IMG/VR virus record: IMGVR_UViG_3300032296_003307
Coordinates: 1-64,000 of that record
Length of the DNA stretch: 64,000 bases
Strand: one strand, 5' to 3'
Below are positions 1 through 64,000 of the stretch, one piece after another (position 1 is the stretch's first letter; each line of letters begins with the position of its first letter). Both the position numbers and the translations under genes were made by a program. The notes under the pieces are model-generated. The model was not told where the DNA came from, searched no databases, and saw only the letters and a program-made list of their open reading frames with translations.

Positions 1-363
1 TCTTCTATTAGTTTAAAACAAGGTGCTTCATTATCAATTCGTCCTCAAACATTAAATTATTTAGTAAGTAATACATTTGAAACATCAGGATACACAGCAA
101 CAATTTCTGATGTTAGATTGATGAAAACTTTTGAAGGTGTAGGTATTACTGATCCAACAGTAACTGCTTTAAATTTAGCAAACCAAACTACTACTTTAGG
201 TACCTCAGTATCTAAAACTGTAGTTGGTACTGTAATTAATTTAACAGCTACTACTGTAAATACATTATTTGGTACAAATAATTTCCTACAAGCCACTCTA
301 CAAATTACTGGTAGAGATAGTGGTGCTCGTTTAACTATTCCTGTAACTGTAACTAAAGCTTAA
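1..363 (+). CDS. Virion structural (baseplate-region) protein, 5'-truncated by window edge
   Basis: Frame is open from base 1 to TAA at 363. Thr/Ser/Val-rich beta-type sequence, adjacent to baseplate-like genes. Confidence 0.6.
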   Translation, partial: SSISLKQGASLSIRPQTLNYLVSNTFETSGYTATISDVRLMKTFEGVGITDPTVTALNLANQTTTLGTSVSKTVVGTVINLTATTVNTLFGTNNFLQATLQITGRDSGARLTIPVTVTKA

Positions 364-379
364 TAAAAATATATAAAAC

Positions 380-1429
380 ATGTCTTTTGTAAGATTACAA
401 CCCGATGATTTTGTAGTAAGCTCTGATGCTATTTCTTCCATTTGTTGGACAACTGGAAGCCCGGCATTAACTTCTTTCTATACTTCCTCAACCCAAGTCA
501 ATGGTAGTTCAGGAAACTATTATATAAATGTATTTGATACCCCAACCACTTCCTCAGTTCAGTTTGCTATTGCTTACGGTAATGCAAATGGTAGTGGTAG
601 TGCTAATTATAATAATTTAGTAAATGGTAAATCACCAACAGCAACAATTTATGGTCAATGGCAAGATTTAGTAATTGGAGACGAAAATACTAATTTTGTA
701 TTTGGTAACATTACTTCATCAGAATTTTTTGCTTTACCAATTGAAAGAGCTTGTTATAAAGAATCTATTTTCTTAGGATCTTTAACTTTAACTCTTAAAA
801 ATCCTTTAAATGCTTCTTCAGGTTCTATTTCATTAACAGACAATAGCAGTTTATATACTACAGGAAATGGTTTAGCAGTTCAATTTACTGAAGCAGGTAG
901 AGTATTTCAATTAGTATCAGGTTCAGCAGGAACAATCAATACAAGCCGGGACTCAAACGGATATACATTAACATCAGGATCTTATGGTTGGTTATTACCT
1001 GATATTGGAGCCATTATTTTAAATCCTTTAGCTTTATCAGCTCCTACAGCAAGTGGAGGTCTTGGTTTTGCATATAGTGGATCAGCTTCAGCAACAGGAT
1101 CTATAGTTACAAGTCCTAATCTGTCACTATTTTCAGCAATTTCAGCATCAGGTTATTTCCAGTTAAATTCCCAAGAAACTATCACTTCAGATTTCGTATT
1201 TGTAAGACCAAGAAGCTCAGAATTTAATTACTCAGAAAATCCAAGCTTTATTTCAGGTTCAACAGGTGAAGTATTGTATTCTAACTTCATTAATAATCCT
1301 CAAACATATATTACCACAATTGGTTTATATAATGATGCAAATGAATTATTAGCTGTAGCTAAATTATCGAGACCTTTATCTAAAAACTTCACAAAAGAAG
1401 CTTTAGTAAGAGTTAAGTTAGATTTCTAA
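380..1429 (+). CDS. Baseplate/tail-fibre attachment structural protein
   Basis: C-terminal YITTIGLYNDANELLAVAKLSRPL resembles the tail-collar/fibre-attachment motif (xEIGLxDxxGxLxAVA). SGS/TGS-rich. Confidence 0.6.
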   Translation: MSFVRLQPDDFVVSSDAISSICWTTGSPALTSFYTSSTQVNGSSGNYYINVFDTPTTSSVQFAIAYGNANGSGSANYNNLVNGKSPTATIYGQWQDLVIGDENTNFVFGNITSSEFFALPIERACYKESIFLGSLTLTLKNPLNASSGSISLTDNSSLYTTGNGLAVQFTEAGRVFQLVSGSAGTINTSRDSNGYTLTSGSYGWLLPDIGAIILNPLALSAPTASGGLGFAYSGSASATGSIVTSPNLSLFSAISASGYFQLNSQETITSDFVFVRPRSSEFNYSENPSFISGSTGEVLYSNFINNPQTYITTIGLYNDANELLAVAKLSRPLSKNFTKEALVRVKLDF

Positions 1430-1432
1430 TGA

Positions 1433-2416
1433 ATGGGTGCTTACAAACAATTTTTAGCATCGGATATAATCATTACTCCGTTTGAAGTAAATAAATCATT
1501 TACTTTTAAGGGAAATGCCTTAACTGGTTCTGATGTTGGAATTGATAGATTTGTAGGAAGTAACATAACAGGTTCCTTATTCAATCCCCTTTCAGATCCA
1601 ACTACAGGATTTATAACTACTCAATATCAAAGATTAGTTTATAATTCTATTGAGGAATTATATTATTCAAATTATTCAAACAATACCTCAAGCTTTGGTT
1701 CACCTGCAGCAACAGCTAGTTTAATACCTGGTTCAGATCCTTCAGGAGATGTTTTTGTAGGACCAGCCTCTTCGGCAGGTAGATATTGGAATTATCCTCA
1801 AACAACTTTAACTTTTGAACATTATTTTCCTGTTTTACAATCAGATATAATAGGAGTTTTATCCGTACCTGTAAGATTATTTGGTAACTATATTCAACCA
1901 AATTCTTTTATTTGGACAGCAGATAGTGGTTCAATTTATGATGATGGACAGGGTAATTTAATATTCTCTGCCTCAGGAGAAATTTGTGGTAATATATTTT
2001 ATCCTCACGGAATAGCAGTATTAACAGGAACCACTTATACTAGTGGAGGAACCTATGGTTCAGGAACTTATGGAACATCCTCTTATGGTGATGTTAATCC
2101 TGTTTCAGTTTTAAATTTTGTTACCTCTTCTAATGTAACTTGTTCATTTTCCTCTTCATTAACTTTATTTGAAACACAATACAAGTGTACCTCAAGACAA
2201 AATGAATTTAATTTTAGTTTAAATCCAACTATACTTTCAGGTTCAACAGATGATGTTCCTTATAGTTTTGCAACAGGTTCTTATTTTACCCCTTATGTAA
2301 CAACAGTAGGACTTTATGATGAGGCACAAAATTTAGTTGCAATAGGAAAACTATCTCAACCCTTACCTCTATCCCCAGTAACAGACACAACAATTTTAGT
2401 AAATATAGATTTTTAA
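1433..2416 (+). CDS. Baseplate/tail structural protein, paralog of 380..1429
   Basis: Shares C-terminal EFNxSxNPxxxSGS...YxTTxGLYxxxxxLxAxxKLSxPL with the upstream gene. Confidence 0.6.
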   Translation: MGAYKQFLASDIIITPFEVNKSFTFKGNALTGSDVGIDRFVGSNITGSLFNPLSDPTTGFITTQYQRLVYNSIEELYYSNYSNNTSSFGSPAATASLIPGSDPSGDVFVGPASSAGRYWNYPQTTLTFEHYFPVLQSDIIGVLSVPVRLFGNYIQPNSFIWTADSGSIYDDGQGNLIFSASGEICGNIFYPHGIAVLTGTTYTSGGTYGSGTYGTSSYGDVNPVSVLNFVTSSNVTCSFSSSLTLFETQYKCTSRQNEFNFSLNPTILSGSTDDVPYSFATGSYFTPYVTTVGLYDEAQNLVAIGKLSQPLPLSPVTDTTILVNIDF

Positions 2417-2417
2417 T

Positions 2418-2858
2418 ATGTGGTTATACAACGAAAAAGTTATAGAAAATATTGAGGATTTTCCTCAAGATACCTTTGGTTTTATTTACATAGTAACACA
2501 TAAACCAAGTGGTATTTCTTACATTGGTAAAAAGGTATTATATTACAATGTAAAGAAAAAATTAACAAAAAAGGAACTAGCAGAACAAACAGGTCCAGGC
2601 AGGAAGTCAACCACAAAGGTGGTAGCAAAAGAATCGGACTGGAAAACCTATTATGGCTCTGCTAAACCAATTTTAGAACTCATTAAGGATGGTAAACAAG
2701 AGGAATTTACCCGTGAAATTTTACAATTGGTTCCTAATAAAAAACTTCTGACTTACTATGAATGTAAGTTTTTATTTAAATATGGTGTATTAGAACATCC
2801 TTTAGAATATTTTAACGATAATATTTTAGGTAAGTTCTTCACTAAAGACTTTAATTAA
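2418..2858 (+). CDS. GIY-YIG family (Seg-like) endonuclease
   Basis: GFIYIVTHKPSGISYIGKK (GIY..YIG), later YYGS, conserved E (YYEC) and N (YFNDNI). Confidence 0.8.
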   Translation: MWLYNEKVIENIEDFPQDTFGFIYIVTHKPSGISYIGKKVLYYNVKKKLTKKELAEQTGPGRKSTTKVVAKESDWKTYYGSAKPILELIKDGKQEEFTREILQLVPNKKLLTYYECKFLFKYGVLEHPLEYFNDNILGKFFTKDFN

Positions 2859-2884
2859 GCTTGGGTAACCAAGCTTTCTTTTTT
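2857..2884 (+). terminator. Intrinsic terminator
   Basis: Perfect stem AAGCTTGG-gtaa-CCAAGCTT followed by TCTTTTTTT. Confidence 0.75.
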
Positions 2885-2890
2885 ATATTG
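2860..2890 (+). promoter_or_regulatory. Bacteroidota-type sigma70 promoter (cTTG-N20-TATATTG)
   Basis: CTTG 2860-63, 20-nt spacer, TATATTG 2884-90, upstream of primase. Same spacing as at 23216 and 62574. Confidence 0.55.
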
Positions 2891-2895
2891 TGGTT

Positions 2896-3825
2896 ATGCT
2901 CAATCAACCTTTGATAGCATTAGCAAATTCGGTTTTAGGAACCGGAAAACAAACAGCAAGAGGTAATTTTGCTTATCATTGCCCGTTTTGTAACCACCAT
3001 AAACCTAAATTAGAAATTAATTTTACTGAAAATAAAAAAGGAGAAAATCCTTGGCATTGTTGGGTTTGTGATAAACGTGGTAAAAGATTATCTCAAATAT
3101 TTAAACAAGTTAGTGCCTCTCCTAAAGCAATGGAGGAACTAAGAGCACTTGTTAAAACTGAAACAGCAGAACGAGAAGCAGTTGTAGCTGAGGCTGTAAA
3201 TTTACCTAAAGAATTTAAAACATTTAAAAGTATTACTTCCTCAAATATTATAGGAAGACATGCTTTAGCATATCTAAAATCTAGAAATATTACAGAAGAA
3301 GATATCTTAAAATACAATATTGGTTATTGCAAATCAGGACCATACAAAAACATGGTTATTATTCCATCATATGATGGTGAAGGTAGATTAAATTATTTTA
3401 CAGGTCGTTCGTTTGAAAAAGATGTTAAAATAAAATATAAAAACCCATCTGTATCTCGCGACATCATACCATTTGAGTTGTTTATAAACTGGGATATACC
3501 GTTTATATTATGCGAAGGACCATTTGACGCAATAGCCATTAAAAGGAATGTAATTCCGTTATTAGGCAAAAATATACAATCAAAACTAATGAAGAAGATA
3601 GTAATGTCTTCTGTTGATAAAATATATATAGCACTTGATAAAGATGCTCAAAAACAAGCTTTATCATTTTGTGAACAACTAATGAATGAAGGTAAGGAAG
3701 TGTATTTAGTAGATATGAAAGATAAAGACCCAAGCGAAATGGGTTTTGAAAATTTTATTAATCTAATTACAGAAACTTATCCCCTAACACTCTCAGGTTT
3801 ACTTGAGAAAAAATTATTTTTATGA
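2896..3825 (+). CDS. dnaG: DNA primase (Zn finger + TOPRIM, DnaG-like)
   Basis: CPFC..WHCWVC zinc finger; TOPRIM ILCEGPFDA and ALDKDA. ATG 2896 preferred over GTG 2890, which overlaps the promoter. Confidence 0.9.
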   Translation: MLNQPLIALANSVLGTGKQTARGNFAYHCPFCNHHKPKLEINFTENKKGENPWHCWVCDKRGKRLSQIFKQVSASPKAMEELRALVKTETAEREAVVAEAVNLPKEFKTFKSITSSNIIGRHALAYLKSRNITEEDILKYNIGYCKSGPYKNMVIIPSYDGEGRLNYFTGRSFEKDVKIKYKNPSVSRDIIPFELFINWDIPFILCEGPFDAIAIKRNVIPLLGKNIQSKLMKKIVMSSVDKIYIALDKDAQKQALSFCEQLMNEGKEVYLVDMKDKDPSEMGFENFINLITETYPLTLSGLLEKKLFL

Positions 3826-4595
3826 CAAAAATCAAACACACCTACAACCGAATTTTAGAAATTTCGGACGATCACAAACAAGTAACACTCCCTGACGCTA
3901 GATATTATAGACGAAATGGCCAGTATTATCCCTCAGTAACCTATGTTTTAGGTTATTATCCAAAAGGAAAACAATTTGAAGAATGGCTTAAAAACATGGG
4001 TCGTTCTGCTGACTACATTGTTAAAAAAGCAGCCGAAGATGGAACTAAAGTTCATGAAATGGTTGAAAAATATTTGAATGGAGAAGAATTAAATTTTCTA
4101 AACAAATGGGGTGATCCTCAATACGACACAGATATTTGGCAAATGTTTTTACGTTTTGTTGAATTTTGGGAAACATATAAACCTAAATTAATTGAAACCG
4201 AAGTTCATTTATTTTCTGATGAATTAAAAGTAGCTGGTACCTGTGATTTGATTTGTGAAATTGATGGTAAAATTTGGTTATTAGATGTTAAAACCTCTAA
4301 TATGATGCACAACACATATCCACTTCAAACAGCAGTTTATGGATATTGTTATAAAGAATGTTATGGAGTTGATGTAGACAACTATGGTATCCTTTGGTTA
4401 AAATCCTCTAAACGTAGACTTAATAAAGAAAAAATGACTGGCAAGGGATGGGAAGTAGTTATGCCTGAACGTTCACAAGAGGAAAATCTAGAAATATTTA
4501 AAATGGTTAGGCGTTTGTTTGATATTGAAAATCCTCAGGACGCTCCTACATTCACAGAATTCAAAACTACAGTAAAGAGAGATTTGGAATCCTAA
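3822..4595 (+). CDS. PD-(D/E)XK exonuclease (RecB/Cas4-like phage exonuclease)
   Basis: GTKVHEMVE, ETEV, AGTCDLI, LDVKTS, QTAVY motifs. Confidence 0.85.
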   Translation: MTKIKHTYNRILEISDDHKQVTLPDARYYRRNGQYYPSVTYVLGYYPKGKQFEEWLKNMGRSADYIVKKAAEDGTKVHEMVEKYLNGEELNFLNKWGDPQYDTDIWQMFLRFVEFWETYKPKLIETEVHLFSDELKVAGTCDLICEIDGKIWLLDVKTSNMMHNTYPLQTAVYGYCYKECYGVDVDNYGILWLKSSKRRLNKEKMTGKGWEVVMPERSQEENLEIFKMVRRLFDIENPQDAPTFTEFKTTVKRDLES

Positions 4596-4629
4596 CCTGT
4601 TTTCCATATATTTATGGCAAACTATATCC

Positions 4630-5391
4630 ATGATTGGACTGATCTCTTTATTAAAAGAAATAGAAGGAACCCCAAAAGCTATTTTTATGGCTGGCCCAGC
4701 AGGATCAGGAAAATCTTATATATCTTCTAAATTAGTCCCCTCAGATTTTACAACAATAAATGTAGATGATACTTATGAGGAATTACTTAAATCCTCAGGT
4801 ATTGGAATGAAATTAGCTCAAATGTCACCTGATGAATTAAAAAAAGCAGGTGAGTTAATGGGTCAAGCAAGAAAAGCTACTGATGTAAAATATCAAGATG
4901 CTCTCAAAGATGCTAAAAATCTTATAATTGATAGTGTAGGAGGTTCTCCTAAAACATTACTTAAGAAAAAACAACAATTAGAGGATTTAGGTTACACTAC
5001 GTTTATGATAATGACTTATGTTTCGCCTATTACCTCACTAGAGCGTAATATGAAGCGAGATAGATCATTGTTACCAAGTATCGTGCTTCGTTCTTGGCGC
5101 GATGTAAATAAAAATATAGACACATATAAGCAAGCTTTTGGAGCCGACTTTGTATTATTGAATTTAGATCCTGATGATGCTAATAAAAACTTTGATGAAG
5201 AATACATTTATCAAACATTTATTAAACCTTTAGGACAAATAGGTAAAGAAAAATCACCTGAGGAAATAGCAAAATCCAAAGCAGAAACCCAACAAATCTA
5301 TTCAGATATAAAACAAACTCTTAATACACAACCTGAGTTTGATACTTTAGAATCAGCCCAACAAAAAATTACTAATTTTATAAACAAATGA
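4630..5391 (+). CDS. P-loop kinase (zeta-toxin/AAA_33/PNK-kinase-like) with leader peptide
   Basis: Walker A GPAGSGKS, INVDD, Walker B LIID, SLERNxxR lid. Leader MIGLISLLKE. Confidence 0.8.
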   Translation: MIGLISLLKEIEGTPKAIFMAGPAGSGKSYISSKLVPSDFTTINVDDTYEELLKSSGIGMKLAQMSPDELKKAGELMGQARKATDVKYQDALKDAKNLIIDSVGGSPKTLLKKKQQLEDLGYTTFMIMTYVSPITSLERNMKRDRSLLPSIVLRSWRDVNKNIDTYKQAFGADFVLLNLDPDDANKNFDEEYIYQTFIKPLGQIGKEKSPEEIAKSKAETQQIYSDIKQTLNTQPEFDTLESAQQKITNFINK

Positions 5392-6065
5392 AGTTATTAA
5401 ATCTTTTATTAAAAATTTATAAAGAAGAATATGATTTGAATCTTAAAGAGGGTTTAATCAAAACTACTAATATTGGTAAAACTATAAACTTACTCAGAGC
5501 ATCTTTTGATTTTGGGTTTGAATATCAAAGAGATGATAATACATTTGAAGTAACCTTTCATCAAATTAATAAAAATATTTTAGATAATTTTTTAAAATAT
5601 GTTAATAATTTAGGTTGGTTTCCTTCTTATATTTCTACTCCAGCATATAAAGGAAAATGGAGAGAAAATACATATGATGATTATTTGTCTAAAATTAGGT
5701 TTGAAGCAAAATTTGATGAAGAAATAGTTGAAAAAATACCCCAAATTCTTTATCATATCACTCCAACTCAAAATGTTAATAAAATTTTAAAAATAGGATT
5801 AGTACCTAAATCAAGATCAAAAGTATCTTATCATCCTGAAAGAATTTATTTAGGAAAATCTATCGGTGGTATAGAAAAATTAGCTCCTCAAATGAATTTA
5901 AGAACTGGAGATAAAAATTTTACAATATTAAAAATCAACACTGATCTAATTCCTGGAGAATATTTAAGATTATATACTGATCCTAATTATAATAAAGAAG
6001 CATTTTACACTTTAAATAACATTCCTCCACAAGCAATAGAAAAAATTAAAGACATACAATTATGA
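5388..6065 (+). CDS. ADP-ribosyltransferase-fold protein (Tpt1/KptA-like)
   Basis: LYHITPTQNVNKILKIGLVPK, RIYL, ILKIN and C-terminal NIPPQAI pattern. Confidence 0.65.
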   Translation: MKLLNLLLKIYKEEYDLNLKEGLIKTTNIGKTINLLRASFDFGFEYQRDDNTFEVTFHQINKNILDNFLKYVNNLGWFPSYISTPAYKGKWRENTYDDYLSKIRFEAKFDEEIVEKIPQILYHITPTQNVNKILKIGLVPKSRSKVSYHPERIYLGKSIGGIEKLAPQMNLRTGDKNFTILKINTDLIPGEYLRLYTDPNYNKEAFYTLNNIPPQAIEKIKDIQL

Positions 6066-6424
6066 AAAAATTAATAGATTTACTTAACGAAATCGAAGAA
6101 AAAGACAACAAAAAAGTTGTTAAAGAAGAACCATCTGTAGTAGATGAGGTAGGAAAATTCTTTGTAGTTAAAAAACCTAAAAAAGGTATGACCAAAGAAG
6201 ATATGGTATATGAAGCTACTGTATTCGATGAAGTAAAAATGGAAGAGGTAAAAGGTGTTTACAAAAACAAATCAGAAGCCAATCGCCACGCCACTGCATC
6301 TTTAATGGAATATGAAAAACAACTTCAGGAAATGGAAGCCGCTGTAGAAGAGTTCCGTGCCATGAAGAAAGATATTGAAGCAAAAAGAAAAGAAGCAGCC
6401 GAAAAAGTTAAAAGTCTTAAATGA
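6062..6424 (+). CDS. Hypothetical protein with leader peptide and C-terminal coiled coil
   Basis: MKKLIDLLNE leader; ATGA overlaps with both neighbours. Confidence 0.7.
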   Translation: MKKLIDLLNEIEEKDNKKVVKEEPSVVDEVGKFFVVKKPKKGMTKEDMVYEATVFDEVKMEEVKGVYKNKSEANRHATASLMEYEKQLQEMEAAVEEFRAMKKDIEAKRKEAAEKVKSLK

Positions 6425-9400
6425 TAGATTCTATCCTAGAGATATTATTTGAGGAAGACTACACAAAAACAGTAGCCATTTATGGTGGTGGTTTTAAACC
6501 ACCTACCAAAGGTCATTTTAATGTTGTTGAAAAAACATTACAAGAATTACCTGATATAGATGAAGCAATTGTTTTTGTTGGTGGAGGAGTTAGAGATGGT
6601 ATTACCCAAGAAGAATCCTTAACCATTTGGAATATCTACAAAAAATATCTTTCAGATAAAGTTACTATAGAACCATCTGTAGCTCCTGTTAAATCAATTT
6701 TAAATTACGCTAAAGAACATCCTGAAGAAAAAGTTTATTGGATTTTAGGTGCTCGTGAAGGTAATGAAGAAGATTTGACAGATATTGCCAACAGAACTAA
6801 ATCAATTGAAAAATATCCTAACATTGAGGTTAAAGTGATTACCTCCTCAGGTGGTGTTAGTGGTACTAAAACAAGAAAAACCTTATTAGACAATAATAAA
6901 GAACAATTTTTCCATCTCATTCCAGATATAGAGGAAAAAGAGGAAATATGGAACATACTTTCTCCAAAGGTTCAAGAATCATTAGAGGAAGGTTTTATAG
7001 AAAATGCACAAGAAAATATGAAAAAGTTGCTTTTAGCCATTAAACAAGAAGGCAGAGAAACAAGAGATGCCTTTAAGTTAGTTTTAAAAGCAGCCAAAGG
7101 TGAAATCCAACTGACAGACGAACAAAAGAAACAAATTGGAGATCAACTAAAAGATGTTTTGAAAATGGTTGGTTTAGTTAGTATTGCTGTTCTTCCTGGT
7201 AGTTTTATTGTTGGAGCTTTAATTAAAATTTTTAAAGCAGAACGTTTAGTATTTCCTTCATCATTGATGAATGAAGACAAACCCTCAGGTGATTCTAATC
7301 CTTTAGGATTAAAATATATTGATATTTGGCATGAGGGTCAATACAAAGCTGAAGAAAATAAAACAGAAGAAGCTATAAAATTAATGATTCAAGCTGCTAA
7401 AGAAGCTGAAGAATTAGAAAGTATTGGAGAAGCAAATTATTATAAAGGAACTATAGCTTGGTTAAAAAAAGATTATAATACTGTTAACAAATACATTAAT
7501 GATAAATTTGTTAAATCAACAGGTAATGATGAAGTATTAAAACGACTTTTAAATAATAAAGATAAATCTTATAAAGAGGCATATAATACTTCTATAAATG
7601 AAGTTGGAGAAGCAAGTGCTAAAGTTTATCCTTTTTCTTCTGATAAAGATCCTAGTGAAATAATAAATTTAGCTAAAAACTTTTTTAGTAAAGGAACCTC
7701 ATCTAAAGTTTATCAACGAGTTTTAACATATACTTTTTCTACAGATAAAGCCGATTACGTTGTTAAATTTAACATAGAGGTAGAACGTCAAACATATGTA
7801 AACTTCTCTAAAAACCCTGATTGGAAACCAGGTCCTCCATATAAAACATATGCTTCTGTTGGTTTCAATATTGAGGGAGAGGAAGAAGATAAAGATACTA
7901 ATTTAAATGAACAGTTTTCTGTTTTATCTACAGTAACAAAAATTATTTTTGATTTTATTGACAAAATAAATGAAGCTGAAGGTAATTTAGTGTCATTAGT
8001 AATTGCTCCTAAAAGTGATACTGGTGAAGAATCATCATTGAATTCTAAACGAGGTAGATTCTACACAGCATACATTCAAAAGAATTTATCCAAATACCCA
8101 GAATATAAAACCAGAGATGGTAAAAATAATTCAGGGGGTGAATATGTAGAAATTTATAAAACAAACAGTGTAAATGAATTAGAAGAAGGTAGAAAAAAGA
8201 AACCTGATCCTAAAAAAGGAACAGGCAAAAAACCTGAAGGATCAGGTCGTAGATTATACACAGATGAAGATCCTAAAGATACTGTTAGTATTAAATTTAA
8301 AACCAAAGAAGATATAGTTGATACTTTAAATAAAAAACAATTTAAAGCTAAATCACATGCTCGTCAATCTCAAATTATTAATTTAATTCATCAACGAGTA
8401 AGAGCCGCTTATGGTAAAGCAAAAGATCCTGAGGTAAAAGCAAGATTAAAACGTGCTTTAGATTATATTGAGTCTCGTAAAGAGGCATCAAAAGAAAAAA
8501 CAGAACGTTTACGTAAAATGAAAGAAGCATCCGACCCACAAGCAGGAACAGCTTTACCTTATGGTTCAGGATTTGCTCCTGTAAAAGAAAGTTACCAATT
8601 TAAAGTTTCCGATAAAAACTATGATGAAGAAGATAATTCTTTAATTTCAGTTGATTATAAATTTTCTACCCCAGATAATGATTATAGAGTTGAATTTTAT
8701 TCAGGTGAATACAATCCTGAAGCTAAAATATTTGATGTTTCTTTTGGAATAGACAAATATGGTTCTAAAATTGATACTTTCCAAATGACAGGTGAAGGTA
8801 ATGCTTTAAGTATTCTTAAAACTATTGTTGATATTATTAAAGATTTTACAAAACGTTTTGAAGTAAATAAGTTAGTTATTGATCCAACAAGCGAAAAACG
8901 TGGAAAAATTTATTCAATGATATTAAAATCATTACCCCCAGACATCTTAAATAAAGTAGAACTTATAAATGAAAATGATTTATTTGGTTTAAATAAATTG
9001 GATAAAGATTTTGTAAAAGAATCCAAAGAATTAAACGTTCAAGATTTAGCTTATAAACAAATACCAGGACTATTAGAAAAAGGAATTAATTATGGATTAG
9101 CCCATTTTAGAGGATTCATGAAATCTTCTTACAAATGGAGTGGTCCAAAGGATAGAAATGATTTTTTTGATTTTATAGAAAATATAAAAGGAGAAATAAA
9201 ACGAGTTCCTTTATCATCTATAAAACCTTCTCAATCAGGTAATGATTACAAAAATTCCTCTTCAGAATATGAAGCAGAAGAATTTCAAAAAATATTAGAT
9301 GGAGAAAAAAATATAGAGGATCATAGGAAAGAAGATTTTTATCCTATATTAGTTAATAAAAGAGATAATAAAATATTAGATGGAAATCATAGACATTATG

Positions 9401-10434
9401 CTTTATCAGCAATAAATTCACCCTATGCTGTAGTATTATATGTAGATGTTCCTAAACAATATATAAATGAAAAATCAGATCCTTTTGGTTTAAATAAATT
9501 TGCAAAAGACTTTGTAAAAGAAGTTTTTGAAGAAACTTGGAATCCCAAAGACTCGTTCGTATCTTTATCCGTATTTATGAAAGACAATGGAATGAACATA
9601 ACCCCATTGCCTAAAATTAAGGTTATATCAGACGACAAAGAAAATGCGTCGCATCTTTTGGGTAAGACTGCTTACTACAATCCAGCAGATAAGTCAATTA
9701 CTCTTTATACCTTTGGAAGGCACCCAAAAGATGTTTTACGCTCTTTTGCTCATGAAATGGTTCACCACGAACAAAATCTTAATGGTACTTTAGGAAATGT
9801 TAGTACTACTAACACAAATGAAGATGGTCATTTAGATAAACTTGAGAGAGAAGCATATGAAAAAGGTAATATCATGTTTAGAAATTGGGAAGATAGTATT
9901 AAGAGTTCAGTAAATGAAATATATTTTTTAGATATTCCTAAATTCAATTATCCTAAAACATTTGTGGATAAATTACGTAAATCCTTAAATGAAATTACTT
10001 TATCAAAAGATAATGCTGTGGAAATAAATGGAGATTTAACTAATGGAAAATTTCAAGTAGGAGATATAATATATGTGTATTCTATAAAAAATATACCAAA
10101 TCCATATAAAGATGAAGGGGAATTTTATAATGTTTCTTTTTATCCTGAAGATAATATAATTTCTGAACCTTTAGAAGGAAAAGAAAATTATGTTAAAATT
10201 TTATCAACAATGTTCAAAATAATATCTGATTTTTCCGAAAAAGAAAAACCAAAATATATAGGAATATCATCTATGGATAACGACAACAATAAAAATTACC
10301 ATAGAGTATATGCCAATTTAACAGATAATAAATTTAACAGAATACCAGGATACTTTAGAAAAGATGTTAGTCTAGGATTTGATACTCCTCAAGGAAAAGG
10401 TAGATTTGTAGTATTAAAAAGAAAAGATGTATAA
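6421..10434 (+). CDS. 1337-aa modular polyprotein: HxGH-type nucleotidyltransferase, several unknown modules, ParB/Srx-like domain, HExxH metallopeptidase
   Basis: GGFKPPTKGHF (6421-6990), ILDGNHR (ParB module 9022-9471), AHEMVHHEQ...EREAY (9535-9918). Modules are separated by LEE/LMNE/SINE/SVNE/MKE/VKE/LINE/YINE/SLNE. Confidence 0.8.
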   Translation: MIDSILEILFEEDYTKTVAIYGGGFKPPTKGHFNVVEKTLQELPDIDEAIVFVGGGVRDGITQEESLTIWNIYKKYLSDKVTIEPSVAPVKSILNYAKEHPEEKVYWILGAREGNEEDLTDIANRTKSIEKYPNIEVKVITSSGGVSGTKTRKTLLDNNKEQFFHLIPDIEEKEEIWNILSPKVQESLEEGFIENAQENMKKLLLAIKQEGRETRDAFKLVLKAAKGEIQLTDEQKKQIGDQLKDVLKMVGLVSIAVLPGSFIVGALIKIFKAERLVFPSSLMNEDKPSGDSNPLGLKYIDIWHEGQYKAEENKTEEAIKLMIQAAKEAEELESIGEANYYKGTIAWLKKDYNTVNKYINDKFVKSTGNDEVLKRLLNNKDKSYKEAYNTSINEVGEASAKVYPFSSDKDPSEIINLAKNFFSKGTSSKVYQRVLTYTFSTDKADYVVKFNIEVERQTYVNFSKNPDWKPGPPYKTYASVGFNIEGEEEDKDTNLNEQFSVLSTVTKIIFDFIDKINEAEGNLVSLVIAPKSDTGEESSLNSKRGRFYTAYIQKNLSKYPEYKTRDGKNNSGGEYVEIYKTNSVNELEEGRKKKPDPKKGTGKKPEGSGRRLYTDEDPKDTVSIKFKTKEDIVDTLNKKQFKAKSHARQSQIINLIHQRVRAAYGKAKDPEVKARLKRALDYIESRKEASKEKTERLRKMKEASDPQAGTALPYGSGFAPVKESYQFKVSDKNYDEEDNSLISVDYKFSTPDNDYRVEFYSGEYNPEAKIFDVSFGIDKYGSKIDTFQMTGEGNALSILKTIVDIIKDFTKRFEVNKLVIDPTSEKRGKIYSMILKSLPPDILNKVELINENDLFGLNKLDKDFVKESKELNVQDLAYKQIPGLLEKGINYGLAHFRGFMKSSYKWSGPKDRNDFFDFIENIKGEIKRVPLSSIKPSQSGNDYKNSSSEYEAEEFQKILDGEKNIEDHRKEDFYPILVNKRDNKILDGNHRHYALSAINSPYAVVLYVDVPKQYINEKSDPFGLNKFAKDFVKEVFEETWNPKDSFVSLSVFMKDNGMNITPLPKIKVISDDKENASHLLGKTAYYNPADKSITLYTFGRHPKDVLRSFAHEMVHHEQNLNGTLGNVSTTNTNEDGHLDKLEREAYEKGNIMFRNWEDSIKSSVNEIYFLDIPKFNYPKTFVDKLRKSLNEITLSKDNAVEINGDLTNGKFQVGDIIYVYSIKNIPNPYKDEGEFYNVSFYPEDNIISEPLEGKENYVKILSTMFKIISDFSEKEKPKYIGISSMDNDNNKNYHRVYANLTDNKFNRIPGYFRKDVSLGFDTPQGKGRFVVLKRKDV

Positions 10435-10975
10435 ACTTAAATTAACAGACATATACAAACAAATTAAAGAAGAGGAAACACAACCTCAATCAGCTCAACA
10501 ATATACAATTTATTGTGATATGGATGGAGTTATTGCTGACTTTGATAAACGATTTAAAGATTTAAATCCTGAACATTTATCTGCTGCCCAATACCAAACA
10601 AAATATGGTATAGAAAAGTTTTGGGATTTTATAGATGAAGAAAATAAAGTAAAATTCTGGGTTGGTATTCCTTGGATGCCTGATGGAAAAGAACTTTGGG
10701 ATTATATTAAAAAATACAAACCAACCTTGTTATCAGCCCCTTCTAAAAAACCACAATCTCGTTTAGGAAAAAGATTATGGGTTAAAAACAATATTCCAGG
10801 AACTCCTTTGATTTTAGCAGCAGCTGATAAAAAACAGAATTATTCTGGAGGAAATAAAATACTTATCGACGACAGAAAAGATAATGTTGACCAATGGCGC
10901 TCACAAGGTGGTATTGGGATAGCACATACCTCTGCTCAAGATACAATTAAACAATTACAAAATTTAGGATTATAA
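10427..10975 (+). CDS. HAD-family 5'(3')-deoxyribonucleotidase-like phosphatase
   Basis: IYCDMDGVIADF (DxD), LLSAP, K..W, ILIDDR motifs. Confidence 0.88.
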   Translation: MYKLKLTDIYKQIKEEETQPQSAQQYTIYCDMDGVIADFDKRFKDLNPEHLSAAQYQTKYGIEKFWDFIDEENKVKFWVGIPWMPDGKELWDYIKKYKPTLLSAPSKKPQSRLGKRLWVKNNIPGTPLILAAADKKQNYSGGNKILIDDRKDNVDQWRSQGGIGIAHTSAQDTIKQLQNLGL

Positions 10976-10980
10976 TTATT

Positions 10981-11607
10981 ATGTATAGATTAAGAGAAAA
11001 TGAAGAAGATGCTCAATCAAGACTTGCCCTTGATTTTGACATTATTTTAACACCAAAAACCAGTGTTGAAGATGCTGTAAAAGCTTTAGAAAACATTGAT
11101 AACTATGGTGCTTATGTTTCTAATATGAGAAATAAAGCATCAATTGAAAAAGCAATAGAAATGCATTTTGGAAACATGGATGATGAAGGTAAAAAAATAT
11201 CACCTGCCAAAAAAGCATCTATTGAAAAACAAAGAGGTGAAAAATTTCCTGTTAAAACAAAACAAGCAATTGATGATTTAGTTAAATCATTAACCAGCAA
11301 ACCAAATCTTTTAAACTATACAGTTAAAGGTAATACTCTTGTTTTCCCTAAAGGAAAAAATCCTTCAAAAGATGTAACCAAAAAAATAATCAAAACTGTA
11401 ATGGACAATGCTGATATTACTTTTTCAGTAAAAGAAAAAGAATCAGTAAGTGAAGATGCAATTACAGATAAAATTAAATCATCTTTTATGTACCAAGTTA
11501 CTGGTGGTAAAAAAGGTGAGCCAATGTCTGCTGGTAAAAAATTACCTGCTAACACTAAAATTAAAAAATCTGAACTAAAAGAAATTATTAAAAATTTCAA
11601 CAAATAA
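10981..11607 (+). CDS. Hypothetical Lys-rich protein
   Basis: 208-aa ORF abutting neighbours in the same operon. Confidence 0.65.
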   Translation: MYRLRENEEDAQSRLALDFDIILTPKTSVEDAVKALENIDNYGAYVSNMRNKASIEKAIEMHFGNMDDEGKKISPAKKASIEKQRGEKFPVKTKQAIDDLVKSLTSKPNLLNYTVKGNTLVFPKGKNPSKDVTKKIIKTVMDNADITFSVKEKESVSEDAITDKIKSSFMYQVTGGKKGEPMSAGKKLPANTKIKKSELKEIIKNFNK

Positions 11608-12179
11608 TGAAAAACCAATCAGTTTTAAAAAAAGAGTTTAAACAGAGAGATGTTCAACGTCTCCGTAACCTTGTTCAAGGCAAGTACGGAGAAAAATCTA
11701 CTGTTGGAACTGGTTATCAAAAAGCAAAAGAATTTCATTCCGAAGGTGATGTTTGGGAAGAGGATGGAAGAACTTGGACTATTAAAAATGGTTTAAAACA
11801 AAACATTACTAAATTAGATAAAGCAAAAGAAGGCATTGTATTGCCTTTGTTTTGTCCTACTTGTTCTCGTACAATGAAACCACATTTGGACAAAAAATGG
11901 TTTGTAATGTATGGACACTGTTTTGATTGTCAAGTGGATTTTGAAGCAAAACTTAAAAAAGAAGGAAAATTAGAGGAATTTGAAAAACAAGTAATAAATG
12001 ACCATTTGGAAGGTACTATCAATGATTTTGAAGCATGGTTTGATGAATTAATTAATTCAAAAGACCAATTCATTACAGAGACAGGCGATATTGAAAAATG
12101 GGATGGTTCCGGTAAAGAGCAGTTGTTAAAATATAAACAAGAAGCATTAGAATATTTAAACAAACAACGAAAAGAATAA
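11607..12179 (+). CDS. Hypothetical protein with CxxC...CxxC zinc-binding motif
   Basis: LFCPTC...HCFDC. Confidence 0.7.
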   Translation: MKNQSVLKKEFKQRDVQRLRNLVQGKYGEKSTVGTGYQKAKEFHSEGDVWEEDGRTWTIKNGLKQNITKLDKAKEGIVLPLFCPTCSRTMKPHLDKKWFVMYGHCFDCQVDFEAKLKKEGKLEEFEKQVINDHLEGTINDFEAWFDELINSKDQFITETGDIEKWDGSGKEQLLKYKQEALEYLNKQRKE

Positions 12180-12796
12180 TGGAAATTACAATGATTACAA
12201 CCATTCTTGTTGCTTTAATTACAGCCGTAATTGGTCCCGCTGTTTTAGAATGGGTTAAAGCAAAATTGAGAAAAAATGAAGACAAAGACTCTTCAGTAAA
12301 AGAAGCAATTGATGTCAATGAATTAGTTGACCATCAATTAGATCAATTGTTAGAGGAATTAGGTTGTGATCGAATTTGGGTTGGACAATTTCATAATGGT
12401 GGTCATTTTTATCCTACAGGAAAATCAATCCAGAAATTTTCTATTTTCTACGAAAAATTAACCCCAAGTACCTCAGCAATCCAACATATATTTCAACAAA
12501 TACCTGTTTCATTATTTCCAAAAGCTTTATCTAAGCTTTACAAAGATGGAGAATTGGCTGTTGTAAATTACAATACTGATGAAACTTATGATTTAAGTAT
12601 GTTTTCTAAAGACTATGGAACCAAATCTTTTTATATGTTAGCCATAGATGATTTGGACGAACATTTCATAGGAGTAATGGGAATTGCATTCAATGATAAA
12701 GAACATAAATTATCCAAAGAAGAATGGATATTTATACGACAGAAAGTAGGGGCGATTGGTTCCCTTTTAACAGACTATTTATACAAGAAAAAATGA
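12179..12796 (+). CDS. Putative holin (T4 gpT-like: N-terminal TM + GAF-like domain)
   Basis: Hydrophobic ITMITTILVALITAVIGPAVL, then a GAF-like region (CDRIWVGQFHNGG...FIGVMGIAF). Confidence 0.6.
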   Translation: MEITMITTILVALITAVIGPAVLEWVKAKLRKNEDKDSSVKEAIDVNELVDHQLDQLLEELGCDRIWVGQFHNGGHFYPTGKSIQKFSIFYEKLTPSTSAIQHIFQQIPVSLFPKALSKLYKDGELAVVNYNTDETYDLSMFSKDYGTKSFYMLAIDDLDEHFIGVMGIAFNDKEHKLSKEEWIFIRQKVGAIGSLLTDYLYKKK

Positions 12797-13548
12797 AAGA
12801 CATAAACAAAATTAAAGAATTTTTCTCTAAACCTTTAGAAGAAGCAAAAAGAGATATTGACAAGATTAAAAAACAATTAGATGCTTTAGGTGTTAAATAT
12901 GAAATGTCAACCACTGATAAAGTTAGACCATTTAAAGTGATTTACAAACCAGTTAATAAATCAGATGAATTTTATGATAAATTTGAAGACATTGTTGATT
13001 TATTTAACTTAAAAAGTTTTGTAAAATCATCAATGAATGAAGCTAAAAAAGAAGATGCCGTTGATACAATTACAATGGATATTCCTTTATTCCTTCGTAT
13101 GTTAGAATATTCAAGAGAAGATGCCTCTCAAGACATGGATTTACATGATGTTACCGAAAAAGCAAATAAATTAGGTAAAGAAAGAGGTATTTTATCCATG
13201 GAAGACTATGAAGAAATTGTAGGTGCTGCCGAAGATATTAACGAACTTTCAGATTATTTTAAACGTAGAAAAGCCCAAGACGATTACGCTGTTAATAAAA
13301 AAGACAAACCAGCAAAACCTTATAATCCCAACTCTTCAGGCAAAACAGACTACATGAAGCGTAGAGAAAAAGAATTAAATGAAAGAATTTCCGAAGCATT
13401 AAATAAAATCAACGAAGAACTTTGCCCTGCTGGTAAAGCATACATTAAAAAAAGAAAAGCAGCTGGTGAAAAATCATCTGCTTACCTTTCAGGTCGTGCT
13501 GTAAAAGTATGTAAAGGCCAAATGTCAGGTAAAGCTAAGAAAAAATAA
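12793..13548 (+). CDS. Modular hypothetical protein (putative head-internal protein)
   Basis: ATG 12793 overlaps the upstream stop. Short modules separated by PLEE/SMNE/DINE/ELNE/KINEE. Confidence 0.7.
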   Translation: MKDINKIKEFFSKPLEEAKRDIDKIKKQLDALGVKYEMSTTDKVRPFKVIYKPVNKSDEFYDKFEDIVDLFNLKSFVKSSMNEAKKEDAVDTITMDIPLFLRMLEYSREDASQDMDLHDVTEKANKLGKERGILSMEDYEEIVGAAEDINELSDYFKRRKAQDDYAVNKKDKPAKPYNPNSSGKTDYMKRREKELNERISEALNKINEELCPAGKAYIKKRKAAGEKSSAYLSGRAVKVCKGQMSGKAKKK

Positions 13549-13838
13549 TGGACTTAATTAGATTACAAGAATTAGTATCTGAATCATTACGCGACTGGTT
13601 TAAAAAAGAAGACTGGGTGCGTATTGATACTCAAGGTAACATTACTGGTCCTTGTGGTACTATGAAAAAGGGTCAAGCAACAACTCGTTGCCTACCTCGT
13701 AAAAAAGCTCAATCATTATCTAAAAAAGAAAGAGCGGCAACTGCCCGCAAAAAAGTAGCTGGTTCTAAAAAAGGAGAACAGTTTGTAAAAAACACAGAAA
13801 AAGCAGAATACAAAAAAGGTACATATCATAAAAAATAA
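13548..13838 (+). CDS. Small basic hypothetical protein
   Basis: LRDWFKKEDWVRI...CG...RCLP basic module after a MDLIRLQELVSE leader. Confidence 0.7.
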   Translation: MDLIRLQELVSESLRDWFKKEDWVRIDTQGNITGPCGTMKKGQATTRCLPRKKAQSLSKKERAATARKKVAGSKKGEQFVKNTEKAEYKKGTYHKK

Positions 13839-13858
13839 CATATTTATACACATATATT

Positions 13859-14827
13859 ATGAAAAAATTTGACTTAAAAAAGATGATAGCTGAAAACAAG
13901 GCTACATTCTTTTCTTCCTTGAACGAAGGATACGATGAATTCAAAAGAGCAGAAAAAGGCTCTAAAGATGTAACCGCTAAAGACAAAGGCGAAGAAGAAG
14001 TTTACGGAGCCGGAGTTAAAAAAGGTGAAGAAATCGAAAAGAAAAAAATGAAAGAAAATTTAGATTCAAGTTATGACGATTTATATGATTTTGTAGACCA
14101 AAAAATGGTTGAAGGTGATGAAGAAGCCGAAATGCTATTAAACTCAAACCCAAGTTATGATGATTTATATGATTTTGTAGACCAAAAAATGGTTGAAGGT
14201 GATGATGAAGCAGAAGCATTATTAAATAAAATAAATAATATTAATGAAAATAAATCTTCAAAAATGAAAATGTCTGAATTAAAAGCCAAAATCAAAGAAA
14301 TGGTTTTAGCTGAAATGACTTTAGATGTTGATAATATGGAAGATGCCCCAGAATCAGAAGTTGATTTCTTGACTGAATTAGAAGCAATGTTAGATGAGGC
14401 TGATAAAGACACAGAAAAAGATACAGCCGAAACCGATGCTGATGTAACAATAGACGATACAGAAACTATTGATACTGAAACAACAACCGAAGTAGATCCT
14501 AATGTAAAAGCAGTACAAGATGCTTTAACACAAGCTCAAGCAGCTGCTCAAAAATTAGGTGATAAAAAATTAACAGATCAAATTGGTAACACAATTACCT
14601 TCTTCACTCGTACTCACGTTGTTGAAAAACCAGGTGGAGCAGTAGCAGAAAACTTAAATGAAGGTAGAGCAACTTTACCAAAGTTTAAACAATATTTCAA
14701 AATCATGATTGAAAACCAACCAAATGATGTTTTAGATTTAATTATGGATCTTCTTGAACATGATGGTAAAAATTTTGATGAATGGACAAGTAATATTGCT
14801 GATGATATAATAGATACTTTAGGTTAA
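13859..14827 (+). CDS. Acidic modular protein (putative prohead core/internal protein)
   Basis: Preceded by ATATTTATA; linkers SLNE/MKE/NINE/NLNE; internal 28-aa duplication. Confidence 0.7.
   Translation: MKKFDLKKMIAENKATFFSSLNEGYDEFKRAEKGSKDVTAKDKGEEEVYGAGVKKGEEIEKKKMKENLDSSYDDLYDFVDQKMVEGDEEAEMLLNSNPSYDDLYDFVDQKMVEGDDEAEALLNKINNINENKSSKMKMSELKAKIKEMVLAEMTLDVDNMEDAPESEVDFLTELEAMLDEADKDTEKDTAETDADVTIDDTETIDTETTTEVDPNVKAVQDALTQAQAAAQKLGDKKLTDQIGNTITFFTRTHVVEKPGGAVAENLNEGRATLPKFKQYFKIMIENQPNDVLDLIMDLLEHDGKNFDEWTSNIADDIIDTLG
14067..14226. repeat. 84-bp tandem duplication (SYDDLYDFVDQKMVEGDxEAExLLN x2)
   Basis: Near-identical copies start at 14067 and 14151. Confidence 0.95.
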
Positions 14828-14904
14828 AATAAAAAGATAATAATAAACCTTTAGTTAATGAATCAGTATTCCCAATGTTAAAGAAAATTTTAAAATAAAA
14901 GTAT

Positions 14905-15075
14905 ATGAACACACAAGAAATCTTTGAAAAAATTGAAGCTCTTTATGAGACATTCAAAGCAGAACATGCTGGAAAATCTAAAGCAGCTCACGGTCGTGCT
15001 AGAAAAGTCCTAGGTGAAATCAAGAAATTGGTAGCCGAATACCGTAAAGCCTCTATTGACGAGGACAAAAAGTAA
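14905..15075 (+). CDS. Histone H1-like Hc1-family small protein (Bacteroidota type), missing from the ORF track
   Basis: MNTQEIFEKIEALYETFKAEHAGKSKAAHGRARKVLGEIKKLVAEYRKASIDEDKK (56 aa). KAAxxRARK...xRKxS signature. Confidence 0.75.
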   Translation: MNTQEIFEKIEALYETFKAEHAGKSKAAHGRARKVLGEIKKLVAEYRKASIDEDKK

Positions 15076-15080
15076 TTAAA

Positions 15081-16109
15081 ATGGCCAAACGCGATTTAAC
15101 CCCAGAGGAATTAGCTAAAGTTGAAGCAAAAATGAAAACTTTTATGGCTAATAAAGACTCTTGGGTTAAACGCTATGGTAAAGACGCAGAAAAAGTAATG
15201 CGAGGTCGTGCCATCACAAGCGTAAAAAAAGAAACCGAAACAATGAATAAACAAAAATTAAAAGAATTAGTTAGAAAATCTTTAATGAACGAAGCCGATA
15301 TTGAAGTTGGTGCCGAAGAATATTTTGGAGAAAAAGACTTATCCAAAGCATCAATGATGTTGGACGATCTCGAAACAAAATTAAAAAATCATGATTGGTT
15401 TTATATGATGTCTGATGATAACAGAGCTTATACTAAAGGCTCTTTAGAACAACAATCCATCAGAAACATTATGAAATCTCTTGAAGACATGGGATATGGT
15501 GAGGATGCAAAATCACTCTTCAACCAATATGCTCCTAATGGTCCAGGAGGAAGTACCTTAAAAATGAAAGAAGCTAAAGGTAAAGACATGGATAAAGATG
15601 GAGACATCGATTCAGATGATTACTTGGCTGCTCGTGATGCTGCTATTAAAAAAGCAATGCAAAAAGAAGACATTGATTTAGGTCACGAAGACAACGAACC
15701 ACATATGATTAAAGGCGAATTATACCAAATTGGTAAATACGCTATGGAATTATATGCTGCTTTAGAAGAATTAGAAGAAATGGGTGGTGAATATGATTTT
15801 CCTGCTTGGTGGCAATCAAAAATTACTACAGCCAAAAACATGATATCAGGTGCTAAACATTATTTAGAATTTGAAATGAATGAACCAAAAATTGATGCTG
15901 CTGTAGATGCTTTAACAGGTGAAGAATACCATGAAGGTGAGCCAATGATGGAAAAAAAGTTAACCAAAGCAGAAAAAGCCAAAAAAGAAGATATAGTTAA
16001 AGGAATGAAAAAAAGCTTTAAAGGTGATGAATCAGCAATGTATGCTATTGCCACTGCCAAAGCTAAAAAAGTAGCTGAAACTTTAGCTAAAAAACTAAAA
16101 AATGACTAA
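15081..16109 (+). CDS. Modular hypothetical protein with EF-hand-like loop
   Basis: Modules separated by LMNE/KMKE/MQKE/PMME; DMDKDGDIDSDDY calcium-loop pattern. Confidence 0.7.
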   Translation: MAKRDLTPEELAKVEAKMKTFMANKDSWVKRYGKDAEKVMRGRAITSVKKETETMNKQKLKELVRKSLMNEADIEVGAEEYFGEKDLSKASMMLDDLETKLKNHDWFYMMSDDNRAYTKGSLEQQSIRNIMKSLEDMGYGEDAKSLFNQYAPNGPGGSTLKMKEAKGKDMDKDGDIDSDDYLAARDAAIKKAMQKEDIDLGHEDNEPHMIKGELYQIGKYAMELYAALEELEEMGGEYDFPAWWQSKITTAKNMISGAKHYLEFEMNEPKIDAAVDALTGEEYHEGEPMMEKKLTKAEKAKKEDIVKGMKKSFKGDESAMYAIATAKAKKVAETLAKKLKND

Positions 16110-16587
16110 AGACGAGTTAAAAGAAAAAATCAAAGTACTTGTTCAACAAGTATATAAACCTGATACTCTACAGGTACAGGATAAAATTTCTTTAGATGCT
16201 CCCAAATTTCCAGTTTTAGAAAAATTCCCTACCTTAAAACAAGTTATTGTTAATTTATTAACAAACCAATACGAAATATTTGTAAAAGACATTCAATGGG
16301 TTGCTCCAAAGCCAACTACTTTCCGAGTTATACTTGCCAATGGAGAACCTTTTACGTTAATTTATACTCCAAGAAGCTGGGTGGCTCAAGTAGAAGGTAA
16401 AAAATACTACTTGTTAAACTTAAGCGAAGAAGAATCAGCAACCGAAGCCATTTCAAGAATATTAGCCTATGGGACGCAAGAAGAAACCACACCAGAAGAA
16501 GGATCAGCAGGAGGAACCGAAACAGGCGGTGAAACAGGCGGAGGTGAAGAAGAAACTCCTGCACCTGAAGAAACACCATCAGCTTAA
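16102..16587 (+). CDS. Hypothetical protein with acidic Gly/Glu/Thr tail
   Basis: 161-aa ORF in operon. Confidence 0.65.
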   Translation: MTKDELKEKIKVLVQQVYKPDTLQVQDKISLDAPKFPVLEKFPTLKQVIVNLLTNQYEIFVKDIQWVAPKPTTFRVILANGEPFTLIYTPRSWVAQVEGKKYYLLNLSEEESATEAISRILAYGTQEETTPEEGSAGGTETGGETGGGEEETPAPEETPSA

Positions 16588-16589
16588 TT

Positions 16590-17702
16590 ATGGACGCCTT
16601 AGATATATTTTTCAAAAAGTTCTCTTATAAATTCCCTAAAGGATACCCTGACATGAATAATGAACAGGATAGAGTATTATTGGTAAATTTATTAGAGCAA
16701 ATAGGATTCCCTACTTACAATACTATTATAGTGAAAGAATCAGCCCAAGACATTAAAAATGTTCTTATTGATGCCGGTTACAGTCCTGAAGATATCGTAA
16801 TCAAGAGCAGTAAACAAATACGTTTATTAACAAAAGGTAATGAACGTAAATCCACTATGGATAAACTTGTTCAAGATTTAGGTTATATTTATGACCCTAA
16901 TTTTAAAGGTTCTTCTTTAGGAGCTATTATAGCAGATGACGGAACAGCCATTATTGTTAAGCCAAAAGAAAAACAAGGTACTGGTTCTGCTGGTTTAGAT
17001 AATGAGCAAATGTTGGTTGATTCTATTAATCAATATACCGAAGAAGGTCCTATTAAAGTAGTATTTAAAGGAAGTAATAAAACTATTTCTTTTGATAATG
17101 TAACCAAAGCAAAATCAGTAGGAACAGCAACAGCAGGAAATAAAAAATCAGATGTAGCTCTATATTCTGGTGATAAAATAATTGGTAATCTTTCTCTTAA
17201 AAAGGCAAATGCCTCTATGTGGGAAAGTGCTGATAAAAGATACAAAGAATTAGTTAACAAACTTTCCGAAAAATTAATAAACAATCCCTTTCCTACTATT
17301 GGATTAAGAGAAACAGATAAAAAAGATATTTATCGTTTATATAATCCTAAAACAGGAACAGATTTAAGTGGAATTATTATTACAGATCTTCCGGACAATG
17401 AAAATGAATCAATTGTTTTTGGAACCGATGATCCTAAAGTTCAAGTAATTAAACATACATTCCAACCAAATGATTTTTCTTTCAATAATGGAGTTCTAAC
17501 AATTAATTCAGGCACTACATTTACTGATTTATCTGATATTGAAGGTACAGAATATGAACCTATTTTAGTTTTAAGACATGATGTTACTCGTACAGCAAGT
17601 AAAGGTTTAAGACCAATTGTTTACAATAAAAGCCATGGATACAGAGATGGTGAAATAAAAGGATCTCAAGCCGAGTTAACTTATGATCAAGCTATCTCTT
17701 AA
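16590..17702 (+). CDS. Putative restriction-endonuclease-fold (PD-(D/E)XK) nuclease
   Basis: E(QML)...KKSDVAL...NLSLKK pattern typical of the REase-fold catalytic core. Confidence 0.5.
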   Translation: MDALDIFFKKFSYKFPKGYPDMNNEQDRVLLVNLLEQIGFPTYNTIIVKESAQDIKNVLIDAGYSPEDIVIKSSKQIRLLTKGNERKSTMDKLVQDLGYIYDPNFKGSSLGAIIADDGTAIIVKPKEKQGTGSAGLDNEQMLVDSINQYTEEGPIKVVFKGSNKTISFDNVTKAKSVGTATAGNKKSDVALYSGDKIIGNLSLKKANASMWESADKRYKELVNKLSEKLINNPFPTIGLRETDKKDIYRLYNPKTGTDLSGIIITDLPDNENESIVFGTDDPKVQVIKHTFQPNDFSFNNGVLTINSGTTFTDLSDIEGTEYEPILVLRHDVTRTASKGLRPIVYNKSHGYRDGEIKGSQAELTYDQAIS

Positions 17703-17713
17703 TATTTATAACT

Positions 17714-18520
17714 ATGGATTTAAAAAAATTAATTAAAGAAGTATTAGAGGATAAAGATTGCTGCAAAGCAAAAAAACCTACTAAAGCGCCTATATTAAAC
17801 GAAAGCTTAGCTCCGCATGAGATATTGTCTGAGGGATTAAAATATCATATAGACAATAAAAAACCGCTTACCGAGCATGTTTACCGTGCTGGTTCAACTA
17901 ATTATTTCCATTTATGGGCTGAAGCCAGAGCACTATATTCTCGTGGTATTCTAGATTTTTCAGGTGATGATTTAGCAATTTTAACTGAAACCCATTTAGG
18001 TGAATTTGGTTACATAACTGAAATAGAAATAGGAGACAAAGTTAAAGCATCTAAAGAATATGGTGGATTATCAGGTGAGGTAGTAGATATTAGAGGTTCT
18101 TTTATTGTTGTTAAAACAAAAGAAGGAAATCAATCATATCATGAATCTGATTTAAAAGTATTAAACAAAGAAGCTAAAAAAGTTCCATTAGATTTTATAA
18201 TGGAAGAACTAGAAGAAGAATTAGACGAAGCTAAATCTAAACCAAAAAAGAAAAATCCCCCAATTGGAAAACCAATGCGTGGTGGTTCTAAAAAGTTTTA
18301 TGTTTATGTAAAAGCACCTGGTGGTAAAATTAAAAAAGTATCATTTGGTCAAGCAGGTATGTCTGCTAAAATTAATAACCCTGAAGCACGTAGAGCATTT
18401 GCTGCTAGACACGATTGTAAAAATAAAAAAGATAGAACAAAAGCATCTTATTGGTCTTGTCGTTTACCTCGTTATGCTAAATTATTAGGATTAAAGTCTA
18501 ATTTTTCAGGATTTTGGTAA
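17714..18520 (+). CDS. Modular hypothetical protein (SH3/KOW-like insert, basic C-terminal module)
   Basis: Leader MDLKKLIKEVLE; IGDKVK...GEVVDIRG; KKVSFG...RRAFAARHDC...YWSC. Confidence 0.7.
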   Translation: MDLKKLIKEVLEDKDCCKAKKPTKAPILNESLAPHEILSEGLKYHIDNKKPLTEHVYRAGSTNYFHLWAEARALYSRGILDFSGDDLAILTETHLGEFGYITEIEIGDKVKASKEYGGLSGEVVDIRGSFIVVKTKEGNQSYHESDLKVLNKEAKKVPLDFIMEELEEELDEAKSKPKKKNPPIGKPMRGGSKKFYVYVKAPGGKIKKVSFGQAGMSAKINNPEARRAFAARHDCKNKKDRTKASYWSCRLPRYAKLLGLKSNFSGFW

Positions 18521-18849
18521 TGATTAAATTTTCAAATATATTAAATGAGGTAAAAAAAGTTAAAGAAACTTTTGAAGAATTTGCTGGAATTAGAGGTAAA
18601 GGTGCTGCTAAAATAGCCGAAAATGCAGAAAAAAAAGGTGGTTTAGCACTTTTAACTTGGCACCATTTTAAGGTGAAAGCTCCCTACTACAAAAAAGCAA
18701 ATGAAGGTAAACTTGATTTAAAAGAAGCCGAAAAAGAATTTAAAGAAACATATAAAAAAATATCCTTAAACATGAGTCAAATCGAATTTCAAAGAGAGGT
18801 TGGTCGTTTAGAGGTTTTAGGTGAGCTTTTAATTAGAAATAAAAAGTGA
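18520..18849 (+). CDS. Hypothetical protein with leader peptide
   Basis: ATG 18520 overlaps the upstream TAA; leader MIKFSNILNE. Confidence 0.7.
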   Translation: MIKFSNILNEVKKVKETFEEFAGIRGKGAAKIAENAEKKGGLALLTWHHFKVKAPYYKKANEGKLDLKEAEKEFKETYKKISLNMSQIEFQREVGRLEVLGELLIRNKK

Positions 18850-19367
18850 TTAAATTATTAGATATATTAAGAGAAGCTAAACAAGCAGGTACTTTATATC
18901 ATTATACAACAATATTATCTTTACTTAAAATACTTGATAGTAATGTTCTAGGTGATGAAAGTCTTGGAAAATACGCTACAGTTTCTCTCACCAGAGATAA
19001 AAATTTTCATAAGAGAACTAGTATAATACCTACTGAATGTTGTATTGTTATAGATGGAGATAAACTTTCAAATAATTATAAGATTGTTCCTTACCAATGG
19101 AATGCAGCACATTTTAGTGGAAAAAAATCCACAGATACTGGAAAAATTGAGGACCAGATGGAAGAAGAAGTACAAGGTTCAATCAAAGGAGTTAGTAAAT
19201 ATATTAAAGAAATTATTATATATGAACTAGAACTTGATCCTTTACCATTTGATGATGATTTTACTTATGAGGCATCTAAAATAATTGATAAACCTAGTGA
19301 TGAAATAACAGCAAATGATATTATTGAATGGATTGAAAAAAAGGGATATAAAGTATCATTAGCATAA
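18846..19367 (+). CDS. Putative ADP-ribosyltransferase-fold protein
   Basis: GTLYHYT...KIL, VSLTR, QMEEEV (H-S-E/ExE pattern). GTG start; leader MIKLLDILRE. Confidence 0.55.
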   Translation: MIKLLDILREAKQAGTLYHYTTILSLLKILDSNVLGDESLGKYATVSLTRDKNFHKRTSIIPTECCIVIDGDKLSNNYKIVPYQWNAAHFSGKKSTDTGKIEDQMEEEVQGSIKGVSKYIKEIIIYELELDPLPFDDDFTYEASKIIDKPSDEITANDIIEWIEKKGYKVSLA

Positions 19368-19378
19368 AATATATTAAC

Positions 19379-19648
19379 ATGATTAAATTATTAGAAGTAT
19401 TAAACGAATCTCCTCAAAGCAGCTATCCTCCCTACATGTATTCTCCTATTGGGTTTGGATGTCATGTATGTAAATATCATTACATAGAAGAAGGAAAACA
19501 TATGTGTTCCAACAAATACTATCAAGAATACATTTCAGAACAGTTTCCTGATTTAGAGGATCCTGCTGAATTAGTAGATAATGAAGGTAATCCGATTAAA
19601 GATCCTTCAAAATGGTGTTCAAATTGGTTTATGCCTAAAGGTAAATGA
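19379..19648 (+). CDS. Small Cys-rich (Zn-binding) protein with leader peptide
   Basis: CHVC...C...WC; leader MIKLLEVLNE. Confidence 0.7.
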   Translation: MIKLLEVLNESPQSSYPPYMYSPIGFGCHVCKYHYIEEGKHMCSNKYYQEYISEQFPDLEDPAELVDNEGNPIKDPSKWCSNWFMPKGK

Positions 19649-19905
19649 GACCTTACATAGACTTAGAGGTTACAGATTCTTATATTATTCGTGAATTTAG
19701 CGAAAATATAGACCCTATAGAATTACTATGGCATCGTGATGATGAAAACAGAACAGTTGAAATAATTGGTGAAACAGATTGGAAATTACAATTAGATAAT
19801 CAATTACCAACCTCTATAAATCAACCCATATTTATACCAAAACACGAATGGCATCGTGTTATTAAAGGAACAGGAACACTAAAATTAAAAATATACAAAT
19901 CATGA
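19645..19905 (+). CDS. Small cupin-like protein
   Basis: LLWHRD...W..QLDNQLP...IFIPKHEWHRVIK cupin-type pattern. Confidence 0.6.
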   Translation: MRPYIDLEVTDSYIIREFSENIDPIELLWHRDDENRTVEIIGETDWKLQLDNQLPTSINQPIFIPKHEWHRVIKGTGTLKLKIYKS

Positions 19906-20507
19906 TTTTAACAGAAGAGATATTATTACTTCAAAAAAGAGCAGGCATCATTACTGAGGCCGAATACAAACAAAAACTTTCAGAAGTTGATGTTGAAGAT
20001 GAAATGTTTGCTGCAATGAAATCTGTAGCCAATATGATAGATACAGGTGCAGATAAGGTAAAACCTTCAACAAAAGATGGTCAACTACAAGAGGTTGGTG
20101 CTTTAACTTTAGGTGCTTTAGTAACTGGTGCTCCTGGATTACTTTCTGTTTTGGGTAAAGGTGCTAATTTAATAGGAAAAGTATTTGGAAAAAATAAAAA
20201 CAAAGTTGGTGAATTTTTAAAGAAAAAAGGACATCAATTAGAAGAATATTATCTTGAATCAATTGGAGGTTGGCTAAAATCAGCTTATCCTTCAAAATAC
20301 AATGATCAAGATCCTTTAGACAAAACAACTCCTTTATATGATGCTGCCCATAAAATTTATGGATCTCTTTTAATAGGAGCAGCCCTAGTATCAGGATACG
20401 AAGCAGGACAAGCATCAGGAATAGTACAAAAAGGAGTTGAAGGAGGTTTAGCTCTTCTTAAAGGTAAAGAAGTAATTGATATTGCTCAAAAGATAGCTGC
20501 TGCTTAA
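19902..20507 (+). CDS. Hypothetical protein with hydrophobic Gly/Ala helices
   Basis: N-terminal LLQKRAGIITE motif; two hydrophobic segments. Confidence 0.65.
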   Translation: MILTEEILLLQKRAGIITEAEYKQKLSEVDVEDEMFAAMKSVANMIDTGADKVKPSTKDGQLQEVGALTLGALVTGAPGLLSVLGKGANLIGKVFGKNKNKVGEFLKKKGHQLEEYYLESIGGWLKSAYPSKYNDQDPLDKTTPLYDAAHKIYGSLLIGAALVSGYEAGQASGIVQKGVEGGLALLKGKEVIDIAQKIAAA

Positions 20508-20562
20508 CTTATAGACCGATTCATAGCTTCTTATATATTTTATATATTTATAATAAAATACA

Positions 20563-20661
20563 ATGATAGGAATCTATAAAATTACAAATCCTGAAGGTAA
20601 AATTTATATTGGTTTATCTAAAAATATTGAAAAACGTTTTAAAAATCATAAAAATTTATAA
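20563..20661 (+). pseudogene. Truncated GIY-YIG homing endonuclease (32-aa remnant)
   Basis: MIGIYKITNPEGKIYIGLSKNIEKRFKNHKNL*: perfect GIY-YIG-R N-terminus then a stop. Preceded by ATATTTATA. Confidence 0.85.
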
Positions 20662-20668
20662 TTTAATA

Positions 20669-20809
20669 AAAATAACTATTTTAGAAGGAGATGGATGGTA
20701 TTTTCAAAGAGACAATGAATTACCTTTTGAACTTAAAGAAGGAGTTGACATATTTATACCAAGATTAGAATGGCACCGTGTTATTAAAATAAAAAGAAAA
20801 CTAAAATAA
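20669..20809 (+). pseudogene. 3' fragment of a cupin-like gene paralogous to 19645..19905
   Basis: GWYFQRDNELP...IFIPRLEWHRVIK aligns to the 19645 protein; no proper N-terminus. Confidence 0.75.
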
Positions 20810-20819
20810 AAATAGAAAA

Positions 20820-21059
20820 ATGAAATACTCAGAATTAAAACAAATTATTAAAGAAGAAATCCAAAAAGTTTTAAAAGAAAATTCTATAAAAAAGGATATT
20901 AATTATGATGAAGAATATCAAAAAATTCGACAAGAAATAATGGATGATTGGGGTTTAGTAGATGATGATATGGATGATGAAGAAAATGAGAATGATGTTA
21001 ACAGGGAGGCTGATGAAATTTTTTATGAAAAATTTGGAATAAACTTTTCAGATTTATAA
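20820..21059 (+). CDS. Small acidic protein with leader peptide
   Basis: MKYSELKQIIKEEIQKVLKE leader. Confidence 0.7.
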   Translation: MKYSELKQIIKEEIQKVLKENSIKKDINYDEEYQKIRQEIMDDWGLVDDDMDDEENENDVNREADEIFYEKFGINFSDL

Positions 21060-21071
21060 ATAATATTTACA

Positions 21072-21153
21072 GGCCGATTCATAGCCGGTCGCCCTTAATG
21101 GGATAAAATTATGATAGCTGTGGCATCTCCAAAAAAGATGCCACTTTTAATTT
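21072..21153 (+). ncRNA. Candidate structured RNA (pseudoknot + competing terminator)
   Basis: P1 GGCCG/CGGTC; its loop TCATAGC pairs with GCTGTGG (21117-23); P2 CCC/GGG. The pseudoknot strand overlaps the terminator stem. Confidence 0.55.
21120..21153 (+). terminator. Intrinsic terminator
   Basis: GTGGCATCT-ccaaaaa-AGATGCCAC followed by TTTTAATTT. Confidence 0.8.
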
Positions 21154-21204
21154 AAAAACAGGTGGTGGTCTGATGGGGTTTTCATATATTTATAATAGAA
21201 TAAT

Positions 21205-21846
21205 ATGATTAGTATATATATTTTAGAAAAAAATAATATTCCTTTTTATGTAGGAAAATCAAAAGATCCTATAAGAAGAAAACATAGACATAGACAAATA
21301 TATGGAGATGATATTGTTTTTTATGTAATAGATAAAGTAGAAGAAAATAATTGGAAATTCTGGGAATGTTATTGGATAGAACAATTTAGGCAATGGGGAT
21401 TTAATTTAACTAATAAAAACAAGGGTGGAGGAGGGCCTACAAAATGGACAGATATTCAAAAAGAAAATATTAATCCCTCTCGAATTAATGAAATAAAAAA
21501 TAATAAAGATAGAGGAATAAAAATTAGTAAAACTTTAAAAGAAAGAAACCATTCTCAATATTATACACAAGAGGTTAAAAATAAAATTAGCATAAAAAAT
21601 CAAAAACCAAGACCATTTACTAAAAAACACATTGAAAATATGGGTATAGCTAAACGAAAACAAGCCACTCCTGTACTACAGTACGATTTAGAAGGTAATT
21701 TTATTAAAGAATGGGAAAGTAAAGGACAAGCCGCCCTTTGGATAAAAGAACAAACAGGTAAAACAAGTAATTTGGTTTCTCAAATAAAAGATTGTATATT
21801 AGGGAGACAAAAAACCGCTTTTGGATATAAATGGAAATATAAATAA
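21205..21846 (+). CDS. GIY-YIG homing endonuclease with NUMOD-type DNA-binding domains
   Basis: SIYIL...FYVGKS...RR, ECYWI, LTNK..GGGG; C-terminal VLQYDLEGNFIKEWES...AFGYKWKY (NUMOD1-like). Confidence 0.85.
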   Translation: MISIYILEKNNIPFYVGKSKDPIRRKHRHRQIYGDDIVFYVIDKVEENNWKFWECYWIEQFRQWGFNLTNKNKGGGGPTKWTDIQKENINPSRINEIKNNKDRGIKISKTLKERNHSQYYTQEVKNKISIKNQKPRPFTKKHIENMGIAKRKQATPVLQYDLEGNFIKEWESKGQAALWIKEQTGKTSNLVSQIKDCILGRQKTAFGYKWKYK

Positions 21847-21854
21847 TAAATAAT

Positions 21855-23213
21855 ATGGATAAATATAATAAAAAAATTGTAATTGTTGGAAGTGGAGTAG
21901 CGGGAGCTAACGCTGCCACTAAATTAGTAGACAATGGATACCCCGGTCATCTGATAACAATGATTGATATGGGTAATGATCCTTATGAGCGTAAACCTGA
22001 AGAAGTAATGACAGGTTGGCTAGGTAGTGGAGGGTGGAGCGACGGCAAATTAACTTACCATACAGCAATTGGAGGTCAATTATCTAAATATGTTGGTGAA
22101 AAAAAAGCAATGGAATTAATGGATGAAGTCATTAATAACTTCAAACGTTTTCACCCTAAACCAGAGGAAGTACAATGTTCAAATCCAGAGGAAGAACCAG
22201 AATTTATTAAACCATATTTCGGATTAAGACTGTTTCCTGTTTGGCACGTAGGAACTGATTACCTACATGAAATTGGAAAAAATTGGTATGATTATTTAGT
22301 TTCTAAAGGTGTAGAATTTATTTGGAATGAAAGAGTATTTAAAGTTGATTTTGAGTCTCATTTAGTATATCGTACTGTTGATGGAAAAGAAGGTCATTAT
22401 GCTTTAGAATACGACCAACTTATTTTTGGAGTAGGTAAATCAGGTATTGACTTTGCTCAATCAATCCAAGATGAATATCAATTAGAAACAGAACCAAAAT
22501 CAGTTCAAATTGGAGTTAGATTTGAAGCACCACAACACCATTTTCAAAAATTAATTGACATTTCTTATGATTTTAAATTGTATCGTAAATTTGAAGATAA
22601 AGGTGTTTCATTACGTTCGTTCTGTACTAACAACAATGCTGCTTATGTTGCTGTAGAGGAAACTTATGGTGATTTGTCTTATAATGGCCATGCTAAAAAA
22701 GATCCAAAATATAGAAACGATATGACTAATTTTGGTATTTTGATGGAAATCAATGGAATTAATAATCCTTTTGAATGGTCACGTAATGTTGTAAATAAAC
22801 TACAATTTGGAGGTAGAGGTTTGTATTATTCTCCCTCTCGTACTCCTTCTAAAACATCTGAAGGTGAAGAAGTTAATGCTTTCCAAATTGATTTTTTACA
22901 TGGTGTAAAAGAAGTTATGGGTGAATATTGGAATTATATAGAGGATTTTATTGAGGATATGAAAAAAGTATTCCCAACACTTAAAGATGATTGGGGAGTT
23001 TATATTCCTGAGGTAAAATATCTTTCACCTGAACCCCTAGTTTATCCAAGTGATTTAGCTCTAATTGATTACCCAGATGTTCATTTTGTTGGTGATGCTT
23101 TATCAGCAAGAGGAATTACAGTAGCCGGAAGTCAGGGAATATTATCTGTTTCTAAACTAATTAAAAAAGAGGATGCGTGGGATAATATCCATGGTGATAT
23201 AGTTCATTGGTAA
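21855..23213 (+). CDS. FAD-dependent oxidoreductase (auxiliary metabolic gene)
   Basis: IVIVGSGVAG Rossmann motif, GSGGWSDGKL, C-terminal FVGD..ARGI. Confidence 0.88.
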   Translation: MDKYNKKIVIVGSGVAGANAATKLVDNGYPGHLITMIDMGNDPYERKPEEVMTGWLGSGGWSDGKLTYHTAIGGQLSKYVGEKKAMELMDEVINNFKRFHPKPEEVQCSNPEEEPEFIKPYFGLRLFPVWHVGTDYLHEIGKNWYDYLVSKGVEFIWNERVFKVDFESHLVYRTVDGKEGHYALEYDQLIFGVGKSGIDFAQSIQDEYQLETEPKSVQIGVRFEAPQHHFQKLIDISYDFKLYRKFEDKGVSLRSFCTNNNAAYVAVEETYGDLSYNGHAKKDPKYRNDMTNFGILMEINGINNPFEWSRNVVNKLQFGGRGLYYSPSRTPSKTSEGEEVNAFQIDFLHGVKEVMGEYWNYIEDFIEDMKKVFPTLKDDWGVYIPEVKYLSPEPLVYPSDLALIDYPDVHFVGDALSARGITVAGSQGILSVSKLIKKEDAWDNIHGDIVHW

Positions 23214-23215
23214 AA

Positions 23216-23247
23216 TTTGGCTTTTTAAAATAAATTTATTATATTAC
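23216..23247 (+). promoter_or_regulatory. Bacteroidota-type sigma70 promoter (TTTG-N20-TATATTAC)
   Basis: TTTG 23216-19, 20-nt spacer, TATATT 23240-45. Confidence 0.55.
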
Positions 23248-23251
23248 AGTT

Positions 23252-23500
23252 ATGAATACGAAATACGAACCAAGTAAACGACTGAAAAAAGCAGATGGTA
23301 CTATTGCTTATGTTTGGGATGGTAAACTACATAATTGGGAAGGTCCTGCTTTAATTCCTGAAGGCAACGAACGTAAAAGAGAATATTATATTCATGGTAT
23401 TCAATATACTGAAGATGGTTGGAAAGAAGCAAGACGTAATCGTGAGGGATTACCATGGTTTAAAAATCCATCAATTACAAATTCAAGAACAGCTGGTTAA
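23252..23500 (+). CDS. Small protein with LHxxxGPA motif
   Basis: GKLHNWEGPALI...EYYIHG single repeat unit. Confidence 0.7.
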   Translation: MNTKYEPSKRLKKADGTIAYVWDGKLHNWEGPALIPEGNERKREYYIHGIQYTEDGWKEARRNREGLPWFKNPSITNSRTAG

Positions 23501-23502
23501 TT

Positions 23503-24033
23503 ATGAAAATAGGATTATGTGGAACAATGAGTGTAGGTAAAACTACATTAGTAAATGCTTTAAAGCAATTACCTGAATTTGCAGATTATAATTTTGCAAC
23601 TGAACGTTCAAAGTATTTACGTGATTTAGGTATTCCATTGAATACTGATTCGACATTAAAAGGTCAAGTTATATTTTTGGCAGAAAGAGCTGCTGAATTA
23701 ATGAATGAAAATATCATTACTGATAGAACAGTTATTGATGTTATGGCTTTTACTAAAGTAGCTCAATCAATTAATTACTATGAGGCAGAAACTTTTTGTG
23801 ATTTAGCTAAAAATCTACTTCATGAATATGATTATATATTTTATGTATCTCCTGATGGTGTTGAAATGGAAGATAATGGAGTAAGAGAAATTGACTTGAA
23901 ATACAGAGAGCTTATTGATAATATTATTCAATTAAATTTAGAAAAATATAAACTTCGTATTAAAAACCTTGCTGAAATATCAGGAACAACTGAAGAACGG
24001 ATTGAAAAAATTAAAGAGACAATTTTTGGTTGA
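23503..24033 (+). CDS. NadR/AAA_28-type P-loop nucleoside(tide) kinase
   Basis: KIGLCGTMSVGKTTL, TERS, TDRTVID, YDYIFY, EDNGVRE. Confidence 0.8.
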   Translation: MKIGLCGTMSVGKTTLVNALKQLPEFADYNFATERSKYLRDLGIPLNTDSTLKGQVIFLAERAAELMNENIITDRTVIDVMAFTKVAQSINYYEAETFCDLAKNLLHEYDYIFYVSPDGVEMEDNGVREIDLKYRELIDNIIQLNLEKYKLRIKNLAEISGTTEERIEKIKETIFG

Positions 24034-24044
24034 TATTTATAATC

Positions 24045-24506
24045 ATGAGAAAATCTGATTTAAAAAACGAAATCAAAGAATATATCTACGAAATATTATC
24101 TGAAGTAACAATGGTTGGTCCTGATACAGAACTTTCTGATATCCCTTCTATAGCCAAATCAGAAAAAACAAATCCAACAACAGTTAAAGCAGCAATTGAT
24201 CAAGCTAAAAAAACAAAACAAGCAGTTGCTGTAGCTGAATCTGATGATGAAGATAGAGAACCTACCAAAGCAGAATTAGCAAAAGAAAAAGTAAAAACTG
24301 TTTCTAAATTCAAAATCCCAAACTCTGAATTTGAAGATTTTAAAACTAAACTTAAAACTTTAGTTAAGAAAATCAAAGCAATGGAATCAGGTGAAGAAAA
24401 AACCAAAAAGATGGCCGCTTTAAAACAATTCATTAAAAAACCAGAACTGGTTAAAGCATTCAAAGAAAGAGACGTTCAAATTGATACTGACGGATTAGTC
24501 GGTTAA
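24045..24506 (+). CDS. Hypothetical protein with leader peptide
   Basis: ATG 24045 directly after ATATTTATA; MRKSDLKNEIKEYIYEILSE. Confidence 0.7.
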   Translation: MRKSDLKNEIKEYIYEILSEVTMVGPDTELSDIPSIAKSEKTNPTTVKAAIDQAKKTKQAVAVAESDDEDREPTKAELAKEKVKTVSKFKIPNSEFEDFKTKLKTLVKKIKAMESGEEKTKKMAALKQFIKKPELVKAFKERDVQIDTDGLVG

Positions 24507-24512
24507 TATTAT

Positions 24513-25076
24513 ATGAAAAAAGGGTTTCCTTATTTAGTAATAGCAATATTAATTGCTGTAATCATTTGGCTTACTAAATGTAACGGTGATACTATTGTTA
24601 CTAAAATAGATACCCAAACCACAATAAAATATAAGTGGGATACTTTTACTAAAAAGGAAACTGTTTATAAACCCAAATGGGAAAAAATTTATTTAACAGA
24701 TACTATTCATGATTCAATTCCTGTATATCAAGTTTTACCTTTTGTATTAACAAAAGATTCAATGATTATAAAAAATGATTCTACAGAAATTAAAGTAAAA
24801 TATGAAATAGTTAGTGAAAATCCTTTATATAAAATAGATAAAAGTATAAATTACAAAATTAGATACAAAGAAATTGAAAAAATAATAACAAAAGAGGTTG
24901 TTAGAAAACATGCCCTTTTTGCTGGTCCTTCAGTAGGTGTAGGTAAAACAAGTTATATTTCCTTAGATGGTTTATATGAAAGAAAAGGTAAAATCATCTA
25001 TAGAGCAGGAGTAGGAGTCAATACTCGTTTTGAACCTATGCTTAAGGCAGGGGTGTATTGGCAAATCTCCAAATAA
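24513..25076 (+). CDS. Membrane-anchored protein, possible spanin
   Basis: N-terminal TM (FPYLVIAILIAVIIWLTKC), extended middle region, C-terminal amphipathic beta strands ending GVYWQISK. Confidence 0.45.
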   Translation: MKKGFPYLVIAILIAVIIWLTKCNGDTIVTKIDTQTTIKYKWDTFTKKETVYKPKWEKIYLTDTIHDSIPVYQVLPFVLTKDSMIIKNDSTEIKVKYEIVSENPLYKIDKSINYKIRYKEIEKIITKEVVRKHALFAGPSVGVGKTSYISLDGLYERKGKIIYRAGVGVNTRFEPMLKAGVYWQISK

Positions 25077-25077
25077 T

Positions 25078-26646
25078 ATGAGTCAAGATCTAAGACAAAT
25101 AATCAGAGAAGAATATCTAAAGTGCGCTCAAGATCCAGCCCACTTTATGAAAAAATATTGCCACATACAACACCCTCAACGTGGCAGAGTAATATTCAAT
25201 TTATACCCCTTTCAGGAAAAAACATTACGTTTATTTAGAGATAATCCATATTCAATTGTATTAAAATCTCGTCAGTTAGGTATTTCAACATTAGCCGCAG
25301 GTTATTCTTTATGGTTAATGTTATTCCATAAAGACAAAAACGTACTTTGTATTGCAACTAAACAAGAAACAGCTCGTAACATGGTTACGAAGGTTAAGTT
25401 TATGTTTGATAATTTACCTTCTTGGTTAAAAATAAATGCTGAGGAAAACAATAAATTATCATTACGATTAAGTAATGGTTCACAAATTAAAGCCACCTCA
25501 GCAAGTTCAGATGCTGGTCGTTCAGAAGCAGTATCTTTGTTGATAGTCGATGAGGCAGCATTTATTGAACAAATTGGTGAAATTTGGGCTTCTGCTCAAC
25601 AAACATTAGCAACTGGTGGTGGTGCAATTGTATTATCAACTCCTTATGGTACCGGTAACTGGTTCCACAAAACTTGGGTTTCAGCAGAAAATGCTGAAAA
25701 TGATTTTTTACCAATTAAATTACCTTGGTATGTTCACCCTGAACGAGATGAAAATTGGAGAAAACGTCAAGATGAATTATTAGGAGATCCTAGATTAGCA
25801 GCACAAGAATGTGATTGCGATTTTAGTACTTCAGGTGATGTTGTATTTTATCCTGAATGGGTAGATTTTATAAAACAAACAACTATTAAAGATCCATTAG
25901 AGCGAAGAGGTGCTGACCAAAATTTATGGGTTTGGGAACCAGCAGATTACACTAGAGAATATATGATAGTAGCTGACGTAGCTAGAGGTGATGGTAAAGA
26001 CTCCTCAGCATGTCATGTTATTGATATAGCAACTAATACACAAGTTGCCGAATATAGAGGACAATTACCTCCTAAAGAATTTGGTTTCTTTTTAGTTGGG
26101 TTAGCCTCCGAATACAACAATGCAATGTTAGTAGTTGAAAATGCCTCTGTTGGTTGGGCTACTTTAGATGCTATTATTGAAAGAGGTTATCGTAACTTAT
26201 ATCATTCACCAAAATCAGACCAATTAACTGCCGAATCATACCTAAGAGTATTTGAAGGCAGTTCAGATATGACTCCTGGTTTTACAATGTCTTTAAGAAC
26301 AAGACCATTAGTAGTAAATAAATTTAGAGAATATGTTGGTGATCGTTCTGTAACAATTCGTTCAAAACGATTGTTAGAGGAAATGAAAGTATTTGTTTGG
26401 AAAAATGGTAGACCAGAAGCTCAAACAGGATACAACGATGATTTGGTAATGAGTTTTGGTATAGGAATGTATTTGAGAGATACTTCTTTAAAATTCCAAC
26501 AACTTTCTCATGATATGACTCGCGCTACACTTGGAAGTATGAAAAAAGTCACGTATACTGGTGCATACGGTACCAACCAAAATAAAAATCCTTTTCAAGT
26601 AGAAAATCCATATGGTGGATTTGAGGACATTAGTTGGATATTGTAA
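25078..26646 (+). CDS. terL: Terminase large subunit (T4 gp17-like)
   Basis: KSRQLGIS Walker A region, LLIVDEAAF Walker B, LSTPYG, nuclease ADVARGDGKD and YNDDLVMS. Confidence 0.95.
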   Translation: MSQDLRQIIREEYLKCAQDPAHFMKKYCHIQHPQRGRVIFNLYPFQEKTLRLFRDNPYSIVLKSRQLGISTLAAGYSLWLMLFHKDKNVLCIATKQETARNMVTKVKFMFDNLPSWLKINAEENNKLSLRLSNGSQIKATSASSDAGRSEAVSLLIVDEAAFIEQIGEIWASAQQTLATGGGAIVLSTPYGTGNWFHKTWVSAENAENDFLPIKLPWYVHPERDENWRKRQDELLGDPRLAAQECDCDFSTSGDVVFYPEWVDFIKQTTIKDPLERRGADQNLWVWEPADYTREYMIVADVARGDGKDSSACHVIDIATNTQVAEYRGQLPPKEFGFFLVGLASEYNNAMLVVENASVGWATLDAIIERGYRNLYHSPKSDQLTAESYLRVFEGSSDMTPGFTMSLRTRPLVVNKFREYVGDRSVTIRSKRLLEEMKVFVWKNGRPEAQTGYNDDLVMSFGIGMYLRDTSLKFQQLSHDMTRATLGSMKKVTYTGAYGTNQNKNPFQVENPYGGFEDISWIL

Positions 26647-26654
26647 TATTTATA
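26646..26654 (+). promoter_or_regulatory. ATATTTATA putative late promoter (portal)
   Basis: One of 17 copies seen just upstream of start codons. Confidence 0.65.
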
Positions 26655-26673
26655 ATATATAATTTATTCTAAA

Positions 26674-28587
26674 ATGGCAGACAAAAATCTATTCTCCCGA
26701 TTACAACGACTGTTTTCAACAGACGTCATTATAAGAAATCAGGGAGGAAATGAATTAAAAGTTATGGACGTGGATTCAATCCAACGTTCAGGAGACATAG
26801 CAACAAACTCTTTAATGGATAGATACAATCGTTTGTATTCTCCAGCATCAACCTCTTTATTAGGAGCCCAATTAAATGTAAACTGGCAGTATCTAAGAAC
26901 CATGGTTTATTCAGATTATGATAACATGGATTATGATGCTATTGTTGCCTCCGCTCTTGATATTATTGCCGATGAATCTACTTTAAAAAATGATTTAGGT
27001 GAAGTATTACATATTAAATCTAGTGATGATGATATTCAACAAATACTTTATAACTTATTTTATGATGTATTAAATATTGAATTTAATTTATGGAGTTGGA
27101 TTCGCCAAATGTGTAAATATGGTGACTTTTTCTTAAAACTAGAAATTGCTGAAAAATATGGTGTTTATAATGTAATTCCTTACACTGCTTTCCATATTGA
27201 AAGACAAGAAAATTACGATAAAGAACATCCAAATGCTGTAAGATTTAAATATTCACCAGAAGGTATTTATGCTGGTGGTTCAGGATATTATGGAACTCCT
27301 GTATTAGGAACTTTTAATAATAACGAAAACCAACCAGGTATTTTCTTTGACAACTATGAAATGGCTCACTTTAGATTGTTAACAGATGTTAACTATCTTC
27401 CTTATGGTCGTTCATATTTGGAACCAGCTCGTCGTATTTTTAAACAATATGTGTTAATGGAAGATGCTATGTTGATTCATAGAATTTCTCGTAGCCCAGA
27501 TCGTCGTATTTTCTATATTAACGTTGGTTCTATTCCTCCTAATGAGGTAGAAAATTTCATGCAGAAAACTATTTCTACAATGAAACGTACTCCTTTAATG
27601 GATAACCAAACAGGTGATTATAATTTAAAGTATAATATGCAAAACTTATTGGAAGACTTTTATATTCCAATTCGTGGTAATGATGTATCAACTAAAATTG
27701 AAACTACACCTGGTTTACAATATGATGGTATTCAAGATGTTACTTACTTAAGAGATAAATTATTTGCTGCCCTTAAAGTTCCTAAAGCATTTATGGGTTA
27801 TGAAAAAGATTTAACTGGTAAAGCAACATTAGCAGCCGAAGATATTCGTTTTGCTCGTACAATCAACAGAATACAAAGAATAACTCTATCAGAATTATAC
27901 AAAATTGCCTTAGTACATTTATATTCTCAGGGTTATACAGGTGAGCAATTAACTAATTTTGAATTAGAATTAACTACCCCATCAATTATCTATGACCAAG
28001 AAAAAATTGCCTTATTAACTCAAAAGGTAGACTTAGCTCAAAAGATTATGGATCTTAAAATATTACCTTCTGATTGGATTTATGATAATATATTCCACTT
28101 TAGTGAAGATCAATATGATGAGTATAGAGATCTAATTGTTGAAGACCAAAAACGTGCCTTTAGACAAAAACAAATTTCCGAAGAAGGAAATGATCCTAAA
28201 GTAACAGGTAAATCTTATGGTACACCACACGATTTAGCATCATTATATGGTAAAGGAAGAATGTATTCTGAACCTGAAAATGTACCTGTTGGTTATGGTG
28301 ATGATTTAAAATTAGGTCGTCCTGAAGAAAAATCAACTAATCGAAATACACAAGATGATAATTTTGGTAAAGATAGATTAGGTGCTAAGGGTATGAATGA
28401 TAAAGATAACGAAAATGAACAAGGAGGAATTAAACCAAACTATAAAGGAGGTTCACCCTTAGCTCTAGAGGCAAATCAAGTTTACCTTAAAAATAAAACT
28501 TTAATTGAGGGATTATTTAAAAATTCCACTCCTGAAAAAACAAACGAAGGAGAATCATTGTTAGATGAAAGTAAATTGAAGGAGTAA
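26674..28587 (+). CDS. gp20: Portal protein (T4 gp20-like)
   Basis: MEDAMLIHRISRSPDRRIFYINVG, EDFYIPIRG, YLRDKLFAALKVPK, EDIRFARTI. Confidence 0.95.
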   Translation: MADKNLFSRLQRLFSTDVIIRNQGGNELKVMDVDSIQRSGDIATNSLMDRYNRLYSPASTSLLGAQLNVNWQYLRTMVYSDYDNMDYDAIVASALDIIADESTLKNDLGEVLHIKSSDDDIQQILYNLFYDVLNIEFNLWSWIRQMCKYGDFFLKLEIAEKYGVYNVIPYTAFHIERQENYDKEHPNAVRFKYSPEGIYAGGSGYYGTPVLGTFNNNENQPGIFFDNYEMAHFRLLTDVNYLPYGRSYLEPARRIFKQYVLMEDAMLIHRISRSPDRRIFYINVGSIPPNEVENFMQKTISTMKRTPLMDNQTGDYNLKYNMQNLLEDFYIPIRGNDVSTKIETTPGLQYDGIQDVTYLRDKLFAALKVPKAFMGYEKDLTGKATLAAEDIRFARTINRIQRITLSELYKIALVHLYSQGYTGEQLTNFELELTTPSIIYDQEKIALLTQKVDLAQKIMDLKILPSDWIYDNIFHFSEDQYDEYRDLIVEDQKRAFRQKQISEEGNDPKVTGKSYGTPHDLASLYGKGRMYSEPENVPVGYGDDLKLGRPEEKSTNRNTQDDNFGKDRLGAKGMNDKDNENEQGGIKPNYKGGSPLALEANQVYLKNKTLIEGLFKNSTPEKTNEGESLLDESKLKE

Positions 28588-28621
28588 GGATCTTTATATA
28601 TTTATAACAAAATCTTTAGGG

Positions 28622-29479
28622 ATGAATATTAAACACTCTAAGTATAAAAATACGGGAATCTTGTTTGAGCTTTTAGTAAGACAAATTACCTCTGATACTT
28701 TATCAGGTAAAGATTCAAAAGCATCAAGTATCCTTAAAAAATACTTTGTAAAAACCGAGTTAGGTAGAGAATACAAATTGTATGAAACTCTTACCAAACA
28801 CAAAAACTTAACAGAAGGTAAAGCCGAGGTTGTAATTAATTCAGTTATTGAGTCCTCTAAACATTTGAATAGAGGAGCTTTAAAAAGACAAAAATACAAT
28901 CTGATTAAAGAAATTCAAAACCATTATAACTTGGAAGAGTTCTTTAAAACTAAATTACCTAACTACAAAACTCACGCTGCATTATATACGTTGATAGAGA
29001 TATATAACAGCGAAAACTTATCCAACCCCGACCAACTAATTTCAAACAAAATTGCTATTTTAGAAAGTTTAACAACCAAACAGGTTAATAAACAAAAGGT
29101 TGAGGATGATTTAATAACTGAGTTCCAATCTTACGATAAAGACTTACGTATTTTAACTTACAAAGTAATGTTGGAAAAATTCAATGGTAAATATTCTACA
29201 TTGAATGATAATCAAAAAATAGTATTAAAAGAATTCATTAATTCAGTAGATTCTACTCCAAAATTAAGAGACTTTTATAATACTAAAGTTACAGAAATTA
29301 AAGAAGAATTAAATAAGTTATATAAAAAAGTTACTGAAAAAGTAATTCAGATTAAATTAAATGAGGTTACTAATTTATTGACTCCATTAGGAAAAACATC
29401 TAATGTGGGTAATGATGATTTAGTAAATTTATTACAATATTACGAACTTTTAGAAGAACTTACAAAAGCAAATGGGTAA
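28622..29479 (+). CDS. Conserved head-module hypothetical protein
   Basis: Located between portal and protease; preceded by ATATTTATA. Confidence 0.7.
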   Translation: MNIKHSKYKNTGILFELLVRQITSDTLSGKDSKASSILKKYFVKTELGREYKLYETLTKHKNLTEGKAEVVINSVIESSKHLNRGALKRQKYNLIKEIQNHYNLEEFFKTKLPNYKTHAALYTLIEIYNSENLSNPDQLISNKIAILESLTTKQVNKQKVEDDLITEFQSYDKDLRILTYKVMLEKFNGKYSTLNDNQKIVLKEFINSVDSTPKLRDFYNTKVTEIKEELNKLYKKVTEKVIQIKLNEVTNLLTPLGKTSNVGNDDLVNLLQYYELLEELTKANG

Positions 29480-30410
29480 ATATAAATTCAAATTAAGCGA
29501 AGTTGATAGAAAAGTCCTTAAACCAAAGGATGTTGACCCTGCCTTAATTAAAAGAATAGAAGCCCAATACGGTCCTGTTGATATGGTAAATGACTTCTTC
29601 TCCAGTGACCTAAAAACTTATTTTAAAACAGACAGTATTAACCCAGAAACAGGCTCAATTAGTCATGAATTGATTCAATTGGCTTCTTTTACTGAAAGTT
29701 TTTCTAAATTATATTCTACTATACAAGCATTTAAAAACTTATTAACTTCCCCTGAAGGTAAAAACGATAAGGTAGTAAATGATACTTTAGTTAAATTAAA
29801 AGATCTTTTTAATGCTTATAGAACCTACCTTCGTAAATACTATCCTGACCAATATGAGGCTGTTAAATCACAATTGGATGAAATATCTTCAATAGCTTCA
29901 AATTCCTTTTTTACTTCCGGAGGTGAAGGTGAAAACCATACAGGTCCTTCTCCACGTAAATCTACTTACGGAGCTTATACACAAGCCGGATTCAAACCAG
30001 TAAAAGAAGGTCCTGGAGCAACATTAGGTCCTGGTCCTAAAGCTGGTCCTGAAGGTGTTAAAGACAATATGTATGTGAAGAAGTTCAAATACAAATTAGT
30101 TGACCAACCTGCCTTAAATAAAGCAGCCAAAGGAATTGAGGTTAAAAAATTATGGGAGGCAGAAGATATTGAACAGTTTTTAAATGACATGCAGATAAAT
30201 GATCCTAAAAAAAGAAAATTTGTTGCATCTCGTTTACTGGCTTTTGATTCATTAGAGGATAAATTAAATCAATTAGTTCCTATGATGCAACAAGCCAAAC
30301 ATAAAACTGTTGATTATTACAGAGAAAATCCTGAATCATATGAAATTGTTTATGGAACAGATTTAGCTCAAGAATACTTAAACGACTTATTACAATTATT
30401 TAAAGATTAA
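29472..30410 (+). CDS. Head-module hypothetical protein (putative prohead core)
   Basis: Linkers KLSE/QLDE/PVKE/LWE; overlaps the upstream stop. Confidence 0.65.
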   Translation: MGKYKFKLSEVDRKVLKPKDVDPALIKRIEAQYGPVDMVNDFFSSDLKTYFKTDSINPETGSISHELIQLASFTESFSKLYSTIQAFKNLLTSPEGKNDKVVNDTLVKLKDLFNAYRTYLRKYYPDQYEAVKSQLDEISSIASNSFFTSGGEGENHTGPSPRKSTYGAYTQAGFKPVKEGPGATLGPGPKAGPEGVKDNMYVKKFKYKLVDQPALNKAAKGIEVKKLWEAEDIEQFLNDMQINDPKKRKFVASRLLAFDSLEDKLNQLVPMMQQAKHKTVDYYRENPESYEIVYGTDLAQEYLNDLLQLFKD

Positions 30411-30413
30411 CAT

Positions 30414-30641
30414 ATGGCAAATATACCAGTAAACCCACTAGGAGTAGTAACAACAACATCAATAACAGGTAGTTTCGCAGGCTTTACAGTAGTGTCAGGT
30501 TCTGCCACTATTACAGGCTTAAAAGATGCTAACGGAGGAGAATTAACAACTACTGACTGGGTTATTCCAGCAGGATTCACTATTCCTATTTACGTAACAA
30601 GTGCTTCTCTTTCATCAGGAGCAATATTACTTTATCCTTAA
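30414..30641 (+). CDS. Small beta-rich structural protein
   Basis: 75-aa Thr/Ser/Gly-rich ORF in the head operon. Confidence 0.6.
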   Translation: MANIPVNPLGVVTTTSITGSFAGFTVVSGSATITGLKDANGGELTTTDWVIPAGFTIPIYVTSASLSSGAILLYP

Positions 30642-30653
30642 TATTTATAACAA

Positions 30654-31268
30654 ATGGAAAAAACATTGCAACAACAATACATCCTTATTAAAGAAGGAAA
30701 AGGAAACAAAGATGACTTTTTAAAAAGTGCTCGTCGTGTATTTCCTGAATACATTTCTCCTTTAACTGACTACAAAACAGCAGTTCATATTCTAAAAGGT
30801 AAAAGTGTTTTATCTGAGGGTGTAGGAGGAATAGCTACCCAAAACCCAAACAAACCAGATTGGTTTAAAATTTTTAACGAAAACTTGAAAGAAGCCGTTG
30901 GTGTTAAAGATAAAAAAGAATACGGTGACCAAAACACATTTGAAAAAATTGATAAAGATGTAGCTAAAGCCTTAGAAAGCAACTTTGATAATAAAGATCC
31001 TAAAAACATAGATAATGTTTATGGTCAATCATTTTTGTTAGGTTACTACACCGAAATGAAAGATCCTAAAAATGCTGATAAAACAGTTGATGAATTAAAA
31101 GCCATTGTTTTAAAAAACATGGATAAAGACATTAACTACTATCACACAGAAGCATCTTTTGGTGTTAAAGGAATCGGATACACTAAAGAAGCACCAGGAT
31201 TAGGTGAGCCAAAAGCACCAAAAGGCAAATACAAATCCTCAGGATACGGTGATTTAGATAAAAAATAA
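30654..31268 (+). CDS. Head-module hypothetical protein
   Basis: Preceded by ATATTTATA; LIKE/VLSE/NLKE linkers. Confidence 0.65.
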   Translation: MEKTLQQQYILIKEGKGNKDDFLKSARRVFPEYISPLTDYKTAVHILKGKSVLSEGVGGIATQNPNKPDWFKIFNENLKEAVGVKDKKEYGDQNTFEKIDKDVAKALESNFDNKDPKNIDNVYGQSFLLGYYTEMKDPKNADKTVDELKAIVLKNMDKDINYYHTEASFGVKGIGYTKEAPGLGEPKAPKGKYKSSGYGDLDKK

Positions 31269-31269
31269 A

Positions 31270-31872
31270 ATGAAACAAGTATTAATTGAAACCATACCAT
31301 TTACAGTCTCACGTGAACAATTACACGAGGGTCTTAAAGCATCTTCAGGCAATCCTTTGGTTGAAGGAATACTTGCTACAGCCGAGGTAAAAAATGGTAA
31401 TGGTCGTTATTATCCAAAAGAGTTATGGGAAAGAGAAATTGACAAGTATCAACAAATGATTGATAGTAATACTTCAACAGGTGAGCTAGATCACCCTGAT
31501 TCCTCAATTATCTCTTTAAAAAATGTTTCTCACATCATCAGAAAATGCTGGTGGGATGGTGATAAAGTAATGGGTAAAATAGAAATTTTACCTACAGTGT
31601 CAGGCAACATATTAAAAGCCCTTATTGATAATGGAGTTACAGTAGGTGTATCCTCTAGAGGAATGGGTTCTCTAAAACAAATTGGAGAAACATTAGAGGT
31701 ACAAGATGATTTTGAATTATTGTGTTGGGACTTTGTATCAACACCTTCAAATCCAGGTTCATATATGACATTGGTTAAAGAAGGTAAAGAAGTTCAAGCA
31801 TACAAATATGGTAAAGTAAATTCTTTACTAACTGAGATCCTTTGTGCAAACGGATCTTGCCCAATATTTTAA
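31270..31872 (+). CDS. gp21: Prohead core protease (T4 gp21-like)
   Basis: KNGNGRYYP, GELDHP, VSHII, GVSSRGMGS, WDFVSTPS. Confidence 0.95.
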   Translation: MKQVLIETIPFTVSREQLHEGLKASSGNPLVEGILATAEVKNGNGRYYPKELWEREIDKYQQMIDSNTSTGELDHPDSSIISLKNVSHIIRKCWWDGDKVMGKIEILPTVSGNILKALIDNGVTVGVSSRGMGSLKQIGETLEVQDDFELLCWDFVSTPSNPGSYMTLVKEGKEVQAYKYGKVNSLLTEILCANGSCPIF

Positions 31873-31900
31873 CCCCCTCCTTGGATAGTATCCCTGGACC

Positions 31901-31931
31901 GACCCTCCCCTAAAAAGGAGGGTTTCATTTT
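31901..31931 (+). terminator. Intrinsic terminator
   Basis: GACCCTCC-cctaaaaa-GGAGGGTT followed by TCATTTT. Confidence 0.65.
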
Positions 31932-32080
31932 GCGACCTTTAGAAATTCCCATATATGTATATTTGAATATGCGATCTCTATATCGCATTTATTGAAAATA
32001 TTCTATTACGCTTCGACCTTCGTCAGTCATCAATAAGCGTACTTCCAACAAAAATTATTTGAGGACAAAAACCAAACAAA

Positions 32081-33172
32081 ATGGCAAACAGAGACTTACT
32101 TAAAGAAGCCATTGCCGATGCTAAAGCTGTTAAGGAAACAGCCATCGCCAATGCAAAGGCCGCTCTTGAAGAAGCTTTCGCTCCACGCATGAAAGAAATG
32201 CTATCTGCAAAGTTAGCAGAAATGGATGCAATGGATGAAGCTGAAGAGATGGACGAAATGAAAAAGAAGGAAGTTGAGGAAACTTACAGCATGGACGAAG
32301 CTGATTACATGGACGAAGCTGATACAATGGATGAAGCTGAAGAAATGAAAGAAGCTGAAAAAATGGATGAAGTTGATCTTGACGAACTTTTAAGAGAGCT
32401 TGAATCTATGGAAGAAGAAACCATGGAAGAAGCTAAAAAAGAAGACAAGAAGAAAAAATCATTAGAAGAAGAAGTTGAAGAAGCTTTAGGAACAATTAAT
32501 GACCCTGACACCCCTACAGCCCACGGTAACGTAGCTGAAGAAGAGGATGTAACTGTTTCCGATGATGAAGAAATCGATCTTGAAAACATGTCAGAAGATG
32601 ATCTTAAATCTTTCATCGAAGACGTAATCGCCGACATGGTATCCGCTGGTGAATTAGAAGCCGGTGAAGGTGCTGAAGAAAAAGGCGAAGAAAAAGGTGA
32701 AGAAGAAATTAAAGTTAGTGATGAAGAAGATGTTAATCTTGATGAATTAATGTATGAAATCAAGAAAGACAAAGCAAACAAGGAAAAAGAAACAAAGAAG
32801 AAAATGGAAGAAATGAAGAAAGAGTTAGACGAGGCTTATTCTGCATTAGCAACCATCAAATCTGAATTGAATGAAGTTAACTTGTTTAACGCTAAACTTC
32901 TTTATACCAACAAAATCTTCAGAACCAAAAACTTGACTGAAAGTCAAAAAGTAAAAGTATTGGCTAGCTTTGATAAAGCCACTAGTGTTAAAGAAGCAAA
33001 ACTTGTTTATGAAACCCTTTCAGAAGGATTTAATGAAAAGAAAGCTCCTGTCAATGAATCATTGTTAAGAGGATCTGCTTCTAAACCTGCTGGTGTCGTT
33101 AAAGAAAGAAAACCAATCATGGAAGTAAACGACCAATTTGCCCGTTGGCAGAAATTGGCTGGAATTAAGTAA
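32081..33172 (+). CDS. gp22: Prohead scaffold protein (T4 gp22-like)
   Basis: Highly acidic coiled coil between protease and capsid genes; NEVNLFNAKLLY; ends RWQKLAGIK. Confidence 0.85.
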   Translation: MANRDLLKEAIADAKAVKETAIANAKAALEEAFAPRMKEMLSAKLAEMDAMDEAEEMDEMKKKEVEETYSMDEADYMDEADTMDEAEEMKEAEKMDEVDLDELLRELESMEEETMEEAKKEDKKKKSLEEEVEEALGTINDPDTPTAHGNVAEEEDVTVSDDEEIDLENMSEDDLKSFIEDVIADMVSAGELEAGEGAEEKGEEKGEEEIKVSDEEDVNLDELMYEIKKDKANKEKETKKKMEEMKKELDEAYSALATIKSELNEVNLFNAKLLYTNKIFRTKNLTESQKVKVLASFDKATSVKEAKLVYETLSEGFNEKKAPVNESLLRGSASKPAGVVKERKPIMEVNDQFARWQKLAGIK

Positions 33173-33212
33173 AAACAAAACAAAAAACAAACAATTAAAA
33201 AAACTAAACAAA

Positions 33213-34976
33213 ATGTCACAAGTACAACAATTACTCGAAAGCGCAGCTGGCTCATGGAAGTCACTCCAGAGCGATGCTGCTAAATTGGCCGGTAAATGGT
33301 CAAGAACTGGATTGTTAGAAGGTTTAGATGAAGTTAACAAAAATAACATGTCTATCTTGTTAGAAAACCAAGCTAAACAGTTAGTAACTGAAACTAACAC
33401 TATCTCTTCTAACTCATTTTATCAATCAGGTGGTCAAGGTGAAAACTGGGCTGGTATTGCTTTGCCTTTAGTTCGTAAGGTATTCGGAACTATCGTAGCT
33501 AAAGAATTCGTTTCAGTTCAGCCTATGAACATGCCTTCAGGTCTCGTGTTCTTCTTAGATTTCCAATACGGAAATAACAAGACTCCTTACACTGCAGGTT
33601 CTTCAATCTATGGTAACAGAAACACTGCTTCTCAGTTCCCATTCTCTACTCCTGCTGCCGAAGGTGGTCTTTATGGTGGTCCTGAAGGTCGTTTCACCTA
33701 CTCTACTAACCAATTCTCTGCTTCATTCACAGCAACTGGTTCAGTAGGTGGTGGTACTTTACCTACAGTTACTGCTGGTAACGCTACTGTAGTTACAGCT
33801 TCTTGGGCTGAATTAAATTTTGATTCTGATTACTCATCTTCAGTTATTGCTAACCAAATCTACAAAATAACTATCACTGCTTCAAACGCTACTTTACCTA
33901 GCTTTGATCAAGATGCAGTTCGTGGTTTCGTAGGTTCAGGTAGCACAGCTGGTTTCGGTACTGCTTTTGCTCCTGCTAACTTATTACCTCAGTTCACTAC
34001 CTACAACTACAGCGCTAACAGCATTAGCTTGTTCTATACTGCTTCTGCTACCGCTACTTGTTCTGGTTCTTTCACAGTATTCTATGAAAAATCAACTTCA
34101 AGAGATGGTCTTAATGTAACCTCAGGTGACAACGTAACCTCAGGTAATTACTCAGGTCGTGGTGATTTCGAAGCTGATGGCGCTTTCTCAATCCCTAACG
34201 CTGCTTCTGCTACTCAAATCGTTATCCCTGAAATCAACGTTAGAATGCAGTCACAGCCTATCACAGCTAAAACCAAGAAATTGAAAGCTGTATGGACTCC
34301 TGAATTTGCTCAAGACTTAGCTGCTTACCAAAACATCGATGCTGAAGCTGAATTAACCAACATCATGAGCGAGTACATTTCTATGGAAATTGACCTCGAA
34401 ATTCTTGACATGTTGATTGAAGATGCTGCCGCTGGTACTGAATACTGGTCAGCTGTTAACAACCAGATCTACAACGGAACTACTTTAGTAACTAATGCTT
34501 CTGGTTTCTACAACACTCAAGGTCAGTGGTTCCAAACTTTAGGAACTAAGATCCAGAAGTTAAGCAACAAAATCCACCAGTTAACTCTTCGTGGAGGCGC
34601 TAACTTCTTAGTAACTTCTCCAACTATCGCTACTATTCTTGAATCTATCCCTGGATTCGCTTCTACTAACAACGGTGAAGCTGATCAAATGGAATATGCT
34701 TTCGGAGTACAGAAAGTTGGTTCAGTTAACGGTCGTTACAAGGTTTATAAAAACCCATACATGACTGAAAACTTGATCTTGTTAGGTTACAGAGGTAGCC
34801 AGTTCCTTGAAACAGGTGCTGTGTTTGCTCCTTACATTCCTTTGATCATGACTCCTCTAGTGTACGATCCTGATACCTTCACTCCACGTAAAGGTCTCTT
34901 GACTCGCTACGCTAAGAAGATGTTACGTCCTGAATTCTACGCTAAGATCTATGTTAGTGGATTAAACACTATCTAA
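33213..34976 (+). CDS. gp23: Major capsid protein (T4 gp23-like)
   Basis: LLENQ, SVQPMNMPSGLVFFL, KLKAVWTPEFAQDL, FAPYIPL, FTPRKGLLTRY. ATG 33213 follows an A-rich leader. Confidence 0.97.
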   Translation: MSQVQQLLESAAGSWKSLQSDAAKLAGKWSRTGLLEGLDEVNKNNMSILLENQAKQLVTETNTISSNSFYQSGGQGENWAGIALPLVRKVFGTIVAKEFVSVQPMNMPSGLVFFLDFQYGNNKTPYTAGSSIYGNRNTASQFPFSTPAAEGGLYGGPEGRFTYSTNQFSASFTATGSVGGGTLPTVTAGNATVVTASWAELNFDSDYSSSVIANQIYKITITASNATLPSFDQDAVRGFVGSGSTAGFGTAFAPANLLPQFTTYNYSANSISLFYTASATATCSGSFTVFYEKSTSRDGLNVTSGDNVTSGNYSGRGDFEADGAFSIPNAASATQIVIPEINVRMQSQPITAKTKKLKAVWTPEFAQDLAAYQNIDAEAELTNIMSEYISMEIDLEILDMLIEDAAAGTEYWSAVNNQIYNGTTLVTNASGFYNTQGQWFQTLGTKIQKLSNKIHQLTLRGGANFLVTSPTIATILESIPGFASTNNGEADQMEYAFGVQKVGSVNGRYKVYKNPYMTENLILLGYRGSQFLETGAVFAPYIPLIMTPLVYDPDTFTPRKGLLTRYAKKMLRPEFYAKIYVSGLNTI

Positions 34977-35006
34977 TCTTAGAGAAAGGATAAACAACTC
35001 ACAAAA

Positions 35007-35039
35007 GGGCCTAGATTTTTCTAGGCCCTCTTTGTTTTT
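35007..35039 (+). terminator. Intrinsic terminator after the major capsid gene
   Basis: GGGCCTAGA-tttt-TCTAGGCCC followed by TCTTTGTTTTT. Confidence 0.85.
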
Positions 35040-35088
35040 AGGTATTCCTACTATATTTATAGGAAACACAGTTATAAAAATAAATTTT

Positions 35089-36003
35089 ATGAAACAAACA
35101 CCAAGTCAGTTACCTATTCAAAGTTATGTAATGAACTTTCCTTTCACCTTATCAACCTCAGATCCAAACAATATTTGGATGCAGGAATTAACAGATGAGG
35201 AATTATCAATTAATAAACCTAAAGCCTATAAACAATTTATGGACCTGTACAATTTTATGGCAGGAGGTTCTTTAGTTTATTTATTGCCTTCAGAAGGTAA
35301 TTTTCAAGACCAGGTTTATGTAGCTAATTTAGGTATTCAATTACCCCATATTAAAAACGAAAACCACATTATTTTATCAAACTTTTCTTCTGACCCTCGT
35401 AAAGGTGAAGAATTGGTTGGTGAAAAATTCTTTCAACAAATGGGTTACAAAACAGCAATTTGTCCTTACAAATGGGAAGGTGAAGCCGATTTAAAATATC
35501 TTTATGGCAACAAATACATTGGTGGTTATGGTATCCGTTCTAACATCAAATCTTATGAATGGATGGAAGAACAATACAATATGGACATCATTAAGGTGGC
35601 TATGGTTGATGAATATCTTTACCATTTAGACTGTTCTATATTTGCTCTAAACGCAGACCAAACATTGGTATGTACAGAATTATTTGACCCTGAAGAACTC
35701 GCGTTAATAGAAAAAGAAACAGAAATTATTGATATTGATGTTGATGATGCTTTGTGTGGATTAACCAATTCAGTCAAATATGGAAACATGATTTTATGTG
35801 CCTCCAACATTTCAGAATTGAAAAAATCACATGAATATTATGAAGGTGAAAAACACAAATTAGAAACATTAGAAAAGATTTGTGGTGATGCTGGTATGGA
35901 ACCTGTTATCTTCAACCTATCAGAATATATGAAATCAGGTGCTATGTTGTCTTGTATGGTAATGCATTTGAATAGAGTAGACCATAACAAAGTATTACTA
36001 TAA
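35089..36003 (+). CDS. Amidinotransferase/arginine-deiminase (pentein) superfamily enzyme
   Basis: DQVYVANLG, WEGEADL, YHLDC, C-terminal GAMLSCMVMH catalytic Cys. ATG 35089 follows ATATTTATA. Confidence 0.85.
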   Translation: MKQTPSQLPIQSYVMNFPFTLSTSDPNNIWMQELTDEELSINKPKAYKQFMDLYNFMAGGSLVYLLPSEGNFQDQVYVANLGIQLPHIKNENHIILSNFSSDPRKGEELVGEKFFQQMGYKTAICPYKWEGEADLKYLYGNKYIGGYGIRSNIKSYEWMEEQYNMDIIKVAMVDEYLYHLDCSIFALNADQTLVCTELFDPEELALIEKETEIIDIDVDDALCGLTNSVKYGNMILCASNISELKKSHEYYEGEKHKLETLEKICGDAGMEPVIFNLSEYMKSGAMLSCMVMHLNRVDHNKVLL

Positions 36004-36743
36004 TGGCACAGACTTTACAAGAATGGTTAAGCACTGAAGTTAAACAACTTCAAAAGATGCCGGTAGGTGATCTATCTAATACTTTCTTTTTTAGAGATCC
36101 TATCCGCCCAAATTTTATAGACCATGAGCACTTTTATAGTCCTGCTGATGGTACTATATTATATCAGAAATTTATCAAAGATCCTACTGAACCAGTAGTT
36201 GAAATTAAGGGAATAAATTATACATTACAAGATGTCGTAGGCGATGATGAATACAATACCCCCTCATTAGTCATCGGTATATTCATGTCGTTCTACGATG
36301 TTCATATAAATCGTATACCTTATGGAGGTATTTTAAAATATAAACCACTAGACGCGATACAATCAACTAACAAACCTATGTTGGCTGTAGAAAAGGATAT
36401 CTTAAATAAAAAGATTAATCCTGCCAATATGGAGTACTTAAAATACAATGAAAGAATGTGGAACCAAATCTATGTTCCTTCATTGGATTACAAATATTAT
36501 TTAATCCAAATTGCAGATGAGGATGTAAACGTGATTGCTCCTTTTACTATGGATCAAAATGATATTTTTGCACAAAATGAAAGATTTTCTTTAATTAGAT
36601 GGGGTTCACAAGTTGATCTTGTATTACCTTTAGATAATAGATTTGACTTCGAGTTATGTTTAGAGGATGCTATGCATGTGAATGCTGGCCTAGACAAGTT
36701 AGTAAAAATCAATTTTAAAGATTATGACAACCATAAGTCATGA
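36003..36743 (+). CDS. psd: Phosphatidylserine decarboxylase-like pyruvoyl enzyme
   Basis: FFRDP.R, YSPADG, IFMSFYDVHINRIP, WGSQVDL self-cleavage (GS) motif. Confidence 0.85.
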   Translation: MAQTLQEWLSTEVKQLQKMPVGDLSNTFFFRDPIRPNFIDHEHFYSPADGTILYQKFIKDPTEPVVEIKGINYTLQDVVGDDEYNTPSLVIGIFMSFYDVHINRIPYGGILKYKPLDAIQSTNKPMLAVEKDILNKKINPANMEYLKYNERMWNQIYVPSLDYKYYLIQIADEDVNVIAPFTMDQNDIFAQNERFSLIRWGSQVDLVLPLDNRFDFELCLEDAMHVNAGLDKLVKINFKDYDNHKS

Positions 36744-37449
36744 AGATGAAATCTTCAAAGAAAAAAGAAAACCAAAAAATCCTATTAAGTTTAAAATCCA
36801 ATTAAACGAGGAACAAAAAGAAGCCAAAGCTAAAATCCTAGAAAACACTATAACATTGTTAGCTGGAGCAGCAGGTTCAGGAAAAACAATGTTAGCTTGT
36901 CAAATTGCTTTAGAAAAACTCTTTATGAGAGATGTTGATAAAGTAATTATTACTCGACCAACAGTATCAAAAGAAGATATTGGATTTCTACCAGGTGATT
37001 TAAGAGAAAAAATGGATCCTTGGGTACAACCTATTTATCAAAACATGTTTTTACTTTATGATAAAGATAAAATAGAAAAGTGTATAAATGAGGGTCAAAT
37101 TGAAATTGTACCTGTTTCATTTATGAGAGGTAGAACATTTGTAAATTCTGTAGTAATTGTGGATGAGGCACAAAACGTTACACATGAACAAATGGAAATG
37201 ATTGTTACTCGTATTGGTAAAGGATCTAAAATGGTTATTTGTGGTGATGATGCTCAAGTAGATTTAAAACAAAAGAGAGATTCAGGATTTAAATTTTTAT
37301 ATGCGGCAGCCAAAAAAATTAAAAACTTGTGTGCTATATCTTTAAAACAAAACCACCGAGATCCTATTGTAGAAGACTTGATTAATTTGTACAATGATGC
37401 CTACGAACAAGGCTTTAGTTTAAACACAAACGGAACTTCTAAAAAATAG
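36724..37449 (+). CDS. phoH: PhoH-family ATPase
   Basis: GAAGSGKT, ITRP, GFLPGD, FMRGRT, VDEAQN, CGDDAQVD. Confidence 0.95.
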   Translation: MTTISHEDEIFKEKRKPKNPIKFKIQLNEEQKEAKAKILENTITLLAGAAGSGKTMLACQIALEKLFMRDVDKVIITRPTVSKEDIGFLPGDLREKMDPWVQPIYQNMFLLYDKDKIEKCINEGQIEIVPVSFMRGRTFVNSVVIVDEAQNVTHEQMEMIVTRIGKGSKMVICGDDAQVDLKQKRDSGFKFLYAAAKKIKNLCAISLKQNHRDPIVEDLINLYNDAYEQGFSLNTNGTSKK

Positions 37450-37488
37450 GACGAAGCCATAGCTTTTTAATATTTATACCCAAAAAGC

Positions 37489-37911
37489 ATGGCAACTTTT
37501 ACTTCACAAATAATTGAATCCTTAACTTTAAATGGAGACAAAATAAATGCCTCTGTTGTTAATATAATTAATAATATAAATTATGTTGACAATAGAGTTT
37601 TAAACGCTCCTTCAGGATCAGTAACAACATTATTTTCATTTGATTCTTTACCTGGTGCTGGTACTTTTGTAACAAGCAGTGTTCAATACATTAGAGTAAC
37701 AAATAATTCAACTGCTGTTCCTGTTAAATTGATTGTTTCCTCTTCAGTAGAGGCAATGAGTTATTTAATTGCTACTGGTAGTTCTTATATGTTATCTACT
37801 ACTAAAGTAACAGGAAGTACTTCAGGATTTAATTTTAATGACATCAAATCAGTTAAAGTAGAACCATCAGGAAGTTCTGCTTCAATTGAATATTACATAG
37901 CAACAAATTAA
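37489..37911 (+). CDS. Virion structural protein (hypothetical)
   Basis: Beta-rich; preceded by ATATTTATA. Confidence 0.6.
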   Translation: MATFTSQIIESLTLNGDKINASVVNIINNINYVDNRVLNAPSGSVTTLFSFDSLPGAGTFVTSSVQYIRVTNNSTAVPVKLIVSSSVEAMSYLIATGSSYMLSTTKVTGSTSGFNFNDIKSVKVEPSGSSASIEYYIATN

Positions 37912-37917
37912 TAAATT

Positions 37918-39150
37918 ATGGCATCAACAGTAATTCCAATTTGGCCTGGCTCCTCATCATTTGCTCAAGTATATAATAATTATTACTTGACAGGGAGTTG
38001 GCCTCCTCCTACTCCATTTGGGTTTTATGATAATGACCCCCAATTCCAATCTGATGCTAATAAAGTAGCTAACTTTTGTGCTTTACGTTTAGGTTATCCT
38101 ATTGAAAACGTAGAATTACAAGATATTAACTTTTGGGCTGGATTTGAAGAAGCAGTAACAGTTTATGGAAATGAGGTTTATGCCTATCAATTAAGAGATA
38201 ATTACTTATCTTTAGAAGGTGCTTCATCTTTTATTGATGTAAATGATTCAATATTTACTCCCTCAATGGATGGTATTGTCAGATTATCTCAACAATATGG
38301 AGAGGAAGCAGGAGCAGGGGGTAATGTAACTTGGTATAAAGGAAGACTTGATTTAACACCAGGTCAACAAAGATATGATTTGTCTGCTTGGGCTTTAGAA
38401 CAAGGTATTTCCGGTGGAATTGAAATTAAAAATGTTTGGTATCAACCACCACCTGCAATCAATCAATTATATTCTCCATTTTTAGGAACTGGTCCTGGTG
38501 GTTTAGGAGGTGTTCCTGCCGCTGGTATATATGGTTTAGGATATGGTTATACAAACTATCTTATGATGCCTACCAGCTTTACTATGCAAAACATTCAAGC
38601 AATTGAAATGCAAAACACAGTAACTCTTTCAAATTATACCTTCAATGTTATAAACAATGTTTTAACAGTATTTCCTATTCCAGGTACTGGATTAGCAGGA
38701 GGAGAATTTGATGGGGGTGATGCTTTATATTACGGCGAGTATCTAATTTTTGATTTCATAAAAATACAAGATAGAATTGATGCATCTTTTTCAGATGGAA
38801 CAAATAAAATAACAAATACTTTTGATGTTCCTTATATAAATCCAATTTATTCTAAAATAAATTCTGTAGGTAGAAGCTGGATTTTTGAATATGCTTTAGC
38901 AAAAGCAAAAGAGGTACTAGGTTTAGTAAGAAATAAATACTCACAAATCCCAGTACCAGGAGCCGAAGTTACCTTAAATGGTGATAGTTTAATCACTCAA
39001 GCTACTGCTGAAAAAGAAGCATTAATTGTAAGATTAAGAGAATATTTAGATTCAACATCACGTCAAGCATTGCTTGAAAGAAGAGCCGCAGAAAGTACAG
39101 CTCGACAAACCGAACTTTTACAAGTACCAATGACAATTTTTATAGGATAA
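37918..39150 (+). CDS. Neck/head-completion protein (gp13-like)
   Basis: LRLGYPIENVEL, WIFEYALAKAKEVLGLVRNKY, VPGAEVTLNG; position after the capsid gene. Confidence 0.75.
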   Translation: MASTVIPIWPGSSSFAQVYNNYYLTGSWPPPTPFGFYDNDPQFQSDANKVANFCALRLGYPIENVELQDINFWAGFEEAVTVYGNEVYAYQLRDNYLSLEGASSFIDVNDSIFTPSMDGIVRLSQQYGEEAGAGGNVTWYKGRLDLTPGQQRYDLSAWALEQGISGGIEIKNVWYQPPPAINQLYSPFLGTGPGGLGGVPAAGIYGLGYGYTNYLMMPTSFTMQNIQAIEMQNTVTLSNYTFNVINNVLTVFPIPGTGLAGGEFDGGDALYYGEYLIFDFIKIQDRIDASFSDGTNKITNTFDVPYINPIYSKINSVGRSWIFEYALAKAKEVLGLVRNKYSQIPVPGAEVTLNGDSLITQATAEKEALIVRLREYLDSTSRQALLERRAAESTARQTELLQVPMTIFIG

Positions 39151-39151
39151 T

Positions 39152-39673
39152 ATGGCACTATACGGACAAATGAGAGATATTAGTATGTTTCGATTCATTA
39201 ATCGTGAATTGATACAGAAAATTATTTCTCAACAAGTAGCCTTTTACAAATATAATACCACATCCACCAAAGTAAACATGTATGGAGAAGCATCCGAAGG
39301 TAGAAACTTTGCTGATCCTGTTTTACTATTTGGATTAATTGAAACAAGTCAATTTGAATATCCTGTAAGTGATTTTGGTCCTGATTTTAGATGGCAAGTA
39401 ACTTACAAATTTTTAAAAGATGATTTAGTTGATGCTAATGTTTATCCTGATGTAGGAGATGTAATTTATTTCCAAAATGGTTATTGGGAAATAGATAATG
39501 TAAGTACTGCTCAATTCTTTATGGGTAAAGATCCTGAATATCCTTATTTGGATGCTGCTGGAAACAATCCTTATGAAGAAGACTTAGGACAATTTGGTTA
39601 CAGTGTTTCAGTAATTTGTAATGCCCATTACGTCCCTTCAGACAGATTAAATATTCAATTATCAAGATTATAA
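39152..39673 (+). CDS. Neck/head-closure protein (gp14-like)
   Basis: N.YGEA, PDVGDVIYF..YWEI; follows the gp13-like gene. Confidence 0.65.
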   Translation: MALYGQMRDISMFRFINRELIQKIISQQVAFYKYNTTSTKVNMYGEASEGRNFADPVLLFGLIETSQFEYPVSDFGPDFRWQVTYKFLKDDLVDANVYPDVGDVIYFQNGYWEIDNVSTAQFFMGKDPEYPYLDAAGNNPYEEDLGQFGYSVSVICNAHYVPSDRLNIQLSRL

Positions 39674-40665
39674 TGCCTAATAATAGAAAACCAATACCAA
39701 AAACCCAACAACAGCTGTCTAAAGAACAGCATACACCTTATTATCCACAGGCAGGTAATCCTAATGATTTTATAGAAACTCCTCAAACCAATAGAGCATT
39801 AAATACCTCTTTTAAAGGAGATACTACAAAACCATTTTCGATTGGTATTCAAGATATTGATGAATCGGTTTTTTATTATTTTCAAAATGTAATTAAACCA
39901 ACTGTAATACAAAATGGCTCTCGTTTGCCTGTTCCTGTAATCTATGGTTCTCCTGAAAAATGGAAATCATTTCAAAAGGATGGTTATTACAGAGACCAAA
40001 AAGGTAAAATCATGGCTCCTTTAATTATGTTTAAAAGAACAGACATAACCAAAAACAGAGCCATTGCAAATAAATTAGATGCAAATTACCCTAATCTATT
40101 CCAGGTTTTTACTAAAAATTATAGTCCTAAAAATGCTTATGATAATTTTAAGGTATTAAACAATAGAGTTCCTCAAAAAGAATATTATGCTGTTGTTATG
40201 CCTGATTATTTGACTGTAACTTATGAGGTAGCAGTATTTACTTATTACGTAGAACAGTTAAATAAAATAGTTGAAGCAATGGAATATGCTTCAGATGCTT
40301 ATTGGGGTGATCCTCAACGTTATCAATTTAAAGCAATGATTGATTCATTTGGATTCCAAACCGAATTAGCACAAGATGATGAGAGAATTGTAAGAAGTAC
40401 ATTCAGTGTTAAATTAAATGGTTACATTATTCCTGATACAATACAGAAAGATGTTACTGCTCTGAAGAAATTCTCTAATAAAACTAAAACAGTATTTAGT
40501 CTTGAGGCCTCTAGTATAGATAATATTACTTTAGATTCAAGATTCATAGATACTAACAATAGAAATAGTACCACTTTTATTGATCCTTCACCCCCAGTAA
40601 CACCCCCTCCAGCAACAACTGATTCGGCTTTTTCTTCTGCCTTTAGTAGTGCTTTTAATGTTTAA
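39673..40665 (+). CDS. Tail terminator/sheath stabiliser (gp15-like)
   Basis: RLPVPVIYGSPEKW, PDYLTVTYE, QLNKIVE. Confidence 0.7.
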   Translation: MPNNRKPIPKTQQQLSKEQHTPYYPQAGNPNDFIETPQTNRALNTSFKGDTTKPFSIGIQDIDESVFYYFQNVIKPTVIQNGSRLPVPVIYGSPEKWKSFQKDGYYRDQKGKIMAPLIMFKRTDITKNRAIANKLDANYPNLFQVFTKNYSPKNAYDNFKVLNNRVPQKEYYAVVMPDYLTVTYEVAVFTYYVEQLNKIVEAMEYASDAYWGDPQRYQFKAMIDSFGFQTELAQDDERIVRSTFSVKLNGYIIPDTIQKDVTALKKFSNKTKTVFSLEASSIDNITLDSRFIDTNNRNSTTFIDPSPPVTPPPATTDSAFSSAFSSAFNV

Positions 40666-40680
40666 AAATATTAGTTTTTA

Positions 40681-41016
40681 ATGGCTATATTAAATAATTC
40701 AAATGGTTTAACCTTTTTAAAAGTTTATAGTGGAAGTGTTCTACTAACCACTTACCTAAATGAATTAGTTATAACAGGTTCTGGAGCTGGAGTTTCAATA
40801 GGAAATTTTAACAACCTAACATTAGATATTTCAGGAGGAGGTGGAGGAGGATCAGTTAATACAGGTTCATTATTAACTACTGCCTCTTTTTCAAATCCTA
40901 ATCTAATATTCACTAAAGGAAACGGAAGTACTTTTCCAGTAAATTTATCTACTTTAACAGTTACAAGTGCTTCTTATGCTTTGACTGCTTCATACATTGA
41001 TGGAGGTACATTCTAA
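40681..41016 (+). CDS. Short fibre/decoration-like protein
   Basis: Ends ASYALTASYIDGGTF like 42034..43584. Confidence 0.6.
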   Translation: MAILNNSNGLTFLKVYSGSVLLTTYLNELVITGSGAGVSIGNFNNLTLDISGGGGGGSVNTGSLLTTASFSNPNLIFTKGNGSTFPVNLSTLTVTSASYALTASYIDGGTF

Positions 41017-41040
41017 ACGGTTTATTACCTTATATAATAA

Positions 41041-41472
41041 ATGGGAGAAATTACCCCGGTAAATATCAACATAAACAATCCTCTTGGTGTTATAACGCAA
41101 GTAGAACTAGTTAACTGGAATGAAGCTGATGTTACCTGGGACCAATATTTTGGAGACAATGCTTATGCTTCTTATCTTTATGAGGCATTTGATTTAGAAA
41201 TTCCTCCTCCATTTGCGGTACTTTGGAATCATGCCGTAATACTTACTGTTGCTTTTCCTTCCGGTTACGATTATCAAGATCAACAAACAGGTCGTAAAAA
41301 GCGAAAGAAAAAGATAAAGATAATATTTATGATAGATGATTTGACTAAGGTCATTGAAAAGGATAAAAACCTTGAGGTTAAAGCCGAATTCAAAGACAAA
41401 GTTGAAAACATCCTAACAGAAAAAATAGGACAAAAAGTAGTATTAGAAAATGTTCAAATTATACACAGATAA
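41041..41472 (+). CDS. Hypothetical protein
   Basis: 143-aa ORF in the structural operon. Confidence 0.55.
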   Translation: MGEITPVNININNPLGVITQVELVNWNEADVTWDQYFGDNAYASYLYEAFDLEIPPPFAVLWNHAVILTVAFPSGYDYQDQQTGRKKRKKKIKIIFMIDDLTKVIEKDKNLEVKAEFKDKVENILTEKIGQKVVLENVQIIHR

Positions 41473-42022
41473 AATCAACACCTTCAAATGCAAAGTAGTT
41501 TTAGAAGGTGCTTCAGAATCCTCGGCTTTAGCTCGTTTAGTAGTTGAAGGAGAAAACCACAATTTAATGTTTGATGGTAAAATCAAGGATGGAATTTGTG
41601 AGGTAAACATTGGTAAATTTAAAAACTTTGATAATTTCAAAGGCAAAGGTATCATGAAATTAGAGGTTGTGGCAGATGATGTTTATTTTACTCCCTGGAG
41701 ATCAGATTACATGATAGAACAATCCAAAAATGTGTTTGTTGAAATGATAGATGAAAAAACCTCTTCAAAACCACTTGTAGAAGTAACAGAGGTTTCTTAT
41801 ATTGATTACGATACTAAAAAAGTTAATTCTGATACCAACGGAGAAAAGATATATAAAAAGCTAGTTAAAGAAAACATTGATTTTACAAAATATCCCTCAT
41901 TGGATGTTATGTTAAAAACAAATAAAACAGCAAAAAATATCGTTAAAAACCACATTTTAGAAAACCAAATCTCAGGAAAAGTATTAGAATCAACTTTAGA
42001 ATATCTTGTAGATAAATTTTAA
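41450..42022 (+). CDS. Hypothetical protein
   Basis: 190-aa ORF overlapping the upstream gene end. Confidence 0.6.
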   Translation: MFKLYTDKINTFKCKVVLEGASESSALARLVVEGENHNLMFDGKIKDGICEVNIGKFKNFDNFKGKGIMKLEVVADDVYFTPWRSDYMIEQSKNVFVEMIDEKTSSKPLVEVTEVSYIDYDTKKVNSDTNGEKIYKKLVKENIDFTKYPSLDVMLKTNKTAKNIVKNHILENQISGKVLESTLEYLVDKF

Positions 42023-42033
42023 GTTGAAAACTA

Positions 42034-43584
42034 ATGCCATTCAATTCAGGGTCAATAACTGATTTTACTAATACAGCCATAAGTAATACCTACCAAAGGG
42101 TAGTTCAAACTGATGGTACATTATTGGCCGATGGTACAGGCAGTATTTTAGATAATTTAAATCTTCCTAATTTAAGCATCAGTGGTAACTTGTATGTAAG
42201 TGGTACTTTATATGCAGAAAACACAGTAACAGTTACCCAATCTTATTATTCAGGTTCTCAAATATTTGGTGACCAATTAACAGATACTCATAGATTTACA
42301 GGTTCTATTTTATCAACAGGATCAAATGTTTTTAATGGAGTAAACACCTTTACAGGGTCAGTAAATATAACAGGATCCCTAAACATAAATGGAGTTGATT
42401 ATAATCAAACTAGTGCCTCTTTTGATACTAGAATCCTAAATAACAGCTCTAGTATAGCTTTATTAAGTGGAAGCTTCGAATCATTTAGTGGTTCATACCT
42501 AATAGATAGTGCTTCTTTTAGTTCTAGTATTGCTTTCTTAAGTAGTAGTTATTTGTTTTCTAGTGCATCTTTTGACACAAGAATTTTAAACAACAGTTCT
42601 AGCATTGCTTTATTAAGTGGAAGCTTCGAATCATTTAGTGGTTCTTATTTATTAGATAGTGCCTCATTTGACACAAGAATTTTAAACAACAGTTCTAGCA
42701 TTGCTTTCCTAAGTGGTAGTTACCTATTCTCAAGTGCCTCTTTTGATACTAGAATCTTAAATAACAGCTCGAGCATAGCTTATTTATCATCTTCGTTTTT
42801 AACTTTTAGTGGTTCATACAATACAGGATCTTTTACAGGTAGTTTTACAGGTTCTTTATTTGGGACTTCTTCTTATGCACTGAATGCTTTAACAGCTTCA
42901 CATGCTCTAACAGCATCCTCTGCTGACTCATTTGTTGTAAGAAATTCATTTACAGCAAGTGGATTAAGATATCCAATAGCAGATAATGGTGAATTTTCTT
43001 TTATACAAACTGATGGTCTTGGTAATTTAAGTTTACAATATGTAAATACATTGTATGAGGTTATTGTTAATGGTGAAACAACAACCATTACAAAAGGAAC
43101 ACCAGTTTATGTATCAGGATCACAAGGTGCTAATTCAATAGTTTATAGAGCAGATGCAGGAAACCCTGCTAAAATGCCTGTAATCTATATTTCAGCCGAT
43201 AATATAGCAGCAGGAGATACAGGCAGAGGTGTTGTTTTAGGTTTAATCACCGGAGTTAATACAACAGGATATCCAGCAGGAACAGAAATATTTGTAGCCG
43301 TAGGAGGAGGTTATACAGCAACAAGACCAACAGGATCAGCAATAGTTCAGGTACTAGGAATTGTAACCAAAGAAGGAAATGGAGGACAAGGAGTAGTATT
43401 AAACCCCGGTCCTGCAAACTTACCAAATTTACCTTCAGGATCGGTTTGGGTTGGAAATAGTGGAAGTTTTCCTACAGCAGTATTAACTTCTTCTTTAAGT
43501 GTCGCTAGTGCTTCTTTTGCAATAAGTGCATCTTATGCTTTAACTGCATCTTATGTTCCAATAATAGATGGAGGAACTTTTTAA
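42034..43584 (+). CDS. Tail fibre/virion fibre protein with internal repeats
   Basis: TGS/SGS-rich, coiled-coil repeats, C-terminal GTPVY...GVVLG...GTEIFV capsid-fibre-like domain. Confidence 0.7.
   Translation: MPFNSGSITDFTNTAISNTYQRVVQTDGTLLADGTGSILDNLNLPNLSISGNLYVSGTLYAENTVTVTQSYYSGSQIFGDQLTDTHRFTGSILSTGSNVFNGVNTFTGSVNITGSLNINGVDYNQTSASFDTRILNNSSSIALLSGSFESFSGSYLIDSASFSSSIAFLSSSYLFSSASFDTRILNNSSSIALLSGSFESFSGSYLLDSASFDTRILNNSSSIAFLSGSYLFSSASFDTRILNNSSSIAYLSSSFLTFSGSYNTGSFTGSFTGSLFGTSSYALNALTASHALTASSADSFVVRNSFTASGLRYPIADNGEFSFIQTDGLGNLSLQYVNTLYEVIVNGETTTITKGTPVYVSGSQGANSIVYRADAGNPAKMPVIYISADNIAAGDTGRGVVLGLITGVNTTGYPAGTEIFVAVGGGYTATRPTGSAIVQVLGIVTKEGNGGQGVVLNPGPANLPNLPSGSVWVGNSGSFPTAVLTSSLSVASASFAISASYALTASYVPIIDGGTF
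42412..42780. repeat. Four SASFDTRILNNSSSIA coding repeats
   Basis: Near-identical DNA copies AGTGCxTCxTTTGAxACxAGAATxxTAAAxAACAG. Confidence 0.9.
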
Positions 43585-43592
43585 TATTTATA
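43584..43592 (+). promoter_or_regulatory. ATATTTATA putative late promoter (tail fibre)
   Basis: Same motif, 4 nt before the ATG. Confidence 0.65.
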
Positions 43593-43596
43593 AACA

Positions 43597-46371
43597 ATGA
43601 GCAGTACCATAATAATAAAAAATAGTGCAACTTCGGGAAGTGTTCCACCATCTTTGGTACAAGGTGAATTTGGTATTAATGTTTACGATGGTAAATTATA
43701 TTACGGAAGTGGTTCAGGAAATGTTGTAAAAGAATTTAATTCTTCCTCTTATGCAAGTTTTGCTGTAAGTGCCTCTTATGCTGCAACCTCTTCCTATGCA
43801 AACAATTTTAATGTAGCAGGAACTTTAACAGCTTTAAGTGCCTCTATAACTTATTTAGTAAATGTTTTTGAAACATCATCAACAATTTATTCTTCCGGTT
43901 CAAACCAATTTGGTGATGATGCAAGTGATTTACAAACCTTATACGGTACAGTAGATATAAAAACAGGTCCTGTTTTAATATCAGGCTCTTTAATTACAAC
44001 TGGTTCAAATACTTTAATAGGAAACACTTTCTTAACAGGTAGCTTAAATGTAACAGGTTCCACTACTCAAGTAGGAAACAATACTTTATTAGGAAACACT
44101 TCTTTATCAGGTAGTATTATAATATCAGGATCACTTGGAACAAATAATCCAACAGTTAAAATATACGGTGATACAACACATGATGGATATATCCGTTTTG
44201 ACCCAGTATCAACAAATATTGATAATACAATATCTGCCTCTTATATTTATGTTTCTGGCTCTACAAACGATTTATACTTTTCTCAAAATGGTAATGGATA
44301 TAATAATACAACTCGTTTAAGATGGTTAGAAGGTAATTTATATACAGGTTTATTAAATGGAGGTGTAATTACAACCCAATCAGCTACTGTTTATCAAATA
44401 TCAAGTGGTAGTGGTATTATTGTTGATTTAAATGCAAGTTTAAGTGATAACCCATACCCAACAATACAATATTTAAATTGGGGAAATTTATCAGCAAGTA
44501 TTGCTGCTTTTACAGCATCTTATCAACAAGCCTTTGTTGGTATTGATTCAACAAATAATATTTTTGCACAAGGAGAACCGTTTACAAATGGTCAATTTGA
44601 TAGTATAATCAATATTGGTAATGTATTATTTCAAAATGGATCTACAATTAACGGTGTTAAAACACAGCCTTCAGTAGCATACGGCTTTGAACAACAACAA
44701 AACATATTTAATAGAGCATTTGGACCTTTAAAACTTTCAGGCTATACTTTAGCACCAAGTGCTTCCTCAACAGGCAGTCTTATAGTTGGAAGTGGTACCG
44801 CTTATGCTCCTGGTTCCAATTATATAAATGACCCAAATGAATCCTTCTATACCGTTGATAGTGGAACTAATATATCTAAAATATTTAGATACTATCAATC
44901 AGGATCTACTTGGGTTTATTTAACAAATGCTGGTGCTGGATATCCAACAATAGATCCAACTCAATATTCTAACAACGGTACTTTAACTGGAGTAGGTGCT
45001 GGTAATTGGTCTATACAAAGGTGTTTTTGGTATCCTAATTCAGTAACAAAAGCAATTGTTGTTTATTATGGTAATGCTATTTATCCAACAGAGGCAGAAG
45101 CTTTAGCAAATATTAGTTTTGAATCATTTACTGAAGCACCAAACACAGCAGCCAATGCCATTTATCTTGGTGCCATTATTATAAATCAAAATGGTGTATT
45201 TACAAATACTAATACTTTTACAATTTATCCTAGTGGTTTATTTAGACAAGTAGGAGGATCTGGTGGGGGAGGTTCAATAATAACAACCACTTTATCAGGT
45301 TTATCTGATGTAAATATTTCTGGACCAACCGATGGTCAGGCTTTAGTTTATAATGCTACTGCTTTAAAGTGGGAAAACGAATCCTATTTTTCAGGCTCTA
45401 TTTCAGGAAATGCTGCAACAGCAACAAGTGCCTCTTATGCAACAACAGCCTCTTATGTTTTAAATGCTGTAAGTGCCTCATTTGCTACTACTGCTTCTTT
45501 TTCCACAACTTCTCTAACAGCTTCTTTAGCTTTAAGAGCATCAGGATCATTAACAGGTAGTTTATTAGGAACAGCCTCTTATGCCTCTCAGGCCTTAAGT
45601 TCATCTTTTGCAACAACAGCCTCTTATGTTGCAAATGCCTCATCTTTCCCTTTTACAGGTTCAGCCATCATAACAGGAAGTCTAAGTGTTATAGGACCTT
45701 CCACAGTAACTGGTTCTTTTACAGTAATAACTGGCTCCTCTATTGAATTACAAGTTACAAACACAGGAGTAAAAATAGGAAATGCCTCAACCGATACTCA
45801 TACAGTAACAGGTTCTCTACAGGTTGCAGGACAAACCCGTATTTCAGGTTCCTTCAACACAGCAATTTCAGGAACCATTTTAACAGTAGTAGGATCAGGC
45901 TCTACACAACCAATCTTTACTGTTCAAGGTTCTCAAGGTGAATTATTCTCAGTAACAGATTCACTTTCAGGATCTTTATTCAGTGTAAACGATATTTCAG
46001 GTTTACCAATCTTGGAAGTATTTTCAAATAGTACCACAAACATGGGTAACTATTTGGCTCCAGCCCTTTACACAACAAACAAAATAACACAAACCAATTC
46101 AGGTTCGTTTGTTGTTTATAGTTTACCAACAGCCTCTTACGATGGAGCATTTTATGATTACACAGTAAGATCAGGCTCTAATGCAAGAGCAGGTCAAATT
46201 ATGGCAATTTGGAGTGGCTCTTCTGTAAACTTTACAGAAACAACTACAACATCTTTTGGAGATACTTCAGCAATAAACTTTATAGTTATAGTAACAGGTT
46301 CAAATATGGCTTTAACAGGTTCTTCAGCAACAGGTTCTTGGACAATTAAAACAATAATAAGGAGTATATAA
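43597..46371 (+). CDS. Long tail fibre protein
   Basis: N-terminal LVQGEFGINVYDGKLYYG fibre-anchor motif; TASYA and ITGS repeats. Confidence 0.75.
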   Translation: MSSTIIIKNSATSGSVPPSLVQGEFGINVYDGKLYYGSGSGNVVKEFNSSSYASFAVSASYAATSSYANNFNVAGTLTALSASITYLVNVFETSSTIYSSGSNQFGDDASDLQTLYGTVDIKTGPVLISGSLITTGSNTLIGNTFLTGSLNVTGSTTQVGNNTLLGNTSLSGSIIISGSLGTNNPTVKIYGDTTHDGYIRFDPVSTNIDNTISASYIYVSGSTNDLYFSQNGNGYNNTTRLRWLEGNLYTGLLNGGVITTQSATVYQISSGSGIIVDLNASLSDNPYPTIQYLNWGNLSASIAAFTASYQQAFVGIDSTNNIFAQGEPFTNGQFDSIINIGNVLFQNGSTINGVKTQPSVAYGFEQQQNIFNRAFGPLKLSGYTLAPSASSTGSLIVGSGTAYAPGSNYINDPNESFYTVDSGTNISKIFRYYQSGSTWVYLTNAGAGYPTIDPTQYSNNGTLTGVGAGNWSIQRCFWYPNSVTKAIVVYYGNAIYPTEAEALANISFESFTEAPNTAANAIYLGAIIINQNGVFTNTNTFTIYPSGLFRQVGGSGGGGSIITTTLSGLSDVNISGPTDGQALVYNATALKWENESYFSGSISGNAATATSASYATTASYVLNAVSASFATTASFSTTSLTASLALRASGSLTGSLLGTASYASQALSSSFATTASYVANASSFPFTGSAIITGSLSVIGPSTVTGSFTVITGSSIELQVTNTGVKIGNASTDTHTVTGSLQVAGQTRISGSFNTAISGTILTVVGSGSTQPIFTVQGSQGELFSVTDSLSGSLFSVNDISGLPILEVFSNSTTNMGNYLAPALYTTNKITQTNSGSFVVYSLPTASYDGAFYDYTVRSGSNARAGQIMAIWSGSSVNFTETTTTSFGDTSAINFIVIVTGSNMALTGSSATGSWTIKTIIRSI

Positions 46372-47171
46372 TGGCTTTTAACTATAGTCCTAAGGTAATT
46401 ACAGATGGATTGGTTTTGTATTTAGATGCTGCCAATACAAGATCTTATCCTGGTTCAGGAACAGCTTGGAATGATTTAAGTAGAAGTGGAAACAATGGTA
46501 CTTTAGTAAATGGACCTACTTTTAATTCGGCTAACTTAGGTTCGATTGTTTTTGATGGTACAAATGATTATTCAGAAGTAACAAGCAGAAATACAAACTT
46601 AGAATTTCAACCAACAAGTGGTTATTCCTGTATGGTTTTTTATAAAAGTACTGCAACCTCTACTACTAATGGAGCTTTAATTTCAAATATGGTTTCAAGC
46701 CCACCATATCAAGGATGGGATCTTTGGTTTAATACATCTATCAGTAATACTATAGCTATGCATCTTATTTCATCATGGGGTGGTAATGCTATTAAGGTAG
46801 CTGTTGACTATAATTATTCAACTTATACTAATCAATGGTTATGTTTTGGTTATACTTATGATGGTTCTTGTCCTACTACAACACAAGGTACTTTAAATAG
46901 TGTAGATTTTTATTTAAATGGACAATTATATACTTCCGGAAAACAATTAGGTGAATCTACAGCAGGTTTTGGAGACGGATTTAATACCTCCTCAGAAACT
47001 ATAACTTATAATACTTCTCAAAGATTTAGAGTAGCAAGTAGATGGCTTTCAGGAACATATTCAGCGGGATGTCCTGCTACAATAGGAACAATACTAGTAT
47101 ATAATAGAAAACTACCATCATCTGGAATGTTACAAAATTATAACGCCTTAAAAGGCAGATTCGGACTATAA
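46371..47171 (+). CDS. LamG/concanavalin-A-like lectin protein 1
   Basis: GLVLYLDAA...NNGTLVNGPTF...IVFDG; ends NYNALKGRFGL. Confidence 0.85.
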   Translation: MAFNYSPKVITDGLVLYLDAANTRSYPGSGTAWNDLSRSGNNGTLVNGPTFNSANLGSIVFDGTNDYSEVTSRNTNLEFQPTSGYSCMVFYKSTATSTTNGALISNMVSSPPYQGWDLWFNTSISNTIAMHLISSWGGNAIKVAVDYNYSTYTNQWLCFGYTYDGSCPTTTQGTLNSVDFYLNGQLYTSGKQLGESTAGFGDGFNTSSETITYNTSQRFRVASRWLSGTYSAGCPATIGTILVYNRKLPSSGMLQNYNALKGRFGL

Positions 47172-47174
47172 ACA

Positions 47175-47903
47175 ATGGCAGGCAGAATAGCATATTACGG
47201 TGGAATAGTAACAAATGGTTTAGTCCTAGATTTGGATGCAGCCAAAAAAGATTCTTATCCCGGTACAGGAACAGCTTGGAATGATATTAGTGGAAATAGA
47301 AACAATGGTACGTTAATTAATGGTCCTACGTTTAATTCAAGTAATGGAGGTTCAATTGTGTTTGATGGGACAAATGATTATGTGAACTGTGGAAATAATA
47401 GTTCAATAAACATAACAGGAATTGAATTAACATTATCTGCTTGGATCTATAGAACAGCAACAAATCCTAATAGTTACTATAGAAGAATTATAGAAAAAGC
47501 AGCCGCTTATCCTGCTTTACAATATTCATTAGTTACAACCCCTCCCGAAGCTTCATCCGGTGAAGGTAGAGTATTATTTGATTTATATATTAATAATTCA
47601 TTACCTACTTCTGTAATAGGTTCAACACAACTTCAATTAAATACTTGGTATAATGTTATTGCAACTTATGATGGTAGTTTTAGAAGAATATATTTGAATA
47701 GTGTTATTGATGGACAATTAGCAACAACAGGAAATATATCATCTACAGTTTCAAGTTTAGTACTAGGAGACTACCTTTCAGGAGCAGGAACATCATATGT
47801 TTGGAATGGAAGAATAGCTAATACTCAAATCTACAACCGTGCTTTAAGTGCAACAGAAATAACTCAAAACTACAACGCCTTAAAAGGCAGATACGGACTT
47901 TAA
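47175..47903 (+). CDS. LamG-like lectin protein 2
   Basis: Same termini; WYNVIATYDG, IYLNSVID, QIYNRALSATEI. Confidence 0.88.
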   Translation: MAGRIAYYGGIVTNGLVLDLDAAKKDSYPGTGTAWNDISGNRNNGTLINGPTFNSSNGGSIVFDGTNDYVNCGNNSSINITGIELTLSAWIYRTATNPNSYYRRIIEKAAAYPALQYSLVTTPPEASSGEGRVLFDLYINNSLPTSVIGSTQLQLNTWYNVIATYDGSFRRIYLNSVIDGQLATTGNISSTVSSLVLGDYLSGAGTSYVWNGRIANTQIYNRALSATEITQNYNALKGRYGL

Positions 47904-47921
47904 AATATTTATAATAAACCA

Positions 47922-48212
47922 ATGGAAGAAACAACATTAGAATTACAAGAGTATGACAACAGAGAATTTATGATTTTCTCCGTTACCGAATTAGATCAAA
48001 TAGACTTTACTCAAGTTTTAGAAACATCAATCGATACAGTAAGAAAATCTGTTGACGGATTAAAAACATTTGTAAAATGGGATGGACCTATTATTCCTTC
48101 ATCAGTGGAGGCTTTAACTACAAAGGAAGGTCCTTACACCTATGAAGAAATTTTACAAATTTTATCTACCCCTGAGTGGACAGATCCAAACCCATTTCCT
48201 TTAGGAGTTTAA
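47922..48212 (+). CDS. Small conserved fibre-associated protein
   Basis: Own ATATTTATA; lies between LamG genes. Confidence 0.65.
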   Translation: MEETTLELQEYDNREFMIFSVTELDQIDFTQVLETSIDTVRKSVDGLKTFVKWDGPIIPSSVEALTTKEGPYTYEEILQILSTPEWTDPNPFPLGV

Positions 48213-48213
48213 T

Positions 48214-48951
48214 ATGAGTACCGTACAAGGAGGTCAAGGAAATATTGTAACAAGTGGATTGGTTCTAAATCTAGATGCAGCCAATCCAAGAAGTTACTTA
48301 CCTCCTTATAATGGAACTACTTGGAGAGATCTATCAGGAAATGGCAACAATGGTACTTTAACCAACGGACCTACTTTCAATAGTGGGAATGGAGGGAGTA
48401 TTGTGTTTGATGGAGTGGATGATCGTGTAACTGATACAGATACAAATTTTCCAAGCGGAGGAAACAGTAGAACATTTTCAGTCTGGTTTAAAACACCTTC
48501 CTCGCTTCCTGGAGCAAGTGATATTCCTATGTTTTTAACATATGGTACTTATGATTTCAACAAGAGTATGTTTTTTGGATGGGAAGGAAGAAACTTCCCC
48601 GGTATTACTTTTCCTTATAGACTTATGGTTTCAAATTACGGAAATCAAGTTTATAGCAATACAGCTCTTTCTACTAATACAATTTATAATGCCACCGTTA
48701 CAAAAACCTCAGGAAGCGAATTTTATACTTTCTATTTAAACGGAGTTGCTGATGGAACTAATACTTGGACGGGAGGATCTTATACTACCACTAACACTGT
48801 ATTAAATGGATCTTCTAACATTGGAGGAAATACTTTTAGCGGACAATATTTAAAAGGTAATTTATACAATATGCTAATCTACAACCGTGCCCTCTCAGCC
48901 TCAGAAGTCAACCAAAACTTCCAAGCCACTCGAGCACGTTTTGGAATTTAA
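48214..48951 (+). CDS. LamG-like lectin protein 3
   Basis: Same conserved termini; IYNRALSASEV. Confidence 0.88.
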   Translation: MSTVQGGQGNIVTSGLVLNLDAANPRSYLPPYNGTTWRDLSGNGNNGTLTNGPTFNSGNGGSIVFDGVDDRVTDTDTNFPSGGNSRTFSVWFKTPSSLPGASDIPMFLTYGTYDFNKSMFFGWEGRNFPGITFPYRLMVSNYGNQVYSNTALSTNTIYNATVTKTSGSEFYTFYLNGVADGTNTWTGGSYTTTNTVLNGSSNIGGNTFSGQYLKGNLYNMLIYNRALSASEVNQNFQATRARFGI

Positions 48952-48989
48952 TAATATTTATAACAAACCTGGAAAGTGAAAGGTAACTT

Positions 48990-49388
48990 ATGCCAAACGA
49001 ATTTATAATAAGAAATGGACTTGTTGTCCAAAGTGGTACAACCACAATAACCGGTTCGGTAACAGCAACTGGAGACGTTGTAACACGAACCCAACTAAAA
49101 TCAATGTATCAAGCCGGAGATGAAGGTGGAGAAATTTTTCTTAGTACTCCTGCTACTAATACAACTATACCTAATGGTGTAACTATAGATGTTTACCAAA
49201 ATAGGTTTAGAATATTTGAACAAGGTGGATCAGCTAATGGATATTACCTTGAGATGCCATCAGGAAGTGCAGGTGTAGGAACAAATTTAAGCCCAATAGG
49301 ATTTACAGGTAATGTTCCTATTGCTGGAAATCCTCCTGGATTTCAAACCTTAACTTTTAGTAACGGTATTTTAATTAGTGTATCTTAA
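48990..49388 (+). CDS. Short fibre-like protein
   Basis: MPNEFIIRNGL start; Gly/Thr-rich. Confidence 0.6.
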   Translation: MPNEFIIRNGLVVQSGTTTITGSVTATGDVVTRTQLKSMYQAGDEGGEIFLSTPATNTTIPNGVTIDVYQNRFRIFEQGGSANGYYLEMPSGSAGVGTNLSPIGFTGNVPIAGNPPGFQTLTFSNGILISVS

Positions 49389-49415
49389 TTGATTTAATAA
49401 TATTTATAACAAAAC

Positions 49416-50117
49416 ATGGCTTTAAATCTCTCAAAAACAGGTATATCAACCTCACAAACTATTGAGGCATGGCACGTTACCCAAAGTATTGATGCTTTAA
49501 CTGGAGTAGAAGCATACAATATTACGATTTCTGGTTCTTTTACTTTGAATGGAGGAACCACAGGAAGTGGATGGTTTACTAATGCAGTATCATCTTCAAG
49601 AGCAATAGATGCTACTTTTGCTGATAGTGCCTATATTACTTCTTCTGTAGCAACTTCCCCATTAGCTATAGCATTATTTAATAGTACTTCTTCAAACAAT
49701 GCTACTTTTAGGTTTGATAACGATGATTTAAAATATCAACCTTCAAACAATACATTGTATGTTACAAATTTAGTAGGAACAGCTTCATTGGCAACAACAG
49801 CAAGCTATACTTCAACTGTAGGATCAGCCAATACTGTAGCAGGAACTATAGTTCCAAGTGGTAGTAGTCCTATTACAGCTAATTTAAATTTTATAGCTGG
49901 AGCAACACAAACAGATGCTTCAATAACACCAACAGCAACAGTAGTATTACCTGCTTTAATTGGAAAAACTTTAGGACAAAATTGTTTTGTAACTATTGGA
50001 GTTACAGGAAGTGCAGCCACTGATTTAGTTGTTGTGAGAAATTTATTAGGAGCCAATTTAACATTTGATTCAGCGAACGCAAATACAGATTTTTATTATC
50101 ATATAATTTACACATAA
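49416..50117 (+). CDS. Fibre-like structural protein
   Basis: Thr/Ser/Ala-rich; LKYQPSNNTL fibre motif. Confidence 0.6.
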   Translation: MALNLSKTGISTSQTIEAWHVTQSIDALTGVEAYNITISGSFTLNGGTTGSGWFTNAVSSSRAIDATFADSAYITSSVATSPLAIALFNSTSSNNATFRFDNDDLKYQPSNNTLYVTNLVGTASLATTASYTSTVGSANTVAGTIVPSGSSPITANLNFIAGATQTDASITPTATVVLPALIGKTLGQNCFVTIGVTGSAATDLVVVRNLLGANLTFDSANANTDFYYHIIYT

Positions 50118-50119
50118 AC

Positions 50120-50371
50120 ATGGAAAAACAAGTTTTAACACAAGAAGAGTTACAAGAACTAACAAACTTACGTACAAAAAGAGATCAAATTATGGCCGAT
50201 TTTGGATACATTGAACTCCAAATTCAAGAGCTAGAATTGGTAAAAGAAACCTTAGTTGAAAATCTTTCGGCTTTAAAAGCAGAAGAAGCACAATTAGGTA
50301 CAATGATACAAAACAAATATGGAAAAATCTCAGTAAATATGGAAACAGGAGAAATTACTTCTGTAGACTAA
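50120..50371 (+). CDS. Small coiled-coil protein (possible chaperone)
   Basis: Heptad-rich; ends KYGKISVNMETGEIT. Confidence 0.65.
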   Translation: MEKQVLTQEELQELTNLRTKRDQIMADFGYIELQIQELELVKETLVENLSALKAEEAQLGTMIQNKYGKISVNMETGEITSVD

Positions 50372-50429
50372 TTTTTGAGGTTCCCTGCCATATTTATCAT
50401 AGAATAAAACAAATTATAATTTAAAGAAC

Positions 50430-52178
50430 ATGGCAGAAACATTAATATCACCTGGCGTACTAGCATTAGAAAACGACCAGTCATTTGTATCCCAACAACC
50501 TGTTACCGTTGGTGCCGCTATCATTGGTCCTACAGTTAAAGGCCCTGTAGAAGTTCCTACAATTGTTACCTCTTACAGTGATTATCAGAATAAATTTGGT
50601 ACTACTTTCTTAAGTAGCAGCCAAGTTTATACTTATTTCACTTCTATCGCCGCTTACAATTATTTTGCAAACGGTGGTCAAACATTATTGGTAGCAAGAG
50701 TAGTAAGTGGTTCATTCACTTCAGCTACTACAGCAACCGCTTCTGTAACTGGTCCTTCTGGTGGTGGAGTATCTATTCTTAACTTTAATACTTCTCAATC
50801 TTTAGTATTAAACACTATTTCTCAAGGAACTGTTATGAATAGTTCAAGCTCCTTAGATTCAGCAGGTGCTTTGGCTTCAGGTTCATCTGATAACATTAGA
50901 TGGCAAATTGCTAACGCTGATACATCATCAGGTACTTTCTCATTACTAATTAGACAAGGTGATGATACTACTCTTACTCCTACAGTATTAGAAACATGGA
51001 CTAACTTATCAATGGATCCTACAGCTCCTAACTATGTAGCAAGAGTAATTGGTGACCAATATAGACAATACAATGTAGCCGATAACCAAATTGAAGTTTT
51101 AGGTACTTATCCTAATGCTTCAAGATATGTTTATGTATCTAGTGTTCCAACAGCAACTCCTTTCTATTTTGATAACAACGGTATAGCTAAATCTAGCTTT
51201 ACTGGTTCTATTCCTAGAAATGCAAGTGGTTCTTTTACAGGTGCTACTGGTAATTTATTTGGAAACAATGCTAAATTCTATAGTAATATAGTTTCTGGTG
51301 TAACAAATATTCAAGGTGTTTTAAGTTCAAGCTATGATAACATGATTGCTTTATTAGCAAACCAAGATGATTATGTATTCAATGTATTAATGACTCCTGG
51401 TTTGTTTGCTTCTGAAGCCCCACTTGGTTCTTCTCAAGTAACTTCAATCATTTCAAACACTGAAAACAGAGGTGATAATATCTATGTAAGTGATTTAGTA
51501 CCTTTTAGCTCAAGCATTACATCAGTAACTAGTCAAGCAAATTCTAAAAACACTTCATACGCTGCTACTTACTGGCCTTGGGTTCAAGTAATTGATCCTG
51601 ATTCTGCTCAATTAGTATGGGTACCTGCCTCAACAATGATTGGTGGTGTGTATGCATTTAACGATTCAGTTTCAGAACCTTGGTTTGCTCCTGCTGGTAT
51701 TAACAGAGGTGGATTAAGCACAGTAGTAAGAGCTGAAAAGAAATTATCTCAAGCTAACCGCGATACTTTATACCAAAATAAAGTTAACCCAATTGCAACA
51801 TTCCCTGGAAACGGAGTTGTAGTATATGGTCAGAAAACATTACAAACTAAAGCATCTGCACTTGATCGTGTGAATGTAAGAAGATTGTTAATTGCTCTTA
51901 AATCTTATATCTCTCAAGTTGCTCAAAACTTGGTGTTTGAACAAAACACAATAGCTACTCGTACTAGCTTCTTAAACCAAGTTAATCCATATTTGGAATC
52001 AGTTCAACAGAGACAAGGTTTATATGCCTTCAGAGTAGTAATGGATGATTCAAATAATACTCCTGATGTAATTGATAGAAATCAGTTAGTTGGTGCTATT
52101 TACTTACAACCAACCAAAACAGCTGAATTCATTTACTTAAACTTCAATATTTTACCAACTGGAGTTTCTTTTGAATAA
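50430..52178 (+). CDS. gp18: Tail sheath protein (T4 gp18-like)
   Basis: SPGV, GPTVKGP, YWPWV, PWFAPAGINRG, LYQNKVNPI, DRVNVRRLL, FEQN. Confidence 0.97.
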   Translation: MAETLISPGVLALENDQSFVSQQPVTVGAAIIGPTVKGPVEVPTIVTSYSDYQNKFGTTFLSSSQVYTYFTSIAAYNYFANGGQTLLVARVVSGSFTSATTATASVTGPSGGGVSILNFNTSQSLVLNTISQGTVMNSSSSLDSAGALASGSSDNIRWQIANADTSSGTFSLLIRQGDDTTLTPTVLETWTNLSMDPTAPNYVARVIGDQYRQYNVADNQIEVLGTYPNASRYVYVSSVPTATPFYFDNNGIAKSSFTGSIPRNASGSFTGATGNLFGNNAKFYSNIVSGVTNIQGVLSSSYDNMIALLANQDDYVFNVLMTPGLFASEAPLGSSQVTSIISNTENRGDNIYVSDLVPFSSSITSVTSQANSKNTSYAATYWPWVQVIDPDSAQLVWVPASTMIGGVYAFNDSVSEPWFAPAGINRGGLSTVVRAEKKLSQANRDTLYQNKVNPIATFPGNGVVVYGQKTLQTKASALDRVNVRRLLIALKSYISQVAQNLVFEQNTIATRTSFLNQVNPYLESVQQRQGLYAFRVVMDDSNNTPDVIDRNQLVGAIYLQPTKTAEFIYLNFNILPTGVSFE

Positions 52179-52193
52179 TTTTTTAAAGATAGA

Positions 52194-52202
52194 ATATTTA
52201 TA
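52194..52202 (+). promoter_or_regulatory. ATATTTATA putative late promoter (tail tube)
   Basis: Same motif, 23 nt before the ATG. Confidence 0.65.
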
Positions 52203-52225
52203 ACAAAATAAAATAGATAAATAAA

Positions 52226-52714
52226 ATGGCAGTATTAAATCCAAACGAAATATTTTTCACAGCCTTTGAACCAAAACAGGCAAACCGTTTCATCATGTAT
52301 ATAGACGGTATACCAGCGTATGAAATCAAAGGTGTTGGTGCAGTCACATTAACCCAAGGTACTGTTCCTTTAAACCATATAAACGTACAACGCTTTGTTA
52401 AAGGTAAAACAACATGGGGTACTATCCAATTCACATTGTTTGACCCTATCACTCCTTCAGGTGCTCAAGCAGTAATGGAATGGGTACGTTTACATCACGA
52501 ATCAGTAACTGGTAGAGATGGTTACTCAGACTTCTACAAGAAAGATTTAACTTTTGATGTATTAGGTCCTGTGGGTGATATCGTATCAGAATGGATTATC
52601 AAAGGTGCTTTAATTACAGAAGCCAACTTTGGTGATTACAACTGGGATACTGTTGATACTGCTGTAAACATTACTATGACCGTTCAACCAGATTACTGTG
52701 TATTGAACTTCTAA
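52226..52714 (+). CDS. gp19: Tail tube protein (gp19-like)
   Basis: Follows sheath; NRFIMYI, TWGTIQFTLFD, EWIIKGA, FGDYNW. Confidence 0.9.
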   Translation: MAVLNPNEIFFTAFEPKQANRFIMYIDGIPAYEIKGVGAVTLTQGTVPLNHINVQRFVKGKTTWGTIQFTLFDPITPSGAQAVMEWVRLHHESVTGRDGYSDFYKKDLTFDVLGPVGDIVSEWIIKGALITEANFGDYNWDTVDTAVNITMTVQPDYCVLNF

Positions 52715-52736
52715 TCTAAAAAAGAAAATCATAAAA

Positions 52737-52767
52737 GAGCTCGCATTTTTTGCGAGCTTCTTTTTTT
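52737..52767 (+). terminator. Intrinsic terminator after the tail tube gene
   Basis: AGCTCGCA-ttttt-TGCGAGCT followed by TCTTTTTTT. Confidence 0.85.
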
Positions 52768-52794
52768 CTATAATATTTATAACAAAATAAGTTT

Positions 52795-53535
52795 ATGAGC
52801 GAATTTAAGTTTCCAACAGAAGTTGTGGAGTTGCCTTCAAAAGGTTTATTATATCCTGAAGGCTCACCTTTAGCAGAAGGTAAAATTGAAATGAAATACA
52901 TGACTGCTAAAGAAGAAGACATTTTAACTAACCAAAATTACATTAGACAAGGTATTGTAATTGACAAATTGCTTCAATCCATGATTGTAAGTGAAATCGA
53001 TTATAATGATCTTTTAGTGGCAGATAAAGATGCTATTATGGTTGCAGCCCGTATTTTAGGTTATGGTAAAGATTATTCTTTTAATTACGGAGGTAAAGAA
53101 GTAACAGTTGATTTAACCTTAATGAAAGAAAAATTATTAGATGAATCTTTAATCAAAAACAAACGAACCAATGAATTCCATTTCACATTACCCCACTCAG
53201 GAAATGAAATTTCTTTCAAATTATTTACTCATGGTGATGAAAAGAAAATAGAAAAAGAATTAGAAGGTTTAAAAAAGATTGACCCTAAAGGAAGTTTTGA
53301 ATTATCTACAAGATTAAAACACATGGTTTTATCCGTTAATGGAAACAGAGATACCAAATCAATCAGGGAATTTGTAGATAATGTATTTCTAGCCAGAGAT
53401 TCAAAAGCATTTAGAGATTATGTATCCAAAATATCTCCAGGAATTGATTTAAAATTTGATTTTGAAGATGATGGTTACGTTGAGGAGGGCGTAAATCTTC
53501 CTATTACTGTTAACTTTTTTTGGCCTGACGCCTGA
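52795..53535 (+). CDS. Tail assembly chaperone / baseplate hub assembly protein
   Basis: ELPSKG..Y, KYMTAKEEDIL, L...DKDAIMVAARILGYG; lies between tube and tape measure. Confidence 0.8.
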   Translation: MSEFKFPTEVVELPSKGLLYPEGSPLAEGKIEMKYMTAKEEDILTNQNYIRQGIVIDKLLQSMIVSEIDYNDLLVADKDAIMVAARILGYGKDYSFNYGGKEVTVDLTLMKEKLLDESLIKNKRTNEFHFTLPHSGNEISFKLFTHGDEKKIEKELEGLKKIDPKGSFELSTRLKHMVLSVNGNRDTKSIREFVDNVFLARDSKAFRDYVSKISPGIDLKFDFEDDGYVEEGVNLPITVNFFWPDA

Positions 53536-53797
53536 TTATAGATGGACTCTTTTTACTCAAATACATGAAATATGTTTTTGGGGTCAAGGAGGTTATGATT
53601 ATGAAACTGTTTATAACATGCCTATTTGGTTAAGAAAGTATACTTTTAATAAAATTTTAGATTTTCATAAACAAAAGAATAATTCTCAACAAAATGATGT
53701 AGTTGAACAATCTATAAAAAATATGAAATCAGCAGGATCGGTTAATAATAAAAAAATACAAGTTCCTGATTATGTAACGAAGGCATCTAAAAAATGA
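53522..53797 (+). CDS. Frameshift extension of the tail chaperone (G-T/E-E' type), missing from the ORF track
   Basis: Open +1 frame GLTPDYRWTLFTQIHEICFWGQGGYDYETVYNMPIWLRKYTF...KASKK* with no 5' ATG, entered at the T7 run 53515-21. Confidence 0.75.
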   Translation, partial: GLTPDYRWTLFTQIHEICFWGQGGYDYETVYNMPIWLRKYTFNKILDFHKQKNNSQQNDVVEQSIKNMKSAGSVNNKKIQVPDYVTKASKK

Positions 53798-53829
53798 TGC
53801 CTTCAAATATTTATCATAAATAGTTTCTA

Positions 53830-56427
53830 ATGGCTAAAAAAATAGATAATGAACAAGATTTAAGAAAATTAACTAAAGAAACTTCTGTAGTTGTTGAAGA
53901 TGCACTTAGAAGTATAGCTAGTAATGTTGGTAGTATTTTTAAACAAGCCTTAGAAGAAACTCAAGATGTTTCAAAATCTTTAGTTAGAGATACTACTTCC
54001 TCTTTAAATAGTTTAGCTAAAGTTTCCAATGTTTTAGCAACAAACATGGAAAAAGCAGCTAATGGTACTTTAAAACAAAGTGATGTCCTAAAAACAATCC
54101 AGGACAGACAAGCTAAAATAAAAGCTCTTGAAGCTCAAATAGCTATTGCTAGTAATAATAATACAAAAGCTAAAGAAAAATTAGAAAAACAACTTCAACA
54201 AATTAAAGAATATGAAGAAGAAGTAAATATTCAATTAAAACAACAATTAGAACTTTCTAAAAAAGTTAATAAAAATATGGGGGTTACTGGAGATATTCTT
54301 AAAGGAATATCTAAGATCCCAATTTTAGGAAATTTTATAGATGCTGAAGAAGCTTTGATGGCTGCTCAAGTAGAAGCTTCTAAACAAGGTGCTACTAGAG
54401 CTAAAGCTATGAATGCTGCTTTTTCTCAAATGGGTAAAACCATGAAAGAAAAATTAACAGATCCTTTAGTTTTATTTGGAGTTGGTTTATCTATTTTTAA
54501 ATCTTTAATTAATTTAGGATTAAGATATGATCAAGTTACAACTGATATAGCCCGAAACCAAGGAATAAGTACCTCAGAGGCTGAAAAAACTCATCTTTAT
54601 TTAAAAGAAGCAGCAACTACTTCACGAGATTTATTAGCTACTACTCACAATTTTGCTATGGCTCAAGCATCCTTAAATGATGCTTTTGGAACATCAGCAG
54701 ATTTTTCTGCAAAAACATTAGAAGATTTTACTAATTTAACCAAAAAACTTGGTTTAACTAATGAAGAAGCAGCTGTTTTTGCAGGCTTTAGTGCAACTAC
54801 TGGTAAAACTTCTGAACAAATTGTTAACAGTATAGGTAAACAAAACAAAGGAGTTATAAATAATAAAAAAGTAATTTCTGAAGTTGCCAAAATTAATGGA
54901 CAATTATATGCCCAATATAAAGGTAGTCCTATAGAATTAGCTAAAGCAGTAATTCAAACACAAAAATTAGGAATGAGCTTACAACAAGCTTCATCCGCTT
55001 CAAAAAATCTTTTAAATTTTGAAGAATCAATTTCAGCAGAATTAGAAGCAGAATTATTAACAGGTAGAGATTTAAATCTAGAAAAAGCCAGATATTTGGC
55101 TTTACAAGGAGATTCAGCGGGAGCTGCTGCTGAATTAATGAAAAATGTAGGTAGTTTAAAAGATTTTACTAGATTAAATGTTATTCAACAAGAAGCATTA
55201 GCAAGAGCAGTAGGAATGACTGCAGATGAGTTAACTGATTCTTTAAGAAAACAAGAACAAATAAAAGAACTTGATAAAGGCCAAGTAAAACTTTATCAAA
55301 AACAAATTCAAGATTTAAGAGATAAAGGAAAGATAGAGGAAGCAAATGCTTTGGAAAAACAAATGATCCAAGGAAAAGACTTTGAACTATCCAAACTCCA
55401 GTTATCTGCCCAAGAAAAATTATCAGCTGCTGCTGATAAACTTAAAGACACTTTTGCAGCTATTGTATCTGGTCCTATTGGAGGTTTTGTTTCTAAATTT
55501 GTTGATATAATAGCTAAAATAGCTTCTACAGGTATAGGTAAATTAGCATTAGGAGGAGTAGCAATAGTTGCTTTAGGAACAGCTATTTTAGCAATGACCA
55601 AAGTATTTGGTAAAATGGCTATATTAGGAGCAATGCCTGTTATTCCTGTTGGTGGTGGAGGAATAGGTGGAGGTGGTGGAGTAACAGACATGTTAGGAAA
55701 AGGATTAGGTGGAGGAAGATCAGCAGGTTTAGGTAAACAATTAATGACCGCTGCTACAAAACCTAAAGTTTTAGGAAAAGCTCTTAGTCGTGCTGGTGGT
55801 GGAAGTATGCTTAGAGGACTAGGTAGAAGTGCTTTAGGTGGAGTAGCCGGTAAAGTAATAGCTCCTGCTACTTCTGTTGCTATGACCTTGGGAGGTCTTT
55901 ATGATTTCTTTTCAGAAGATAAACTAAGAGATACAGGTGTAGGAGGATTTTTTGAAAGTTTAGGAGGTACAGGAATGCATCTTCTTGATACCTTAACTTT
56001 CGGAGGTACTAAACTAATCACTAATGCCACAGGAATATCCATTCCAGGAATGGATACAGATGATGTAGCGAGTGCTAGAGCAATTTTCCATGATTCAGGT
56101 AGAGACCCAGATGATAGTAGATTCCCTATTTCTACCGATAACAAACAATTAATTGAAGATATTCTAAAAAACCCATCTGCCTATCCTGAAGGTATTGTTC
56201 AACAAGCCCAAGGAGTTAATATAACTGAATTGGCTGTAGGAGGTATGGTTACTAGACCTACAAGAGCTTTAATAGGTGAAGCAGGTCCTGAAGCTGTTGT
56301 TCCTCTTGATAAATTTTATGCCAAATTAGATGAATTAATAATGGCTGTTAAATCAGGAGGAAATGTATATTTAGATGGAACTAGAGTAGGTACAGCAATG
56401 AATGTTAGTACGTATAAAGTTCAATAA
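53830..56427 (+). CDS. Tape measure protein
   Basis: Long helical Ala/Leu/Lys-rich ORF; LNLEKARYLAL; C-terminal LAVGGMVTRPTRALIGEAGPEAVVPL. Confidence 0.9.
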   Translation: MAKKIDNEQDLRKLTKETSVVVEDALRSIASNVGSIFKQALEETQDVSKSLVRDTTSSLNSLAKVSNVLATNMEKAANGTLKQSDVLKTIQDRQAKIKALEAQIAIASNNNTKAKEKLEKQLQQIKEYEEEVNIQLKQQLELSKKVNKNMGVTGDILKGISKIPILGNFIDAEEALMAAQVEASKQGATRAKAMNAAFSQMGKTMKEKLTDPLVLFGVGLSIFKSLINLGLRYDQVTTDIARNQGISTSEAEKTHLYLKEAATTSRDLLATTHNFAMAQASLNDAFGTSADFSAKTLEDFTNLTKKLGLTNEEAAVFAGFSATTGKTSEQIVNSIGKQNKGVINNKKVISEVAKINGQLYAQYKGSPIELAKAVIQTQKLGMSLQQASSASKNLLNFEESISAELEAELLTGRDLNLEKARYLALQGDSAGAAAELMKNVGSLKDFTRLNVIQQEALARAVGMTADELTDSLRKQEQIKELDKGQVKLYQKQIQDLRDKGKIEEANALEKQMIQGKDFELSKLQLSAQEKLSAAADKLKDTFAAIVSGPIGGFVSKFVDIIAKIASTGIGKLALGGVAIVALGTAILAMTKVFGKMAILGAMPVIPVGGGGIGGGGGVTDMLGKGLGGGRSAGLGKQLMTAATKPKVLGKALSRAGGGSMLRGLGRSALGGVAGKVIAPATSVAMTLGGLYDFFSEDKLRDTGVGGFFESLGGTGMHLLDTLTFGGTKLITNATGISIPGMDTDDVASARAIFHDSGRDPDDSRFPISTDNKQLIEDILKNPSAYPEGIVQQAQGVNITELAVGGMVTRPTRALIGEAGPEAVVPLDKFYAKLDELIMAVKSGGNVYLDGTRVGTAMNVSTYKVQ

Positions 56428-56455
56428 TTTTTAATATTTATAACAAAATAAAACT

Positions 56456-56779
56456 ATGAGCTCACTATTAGATAAATTACAAAAAGGCGGTTCTAATTTA
56501 ACCGCTTTTGATGGAACAACCCCAAGAGTTAATCCCGGAGCAACTAAACAATCTAAATTACATGCTTCAAACCAACAACCAGGATATTCTTTAGATGGTG
56601 CTTTTAAAGGAGAAGTTACTACTGCTTACAATTCTTATTTAGATGGTGTTACTACTAACAAATTACCCCAACCATCTCAATTGGATTTAAATGGTAAAAT
56701 CCCTGCAAACAATTACCTAAGTAATCCCCCAGAACAAGGAATTTCTCAAAGATTAGTTGATTTGACACCTCCTCGTTAA
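56456..56779 (+). CDS. Hypothetical tail/baseplate protein
   Basis: Own ATATTTATA; follows tape measure. Confidence 0.6.
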   Translation: MSSLLDKLQKGGSNLTAFDGTTPRVNPGATKQSKLHASNQQPGYSLDGAFKGEVTTAYNSYLDGVTTNKLPQPSQLDLNGKIPANNYLSNPPEQGISQRLVDLTPPR

Positions 56780-58683
56780 TGCCTTTAATTAACCTACAAA
56801 CTAATCTTAAGTCCCTTAAATATGGGAGAGACAGGTTTAATGGTGGAGATAGTGGACAACCCTATATCCAAACCAATATCCCTGATGAGATATCTCCTTA
56901 TATTGGTACTACAGATTTTTTATTAAGAGGAGGACTTAGAGCAGTTCAAGATTCAGTTGTAGATGTTGAACGTTTAGGTAAAATGTTTGATAGTACTAAG
57001 TCTCCTAACGGAATACTTTTTACTGCCAAACAACAATTATTATCTCGTACCGCTGTCCGTACTCAAACCAGTGGTATACTGAATGAAGGCGTCTATACAC
57101 CATTATCTACTTTGGCTCAAGCCGGGCTAGTGGCTTTTGGAAACCATTTAAATAAACAAGGTATAGACCCGTTTGCAAATACAGGAGCTTTTTCTACAAA
57201 TACAAATCTTTATCAAAATAAAGTAACCCCTTCCCAATTACCTAAAGATAATAGATTAGTAAGATTAGCCGGAGGAGTTATTTCTAAGGAACCTACAAAA
57301 ATAAATAATATAACCTTAACATCCAATAGTCCTGTTGACATAATGACTTATGGAGGAGGACCAGGTTCTGATTTAGGTATTGGTAAAACAGCAATAAGAT
57401 ATTCTCCAACATCTAAAACATTTTTAACCCAAAATCCAGGAGATTCTATTTATGGAGGTATAATTAAAAGTCCTTTTTATTTTGGGGCCAATTATTGTTA
57501 TGTTTACAGTTCTCAACAAGTCTTTAATCCATATACAACTATAGGAAATAGAAATGGAATTTCTTCATCCCCAGAAGCTCAGGTTAATGGACAAAATCAA
57601 ATCCAAAATCATTCAAACCCCAAAATCCAAGATTTTAGAAGAATAATAAGAAATAATTTAAAAGATATAAATATTACTAAAATAGCAGCCGACAGTGGAG
57701 TTCTTCCGGATAATTCATTTTCAGAAACTGATGTTACCTATGGTATATCCTATACCACTGATCCTGGTCAAAGAGCAGGAAAAAGTTACGCAAATTATGT
57801 TAAGGGAGTAACTAATTCTTTAACAGGAAAATCTGTATATAATCCCTATAATACAGGGTTTGGAGAAGGTTCAGGAACAGGTACTTTTTATCCTGGTTTA
57901 GATGCAATCAATTCCGTCCCAGTATATAGAAGTGAACAAGCAACCCCTAATTTACCAGATTATGTTCAATTTAGAATAGCTATTATAGATAATGATGCTC
58001 CATCATTTAAAACTTTTATACATTTTAGAGCATTTATAGACTCAATGAGTGATTCCTATACAGCTGATTGGACACCATTTAAATACTTAGGAAGAGGAGA
58101 AAACTTCTATAACTACCAGGGATTTTCTAGACAGATTTCATTATCTTGGACAGTTGCTGCTCAATCAAAAGAAGAACTAATTATAATGTATAAAAAATTA
58201 AATTACTTAGCTTCATCTTTAACCCCAGACTATAGTCCTAAAGGTTATATGAGAGGTAATTTAGCTCAATTAACAGTAGGAGGTTATCTTTATGAACAAC
58301 CAGGAATTATAACTAGTTTAACTTATGATATTCCTGAAGAAAGTCCTTGGGAAATAGCTAGTGATATAAATGGACTTATAGGAGGAGATGGAACGGTAAA
58401 ACAGTTACCTCATATTATTAAAGTAACAGGATTTAATTTTATTCCTATTCAAAGATTTAGACCTTCTATTCAAGATCTTACTTTTAAAAATACTAATAAT
58501 ACAGACAATACATTAGATGATAGAGGATTTATTAATACTTATGGTCCTCAACATTATATATCTTTAGCCAATTCTTTTGGAAATAATTATGATAATTATA
58601 ATACAAACCCTATAGTGAACACAATTGTATCTCAAAATAATGAATATTCTTTCCTTCCAGGTGAAGGACCTTTTATTCCTTAA
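56779..58683 (+). CDS. Baseplate tube-initiator-like protein (gp48/gp54-like C-terminal domain)
   Basis: FRAFIDSMSDSYTADW...YLGRGE.FYNYQGFSRQISLSW...PGIITSL. Confidence 0.65.
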   Translation: MPLINLQTNLKSLKYGRDRFNGGDSGQPYIQTNIPDEISPYIGTTDFLLRGGLRAVQDSVVDVERLGKMFDSTKSPNGILFTAKQQLLSRTAVRTQTSGILNEGVYTPLSTLAQAGLVAFGNHLNKQGIDPFANTGAFSTNTNLYQNKVTPSQLPKDNRLVRLAGGVISKEPTKINNITLTSNSPVDIMTYGGGPGSDLGIGKTAIRYSPTSKTFLTQNPGDSIYGGIIKSPFYFGANYCYVYSSQQVFNPYTTIGNRNGISSSPEAQVNGQNQIQNHSNPKIQDFRRIIRNNLKDINITKIAADSGVLPDNSFSETDVTYGISYTTDPGQRAGKSYANYVKGVTNSLTGKSVYNPYNTGFGEGSGTGTFYPGLDAINSVPVYRSEQATPNLPDYVQFRIAIIDNDAPSFKTFIHFRAFIDSMSDSYTADWTPFKYLGRGENFYNYQGFSRQISLSWTVAAQSKEELIIMYKKLNYLASSLTPDYSPKGYMRGNLAQLTVGGYLYEQPGIITSLTYDIPEESPWEIASDINGLIGGDGTVKQLPHIIKVTGFNFIPIQRFRPSIQDLTFKNTNNTDNTLDDRGFINTYGPQHYISLANSFGNNYDNYNTNPIVNTIVSQNNEYSFLPGEGPFIP

Positions 58684-58693
58684 TTTAAATTAA

Positions 58694-59017
58694 ATGAACA
58701 GATATCAAAATATACCAAAAACCAAAATAGATGGAAAAGAAGTTTATGTAACTTCTCGCTATCCTGAGGTTCCATTATCAACAAATGATATTTATGTTTA
58801 TACTACTCAAGGAGATAGATTTGATATTTTAGCCCAACAATATTATGGAAATAGTTCTTTATGGTGGGTTATTTCAATTGCCAATACCGGTAATGCTGGT
58901 GCTAATACATTAGTAAGTTTACCTCAAAATACTTTAGTTATACCTGAAGGTATTCAGATAAGAATACCTGCTAACTATTCAAATGTTGTAAGAAATTTTA
59001 ACACAATAAACGCTTAA
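58694..59017 (+). CDS. LysM/tail-X-like baseplate protein
   Basis: TTQGDRFDILAQQYYGNSSLWWVISIAN...IRIP. Confidence 0.85.
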   Translation: MNRYQNIPKTKIDGKEVYVTSRYPEVPLSTNDIYVYTTQGDRFDILAQQYYGNSSLWWVISIANTGNAGANTLVSLPQNTLVIPEGIQIRIPANYSNVVRNFNTINA

Positions 59018-59018
59018 T

Positions 59019-61916
59019 ATGGGAAATATTATAGGTGAAGGTTTTGCTCCTGAAATTATTAAACAGATTAATGTAAGACAAACAATATATGGTTCTGTAA
59101 ATAGAGATAATGAACAATTATCATATCTAGAAGCAAGAACAGGATGGTGTACTTTAGTTTCTTCAGTTGATGTTAAATCTGTTTTTAGAAACCTCCCATC
59201 TTATGGAGATTCTTTAGCTACAGAATTTGTTTTATGGGGAGGTGTAACAAATGAAAGAAATCGTTATGGACAATCTAGTTTTCAACGTTTTGGAGTTTGG
59301 GATGGACAAGATTATATTGATGTAGGAGACAACCGTACTTCCCTTGACCAGGCTTATAATTATTATGCTTATGGTGTTGGAGGAACAGAATTTGGTTTAA
59401 AACCAATGCCAGGAATAAAATCAGCCTCTATTAAAACAGAAACAAGAGGATCATTAAAAACAGCAACTATTCAAATCCAAGCCAACAATAGAGCTCAATT
59501 TGATATTATTGATGCTTTATATTTACGTTTAGGATATACTATGTTATTAGAATGGGGACATTCCTCTTATTATGATAATGATGGTAATTACATACAAGAT
59601 AATCCTTATTCTTTTTCAGATATTTTTCTAACAAGAAAAAATGGTAATCAAATTTTATCATTAAGTGAGCTTCAAACAGATATAAATTATATTCGCGAAG
59701 CCTCAGCTGGTAATTATGATGCTGTAATAGGAAAAGTAGTAAATTTTAATTGGACTTACACTAAAGAAGGTACTTATGATATAACATTAACTTTAAGAAG
59801 TGTAGGAGATGTTATTGAATCTCTAAAAGCAAATTTACTTCTACCGGGTGGATCTTTAAATACCCCAGAAGACAAAGTAACTCCTGAAGATCCTGAAAAC
59901 CCAACATCAAACGATCTTATTGAAGCTTTTGCTAATACAAATGAAATAACAAAATTCTTTTTTACAATCCAACAAACTTTAAAAAATGAACCAGTAGCCA
60001 CAAACGGAATGGCTGTTGCAAAAACAGATGATATAGTAGATGCTGTTAAACAAAATTATAATGGTCATGGGTATGAATATTATATAAGATTTGGTTATTT
60101 TTTAGATTTTCTAGCAACCAAAATTATTCCCTATATAGACAATAATACAGCAGACAGATTAATTTATATAGATACTGATGTTGAATCTAATATTATCTAT
60201 ATGGTAAATAGACAAATAAGCGCTGATCCTAGAATATGCTTATTTAATACAGGATTTAGAGGTACACAAGGTTCAACTTTGTCTTTTCTTCCGGATGCTG
60301 AACCTTTTGAAATAGAAAAAAATGGTAACACTTATGGAAAAATAATGAATGCTTATTTTAACATGACGTGGATTATTACTAGTATGGAAGAACTAAAAGA
60401 TGATAAAGGAAAAGTTAGTTTATATGATTTAATAGATGCTTTATGTAAAGGATGGAATCAGTCAACAGGTAACTATAATTCACTAGAACCAATAATAGAT
60501 TCTGAAACTAATACTATTAAAATTATAGACGAAAGTCCTTTACCTGATAAAGATACTTTTTTAACAGAAAATAAATTACCAACCCAACTAGCTTCTTTTG
60601 ATGTTTATGGTTATTATTTAGGTAATGGTAAAGATGGTTATGAGAATAACCAATATCATGCTGGTTTTATTAAAGATTTAAGTTTTAACACTACTGTTCC
60701 TCCTAACTTAGCAACAATGATTACTGTTGGAGCAACATCTCAAGGTTATATTGTAGGACAAGATGCTACTGCTTTATCCCAAATGAATGCTGGATTAATA
60801 GATAGATGGAAACCAACAATAAATCAACCAGCTCCTTCAGGATCAGCTTCTACTTCTTCTTTACAACAAGATTATGCTGGTCCATTGGAAGCCTTTAATA
60901 AATATCTTGCTAATATATCCTCAGTTAATGGGGGGTTACCGGGATGGGATGAAGAAATTATTGATACTTTTGTTTCCAATCAGACTCAATTTCTTGAATA
61001 TGATCAAGCAAAACAAACTCAAGCACGAACAGGTTCAGCTTCCCCATCAAACGGATTTTTACCTTTTGATTTATCCTTAACTATGGATGGACTTTCAGGA
61101 ATGAAAATATATCAACAGTTTACCATTGATTCTGATTTTTTACCTTTAAATTATCCTAGATCCTTAAACTTTTTAATAAAAGGTATAACTCATGATATTA
61201 CCTCAAACCAATGGAATACAACCATAGAATCTATAGCTGTATCTAAAAATCCTAGTGGTACTGTAAAAAGTAGAAATATACAAATAAGTTCTACAACAGC
61301 TAATATTCCTGTTGCTACTCCTCCTAATTTCTCTGCTGTTGATACTGCAACGGATTTAAGAACAGCAATAGTAGAAACAGCTTTAGCATATGCTAGAGTT
61401 CAACCTGGTTTATATCCAATTGGAGGAGGTCGATTTAATGAAGCTTCATTTACAAGTGATATGCAGTCTGTAGGATATTCTGGTCAAGCTTGGTGTAATT
61501 TATTTACTAAATTAGTGTGGAAAAAAGCATATGAAGCTGTTGGAAAAAATAATGCCAACATAAAAAATATAGCATCTTCCCAATTTGGTAACTTTAGTGT
61601 AGTTTCAGGACCTATAACTTCTTATGTTCCTACTACTTTCGCTAATATGTTTGCAAAAGGAAAAGCAGCAAACTGGCAAGGAAAAAATGGTTTAATTAAA
61701 TTAGTACCTGGAGATATGGTAATATATGATGTAATAGGAACAACAGGACACCAAGAAAGAGATCACATAGGAATAGTAGTAGCTGTAAATTATACTAATG
61801 GAACCTTTACTTCAGTAGATGGAAATTTCTCAAATAAAGTAACCCAATATACTCAACCTATGGATGGAGTAGCTAATGGACAAAGATTATATGCTGTTGT
61901 TAAACCTATAGAATAA
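59019..61916 (+). CDS. Baseplate hub protein fused to C-terminal CHAP amidase (tail-associated lysin)
   Basis: N-terminal hub (LRLGYTMLLEWG, VVNFNW); C-terminal AWCNLF...PGDMVIYD...HIGIVV...VDGN. Confidence 0.8.
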   Translation: MGNIIGEGFAPEIIKQINVRQTIYGSVNRDNEQLSYLEARTGWCTLVSSVDVKSVFRNLPSYGDSLATEFVLWGGVTNERNRYGQSSFQRFGVWDGQDYIDVGDNRTSLDQAYNYYAYGVGGTEFGLKPMPGIKSASIKTETRGSLKTATIQIQANNRAQFDIIDALYLRLGYTMLLEWGHSSYYDNDGNYIQDNPYSFSDIFLTRKNGNQILSLSELQTDINYIREASAGNYDAVIGKVVNFNWTYTKEGTYDITLTLRSVGDVIESLKANLLLPGGSLNTPEDKVTPEDPENPTSNDLIEAFANTNEITKFFFTIQQTLKNEPVATNGMAVAKTDDIVDAVKQNYNGHGYEYYIRFGYFLDFLATKIIPYIDNNTADRLIYIDTDVESNIIYMVNRQISADPRICLFNTGFRGTQGSTLSFLPDAEPFEIEKNGNTYGKIMNAYFNMTWIITSMEELKDDKGKVSLYDLIDALCKGWNQSTGNYNSLEPIIDSETNTIKIIDESPLPDKDTFLTENKLPTQLASFDVYGYYLGNGKDGYENNQYHAGFIKDLSFNTTVPPNLATMITVGATSQGYIVGQDATALSQMNAGLIDRWKPTINQPAPSGSASTSSLQQDYAGPLEAFNKYLANISSVNGGLPGWDEEIIDTFVSNQTQFLEYDQAKQTQARTGSASPSNGFLPFDLSLTMDGLSGMKIYQQFTIDSDFLPLNYPRSLNFLIKGITHDITSNQWNTTIESIAVSKNPSGTVKSRNIQISSTTANIPVATPPNFSAVDTATDLRTAIVETALAYARVQPGLYPIGGGRFNEASFTSDMQSVGYSGQAWCNLFTKLVWKKAYEAVGKNNANIKNIASSQFGNFSVVSGPITSYVPTTFANMFAKGKAANWQGKNGLIKLVPGDMVIYDVIGTTGHQERDHIGIVVAVNYTNGTFTSVDGNFSNKVTQYTQPMDGVANGQRLYAVVKPIE

Positions 61917-61928
61917 TTATTATAGATA

Positions 61929-62573
61929 ATGCCTTACTATCCTAAATCTCAAGTAAAAACTAATTTATATACTAATGGGACAAGTCCTACTTTATATAAA
62001 ATAGAAGACCAAACAATTTATTCAGGTTATTATCATCAATTAAGCAATGGTAAATATTTCTCAGGTAAAACACCACAAGATACTCCTAGTTTTGAATTAA
62101 CTACATTTACAAGAACTTCTTTTCCTTCTCCTATTACTCTAAATTCAGTACCTGTATATCCTGTTTTAACACCTGAGGGAACAGAAATATATGTTTCTTA
62201 TCCTAATGATTTTAGTAGTCAAGAATACCCTAAATTTGAAGAGGTAACTCTTAATTCTCCCTCTTATAACCCAAATTATCCATCCCCTCAAGATTACCAA
62301 ATAGGGGAATTTAGAAGATATTTCTGTAAAAAAACCAATGAAATAAAATATATAGAAATAGATAAAAATTATTTTGATTCATTAGTAGCCAAATCCACAA
62401 ATGTGCTTTGGTCATTATATTTACCTTTTTATTTAGATTGGCAATTAACAGGAAACGAAGAACAAGTAGCTAGAGTCAATAAAAACAATGCTGAATTAAC
62501 AGCCCAAAGATTAAAATTACCTGGTTTACTAGAATATCTAAGATTCGATTTTACAAAATATTATAAACCTTAA
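61929..62573 (+). CDS. Hypothetical baseplate-region protein
   Basis: 214-aa Tyr/Pro-rich ORF at the end of the structural operon. Confidence 0.6.
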   Translation: MPYYPKSQVKTNLYTNGTSPTLYKIEDQTIYSGYYHQLSNGKYFSGKTPQDTPSFELTTFTRTSFPSPITLNSVPVYPVLTPEGTEIYVSYPNDFSSQEYPKFEEVTLNSPSYNPNYPSPQDYQIGEFRRYFCKKTNEIKYIEIDKNYFDSLVAKSTNVLWSLYLPFYLDWQLTGNEEQVARVNKNNAELTAQRLKLPGLLEYLRFDFTKYYKP

Positions 62574-62604
62574 TTTGGCAACTTAAAACCTTGATGGTAC
62601 ATTC
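62574..62604 (+). promoter_or_regulatory. Bacteroidota-type sigma70 promoter (TTTG-N20-TACATTC)
   Basis: TTTG 62574-77, 20-nt spacer, TACATT 62598-603. Confidence 0.5.
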
Positions 62605-62619
62605 ATCTCAATCAAGGTT

Positions 62620-63930
62620 ATGTTTTGGTTAATTGAAAAAGAAGAGCATTTAGATTATTTAAGGCAAAGGCCAATCCAAGAAGCATTTGTTGAAATAATC
62701 CCATATCACGACAACATACACCCTGCTTTAAACGATGTGTCTCTAGTGTATATTAGACCGTTTAATGACACGAAAGGTTATATGCTATGCGTTGACCATA
62801 GTGAAACTGACTCGCTTAATAAAACGGTTATAAACGGTATACTACAAAATATAGATAAGGTGTGGGTACAAGATAAAAAACAAGCATTATATTATTTTCC
62901 AATAAAATGTTTGCATGACCTATCCCAATTCTCTCCTCCGTATATACAAAACACTAAAGCACACGAACACTTTTATTTCAAAAATACGGATTATCCAAAA
63001 GTAAATAAACTTGTGCCCGTAAGCAAACACTATGAAAAATGCCAACATATTTATAATCACGTTCGTAGTGTTATACCTCAAGAGCTACCTTCATGGTTTG
63101 ATTTTTACAACAACAAGGTAGTATTGGCGTTTTTCGGAATAGAAAAGAACGGAATTAAAATAGATAAATATGAATTTGATAAACACTATGAGCTTAATCA
63201 CGAATTTTATTCAATCCAAGGCGATAGAACAATCCATCAGGATTGTTTCAGGATTTACACATGCTACAATTTGGCTACAACAACACGTAGACCAAGTAAC
63301 TCTTTTAATGGCATTAATTTTGCCGCAATAAATAAAGATAATGGCGCAAGGAGGAGCTTTAGATCGAGTCATGGTTTCATTGAGTTCGATATTAGCGCAT
63401 ACCATCCTCATCTTGTTTCTCGTATGGTTGCCTTTGATTTCCTCGATGGTGATGTCCACCAAACGTTCGCGAACCTCTATGGCACCTCGTATCAAGAGGC
63501 AAAAGAAATCACCTTCAAACAACTCTATGGTGGTGTATTTAAAGAGTACGCGCATTTGGAATTTTTTCAAAAAGTAAGTAAATTTGTAGACGATAACTGG
63601 AAAGAGTTCAATAACTCAGGCCAAGTTATTGTACCAATTTCAGGTTATTGTTTTGAAAAAGACAAGCTGGAGAATATGAATCCACAGAAACTGTTTAATT
63701 ATATGTTACAGAATGTGGAATCGGCTGTCAACACTTATATTTTAATGGATATACATAAGTTGTTGAGAGGCAAAAAAACAAAAATTGTATTATATACTTA
63801 CGATAGTTTCTTATTTGAAATGGGAGAGGGTGAGGAAGACATTGAAACAGATATACAAAACATTTTTAAAAAATATAAATTAACAACAAAAACAAAACGA
63901 GGTTACGATTATGACTTTACAGGAAAATAA
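62620..63930 (+). CDS. polA: Compact family A DNA polymerase-like protein
   Basis: TTRRPSN, motif A FDISAYHP, motif B AKEITFKQLYGG, motif C YTYDSFLF. Confidence 0.8.
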   Translation: MFWLIEKEEHLDYLRQRPIQEAFVEIIPYHDNIHPALNDVSLVYIRPFNDTKGYMLCVDHSETDSLNKTVINGILQNIDKVWVQDKKQALYYFPIKCLHDLSQFSPPYIQNTKAHEHFYFKNTDYPKVNKLVPVSKHYEKCQHIYNHVRSVIPQELPSWFDFYNNKVVLAFFGIEKNGIKIDKYEFDKHYELNHEFYSIQGDRTIHQDCFRIYTCYNLATTTRRPSNSFNGINFAAINKDNGARRSFRSSHGFIEFDISAYHPHLVSRMVAFDFLDGDVHQTFANLYGTSYQEAKEITFKQLYGGVFKEYAHLEFFQKVSKFVDDNWKEFNNSGQVIVPISGYCFEKDKLENMNPQKLFNYMLQNVESAVNTYILMDIHKLLRGKKTKIVLYTYDSFLFEMGEGEEDIETDIQNIFKKYKLTTKTKRGYDYDFTGK

Positions 63931-63940
63931 ACATATGTAT

Positions 63941-64000
63941 ATGGGATACGATTTTGAACCCATAACTACGAGAGACGTGAATAATAAACTGTTTTGTACA
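63941..64000 (+). CDS. 5' end of a gene truncated by the window edge
   Basis: ATG 63941 (or GTG 63977) open to the edge; preceded by ATATGTATA. Confidence 0.45.
   Translation, partial: MGYDFEPITTRDVNNKLFCT

What the first reader, a model, noticed from the sequence alone, without database searches (positions are those of the whole stretch)
4630..24506. ~20 kb cluster of genes sharing a capsid-targeting-like leader ending in [ILV]-x-E: a large packaged effector cargo
Seen: unrelated ORFs begin with short amphipathic leaders ending in Glu: MIGLISLLKE (4630), MKLLNLLLKIYKEE (5388), MKKLIDLLNE (6062), MIDSILEILFEE (6421), MYKLKLTDIYKQIKEE (10427), MDLIRLQELVSE (13548), MKKFDLKKMIAE (13859), MDLKKLIKEVLE (17714), MIKFSNILNE (18520), MIKLLDILRE (18846), MIKLLEVLNE (19379), MKYSELKQIIKEE (20820), MRKSDLKNEIKE (24045). 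The capsid (MSQVQQLLE) and scaffold (MANRDLLKE) start the same way, while primase, terminase, sheath and tube do not. Known: T4 internal proteins carry a 10-residue capsid-targeting sequence (IPIII MKTYQEFIAE) removed by gp21, which cuts after Glu in L/I-x-E. Inference: this phage tags over a dozen different enzymes and small proteins for packaging and injection, a much larger cargo set than T4's IPI-III and Alt.
Basis: partly seen in the sequence, partly recalled or inferred. Interest (0 to 1): 0.88.

Follow-up and report, generated by a model that had tools for sequence, protein, structure and literature searches.

The report
Shared capsid-targeting-like leaders on phage genes
In a T4-like phage of flavobacteria, about fourteen unrelated genes next to the head genes begin with the same kind of short leader peptide that phage T4 uses to load proteins into its capsid. 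This suggests, but does not prove, that the phage ships an unusually large kit of enzymes into the host along with its DNA.

Summary
In 4630-24506, 13 of 28 proteins start with an amphipathic leader of the form hydrophobic-x-x-hydrophobic-hydrophobic-x-Glu, with the Glu at residue 8-16. About 0.6 are expected from internal windows and 1.5 from shuffles that keep N-terminal composition. Tail and replication genes score 0 of 31.

The pattern replicates out of sample. In the cultured relative Flavobacterium phage immuto it is 9 of 23 genes before the terminase, against background in the other ~190 genes. In 18 metagenomic relatives it is 57 of 259 upstream of the terminase and 2 of 135 downstream.

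The same rule applied to T4 recovers IPII, IPIII, gp24 and Alt, and the gp23 and gp24 cleavage sites. The phage has a gp21-type protease with its catalytic His and Ser intact.

The leaders sit on unrelated bodies and are more conserved than those bodies. Selection acts on the peptide, because synonymous changes accumulate. AlphaFold does not dock them to the fold in the two proteins modelled.

The T4-style reading (capsid targeting followed by cleavage after Glu) is the best explanation, at about 0.6. No virion proteomics exist, so packaging, cleavage and injection remain inferred.

The parts
4630..5391 (+). Leader MIGLISLLKE on a zeta-toxin/polynucleotide-kinase-like P-loop kinase (253 aa)
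   Evidence: Pfam Zeta_toxin 4.8e-9 and AAA_33, with the domain starting at residue ~17. Foldseek best matches are zeta/PezT and PNK. In the AlphaFold model only residues 1-11 have pLDDT below 50. Leader identity is 96% against 73% for the body, and 8 of the first 10 residues are invariant at 34-37% overall identity.
5388..6065 (+). Leader MKLLNLLLKIYKEE on a 225-aa protein whose body has a Tpt1/KptA-like ADP-ribosyltransferase fold (tentative)
   Evidence: At least 446 homologues exist. All ~118 full-length ones carry MKLLxILLExYKEE. In the AlphaFold model, helix 2-20 is separated from the body by a low-confidence linker at 17-26. Top Foldseek hits are all Tpt1/KptA, then DarT and PARP domains, at E ~2e-4 and TM 0.33-0.42.
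6062..6424 (+). Leader MKKLIDLLNE on a 120-aa protein of unknown function
   Evidence: Leader identity 88% against 62% for the body; Glu10 is invariant.
6421..10434 (+). Leader MIDSILEILFEE on a 1337-aa mosaic protein with an N-terminal nucleotidyltransferase-like domain and DUF6934
   Evidence: TIGR00125 begins at residue 18; DUF6934 at 758-846. Relatives have different leaders, but all keep [IL]-x-E just before TVAIYGGGFKPPT. Domain insertions and deletions are seen against L094. The Mel-JY01 homologue starts MGKLINILLSE.
10427..10975 (+). 15-16-residue leader MYKLKLTDIYKQIKEE on a 5'(3')-deoxyribonucleotidase
   Evidence: phrog_2643 at 1e-24; the NT5C profile starts at residue ~24-28. Glu15 is invariant. 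8 synonymous against 2 non-synonymous changes in 17 codons. Fits the loose motif only.
12793..13548 (+). Possible further leader gene (MKDINKIKEFFSKPLEE); listed ORF start 12724 is probably wrong
   Evidence: Relatives start MKD[IL].KI.EFFSKPL.E. The promoter-like motif lies at 12728. Fits the loose motif only.
13548..13838 (+). Leader MDLIRLQELVSE on a 96-aa basic protein
   Evidence: Refined motif. Glu8 and Glu12 are invariant in the family. phrog_23735, function unknown.
13859..14827 (+). Leader MKKFDLKKMIAE (the 'FDLKK' type) on a 322-aa acidic protein
   Evidence: Refined motif. This leader type recurs on several unrelated bodies in immuto and the metagenomic loci. The Glu is replaced by Lys in some relatives, which then keep L-K-E at residues 6-8. 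The promoter-like motif ends 10 nt upstream.
17714..18520 (+). Leader MDLKKLIKE(VLE) on a 268-aa Cys-rich protein
   Evidence: Refined motif at E9. 9-10 of 16 family members keep it. The promoter-like motif ends 3 nt upstream.
18520..18849 (+). Leader MIKFSNILNE on a 109-aa basic protein
   Evidence: 7 of 8 family members; Glu10 is invariant. The immuto orthologue (78% identical) starts MRLLELLRE.
18846..19367 (+). Leader MIKLLDILRE on a 173-aa protein
   Evidence: Refined motif. Its body recurs as an internal domain (residues 539-622) of the giant protein of L094, preceded there by GGLEE.
19379..19648 (+). Leader MIKLLEVLNE on an 89-aa protein
   Evidence: Refined motif; Glu10 is invariant in 3 family members.
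19902..20507 (+).
   Evidence: The same N-terminal type occurs on other bodies in immuto (25061, 111675) and in the metagenomic loci.
20820..21059 (+). Leader MKYSELKQIIKEE ('MKKSELK' type) on a 79-aa acidic protein
   Evidence: Refined motif. This leader type is found on several unrelated bodies across the clade.
24045..24506 (+). Leader MRKSDLKNEIKE... on a 153-aa protein; the conserved site is at E20 (YEILSE)
   Evidence: 39 of 42 family members fit the loose motif. The refined I-x-x-I-L-x-E ending at E20 is invariant. The promoter-like motif at 24033-24041 ends 3 nt before this ATG, which supports it as the start.
21205..24033 (+). Cluster genes without a leader: GIY-YIG homing endonuclease (21205), FAD oxidoreductase (21855), 23252, and an AAA_28 NadR-type kinase-like gene (23503)
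   Evidence: Pfam. The 21855, 23503 and 23252 families have 0/21, 0/36 and 0/37 refined matches; 21855 and 23503 start directly at beta-strand 1.
25078..26646 (+). Large terminase; its N-terminus MSQDLRQIIREE is a chance match
   Evidence: Terminase_6N. The Glu is variable in the family, 21/58.
26674..28587 (+). T4-type portal (gp20 family), no leader
   Evidence: Portal_T4 3e-68; 0/42.
28622..31268 (+). Small head-module proteins 28622, 29472, 30414 and 30654; three of them carry a conserved N-proximal [ILV]-x-E. Inferred prohead core proteins.
   Evidence: Loose motif in 23/23, 19/21 and 17/23 family members, with no refined matches. No family assignment in Pfam or PHROGs, so the role is inferred from position.
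31270..31872 (+). gp21-type prohead serine protease, the presumed processing enzyme
   Evidence: Peptidase_S77 1.8e-29. 33% identical to T4 gp21, E = 6e-23. His (GELDHP) and Ser (GVSSRG) are retained at the positions changed to Ala in PDB 5jbl. Own refined sites at E7, E171 and E189.
32081..33172 (+). Inferred scaffold protein, N-terminus MANRDLLKE
   Evidence: Lies between the protease and the capsid gene. L-x-E at residue 9 in 16/17 family members; Glu is invariant. No family hit.
33213..34976 (+). Major capsid protein (Gp23 family), N-terminus MSQVQQLLE
   Evidence: Pfam Gp23 1.7e-75. 53% identical to the immuto capsid protein. L7 and E9 are invariant in the family.

Best explanation
The window is the first 64 kb of a T4-like myophage of Flavobacteriia, related to Immutovirus. 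About 14 genes between the primase/exonuclease genes and the terminase encode unrelated proteins that share a short N-terminal amphipathic helix. The helix is usually 9-13 residues and up to about 20. It has hydrophobic residues at P7, P4 and P3 and Glu at P1.

The most likely mechanism is the T4 one. During prohead assembly the leader docks its protein to the scaffold core. The gp21-type protease (31270) then cuts after the Glu and releases the mature protein inside the head. The protein later leaves the head with the DNA.

Shown: the motif itself, its confinement to this block, its conservation, its portability, its detachment from the fold, its match to the T4 determinants, and an apparently active-site-intact protease.

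Inferred: targeting, cleavage, virion residence and ejection.

The putative cargo includes a zeta/PNK-like kinase, a Tpt1-like ADP-ribosyltransferase-fold protein, a 1337-aa mosaic protein with a nucleotidyltransferase domain, a deoxyribonucleotidase, and about ten proteins of unknown function.
For: - Enrichment: 13/28 against 0.57 expected, with 0/31 in tail and replication genes. Within-N-terminus shuffles give 1.5, maximum 6.
- Replication out of sample: immuto pre-terminase block 9/23 against 8/193 elsewhere (Fisher p = 5e-6). In 18 IMG/VR loci, 57/259 upstream of TerL against 2/135 downstream.
- T4 control: the same rule hits ipII, ipIII, gene 24 and alt (11/142 genes overall), and lands on the known gp23 E65 and gp24 E10 sites.
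- Matching positions: P7, P4, P3 and P1 are residues 4, 7, 8 and 10 of a 10-mer. In T4 IPIII these are the targeting (4, 7) and processing (8, 10) determinants, and gp21 cuts after L/I-x-E (PMC9026906).
- Two classes of substrate: capsid, scaffold and small head proteins, which assemble on their own, have only [ILV]-x-E. Only the cluster proteins add hydrophobic P7 and P4.
- Portability: the leader-bearing proteins are not paralogues, and four leader types recur on at least 20 body families.
- Conservation: the P1 Glu is invariant within the aligned families 4630, 6062, 10427, 13548, 18520, 19379, capsid and scaffold (exceptions are listed under evidence against). The 4630 leader is 96% identical against 73% for the body.
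- Peptide-level selection: synonymous changes accumulate in leader codons.
- Add-on position: leaders sit 5-12 residues ahead of beta-strand 1 of the kinase, nucleotidyltransferase and HAD folds, whereas neighbours 21855 and 23503 start at beta-strand 1.
- Structure: in the kinase model only residues 1-11 are low-confidence. 5388 has a detached N-terminal helix.
- Protease: S77 family with catalytic His and Ser retained.
- Expression: a promoter-like motif shared with portal, head and tail genes precedes eight genes in 12.7-24.1 kb, and a one-mismatch variant is conserved upstream of the 4630 family.
Against: - There is no virion proteome or N-terminal sequencing for this clade, so packaging and cleavage are unobserved.
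- In T4, 7 of the 11 genes hit by the rule are not known processed head proteins, so a match alone is weak evidence for any single gene.
- The Glu is not invariant in every family. Some 13859 relatives have IAKN; the E12 of the 24045 family is kept in ~60%; the 17714 family keeps the motif in ~56%.
- Several candidates are nucleotide or NAD-type enzymes that would also be useful in the cytoplasm.
- In immuto the promoter-like motif does not precede the leader genes.
- The first half of the cluster has no exact copy of that motif.
- The apparent scaffold similarity of cluster proteins disappeared after composition correction.
- AlphaFold low confidence is compatible with, but does not prove, a free peptide.
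Confidence: 0.6

Rival explanations
1. The leader is a shared docking helix for some partner other than the prohead core and is not cleaved. Candidate partners are the membrane, a phage-encoded hub or chaperone, or an infection-specific compartment. It marks a co-regulated set of cytoplasmic takeover proteins.
For: The helix is strongly amphipathic, with a hydrophobic moment of 0.52 against 0.30. It is conserved but undocked, which fits any peptide-protein interaction. Many candidates are metabolic enzymes. Immuto encodes its own GroEL/GroES.
Against: This does not explain the invariant Glu at the end of the helix. It does not explain the match to the T4 processing positions, the recovery of T4 substrates by the same rule, or the location next to a T4-type head module with an S77 protease. 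The leaders are too short and too acidic for typical membrane-targeting helices (inference).
Confidence: 0.2
2. The leaders are short propeptides or regulatory tags recognised by a protease, phage or host, for timed activation or turnover of potentially toxic enzymes such as the zeta-like kinase and the ART-fold protein. No capsid delivery is involved.
For: Two candidates have toxin-like folds. The P1 Glu and P3 hydrophobic residue fit a protease site.
Against: In T4, gp21 carries out its cleavages within the assembling prohead (PMC9026906), so by analogy cleavage by the S77 protease would imply presence in the prohead. No other phage protease was seen in the window. The additional P7 and P4 hydrophobic positions are not needed for cleavage in T4.
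Confidence: 0.07
3. The pattern is a by-product of base composition or of nucleotide-level constraints at gene starts. Possible causes are AT-rich codons, translation initiation without Shine-Dalgarno sequences, or recombination cassettes.
For: GC is ~30% and K, I, L and E codons are favoured. There are no Shine-Dalgarno sequences upstream.
Against: The other ~190 immuto genes and 31 window genes of the same composition sit at background. Composition-preserving shuffles give 1.5 against 13 observed. Synonymous changes accumulate in the leaders and the upstream DNA is not conserved.
Confidence: 0.02

Closest known systems
Phage T4 capsid targeting sequence (CTS) of internal proteins IPI, IPII and IPIII, and the N-terminal propeptides of Alt and gp24, removed by prohead protease gp21
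   Same: A roughly 10-residue N-terminal leader on otherwise unrelated proteins. Hydrophobic residues at positions 4, 7 and 8 and Glu at position 10. L/I-x-E before the presumed cut. An S77 protease with catalytic His and Ser. Gp23-type capsid and gp20-type portal. The same regular expression finds both sets.
   Different: About 14 candidates in 20 kb here, against 4 known processed head proteins among 142 T4 genes hit by the same rule. Many candidates are enzymes or large proteins (up to 1337 aa) with mixed pI of 4.1-10.3, unlike the small basic IPs. Leaders come in at least four sequence types and lengths of 9-20 residues. The host phylum is Bacteroidota. Nothing has been shown experimentally.
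Polymorphic internal-protein loci of T-even phages (diverse proteins sharing only a CTS; PMC3012670, PMC9026906)
   Same: A variable set of unrelated bodies that share only the leader. Gene content differs between close relatives: 5388 is absent from L094, and giant-protein domains are gained and lost.
   Different: Far larger and spread over a 20-kb block; includes recognisable enzymes; found in an uncultured marine and freshwater clade.
Propeptide-bearing head and ejection proteins of giant phages phiKZ, 201phi2-1 and SPN3US, cut by gp21-like proteases (PMC9026906, PMC5694885, PMC7411985)
   Same: Many head-internal proteins processed after Glu by a diverged gp21 homologue; large ejected protein cargo.
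   Different: There the motif is S/A-x-E (from my own recollection the propeptides there are often long). Here it is L/I-x-E with short T4-like leaders, and the protease is much closer to T4 gp21 (33% identity).
Encapsulin cargo-loading peptides (analogy in function only; from general knowledge, not tested here)
   Same: A short terminal peptide shared by unrelated enzymes directs them into an HK97-fold shell.
   Different: These are usually C-terminal, are not cleaved, and act in a bacterial compartment and not in a virion.

Membership tests
T4-type CTS / gp21-processed head-internal proteins | The phage encodes a gp21-family (Peptidase_S77) prohead protease with catalytic His and Ser, within a T4-type head module | tested here: met
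   Peptidase_S77 1.8e-29. 33% identity to T4 gp21. His and Ser retained at the positions changed to Ala in 5jbl. Portal_T4 and Gp23 families present.
T4-type CTS / gp21-processed head-internal proteins | Short (~10-residue) N-terminal leader ending in L/I-x-E | tested here: met
   13 listed N-termini verified. Across the clade, leader lengths peak at 10 and 12 residues. P3 is L or I in 89% and P1 is Glu by definition of the rule.
T4-type CTS / gp21-processed head-internal proteins | Determinants at residues 4 and 7 (targeting) and 8 and 10 (processing) of the 10-mer | tested here: met
   Hydrophobic P7 (L or I in 87%), P4 and P3, plus Glu at P1: 13/28 against 0.57 expected. The same rule recovers T4 ipII, ipIII, gp24 and alt (criteria from PMC9026906). 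This is a test of sequence pattern only.
T4-type CTS / gp21-processed head-internal proteins | The leader is the only element shared by otherwise unrelated proteins | tested here: met
   No BLAST similarity among the leader-bearing bodies in the window. At least 20 body families across the clade.
T4-type CTS / gp21-processed head-internal proteins | The leader is removed by the prohead protease during maturation | not testable with these tools
   Needs N-terminal sequencing or mass spectrometry of virions, or an in-vitro cleavage assay.
T4-type CTS / gp21-processed head-internal proteins | The mature protein resides in the head and is ejected with the DNA | not testable with these tools
   No virion proteome found for immuto or its relatives.
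T4 internal proteins IPI/IPII/IPIII (as a protein family) | Small basic DNA-associated proteins, or sequence similarity to known IPs | tested here: not met
   No Pfam or PHROG hit to internal virion proteins. Putative mature sizes are 8-152 kDa and pI 4.1-10.3. These are therefore not IP homologues; only the leader mechanism is comparable.
Zeta/PezT-type toxin kinases (for gene 4630) | P-loop kinase fold of the zeta type; UDP-GlcNAc kinase activity; cognate antitoxin | tested here: inconclusive
   Pfam Zeta_toxin 4.8e-9. Foldseek 3q8x, 1gvn and 2p5t at E 2.5e-7 to 6e-6, but TM only ~0.5, with polynucleotide kinases scoring similarly. Substrate and antitoxin were not assessed.
Tpt1/KptA RNA 2'-phosphotransferase (ART fold) (for gene 5388) | NAD-dependent ART fold with the Tpt1 catalytic Arg/His residues | tested here: inconclusive
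   The top 18 Foldseek hits are all Tpt1/KptA (E 2e-4 to 9e-3), but TM is only 0.31-0.43. The sequence hit has E = 0.26. Invariant H123, R143, H149 and R152 exist in the family alignment but were not mapped onto the catalytic residues.

The most novel reading that the evidence does not exclude
A widespread clade of flavobacterial T4-like phages (at least 599 terminase relatives in IMG/VR) uses a small vocabulary of CTS-type address peptides to load a large, rapidly changing arsenal into the capsid. The window has about 14 such proteins, and the clade has at least 20 and possibly around 50 body families. The arsenal would include pre-made enzymes: a zeta-like kinase, a Tpt1-like ADP-ribosyltransferase-fold protein, a mosaic 150-kDa nucleotidyltransferase protein possibly processed like a polyprotein, and a deoxyribonucleotidase. 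These would be injected with the DNA to reprogramme host nucleotide and NAD metabolism or to counter defences before any phage gene is expressed.
Probability: 0.4. Interest if true: 0.82.

Novelty: new variant of a known kind. Interest (0 to 1): 0.68.

Why it matters
If the leaders work as in T4, capsid delivery of proteins is not limited to the few known T-even cases. It would be a major, expandable strategy in abundant aquatic phages of Bacteroidota. It would carry enzymes as well as small inhibitors.

That would change how 'early' functions are assigned in metagenomic phage genomes. It would give a sequence rule for predicting injected proteins: hydrophobic P7, P4 and P3 with Glu at P1, at the N-terminus, in phages that have an S77 protease. 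It would also provide natural targeting tags for loading foreign proteins into non-coliphage capsids.

The hypothesis can be tested directly, because a cultured relative (immuto on Flavobacterium sp. LMO8) carries the same leaders.

Tried and rejected
- **Composition artefact.** Rejected by the genome-internal controls and by composition-preserving shuffles.
- **DNA-level cassette or translation-initiation element.** Rejected: the upstream DNA is not conserved and synonymous changes accumulate in leader codons.
- **Paralogy among leader proteins.** None found.
- **Scaffold paralogues inside the cluster (13859, 15081, 6062, 12724).** The hits seen without composition correction collapse to E = 0.02 for 15081 and nothing for 13859 with adjusted BLASTP. 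6062 and 12724 were not re-tested.
- **Late-promoter co-regulation as a general argument.** ATATTTATA marks structural genes in both phages, but in immuto it does not precede the leader genes. It is kept only as supporting evidence for this window.
- **Near-identical DNA in cultured phages.** None.
- **Functional assignment of ORFan cargo by sequence.** Pfam, PHROGs, NCBIfam and PDB sequence searches gave nothing for most of them.
- **Literature search for CTS-type leaders outside T-even phages, or a virion proteome of this clade.** Nothing found.
- **Polyprotein idea for the giant protein.** The only support is one L-E-E junction before the internal 18846-like domain in L094. This is too weak to claim.
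- **A single-linkage component joining eight window bodies through multidomain giants.** Not interpreted, because low-complexity links cannot be excluded.

Full report
**What the window is.** All long ORFs lie on the + strand. GC is about 30% and no Shine-Dalgarno sequences precede the starts. The window is the first 64 kb of IMG/VR contig IMGVR_UViG_3300032296_003307, which is 268,739 bp. It has no near-identical DNA in cultured phages. Its capsid protein is 53% identical to that of Flavobacterium phage vB_FspM_immuto (160 kb), then 47% to Microcystis phage Mel-JY01 and 34% to Rhodothermus phage RM378. Gene order matches immuto: primase, exonuclease, a variable block, terminase, T4-type portal, small head proteins, prohead protease, scaffold, Gp23-type capsid protein, then neck, tail and baseplate genes.

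**Checking the observation.** By this rule 15 of 28 proteins in the block match, against 15% of internal windows of the same proteins (p = 3e-6). Outside the block 12 of 45 match against 11%, and most of those are head-module proteins.

Aligning the leaders on the Glu gave a tighter rule: hydrophobic residues at P7, P4 and P3 with Glu at P1. By this rule 13 of 28 match (0.57 expected, p = 3e-15). Only 1 of 13 matches in the terminase-to-head block, and none of 31 tail and replication genes match. Shuffling residues 2-18 within each N-terminus keeps the local composition and gives a mean of 1.5 and at most 6 hits in 5000 trials. The leaders are also markedly amphipathic, with a hydrophobic moment of 0.52 against 0.30 for other N-termini.

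**Out-of-sample replication.** The refined rule was derived on the window, so I tested it elsewhere.
- In the complete immuto genome, 9 of 23 genes in the 100-119 kb pre-terminase block match (0.36 expected). Only 8 of 193 genes in the rest of the genome match (4.5 expected; Fisher p = 5e-6).
- With the loose rule, immuto's 100-130 kb region has 20 of 34 matches, while the other 194 genes sit at background.
- In 18 IMG/VR loci anchored on the terminase (78-93% identical, from at least 599 relatives), 57 of 259 upstream genes match against 5.7 expected. Only 2 of 135 downstream genes match.

The motif is therefore a property of this gene block in this phage clade. It is not a property of AT-rich N-termini in general.

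**Positive control in T4.** I ran the identical procedure on T4 positions 50-140 kb, which holds 142 genes. It gave 11 hits against 2.8 expected. Four of them are ipII, ipIII, gene 24 and alt, the classic N-terminally processed head proteins. The rule also lands on the known gp23 site at E65 and the gp24 site at E10. IPI shows only the loose motif, at E19.

According to the T4 literature, gp21 cuts after Glu in L/I-x-E. The first ten residues of IPIII are sufficient for encapsidation. Residues 4 and 7 carry the targeting and residues 8 and 10 carry the processing (PMC9026906). These are the same positions as P7, P4, P3 and P1.

The same literature says that T-even internal proteins are a diverse set sharing only the CTS (PMC3012670; PMC9026906).

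**Anatomy and conservation of the leaders.**
- *Portability.* The leader-bearing proteins are not paralogues. Across the clade at least 20 multi-member body families, plus about 30 singletons, carry the motif. The leaders fall into four recurring types: MIKLLDILxE, MKKSELKxxIKEE, MxNFDLKKYLAENKL and ...QKLAGIITE. The last type adds window gene 19902 to the list.
- *Family-specific presence.* 18520 has it in 7 of 8 members, 24045 in 39 of 42, and 5388 in about 92% of 118. By contrast 21855, 23503, 19645 and the portal have none.
- *Conservation.* The candidate P1 Glu is invariant in the 4630, 6062, 10427, 13548, 18520, 19379, capsid and scaffold families. In the 4630 family the body falls to 31-36% identity while the leader stays MIGL[IV]SLL[KI]E. 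Eight of its first ten residues are invariant.
- *Level of selection.* Leader codons accumulate synonymous substitutions, for example 8 synonymous against 2 non-synonymous in 17 codons of the 10427 family. The upstream DNA diverges. Selection therefore acts on the peptide.
- *Add-on position.* Family profiles start at residue ~17-18 in the kinase and the nucleotidyltransferase and at ~24-28 in the deoxyribonucleotidase. Neighbours 21855 and 23503 start directly at the first beta-strand.
- *Structure.* The 4630 model has mean pLDDT 86.7, and its only low-confidence segment is residues 1-11. The 5388 model has an N-terminal helix separated from the body by a low-confidence linker.

**A distinction that favours targeting.** The capsid (MSQVQQLLE), the scaffold (MANRDLLKE) and the conserved small head proteins 29472 and 30654 keep an N-proximal [ILV]-x-E. 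They do not have the upstream hydrophobic P7 and P4 positions. These proteins should enter the prohead through their own assembly interactions. The extra positions appear only on the block's proteins, which would need an address. They coincide with the T4 targeting residues.

**The protease.** Gene 31270 belongs to Peptidase_S77 (1.8e-29) and is 33% identical to T4 gp21. It retains the His (GELDHP) and Ser (GVSSRG) at the two positions that differ between wild-type gp21 and the crystallised form 5jbl. It also has motif matches at E7, E171 and E189, which recalls the terminal processing discussed for gp21.

**What the candidates are.**
- 4630 is a zeta/PezT-like or polynucleotide-kinase-like P-loop kinase.
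- 5388 has a body whose best structural matches are all Tpt1/KptA, followed by other ADP-ribosyltransferase-fold proteins. TM-scores are low, so this is tentative. It would parallel T4 Alt, a packaged ADP-ribosyltransferase.
- 6421 is a 1337-aa mosaic protein with an N-terminal nucleotidyltransferase-like domain and DUF6934. Relatives differ by whole-domain insertions and deletions, and one relative contains the body of 18846 as an internal domain.
- 10427 is a 5'(3')-deoxyribonucleotidase.
- The rest have no recognisable family.
- One copy of each putative mature protein totals about 390 kDa. That is small compared with the ~1000 internal protein molecules in a T4 head.

**Expression hint.** ATATTTATA occurs 22 times against 4.3 expected, with 21 copies on the + strand. 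It lies 3-27 nt upstream of the portal, head, neck, tail and baseplate genes. It also precedes eight positions in 12.7-24.1 kb, including 13859, 17714 and 24045. A one-mismatch variant is conserved upstream of the 4630 family. This fits late co-expression with virion genes. In immuto, however, the motif does not precede the leader genes, so this is only supporting evidence.

**Weaknesses.**
- Nothing shows that any of these proteins is in a virion or is cleaved.
- In T4 more than half of the rule's hits are not known head proteins.
- The Glu is lost in some family members.
- Several candidates are enzymes that would be expected to act in the cytoplasm.
Its Glu alternates with Gln across the family.
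- The apparent similarity of some block proteins to the scaffold was a composition artefact.

**Verdict.** The T4-type capsid-targeting and cleavage mechanism is the best-supported explanation, with confidence about 0.6. The main rival is a non-cleaved docking helix for another partner (about 0.2). The system is not homologous to the T4 internal proteins themselves; only the leader mechanism and the head machinery are shared. I rate it a new variant of a known kind: a much larger, enzyme-rich and fast-evolving putative cargo in a widespread clade of Bacteroidota phages. It is directly testable in the cultured relative.

Mel-JY01, a more distant relative, has the leader on its nucleotidyltransferase homologue. 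Only about 3-4 of its genes near the head module carry the motif. The expansion therefore appears specific to the flavobacterial clade.

Noticed in passing
window 12728, 13840, 17702, 19828, 20544, 20750, 21186, 24033, 26646, 28598, 30641, 35053, 37470, 43584, 47905, 48954, 49400, 52194, 52773, 56434, 63047: ATATTTATA occurs 22 times against 4.3 expected, with 21 copies on the + strand, almost always just upstream of an ATG. At 17714, 24045, 30654 and 43597 only 3-4 nt separate it from the start codon, which would imply leaderless or nearly leaderless late mRNAs if it is a -10-like promoter element. There are no copies before 12.7 kb.
   Followed up: partly
window 1-64000 (IMGVR_UViG_3300032296_003307): The source contig is 268,739 bp, whereas immuto is 160 kb and related IMG/VR contigs are 136-170 kb. 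Either this is a jumbo member of the clade or the assembly is a concatemer or chimera. The rest of the contig could not be read.
   Followed up: no
window 21205-23213; L027 5436-7766: A GIY-YIG/NUMOD1 homing endonuclease lies immediately upstream of the FAD oxidoreductase gene. In relative L027 the oxidoreductase reading frame is split into two ORFs (173 and 259 aa). A homing-endonuclease-like ORF and a further small ORF lie between them. This suggests mobile-element invasion of that gene.
   Followed up: no
window 35089-37449: Three auxiliary-looking genes lie between the capsid gene and the neck genes: an amidinotransferase/DDAH-like protein (7e-6), a phosphatidylserine-decarboxylase-like protein (2.6e-24) and PhoH (5e-64).
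   Followed up: no
window 46371-48951: Three tandem paralogues (46371, 47175, 48214; 34-40% identical) share a GLVLxLDAAN segment near the N-terminus. They sit within the tail-fibre region and are probably diversified receptor-binding or fibre-associated proteins.
   Followed up: no
window 4630-5391 (alignment A1, C-terminus): In the 4630 kinase family the C-terminal ~13 residues (E.AQQKITNFINK) stay conserved even in members that are only 34-37% identical overall. This could be a second terminal signal, as T4 Alt is processed at both ends.
   Followed up: no
window 6421-10434 and 18846-19367; L094 3660-7088: The giant protein is a mosaic. Window segments 286-391 and 724-1014 are absent from L094, and L094 residues 479-677 are absent from the window. 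That L094 insert contains a copy of the 18846 body, preceded by GGLEE. This indicates gene fusion and fission among the leader-bearing genes, and possibly polyprotein-like processing.
   Followed up: partly
window 31270-31872: The protease has refined-motif matches at E7 (MKQVLIE, conserved across the clade), E171 and E189. These are possible self-processing sites at both ends, as discussed for T4 gp21.
   Followed up: no
window 19645-19905 and 20609-20809: 20609 is a TTG-initiated 66-aa ORF that is 44% identical to the C-terminal half of 19645. It is probably a decayed partial duplicate.
   Followed up: no
window 12724-13548: The longest ORF starts at 12724 and overlaps the preceding gene by 73 nt. 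Homologues begin at the equivalent of 12793 (MKDINKIKEFF...), so the real start is probably 12793.
   Followed up: partly
window 23503-24033 with 6421-10434: An AAA_28 NadR-type kinase-like protein and a nucleotidyltransferase-like domain are encoded in the same block, and immuto annotates its homologue as NadR/NMN adenylyltransferase. Together they hint at phage-encoded NAD salvage. The profile matches for the window proteins are weak.
   Followed up: no

What the first reader, a model, noticed from the sequence alone, without database searches (positions are those of the whole stretch)
6421..10434. 1337-aa polyprotein of about ten modules joined by protease-site-like linkers
Seen: modules bounded by Glu linkers: HxGH-type nucleotidyltransferase (6421-6990, QESLEE); hydrophobic helical-hairpin module (to LMNE 7275); TPR-like module (to SINE 7602); alpha/beta module (to SVNELEE 8187); basic RRLYTDEDPKD module (to KMKE 8526); short peptide (to PVKE 8589); alpha/beta module (to LINE 8973); ParB/Srx-like ILDGNHR (9022-9471, YINE); HExxH zincin (9535-9918, SVNE); final alpha/beta module (after SLNE 9993). 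Inference: the prohead protease cuts this into separate effectors inside the head, so one targeting leader delivers many proteins. This resembles viral polyprotein processing and is unusual for a dsDNA phage.
Basis: partly seen in the sequence, partly recalled or inferred. Interest (0 to 1): 0.87.

Follow-up and report, generated by a model that had tools for sequence, protein, structure and literature searches.

The report
Phage cargo polyprotein with protease-site linkers
One gene of a giant T4-related phage encodes a 1337-residue chain of about nine small proteins whose linkers match the cutting site of the phage's own head-maturation protease, so it probably loads a reshufflable kit of proteins into the virus head for injection; this rests on sequence comparison, not experiment.

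Summary
About 30 orthologues from related uncultured phages range from 361 to 1337 aa. They gain and lose whole modules at these linkers, nearly always just after an aliphatic-x-Glu tripeptide.

The window encodes a T4 gp21-family prohead protease, and T4 gp21 cuts after L/I-x-Glu. The known T4 capsid-protein cleavage site aligns with LVTE in this phage's capsid protein. The motif sits at the leader and all junctions but is depleted inside modules: 9 seen against 21 expected.

The N-terminus carries an 11-residue leader resembling the T4 capsid targeting sequence. The same modules, when encoded as separate genes, carry their own 10-residue leader ending in Glu.

The likeliest reading is a head-targeted polyprotein cut by the prohead protease into small injected proteins. 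These include a nucleotidyltransferase, a basic protein, a ParB-like module and an IrrE/selecase-like zincin. Cleavage and packaging are inferred, not shown, and self-processing by the embedded zincin is the main rival.

The concept overlaps the published "polyvalent proteins", so this is a new variant of a known kind.

The parts
4608..4615 (+). ATATTTAT motif 15 nt before the first gene of the operon that contains the polyprotein; the same motif precedes the portal and head-core genes (candidate late promoter)
   Evidence: 29 + strand copies (33 on both strands against 14.7 expected), mostly 4-30 nt upstream of ORF starts
6421..6453 (+). N-terminal leader (aa 1-11, ends ILFE; also ILE at aa 7); candidate capsid targeting sequence
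   Evidence: orthologue leaders MNKLTKFLIKE, MNQLTKFLIGE; compared with the T4 10-aa CTS (PMC9026906)
6454..6978 (+). M1: HIGH-type nucleotidyltransferase (TKGH and SGTKTR motifs), the constant N-terminal module; ends VQE, then SLEE (6979-6990)
6991..7275 (+). M2: basic helical module with one strongly hydrophobic segment (aa 250-268); ends LMNE
   Evidence: [LIVM]xE at 0.06 of expectation in orthologues
7276..7602 (+). M3: helical cassette, absent from all 30 orthologues and present in one other family member; ends SINE
7603..8178 (+). M4: DUF6934-like module, copy 1; ends SVNE, followed by LEE (8179-8187)
8188..8526 (+). M5: basic module (pI 10.2, 13 kDa); very abundant elsewhere as a separate gene with its own 10-aa leader; ends KMKE
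8527..8589 (+). M6: 21-aa spacer peptide (ASDPQAGT...PVKE)
   Evidence: lowest pLDDT in the multi-module model
8590..8973 (+). M7: DUF6934 module, copy 2 (Pfam E 2.2e-9); ends LINE
8974..9021 (+). Spacer peptide NDLFGLNKLDKDFVKE; its DNA is a 39-nt direct repeat with 9484-9522
9022..9471 (+). M8: ParB/Srx-like cassette (PSQ and DGNHR motifs); ends YINE
9472..9522 (+). Spacer peptide KSDPFGLNKFAKDFVKE (second copy of the repeat)
   Evidence: pLDDT 55-66 against over 90 in the M9 core
9523..9918 (+). M9: minimal zincin (HEMVH plus downstream Glu), IrrE/selecase-like, the constant module; the final SVNE is present only when another module follows
9919..9993 (+). M10: 25-aa peptide always found with M11; ends SLNE
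9994..10434 (+). M11: DUF6934-like module, copy 3, C-terminal, with no Glu linker at its end (stop included)
31270..31872 (+). T4 gp21-family prohead protease, the proposed processing enzyme; has LIE at aa 5-7 as T4 gp21 has LIE-9
   Evidence: PMC9026906
33381..33392 (+). LVTE (aa 57-60 of the major capsid protein, counted from ATG 33213), aligned with the T4 gp23 cleavage site LTE65
6062..6424 (+). Syntenic upstream ORF with conserved leader MKKLIDLLNE
10427..10975 (+). Syntenic NT5C-like gene with conserved leader ending QIKE; in another phage it is fused into the polyprotein after VMNE

Best explanation
This is a head-targeted cargo polyprotein of a T4-superfamily jumbo phage, a variant of the 'polyvalent protein' theme.

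Proposed steps, all inferred:
1. The gene is expressed with the head genes.
2. The 11-residue N-terminal leader docks the 153-kDa chain into the prohead core, as the T4 capsid targeting sequence does.
3. When the gp21-like protease (31270-31872) is activated, it cuts after Glu at about 16 aliphatic-x-Glu sites.
4. This removes the leader and four short spacer peptides and frees nine proteins of 10-22 kDa.
5. The freed proteins stay in the head and enter the host with the DNA.

The nine proteins are a nucleotidyltransferase, a hydrophobic module, a helical module, three DUF6934-like modules, a basic DNA-binding-type module, a ParB-like module and an IrrE/selecase-like zincin.

The conserved linkers and spacers also act as recombination joints, so related phages carry different module sets between a constant first module (M1) and a constant zincin (M9).

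Shown here: the anatomy, the cassette exchange at the linkers, the motif statistics and the homology of the protease and capsid site. Inferred: targeting, cleavage, retention and injection.
For: (1) The protease is a gp21 homologue: phrog_207 E 2e-57, and about 33% identity to Tequatrovirus gp21. T4 gp21 cuts after L/I-X-Glu (PMC9026906).

(2) The T4 gp23 site LTE65|A aligns with LVTE|T here and IVSE|A in phage immuto.

(3) All module junctions carry [LIVM]-x-E. In about 30 orthologues with about 25 architectures, homology breaks fall right after that Glu.

(4) The linker tetrapeptide exists only where a further module follows. M9 ends ...SIKN-stop when last, and ...SIK(S/N)xVNE when internal. 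M11 ends KRKDV-stop here, but KRKDE-SLNE when internal elsewhere.

(5) Across the wider family, 73 of 79 internal M9 copies are followed within 16 aa by [LIVMFY]xE, against 33% of control windows.

(6) The motif is depleted inside modules: 9 against 21.0 +/- 4.0, with 0 of 2000 shuffles as low. It is in excess in the scaffold-like ORF, 33 against 16.

(7) Leaders. The orthologues keep a leader ending [LI]-x-E at residue 10-11. Among stand-alone M5 genes, 112 of 120 have sequence ahead of the conserved M5 core, with consensus M-I-K-L-[LI]-D-I-L-x-E; Glu is at position 10 in 79, and about 26 more read ILE at 7-9. The syntenic neighbours have conserved leaders. In the window, 15 of 70 ORFs have such a leader against 3.1 expected, including the scaffold-like, protease and head-cluster ORFs.

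(8) No module starts with Met.

(9) The operon is headed by the same ATATTTAT motif as the portal and head-core genes.

(10) Cassettes in relatives are typical injected or counter-defence enzymes, most as weak Pfam hits: ADP-ribosyltransferase-like, pol-beta NTase, NT5C, Maf and 2H/Acb1-like.
Against: There is no direct evidence of cleavage, of presence in virions or of injection. No proteomics was found for the only cultured relative.

The gene sits among nuclease, kinase and nucleotidase genes, not in the head module.

An apparently active zincin is embedded in every family member and could be the processing enzyme.

[LIVM]xE is a short motif. M1 and M4 interiors are not depleted of it.

A few junctions lack a Glu site, namely the Zn-ribbon cassette joined to the DPFGL spacer, and two others.

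A hydrophobic membrane-like segment (M2) is an odd passenger for a capsid interior.

The multi-module structure model was too poor (pLDDT 43) to show disordered linkers convincingly.

The orthologue junction counts are not independent events, because many junctions are inherited.
Confidence: 0.55

Rival explanations
1. It is a polyvalent protein processed by its own zincin (M9), as proposed in general for polyvalent proteins. M9 would cut the linkers in cis or trans, either in the cytoplasm before packaging or after injection, and the prohead protease would play no part.
For: M9 is present in every orthologue and is the best conserved module, at 66-96% identity. HExxH and the downstream Glu are invariant. 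The confident model has the N-helix, three-strand sheet and two C-helices described for polyvalent-protein MPTases, and it resembles the site-specific peptidases IrrE/PprI and selecase (PMC5512222).
Against: The sites are defined on the P side (Glu at P1, aliphatic at P3) with a variable P1' residue. That is the hallmark of gp21-type proteases rather than a typical zincin pattern. The same motif marks the capsid-protein site homologous to T4's and is in excess in the scaffold-like protein. M9 is also very common as a stand-alone protein of 110-150 aa with nothing to process, with 3889 such hits, which points to an effector role of its own.
Confidence: 0.2
2. It is an uncleaved multi-domain cytoplasmic protein. 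It would be a beads-on-a-string enzyme of nucleotide or NAD metabolism or counter-defence, whose linkers merely happen to end in Asn/Lys-Glu, and it would not be packaged.
For: Its neighbours are a PD-(D/E)XK nuclease, a zeta/AAA_33-like kinase and NT5C. Immuto's relative is annotated as NMN adenylyltransferase and lies near primase and exonuclease genes. Some known polyvalent proteins (N4 vRNAP, ArdC, TraC1) act uncleaved (PMC5512222).
Against: It does not explain several observations: Glu is kept at P1 across unrelated module pairs; the linker is added only when a module follows; the motif is avoided inside modules; and the same modules carry a 10-aa leader ending in Glu when they are encoded alone.
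Confidence: 0.15
3. It is an artefact: a chimeric assembly, or neighbouring genes fused by sequencing errors.
For: The sequence comes from a metagenome assembly.
Against: Uninterrupted orthologous ORFs occur on about 30 independent contigs from many samples. They always lie between the same two flanking genes, and their modules lack start codons.
Confidence: 0.01

Closest known systems
Polyvalent proteins of phages and conjugative elements (Iyer, Burroughs, Anand, de Souza, Aravind 2017; PMC5512222)
   Same: Many biochemically unrelated domains sit in one phage polypeptide. A zincin-like metallopeptidase is the hub domain, and ParB-like, NTase and ART-type domains also occur. The architectures are extremely mosaic. 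The proteins were predicted to be delivered with the DNA and released by peptidases, with an explicit analogy to RNA-virus polyproteins.
   Different: Here every junction is a defined aliphatic-x-Glu site that matches the phage's own gp21-type prohead protease, and the motif is avoided inside modules. A T4-CTS-like leader is present. The zincin does not match Pfam's polyvalent-protein MPTase model; it is closest to IrrE/M78 and selecase. The 2017 paper proposed self-processing by the zincin, and assigned a processing role to assemblin-like peptidases only where they are fused into the protein.
T4 internal proteins IPI-III and Alt: CTS-targeted, gp21-processed, injected head proteins (PMC9026906)
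   Same: The protease is of the gp21 family. There is a leader of about 10 residues ending L/I-x-Glu. Cleavage is after Glu. The cargo is small and basic or enzymatic. One orthologue has an ART-like cassette (a weak Pfam hit), and Alt is an ART. Non-homologous cargo proteins share the leader.
   Different: T4 cargo proteins are separate genes, each with its own CTS and cut once or twice. Here up to nine cargo units hang on one leader and are separated by internal sites and spacer peptides. There is no sequence homology to the T4 IPs or Alt.
Inner-body and ejection proteins of phiKZ, 201phi2-1 and SPN3US, cut at S/A-X-Glu by gp175/gp245-type proteases (PMC9026906, PMC10052503)
   Same: These are jumbo phages in which many head proteins are cut after Glu, some at several sites, and the fragments are kept and ejected.
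   Different: Those substrates are not chains of independent enzymes. The phage lineage, motif and proteins all differ.
Phage P1 DdrB / Dar head proteins
   Same: A ParB-like domain plus a C-terminal zincin in a head-packaged, proteolytically processed anti-restriction protein (as described in PMC5512222).
   Different: No homology was detected. There is a single cleavage, no Glu-linker system and no gp21-type protease.

Membership tests
Polyvalent proteins (PMC5512222) | 2-15 domains of disparate biochemistry in one polypeptide of a phage or plasmid | tested here: met
   Nine modules, including an NTase, a zincin, a ParB-like module and DUF6934 x3. Relatives add ART-like, pol-beta NTase, NT5C, Maf and 2H/Acb1-like domains, most as weak hits.
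Polyvalent proteins (PMC5512222) | Zincin-like MPTase hub domain: N-terminal helix, three-stranded sheet, helix with HExxH, helix with the Glu ligand | tested here: met
   The M9 model has pLDDT 84 with topology H-E-E-E-H(HExxH)-H. Its fold neighbours are selecase and IrrE/PprI. No hit to Pfam's polyvalent MPTase model was listed at E <= 1, so this is a different clade.
Polyvalent proteins (PMC5512222) | Packaged in the virion and delivered with the DNA | not testable with these tools
   Only indirect support: the leader, the protease-site linkers and the upstream motif shared with head genes.
T4-type CTS cargo processed by gp21 | The phage encodes a gp21-family prohead protease | tested here: met
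   ORF 31270-31872: phrog_207 E 2e-57, tblastn to Tequatrovirus gp21 at about 33% identity.
T4-type CTS cargo processed by gp21 | N-terminal propeptide of 10-19 aa ending in L/I-X-Glu | tested here: met
   The leader ends ILFE at aa 11 and is conserved as ...FLIKE...FLIGE in orthologues. This is a sequence pattern only; function was not tested.
T4-type CTS cargo processed by gp21 | Actual cleavage after Glu by the prohead protease | not testable with these tools
   Motif placement, its avoidance inside modules and the aligned capsid-protein site are consistent with it.
T4-type CTS cargo processed by gp21 | Homology to T4 IPI-III or Alt | tested here: not met
   No Pfam or PHROG hit to IP or Alt families. 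tblastn against 50,697 phage records hit only the immuto phages.
HIGH-signature nucleotidyltransferases (NMNAT / PPAT, Pfam CTP_transf_like), module M1 | (H/T)xGH motif and SxTxxR motif; Pfam score above the gathering threshold | tested here: inconclusive
   TKGH and SGTKTR are invariant in 23 orthologues. The Pfam score is 14.5 bits against a cut-off of 21. In the wider family, 17 of 67 relatives hit at E < 1e-3. The best PDB hit is NaMNAT at E 0.013. The substrate is unknown.
ParB/Srx superfamily, module M8 | ParB/Srx fold with the conserved DGxHR-type Arg pocket | tested here: inconclusive
   The PSQ and DGNHR motifs are invariant in homologues. There is no Pfam hit and no PDB sequence hit. 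The top fold hit of a low-confidence model is a pNOB8 ParB-N domain, E 1.5e-3.
DUF6934 (Pfam PF22028), modules M4, M7, M11 | Pfam match above the gathering threshold | tested here: met
   M7 scores 37.9 bits against a cut-off of 27. M4 and M11 are distant paralogues by blastp and alignment. The function is unknown.

The most novel reading that the evidence does not exclude
This would be a natural plug-and-play cargo system in T4-related aquatic phages. One capsid-targeting leader carries any number of cassettes, each ending in a prohead-protease site. The conserved spacer peptides (ASDPQAGT...PVKE and xDPFGLN...FVKE) would serve at the DNA level as recombination joints that swap cassettes between genes and phages. 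At the protein level they would serve as protease sites or docking sites. The injected arsenal could then be recombined as freely as tail-fibre tips, and the same module could move between 'own gene with own leader' and 'bead in the polyprotein'.
Probability: 0.4. Interest if true: 0.8.

Novelty: new variant of a known kind. Interest (0 to 1): 0.68.

Why it matters
If true, it links two lines of work that have stayed apart. One is the polyvalent proteins, which were predicted by computation and whose processing has hardly been tested. The other is the well-studied T4 pathway of capsid targeting sequence plus gp21.

It gives polyvalent-protein processing a concrete, testable rule: cut after aliphatic-x-Glu at every junction, by the prohead protease.

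It also shows how a phage can load many small enzymes with one targeting signal, and how that load is reshuffled in nature. About 25 architectures were seen among 30 close relatives. There are 2504 representative clusters carrying the zincin module and at least 7992 stand-alone copies of the basic module.

The module set is a catalogue of candidate early-acting host-takeover or counter-defence proteins from uncultured aquatic phages. The leader-plus-linker grammar could also be used for protein packaging in phage engineering, as the T4 CTS already is.

Tried and rejected
- Fragment-based alignments for structure prediction (A4, A7) were misaligned by MAFFT and were dropped.
- The multi-module AlphaFold run (aa 587-1166, 20 sequences) gave mean pLDDT 43. 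It was used only for the position of the confidence minima. Its fold search is treated as weak.
- PDB sequence-profile searches found nothing for M9 or the DUF6934-like modules. M8 gave only spurious hits.
- PHROGs gave one unannotated family.
- Only the four records of Flavobacterium phage immuto among 50,697 GenBank phage records share any part of the protein.
- A literature search for immuto showed no sign of virion proteomics; the papers were not read.
- The plain T4 late-promoter motif TATAAATA is mostly on the opposite strand. The + strand motif is ATATTTAT.
- Internal translation starts at module boundaries were considered and rejected, because no module begins with Met.
- An assembly artefact was rejected because of the many independent contigs.
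- The padloc and ncbifam libraries were not run.

Full report
**What is there.** The window is the first 64 kb of a 268,739-bp IMG/VR contig, about 31% G+C, with almost all genes on the + strand. It encodes the following head genes:
- a large terminase (25030-26646);
- a T4 gp20-type portal (26674-28587);
- a T4 gp21-family prohead protease (31270-31872; phrog_207 E 2e-57, about 33% identical to Tequatrovirus gp21);
- an acidic scaffold-like ORF (32081-33172);
- a gp23-type major capsid protein (true start probably ATG 33213).

The nearest cultured phage is Flavobacterium phage immuto, with 53% capsid-protein identity.

**Are the modules real units?** I fetched about 30 orthologous loci from IMG/VR. 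The orthologue always lies between a roughly 125-aa ORF and an NT5C-like gene, but its length runs from 361 to 1337 aa with about 25 different architectures. Modules are present or absent as whole cassettes, in a fixed order: M1, then (M2), variable cassettes, (M5-M6), variable cassettes, M9, then (M10-M11).

Examples:
- In L009, M2 is joined directly to M4 (...SSLMNE|VGEAS...), so M3 is an exact insertion.
- In L007 and L009, M6 is joined directly to M9 (...APVKE|KNDPFGLN...).
- In other family members, M5 or M6 is joined directly to the M8 core (...KLKE|EKELNVQD..., ...PVKE|SKELNVQD...).

M8 also occurs in 275-aa mini-polyproteins of other phages with the same two boundaries.

By my tally, most junctions have an aliphatic residue at P3 and Glu at P1, once the true starts of M5 (after LEE| or VKE|) and of the M9 core (after FVKE|) are recognised. 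The exceptions are the Zn-ribbon-like cassette and two others joined to the DPFGL spacer without a Glu; that spacer ends in its own FVKE site.

These junction counts are not independent events. The many different upstream partners of the same downstream module are independent.

**The linker belongs to the junction, not to the domain.** When M9 is the last module the protein ends ...NWEDSIKN-stop. When a module follows, an extra (S/N)-V/L-N-E is appended. M11 ends ...KRKDV-stop here, but ...KRKDE-SLNE where it is internal in another protein.

In a library of 1.84 billion representatives, the M9 profile finds 2504 proteins of 144-1421 aa. Of 79 internal M9 copies, 73 are followed within 16 residues by [LIVMFY]xE, against 33% of control windows. 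P3 is Leu or Ile in 69 of the 73.

**Fit to the prohead protease.** T4 gp21 cuts C-terminal to Glu after L/I-X-E, and the T4 internal proteins carry N-terminal capsid targeting sequences of 10-19 residues that end in such a site (PMC9026906).
- The T4 gp23 site (LTE65|A) aligns with LVTE|T in this phage's capsid protein and IVSE|A in immuto's.
- The protease here begins MKQVLIE, like T4 gp21's LIE-9.
- The polyprotein has only 27 [LIVM]xE sites, of which 18 sit at the leader or at or next to junctions.
- Module interiors hold 9 against 21.0 +/- 4.0 expected from shuffles, and 0 of 2000 shuffles were that low.
- The other 53 ORFs tested run above expectation (311 against 246). The scaffold-like ORF has 33 against 16, and ORF 28622-29479 has 17 against 6.6.
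- In orthologues the depletion is strong for M2 (0.06 of expectation), M5 (0.16) and M9 (0.33), but absent for M1 and M4.

This is the pattern expected of cargo that must survive a Glu-specific protease everywhere except at its joints.

**The leader.** The protein starts MIDSILEILFE. Orthologues start MNKLTKFLIKE, MNQLTKFLIGE and similar, always with [LI]-x-E at about residue 10-11 and ahead of the first strand of M1. The same leader heads a short family member that lacks M1.

The decisive comparison is M5. As a separate gene it is extremely common: 7992 small proteins at 81-94% identity. Of the 120 listed, 112 have sequence ahead of the conserved M5 core, with consensus M-I-K-L-[LI]-D-I-L-x-E. 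Glu is at position 10 in 79, and about 26 more read ILE at positions 7-9. Inside the polyprotein the same module has no leader, only a linker.

The two syntenic neighbours also have conserved leaders, MK(K)LLDLLNE and MYKL..YKQIKE, each followed by a variable spacer. In one family member, NT5C is fused into the chain after VMNE. In the window, 15 of 70 ORFs carry such a leader against 3.1 expected, including the scaffold-like, protease and head-cluster ORFs. These leaders match the T4 CTS in length, in hydrophobic positions 4, 7 and 8, and in Glu at position 10. That is a resemblance, not homology.

**How the cassettes move.** The two DPFGL spacers that flank M8 are a 39-nt direct repeat, 90% identical and 501 nt apart. 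M6 and the DPFGL spacer share an (A)SDP start at which some orthologues are joined. The conserved linker and spacer sequences are therefore plausible recombination joints. This is inference.

**What the modules are.**
- M1 keeps TKGH and SGTKTR and is weakly similar to NaMN adenylyltransferase and PPAT.
- M9 modelled well with 83 sequences (pLDDT 84, pTM 0.77). The spacer part scored 55-66 and the core above 90.
- M9's topology is that described for polyvalent-protein zincins. Its neighbours are selecase and IrrE/PprI in the PDB (probability 0.95-0.96, E about 0.05). In BFVD they are IrrE-N-like and SprT-like phage proteins, many inside large multi-domain proteins.
- M9 is also widespread as a stand-alone small protein.
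- M4, M7 and M11 are DUF6934-like.
- M5 is basic, with pI 10.2.
- M8 is ParB-like by motif and by one weak fold hit.
- Relatives carry ART-like, pol-beta NTase, NT5C, Maf, 2H/Acb1-like and Imm5-like cassettes, most as weak Pfam hits.

**Expression context.** An ATATTTAT motif has 29 copies on the + strand. Both strands together hold 33 against 14.7 expected. It lies 4-30 nt before the starts of the portal, head-cluster and many other late-looking genes. Its first copy (4608-4615) heads the gap-free operon that runs into the polyprotein. This suggests, but does not show, co-expression with head genes.

**Verdict.** Self-processing by M9 (about 0.2) and no processing (about 0.15) remain open.

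The idea of phage polyproteins released by peptidases is published (PMC5512222). What is new here is the defined Glu-linker grammar matched to a gp21-type protease, the single CTS-like leader, the motif avoidance inside modules, and the exact cassette exchange at the linkers. I rate it a new variant of a known kind.

Noticed in passing
window + strand, e.g. 13840, 17702, 21186, 26646, 28598, 30641, 37470, 43584, 48954, 49400, 52194, 52773, 56434: A conserved motif (A)ATATTTATAAC lies 4-30 nt upstream of many ORF starts, with 29 + strand copies. It is a candidate late promoter or initiation signal, and it is the reverse complement of the T4 late -10 box TATAAATA.
   Followed up: partly
window 29472-30410: This head-cluster ORF carries QLDE-ISSIASNSFFTSGGEGENH, which mimics the capsid-protein segment just after its predicted cleavage site (LVTE-TNTISSNSFYQSGGQGENW). 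It also carries GFKPVKE, which resembles the end of spacer M6.
   Followed up: no
window 4630-21059: This is a cluster of ORFs with T4-CTS-like leaders of about 10 residues ending in Glu (starts 4630, 6062, 13548, 13859, 17714, 18520, 19379, 20820). They are possible further head-packaged proteins. ORF 4630 (zeta/AAA_33-like kinase) has 1 [LIVM]xE against 3.9 expected.
   Followed up: partly
window 13859-14827: An acidic ORF with the leader MKKFDLKKMIAE, a second site FSSLNE at aa 19-24, and an internal duplicated segment of about 30 aa (SYDDLYDFVDQKMVEGD...). It looks like an internal or scaffold-type head protein.
   Followed up: no
window 32081-33172 and 28622-29479: Both ORFs hold a large excess of [LIVM]xE sites (33 against 16.2, and 17 against 6.6), as expected of core proteins that are degraded to small peptides. 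The first is very acidic, with MDEA-type repeats.
   Followed up: partly
P0305-P0424 (stand-alone relatives of window 8188-8526): The basic module M5 is an extremely abundant and conserved small phage protein in metagenomes: 7992 hits at 81-94% identity. Some sources name it 'FtsN' or 'MerR regulator', apparently wrongly.
   Followed up: partly
window 33213-34976: The major capsid protein is 587 aa. The PHROG capsid profile matches only its C-terminal roughly 260 residues, so the protein carries roughly 190 residues more than the profile ahead of the matched core.
   Followed up: no
L009:5091-5717: The orthologue on this contig carries an extra 209-aa cassette with a weak ADP-ribosyltransferase (Tox-ART-HYD1) match, E 7e-5. 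This recalls the T4 Alt protein, which is head-packaged.
   Followed up: no

What the first reader, a model, noticed from the sequence alone, without database searches (positions are those of the whole stretch)
8983..9522. 39-bp direct repeat flanks the ParB-like module inside the polyprotein
Seen: TTTGGTTTAAATAAATTGGATAAAGATTTTGTAAAAGAA (8983-9021) and TTTGGTTTAAATAAATTTGCAAAAGACTTTGTAAAAGAA (9484-9522) match at 35/39 and encode FGLNKxxKDFVKE on both sides of the ParB module. Inference: the module entered, and can leave, by recombination at a linker-coding sequence, which offers a mechanism for cassette-like shuffling of cargo domains.
Basis: partly seen in the sequence, partly recalled or inferred. 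Interest (0 to 1): 0.65.

Follow-up and report, generated by a model that had tools for sequence, protein, structure and literature searches.

The report
Repeated linker flanks swapped ParB cassette
The 39-base repeat is real: it is two copies of a standard spacer peptide on either side of a ParB-type enzyme module that related phages have recently swapped between their giant multi-enzyme proteins, so it marks domain shuffling but is not itself the site every swap uses.

Summary
Observation confirmed: 8983-9021 and 9484-9522 match 35/39, lie 501 nt apart in frame, and sit inside one 1337-aa ORF (6421-10434) of a T4-like Flavobacterium-type phage record. The module between them folds as a ParB/sulfiredoxin domain. 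All 15 closest relatives carry this linker once, just before the HExxH peptidase module. One (L010) joins DUF6934 directly to linker and peptidase with no ParB. Others hold a different module in that slot. The ParB cassette (9012-9480) is 98.1% identical to one in a genome that is otherwise about 70% identical (L033). There it sits in another context with no repeat. So cassette exchange is real and recent, but the 39-nt repeat is not the general entry or exit site. The junctions are the codons for VKE and NE-KSD. All nine module borders end in [LIVMF]-[NK]-E. This fits the T4 gp21 cleavage motif, and the genome has gp21 homologues. I read the repeat as two copies of a portable, probably cleavable linker, brought next to each other by out-of-register recombination. 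A second cassette flanked by a 39/40 linker repeat occurs in L015. This is a new variant of polyvalent proteins.

The parts
6421..10434 (+). Single ORF for a 1337-aa multi-module (polyvalent) protein, P0001
   Evidence: Syntenic multi-domain gene between the exonuclease and 5'-nucleotidase genes in Flavobacterium phage immuto.
6421..6456 (+). N-terminal peptide MIDSILEILFEE (aa 1-12), ending L-F-E/F-E-E; a possible capsid-targeting or propeptide-like leader
   Evidence: Most family members start with M..LTK.L...LL[DE]E before the Rossmann strand; some lack it. Role inferred.
6457..6990 (+). HIGH-type nucleotidyltransferase module (NMNAT/cytidylyltransferase-like), aa 13-190
   Evidence: Weak Pfam CTP_transf_like match, GGGFKPPTKGH motif. 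The immuto homologue is annotated NMN adenylyltransferase.
7603..8178 (+). DUF6934-like domain copy 1 (aa 395-586), ends VNE586
   Evidence: hhalign against copy 2: probability 96.4%, E=1.4e-9.
8179..8589 (+). Basic helical module (aa 587-723) with internal junction MKE702|ASDPQAG and terminal PVKE723
   Evidence: 72% paralogue at G000 131581-131916. ParB is inserted at E702|A703 in L029 and P0003.
8590..8973 (+). DUF6934 domain copy 2 (aa 724-851), ends INE851
   Evidence: Pfam PF22028, E=2e-9. Absent in L007 and L009, present in L003 and L010.
8983..9021 (+). Linker repeat copy 1, FGLNKLDKDFVKE (aa 855-867)
9022..9471 (+). ParB/Srx-fold cassette (aa 868-1017): N-terminal helical bundle plus ParB core with DGNHRH at aa 987-992; ends YINE1017
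   Evidence: AF2 pLDDT 91.4, Foldseek ParB/Srx hits, homologue alignment A1.
9012..9480 (+). Tract 98.1% identical (460/469) to L033 5411-5879, in a genome otherwise ~70% identical: a recently exchanged cassette with ends at T-GTA-AAA-GAA and AAA-TCA-GAT
9484..9522 (+). Linker repeat copy 2, FGLNKFAKDFVKE (aa 1022-1034), in the canonical position before the peptidase; 38/39 identical to the L009 linker
9523..9918 (+). HExxH (H1111-E-M-V-H1115) zincin-like metallopeptidase core (aa 1035-1166), ends VNE1166
   Evidence: Invariant HEM[VI]HH in 8 relatives. Weak Pfam M91 match. AF2 pLDDT 69 with weak Foldseek hits to PprI/IrrE, selecase and Wss1.
9919..10434 (+). DUF6934-like domain copy 3 (aa 1167-1337); present in L009, absent in most relatives, whose ORF ends after the peptidase
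31270..31872 (+). T4 gp21-type prohead protease homologue (Peptidase_S77), the candidate enzyme for cleavage at the [LIV]-x-E linkers
   Evidence: (103 bits, above cut-off).
33213..34976 (+). T4 gp23-type major capsid protein, 53% identical to the Flavobacterium phage immuto MCP

Best explanation
The repeat is two copies of the short linker peptide ((K)SDP-FGLNxxAKDFVKE) that this family of phage polyvalent proteins uses between modules. In the window's lineage the linker normally occurs once, just before the zinc-peptidase module.

Shown: the window is an L009-like backbone that carries an extra block between PVKE723 and the peptidase linker. The block is a DUF6934 domain with its own downstream linker (as in L010), followed by a ParB/Srx cassette recently shared with an otherwise distant phage (L033).

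Inferred: the two linker copies came to flank ParB through out-of-register, microhomology-level recombination between polyprotein alleles with different module content. The joins fall at the codons that end every module, [LIV]-[NK]-E (here GTA AAA GAA = VKE), and at NE|KSD. The repeat is therefore a by-product and marker of cassette shuffling, not its required site.

Inferred, less certain: the module-ending [LIV]-x-E motifs and the FGLN linker are cleavage and spacer signals for the phage's T4 gp21-type prohead protease (alternatively for the embedded zincin). Under this reading the polyprotein is cut into separate enzymes that are packaged and injected. The same codons then serve both as processing sites and as in-frame recombination joints. 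The 39-nt repeat could still mediate a precise in-frame 501-nt deletion, giving an L010-like architecture, but this was not observed.
For: - The linker occurs once, always before the peptidase, in 15 related loci. Copy 2 plus the downstream sequence matches L009 at 38/39 nt and then identically.
- Nucleotide mosaic: L009 matches at 94-97.6% over 6062-7276, 7594-8590 and 9464-12844; L010 matches at 91% over 8175-8994, running into copy 1; L033 matches at 98.1% over 9012-9480 against a ~70% background.
- The slot varies between genomes: empty in L010, an unrelated module in L003/4/5/12/13, ParB in the window.
- ParB sits in other slots without the repeat: L033, L029, P0003 and the small proteins L018-L021.
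- The linker is generic. It lies before ParB in P0004, after ParB in P0005, P0008-12 and L032, and on both sides of a ParB variant in P0013.
- Independent replicate: L015 has a 39/40-nt in-frame repeat encoding KE|ASDPQAGTALP on both sides of a ~110-aa nucleotidyltransferase-like cassette.
- All nine homology-defined module borders of P0001 (E285, 394, 586, 702, 723, 851, 867, 1017, 1166) fall on the 13 [LIVMF][NK]E motifs. A rough chance estimate is ~1e-12. [LIVMF]NE is 3.8-fold enriched over the proteome.
- gp21-type protease genes are present. The second copy of the major capsid gene has FLINE|AAS where T4 gp23 is cleaved, by my recollection of the T4 site.
- T4 gp21 cleaves after L/I-X-E, and capsid-targeting peptides carry diverse cargo (PMC9026906, PMC5694885).
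- At least 12 small ORFs in the record share an N-terminal ~20-aa peptide ending [LIV]-x-E.
- In the AF2 model the linker residues have pLDDT below 50 and form a helix not docked on the peptidase core.
Against: - No cleavage, packaging or recombination was observed directly.
- The gene lies among replication and nucleotide-metabolism genes, not head genes.
- Both copies share AAA (Lys) at codon 5 where every relative has GAA or GCT. This fits an in-situ duplication or gene conversion as well as a two-allele origin.
- Parsimony on the four differences does not separate these origins.
- P1' residues after the putative sites are heterogeneous.
- HSP ends tend to run into shared motifs, so the border statistic is not fully independent.
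- The upstream flank of the L032-type allele (ParB-linker-peptidase) is unknown because the contig is cut.
- The record may be a chimera of two phages, so which protease belongs with this gene is uncertain.
Confidence: 0.6

Rival explanations
1. In-situ duplication. When the ParB cassette was inserted next to the resident linker, staggered microhomology joins (left join at the linker's 3' VKE, right join at the KSD before the linker) or replication slippage duplicated the linker, like a long target-site duplication. Copy 1 then diverged.
For: Both copies share the derived AAA (Lys) codon seen in no relative. The cassette ends coincide with the 3' end of copy 1 and the sequence just 5' of copy 2. 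The repeat in L015 is nearly perfect at 39/40, as expected for a fresh duplication.
Against: Copy 1 differs from copy 2 at 4/39 (10%), while the cassette differs from L033 by only 1.9% and copy 2 from L009 by 1/39. Copy 1 has Leu and GAT states seen in other alleles (L003, L007, L015). L010 shows that a DUF6934 domain can bring its own linker. The insert has no transposase, integrase or terminal inverted repeats.
Confidence: 0.2
2. The 39-nt linker sequence is itself the homologous recombination site through which the ParB module enters and leaves, so the module cycles between occupied and empty states.
For: Direct in-frame repeats with 17-nt and 12-nt exact runs flank the module. An empty-site architecture with one linker exists in L010. 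The linker lies next to ParB in P0004, P0005, P0013 and L032.
Against: The 98.1% tract shared with L033 excludes the repeat, and L033 has no linker on either side. The cassette occupies at least four other contexts without it. L010 is only 91% (DUF6934 side) and 68% aa (peptidase side) related, so it is not a recent excision product. No exact hybrid junction was found in IMG/VR.
Confidence: 0.12
3. Artefact or convergence. Either the arrangement is an assembly chimera of co-occurring strains, or the two peptides are similar only because selection favours the same linker peptide, without shared DNA ancestry.
For: The record shows signs of being chimeric at a larger scale: two divergent head-gene sets and a composition shift near 115-120 kb. 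The copy1-to-ParB junction is found in no other record.
Against: Exact shared runs (17 nt or less in the repeat, ~10 nt at the left junction) are shorter than usual assembly k-mers. The ParB-linker-peptidase join is independently seen in L032 at 93.9%, and DUF6934-linker is seen in L010. Ten of the 11 codons that encode the same residue in both copies are themselves identical, and they match the codons of all lineage relatives, which argues for homology. The ORF is intact and in frame.
Confidence: 0.05

Closest known systems
Polyvalent proteins of phages and conjugative elements (Iyer, Burroughs, Anand, de Souza, Aravind 2017; PMC5512222)
   Same: One polypeptide strings together unrelated enzymatic effector domains, including a zincin-like HExxH metallopeptidase, a ParB/Srx (DdrB-like) domain and a nucleotidyltransferase. 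That paper predicts processing into separate products and delivery with the DNA. For one system it raises, as a possibility only, recombination of cassettes into the main locus.
   Different: This is a T4-like phage of the Flavobacterium-phage group. The modules are separated by a recognisable grammar ([LIV]-[NK]-E ends and an FGLN linker), DUF6934-like domains recur three times, and cassette exchange is documented at nucleotide level (98% versus 70%). Pfam ddrB-ParB is not reached at threshold.
T4 internal head proteins and Alt: capsid-targeting sequence plus gp21 processing (PMC9026906, PMC5694885, PMC3012670)
   Same: The record has gp21-family protease genes. Short conserved peptides ending hydrophobic-x-Glu are attached to highly diverse cargo. 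T4 gp21 cleaves after L/I-X-E. The cargo are anti-host effectors injected with the DNA.
   Different: In T4 the signal is a single N-terminal 10-residue peptide on separate small proteins. Here the putative sites are internal and repeated within one 1337-aa chain. Neither packaging nor cleavage is shown, and there is no sequence homology to the T4 CTS.
Phage P1 DdrB (ParB domain fused to a C-terminal metallopeptidase, processed and found in the head), as described in PMC5512222
   Same: A ParB/Srx domain lies next to a zincin-like peptidase in one phage protein, with processing proposed.
   Different: The order and context differ. Here ParB is a swappable insert between a DUF6934 domain and the peptidase, and most close relatives lack it.
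Polymorphic toxin loci (CdiA VENN, Rhs PxxxxDPxGL pre-toxin motifs) with cassette replacement by recombination (own knowledge; mentioned in PMC5512222)
   Same: A short conserved peptide-coding motif demarcates variable cargo and supplies in-frame joints for swapping. The linker's DPFGL resembles DPxGL.
   Different: There are no Rhs/YD or CdiA repeats (no Pfam hits). Several cargo modules sit in series rather than one C-terminal tip. The resemblance of DPFGL to DPxGL is recalled from memory and untested.
Deletions and duplications between short direct repeats in T4-type phages (classical genetics; own knowledge)
   Same: Short in-frame direct repeats flank a dispensable segment in a highly recombinogenic phage type.
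   Different: No deletion product was observed here, and the repeat is imperfect (17-nt longest exact run).

Membership tests
ParB/sulfiredoxin superfamily (module between the repeats) | Alpha+beta ParB/Srx core fold | tested here: met
   AF2 pLDDT 91.4. All significant and near-significant Foldseek PDB hits are ParB-N, Noc, sulfiredoxin, SerK or SbnI; they cover ~90-100 residues of the C-terminal two thirds.
ParB/sulfiredoxin superfamily (module between the repeats) | Conserved active-site Arg in a DGxHR-type motif | tested here: met
   D987-G-N-H-R991-H is invariant in six homologues and in all ParB-bearing family members.
Pfam ddrB-ParB (PF18763) | Score above the curated gathering threshold (27.6 bits) | tested here: not met
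   12.9-13.7 bits for the window protein; best E=1e-3 among homologues. A PDB sequence-profile search found no ParB.
Polyvalent proteins (Iyer et al. 2017) | Two or more unrelated effector or catalytic domains in one polypeptide of a phage or mobile element | tested here: met
   NTase, 3x DUF6934-like, ParB/Srx and HExxH peptidase in one ORF of a virus record.
Polyvalent proteins (Iyer et al. 2017) | Zincin-like metallopeptidase domain | tested here: inconclusive
   HEMVHH is invariant. Pfam M91 is sub-threshold. The model has pLDDT 69, and the Foldseek hits are only weak ones to minimal zincins, E>=0.06.
Polyvalent proteins (Iyer et al. 2017) | Packaged in the virion and delivered into the host | not testable with these tools
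   Needs virion proteomics.
T4-type prohead-protease-processed head cargo (CTS/gp21 system) | gp21-family (Peptidase_S77) protease encoded by the phage | tested here: met
   Two matches above cut-off, at 31291-31773 and 233494-233940.
T4-type prohead-protease-processed head cargo (CTS/gp21 system) | Hydrophobic-x-Glu motif at the processed positions | tested here: met
   9 of 9 module borders end [LIVMF][NK]E. This shows motif presence only, not cleavage.
T4-type prohead-protease-processed head cargo (CTS/gp21 system) | Demonstrated cleavage and presence inside capsids | not testable with these tools
   No proteomic or expression data.
Transposon or insertion element with target-site duplication | Transposase or integrase and terminal inverted repeats in the insert | tested here: not met
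   The insert is 150 in-frame codons of a ParB fold only. No inverted repeats lie at the cassette ends.
Rhs/polymorphic toxin pre-toxin motif (DPxGL) | Rhs/YD-repeat shell upstream of the motif | tested here: not met
   No RHS or YD Pfam matches in P0001 or its pieces.

The most novel reading that the evidence does not exclude
These T4-like aquatic phages build their injected effector arsenal from a cassette grammar. Every module ends in a prohead-protease site ([LIV]-[NK]-E), and short portable linker peptides (FGLN..VKE, KE|ASDPQAGTALP) separate modules. The same few codons would then serve two roles: processing sites that release each enzyme in the capsid, and in-frame recombination joints that let co-infecting phages swap, insert or delete effector domains. 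Linker duplications such as this 39-nt repeat would be the footprints of those swaps.
Probability: 0.3. Interest if true: 0.75.

Novelty: new variant of a known kind. Interest (0 to 1): 0.55.

Why it matters
Polyvalent proteins are thought to be the payload that phages deliver to disarm their hosts, but how their domain sets diversify has so far been inferred only from architectures. This locus gives nucleotide-level evidence that a single enzymatic domain moved between phages that are only ~70% identical. It landed in frame at short conserved module-end codons. The same anatomy, a cassette flanked by a duplicated linker, recurs at another junction in a related phage.

If the module-end motifs are prohead-protease sites, the system links three things that are usually studied apart: capsid targeting and processing, effector diversification, and recombination. 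It would also give a natural template for packaging arbitrary enzymes in T4-like capsids. The cleavage claim can be tested directly by virion mass spectrometry or by co-expression with the protease.

Tried and rejected
I did not try another route.
- Exact DNA patterns for the copy1-to-ParB junction and for the predicted single-linker deletion product found 0 matches in IMG/VR. The window's own record is excluded there, so this is weak evidence.
- Source of ParB within the same genome: tblastn of all modules against the 268.7-kb record found no ParB paralogue, only a paralogue of the basic module.
- Pfam, PHROGs and a PDB sequence search did not identify ParB at significance. The identification rests on the fold.
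- The peptidase fold search gave only weak zincin hits.
- Transposon/target-site-duplication, intein-like insert and Rhs DPxGL readings were considered and rejected. The insert has no mobility enzyme, no terminal inverted repeats and no Rhs repeats, and it folds as ParB.
- I tried to decide between an in-situ duplication and a two-allele origin by comparing the 39 nt with all relatives. Both need four changes, so the question is undecidable.
- The literature gave nothing on the LTESDL N-terminal peptide or on linker-based shuffling in polyvalent proteins.
- The metagenome scan found one contig (L032) with ParB-linker-peptidase, but it is cut inside ParB, so its left flank is unknown.


Full report
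**1. The observation**

The window is the first 64 kb of a 268,739-bp IMG/VR virus record. The two 39-nt copies are at 8983-9021 and 9484-9522 and match at 35/39. They are 501 nt apart, in frame, inside one ORF, 6421-10434 (1337 aa, P0001). They encode FGLNKLDKDFVKE (aa 855-867) and FGLNKFAKDFVKE (aa 1022-1034).

No dinucleotide shuffle reproduced a match. A binomial estimate gives about 4e-6 such pairs per window. No other copy exists in the whole record. With a one-codon indel the similarity extends upstream to ATAAATGAAAA..GAT.

**2. What the ORF is**

Pfam, PHROGs and profile comparisons give this module order:
- an N-terminal HIGH-type nucleotidyltransferase
- a hydrophobic/helical stretch
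- DUF6934-like domain 1
- a basic helical module
- DUF6934 domain 2 (PF22028, E=2e-9)
- linker copy 1
- the module under study
- linker copy 2
- an HExxH module (H1111-H1115)
- DUF6934-like domain 3

The module between the repeats has only sub-threshold ddrB-ParB matches. Folded with five homologues, however, it gives a confident model (pLDDT 91.4). All its best PDB matches are ParB/Srx proteins, and its DGNHRH motif is invariant. 'ParB-like' is therefore correct at fold level.

The neighbouring genes are a GIY-YIG endonuclease, primase, PD-(D/E)XK exonuclease, a zeta-toxin-like kinase and a 5'-nucleotidase. Flavobacterium phage immuto has a syntenic 907-aa multi-domain gene, annotated as NMN adenylyltransferase, between its exonuclease and 5'-nucleotidase genes. 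That gene lacks the linker.

The record is T4-like. It has gp21-type protease and gp23-type capsid genes, and the capsid protein inside the window is 53% identical to immuto's.

**3. Relatives**

Fifteen viral contigs encode relatives of P0001. All of them carry the linker once, immediately before the peptidase module.

Module content differs sharply between relatives:
- L007 and L009 join PVKE723 directly to KNDP-linker-peptidase, with no DUF6934-2 and no ParB.
- L010 joins DUF6934-2 to linker-peptidase, which is the 'empty site' with one linker.
- L003/4/5/12/13 have an unrelated ~160-aa module between DUF6934-2 and the linker.

None of these fifteen has ParB. At nucleotide level the window is an L009-like backbone, 94-97.6% identical over 6062-7276, 7594-8590 and 9464-12844. 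It carries an extra block at 8591-9463. The left part of that block is L010-like (91%, with the match running to 8994, inside copy 1).

**4. The ParB cassette elsewhere**

Searches with the module alone found it at 63-87% nt identity in small proteins (L018-L022, L030, L031). It also occurs inside the basic module at E702|A703 (L029, P0003), in P0004-P0014, and in P0002/L033.

L033 is syntenic with the window but only ~70% identical. Window 9012-9480 is the exception, at 98.1% identity (460/469; 3 amino-acid changes). The tract starts at T-GTA-AAA-GAA, which is shared by the window's ..DFVKE and L033's ..FAPVKE. It ends at AAA-TCA-GAT (KSD). L033 has no FGLN linker on either side.

This is direct evidence for recent transfer of just this cassette. 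L032 independently shows ParB-KSDP-linker-peptidase at 93.9% identity, but that contig is cut inside ParB.

**5. The linker is a generic element**

In more distant family members, DPFGL[NS]xYAxEL...E occurs in several positions:
- before ParB (P0004)
- after ParB and before other modules (P0005, P0008-P0012)
- on both sides of a ParB variant (P0013)

In the AF2 model of linker plus peptidase, the first 18 residues have pLDDT below 50. They form a helix that is not docked on the core.

A second case of the same anatomy exists at a different junction. In L015 a 39/40-nt in-frame repeat, 381 nt apart and encoding KE|ASDPQAGTALP, flanks a ~110-aa nucleotidyltransferase-like cassette.

**6. A border grammar**

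Homology breakpoints on P0001 fall at E285, E394, E586, E702, E723, E851, E867, E1017 and E1166. All nine are among the only 13 [LIVMF][NK]E motifs in the protein. A rough chance estimate is ~1e-12. HSPs tend to run into shared motifs, so this statistic is not fully independent. [LIVMF]NE is 3.8-fold enriched relative to the proteome.

T4 gp21 cleaves after L/I-X-E, and T4 loads diverse cargo into capsids through a short cleavable targeting peptide (PMC9026906; PMC5694885; PMC3012670). Three further observations in this record fit that picture:
- One capsid-protein copy reads FLINE|AAS where T4 gp23 is cut. The T4 site is from my memory.
- Many family members begin with M..LTK.L...LL[DE]E.
- At least 12 small ORFs elsewhere in the record share an N-terminal ~20-aa peptide, MKK.V.LTESDL.RIVKRV.KE. 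They have no known families.

I therefore infer, without direct evidence, that the module ends and the linker are processing signals for the gp21-type protease. The embedded zincin is the alternative suggested for polyvalent proteins in general (PMC5512222).

**7. Origin of the repeat**

- Shown: copy 2 belongs to the backbone, since it matches L009 at 38/39. Copy 1 lies directly downstream of DUF6934-2, as the single linker does in L010. The cassette fills the space between them exactly.
- Most economical reading: one unequal crossover at the ~10-nt GTAAAAGAA microhomology, between a DUF6934-linker-peptidase allele (L010 type) and an x-VKE|ParB-linker-peptidase allele. L032 and L033 show the two halves of that second type.
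- Alternative: an in-situ duplication during insertion. Both copies share a Lys codon that no relative has, which fits duplication or later gene conversion. Copy 1 also carries Leu and GAT states seen in other alleles. Either origin needs four changes, so I cannot decide between them.
- Assembly chimerism is unlikely, because the shared exact runs are 17 nt or shorter.

**8. Comparison with what is known**

The protein fits the 'polyvalent protein' concept (PMC5512222). That paper predicts processing by zincins. It mentions recombinational cassette variability only as a possibility, and it notes no genuine polyvalent proteins among the T4-like ART examples.

What is new here:
- the explicit module-end motif
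- the portable linker
- nucleotide-level proof of single-domain exchange
- duplicated linkers as footprints of that exchange

This is a new variant of a known kind, of moderate interest.

Noticed in passing
G000 25-37 kb (in window) versus 228-249 kb (outside window): The record carries two divergent, collinear sets of T4-type head genes: two Peptidase_S77 proteases, two gp23-like capsid proteins and three more pairs, at 27-47% aa identity. Tetranucleotide and GC composition shifts near 115-120 kb, and there are no terminal repeats. Flavobacterium phage immuto has one capsid gene. The 268.7-kb 'complete' record may be a join of two different phages, or a real phage with a duplicated head module.
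   Followed up: partly
G000 about 128-163 kb, 183 kb and 239 kb (locus L035 = 141000-147000); weaker cases in window at 13548, 19379 and 24045: At least 12 small ORFs (90-260 aa) with unrelated bodies share a conserved N-terminal ~20-aa peptide, MKK[IV]V[RK]LTESDL.R[IV]VKRV.KE, always ending hydrophobic-x-Glu. This resembles the logic of T4 capsid-targeting sequences. There were no Pfam or PHROG families and no literature hit.
   Followed up: partly
L015:7320-7360 and 7701-7741 (related viral contig): A second cassette flanked by a duplicated linker: a 39/40-nt in-frame direct repeat, 381 nt apart, encoding KE|ASDPQAGTALP on both sides of a ~110-aa Pol-beta-type nucleotidyltransferase-like module.
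   Followed up: yes
window 7277-7588 (aa 286-389) and L009:5094-5690: Two more module differences separate the window from its ~95-97% identical relatives L008 and L009. The window has a ~105-aa segment that they lack, after LMNE285. L009 has a ~200-aa insert (zinc-ribbon-like CxxC..CxxC plus an unknown domain) after SINE, between DUF6934-1 and the basic module.
   Followed up: partly
G000 131287-132021 (outside window): A small separate protein carries a 72% identical copy of the polyprotein's basic module (aa 587-703), together with a CxxC zinc-ribbon-like piece and an N-terminal peptide ending IVE. So modules also circulate as free-standing small genes.
   Followed up: partly
window 7150-7250 (aa ~247-275 of P0001): A hydrophobic stretch, VLKMVGLVSIAVLPGSFIVGALIKIF, looks like a transmembrane or membrane-inserting helix inside the polyprotein. 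It is conserved in L009, L029 and P0003.
   Followed up: no
window 7603-8178, 8590-8973, 9919-10434: The polyprotein contains three DUF6934-like domains. Copies 1 and 2 are related at hhalign probability 96%; copy 3 is weaker. Each closes a block of cargo modules. Some distant relatives score as GNAT acetyltransferase (PF13508) in the precomputed domain list.
   Followed up: partly
window 2418-2858: A SegE-like GIY-YIG homing-endonuclease gene (Pfam E=3e-26) sits just upstream of the primase gene, about 3.5 kb from the polyprotein. It is a possible local source of double-strand breaks that stimulate recombination.
   Followed up: no
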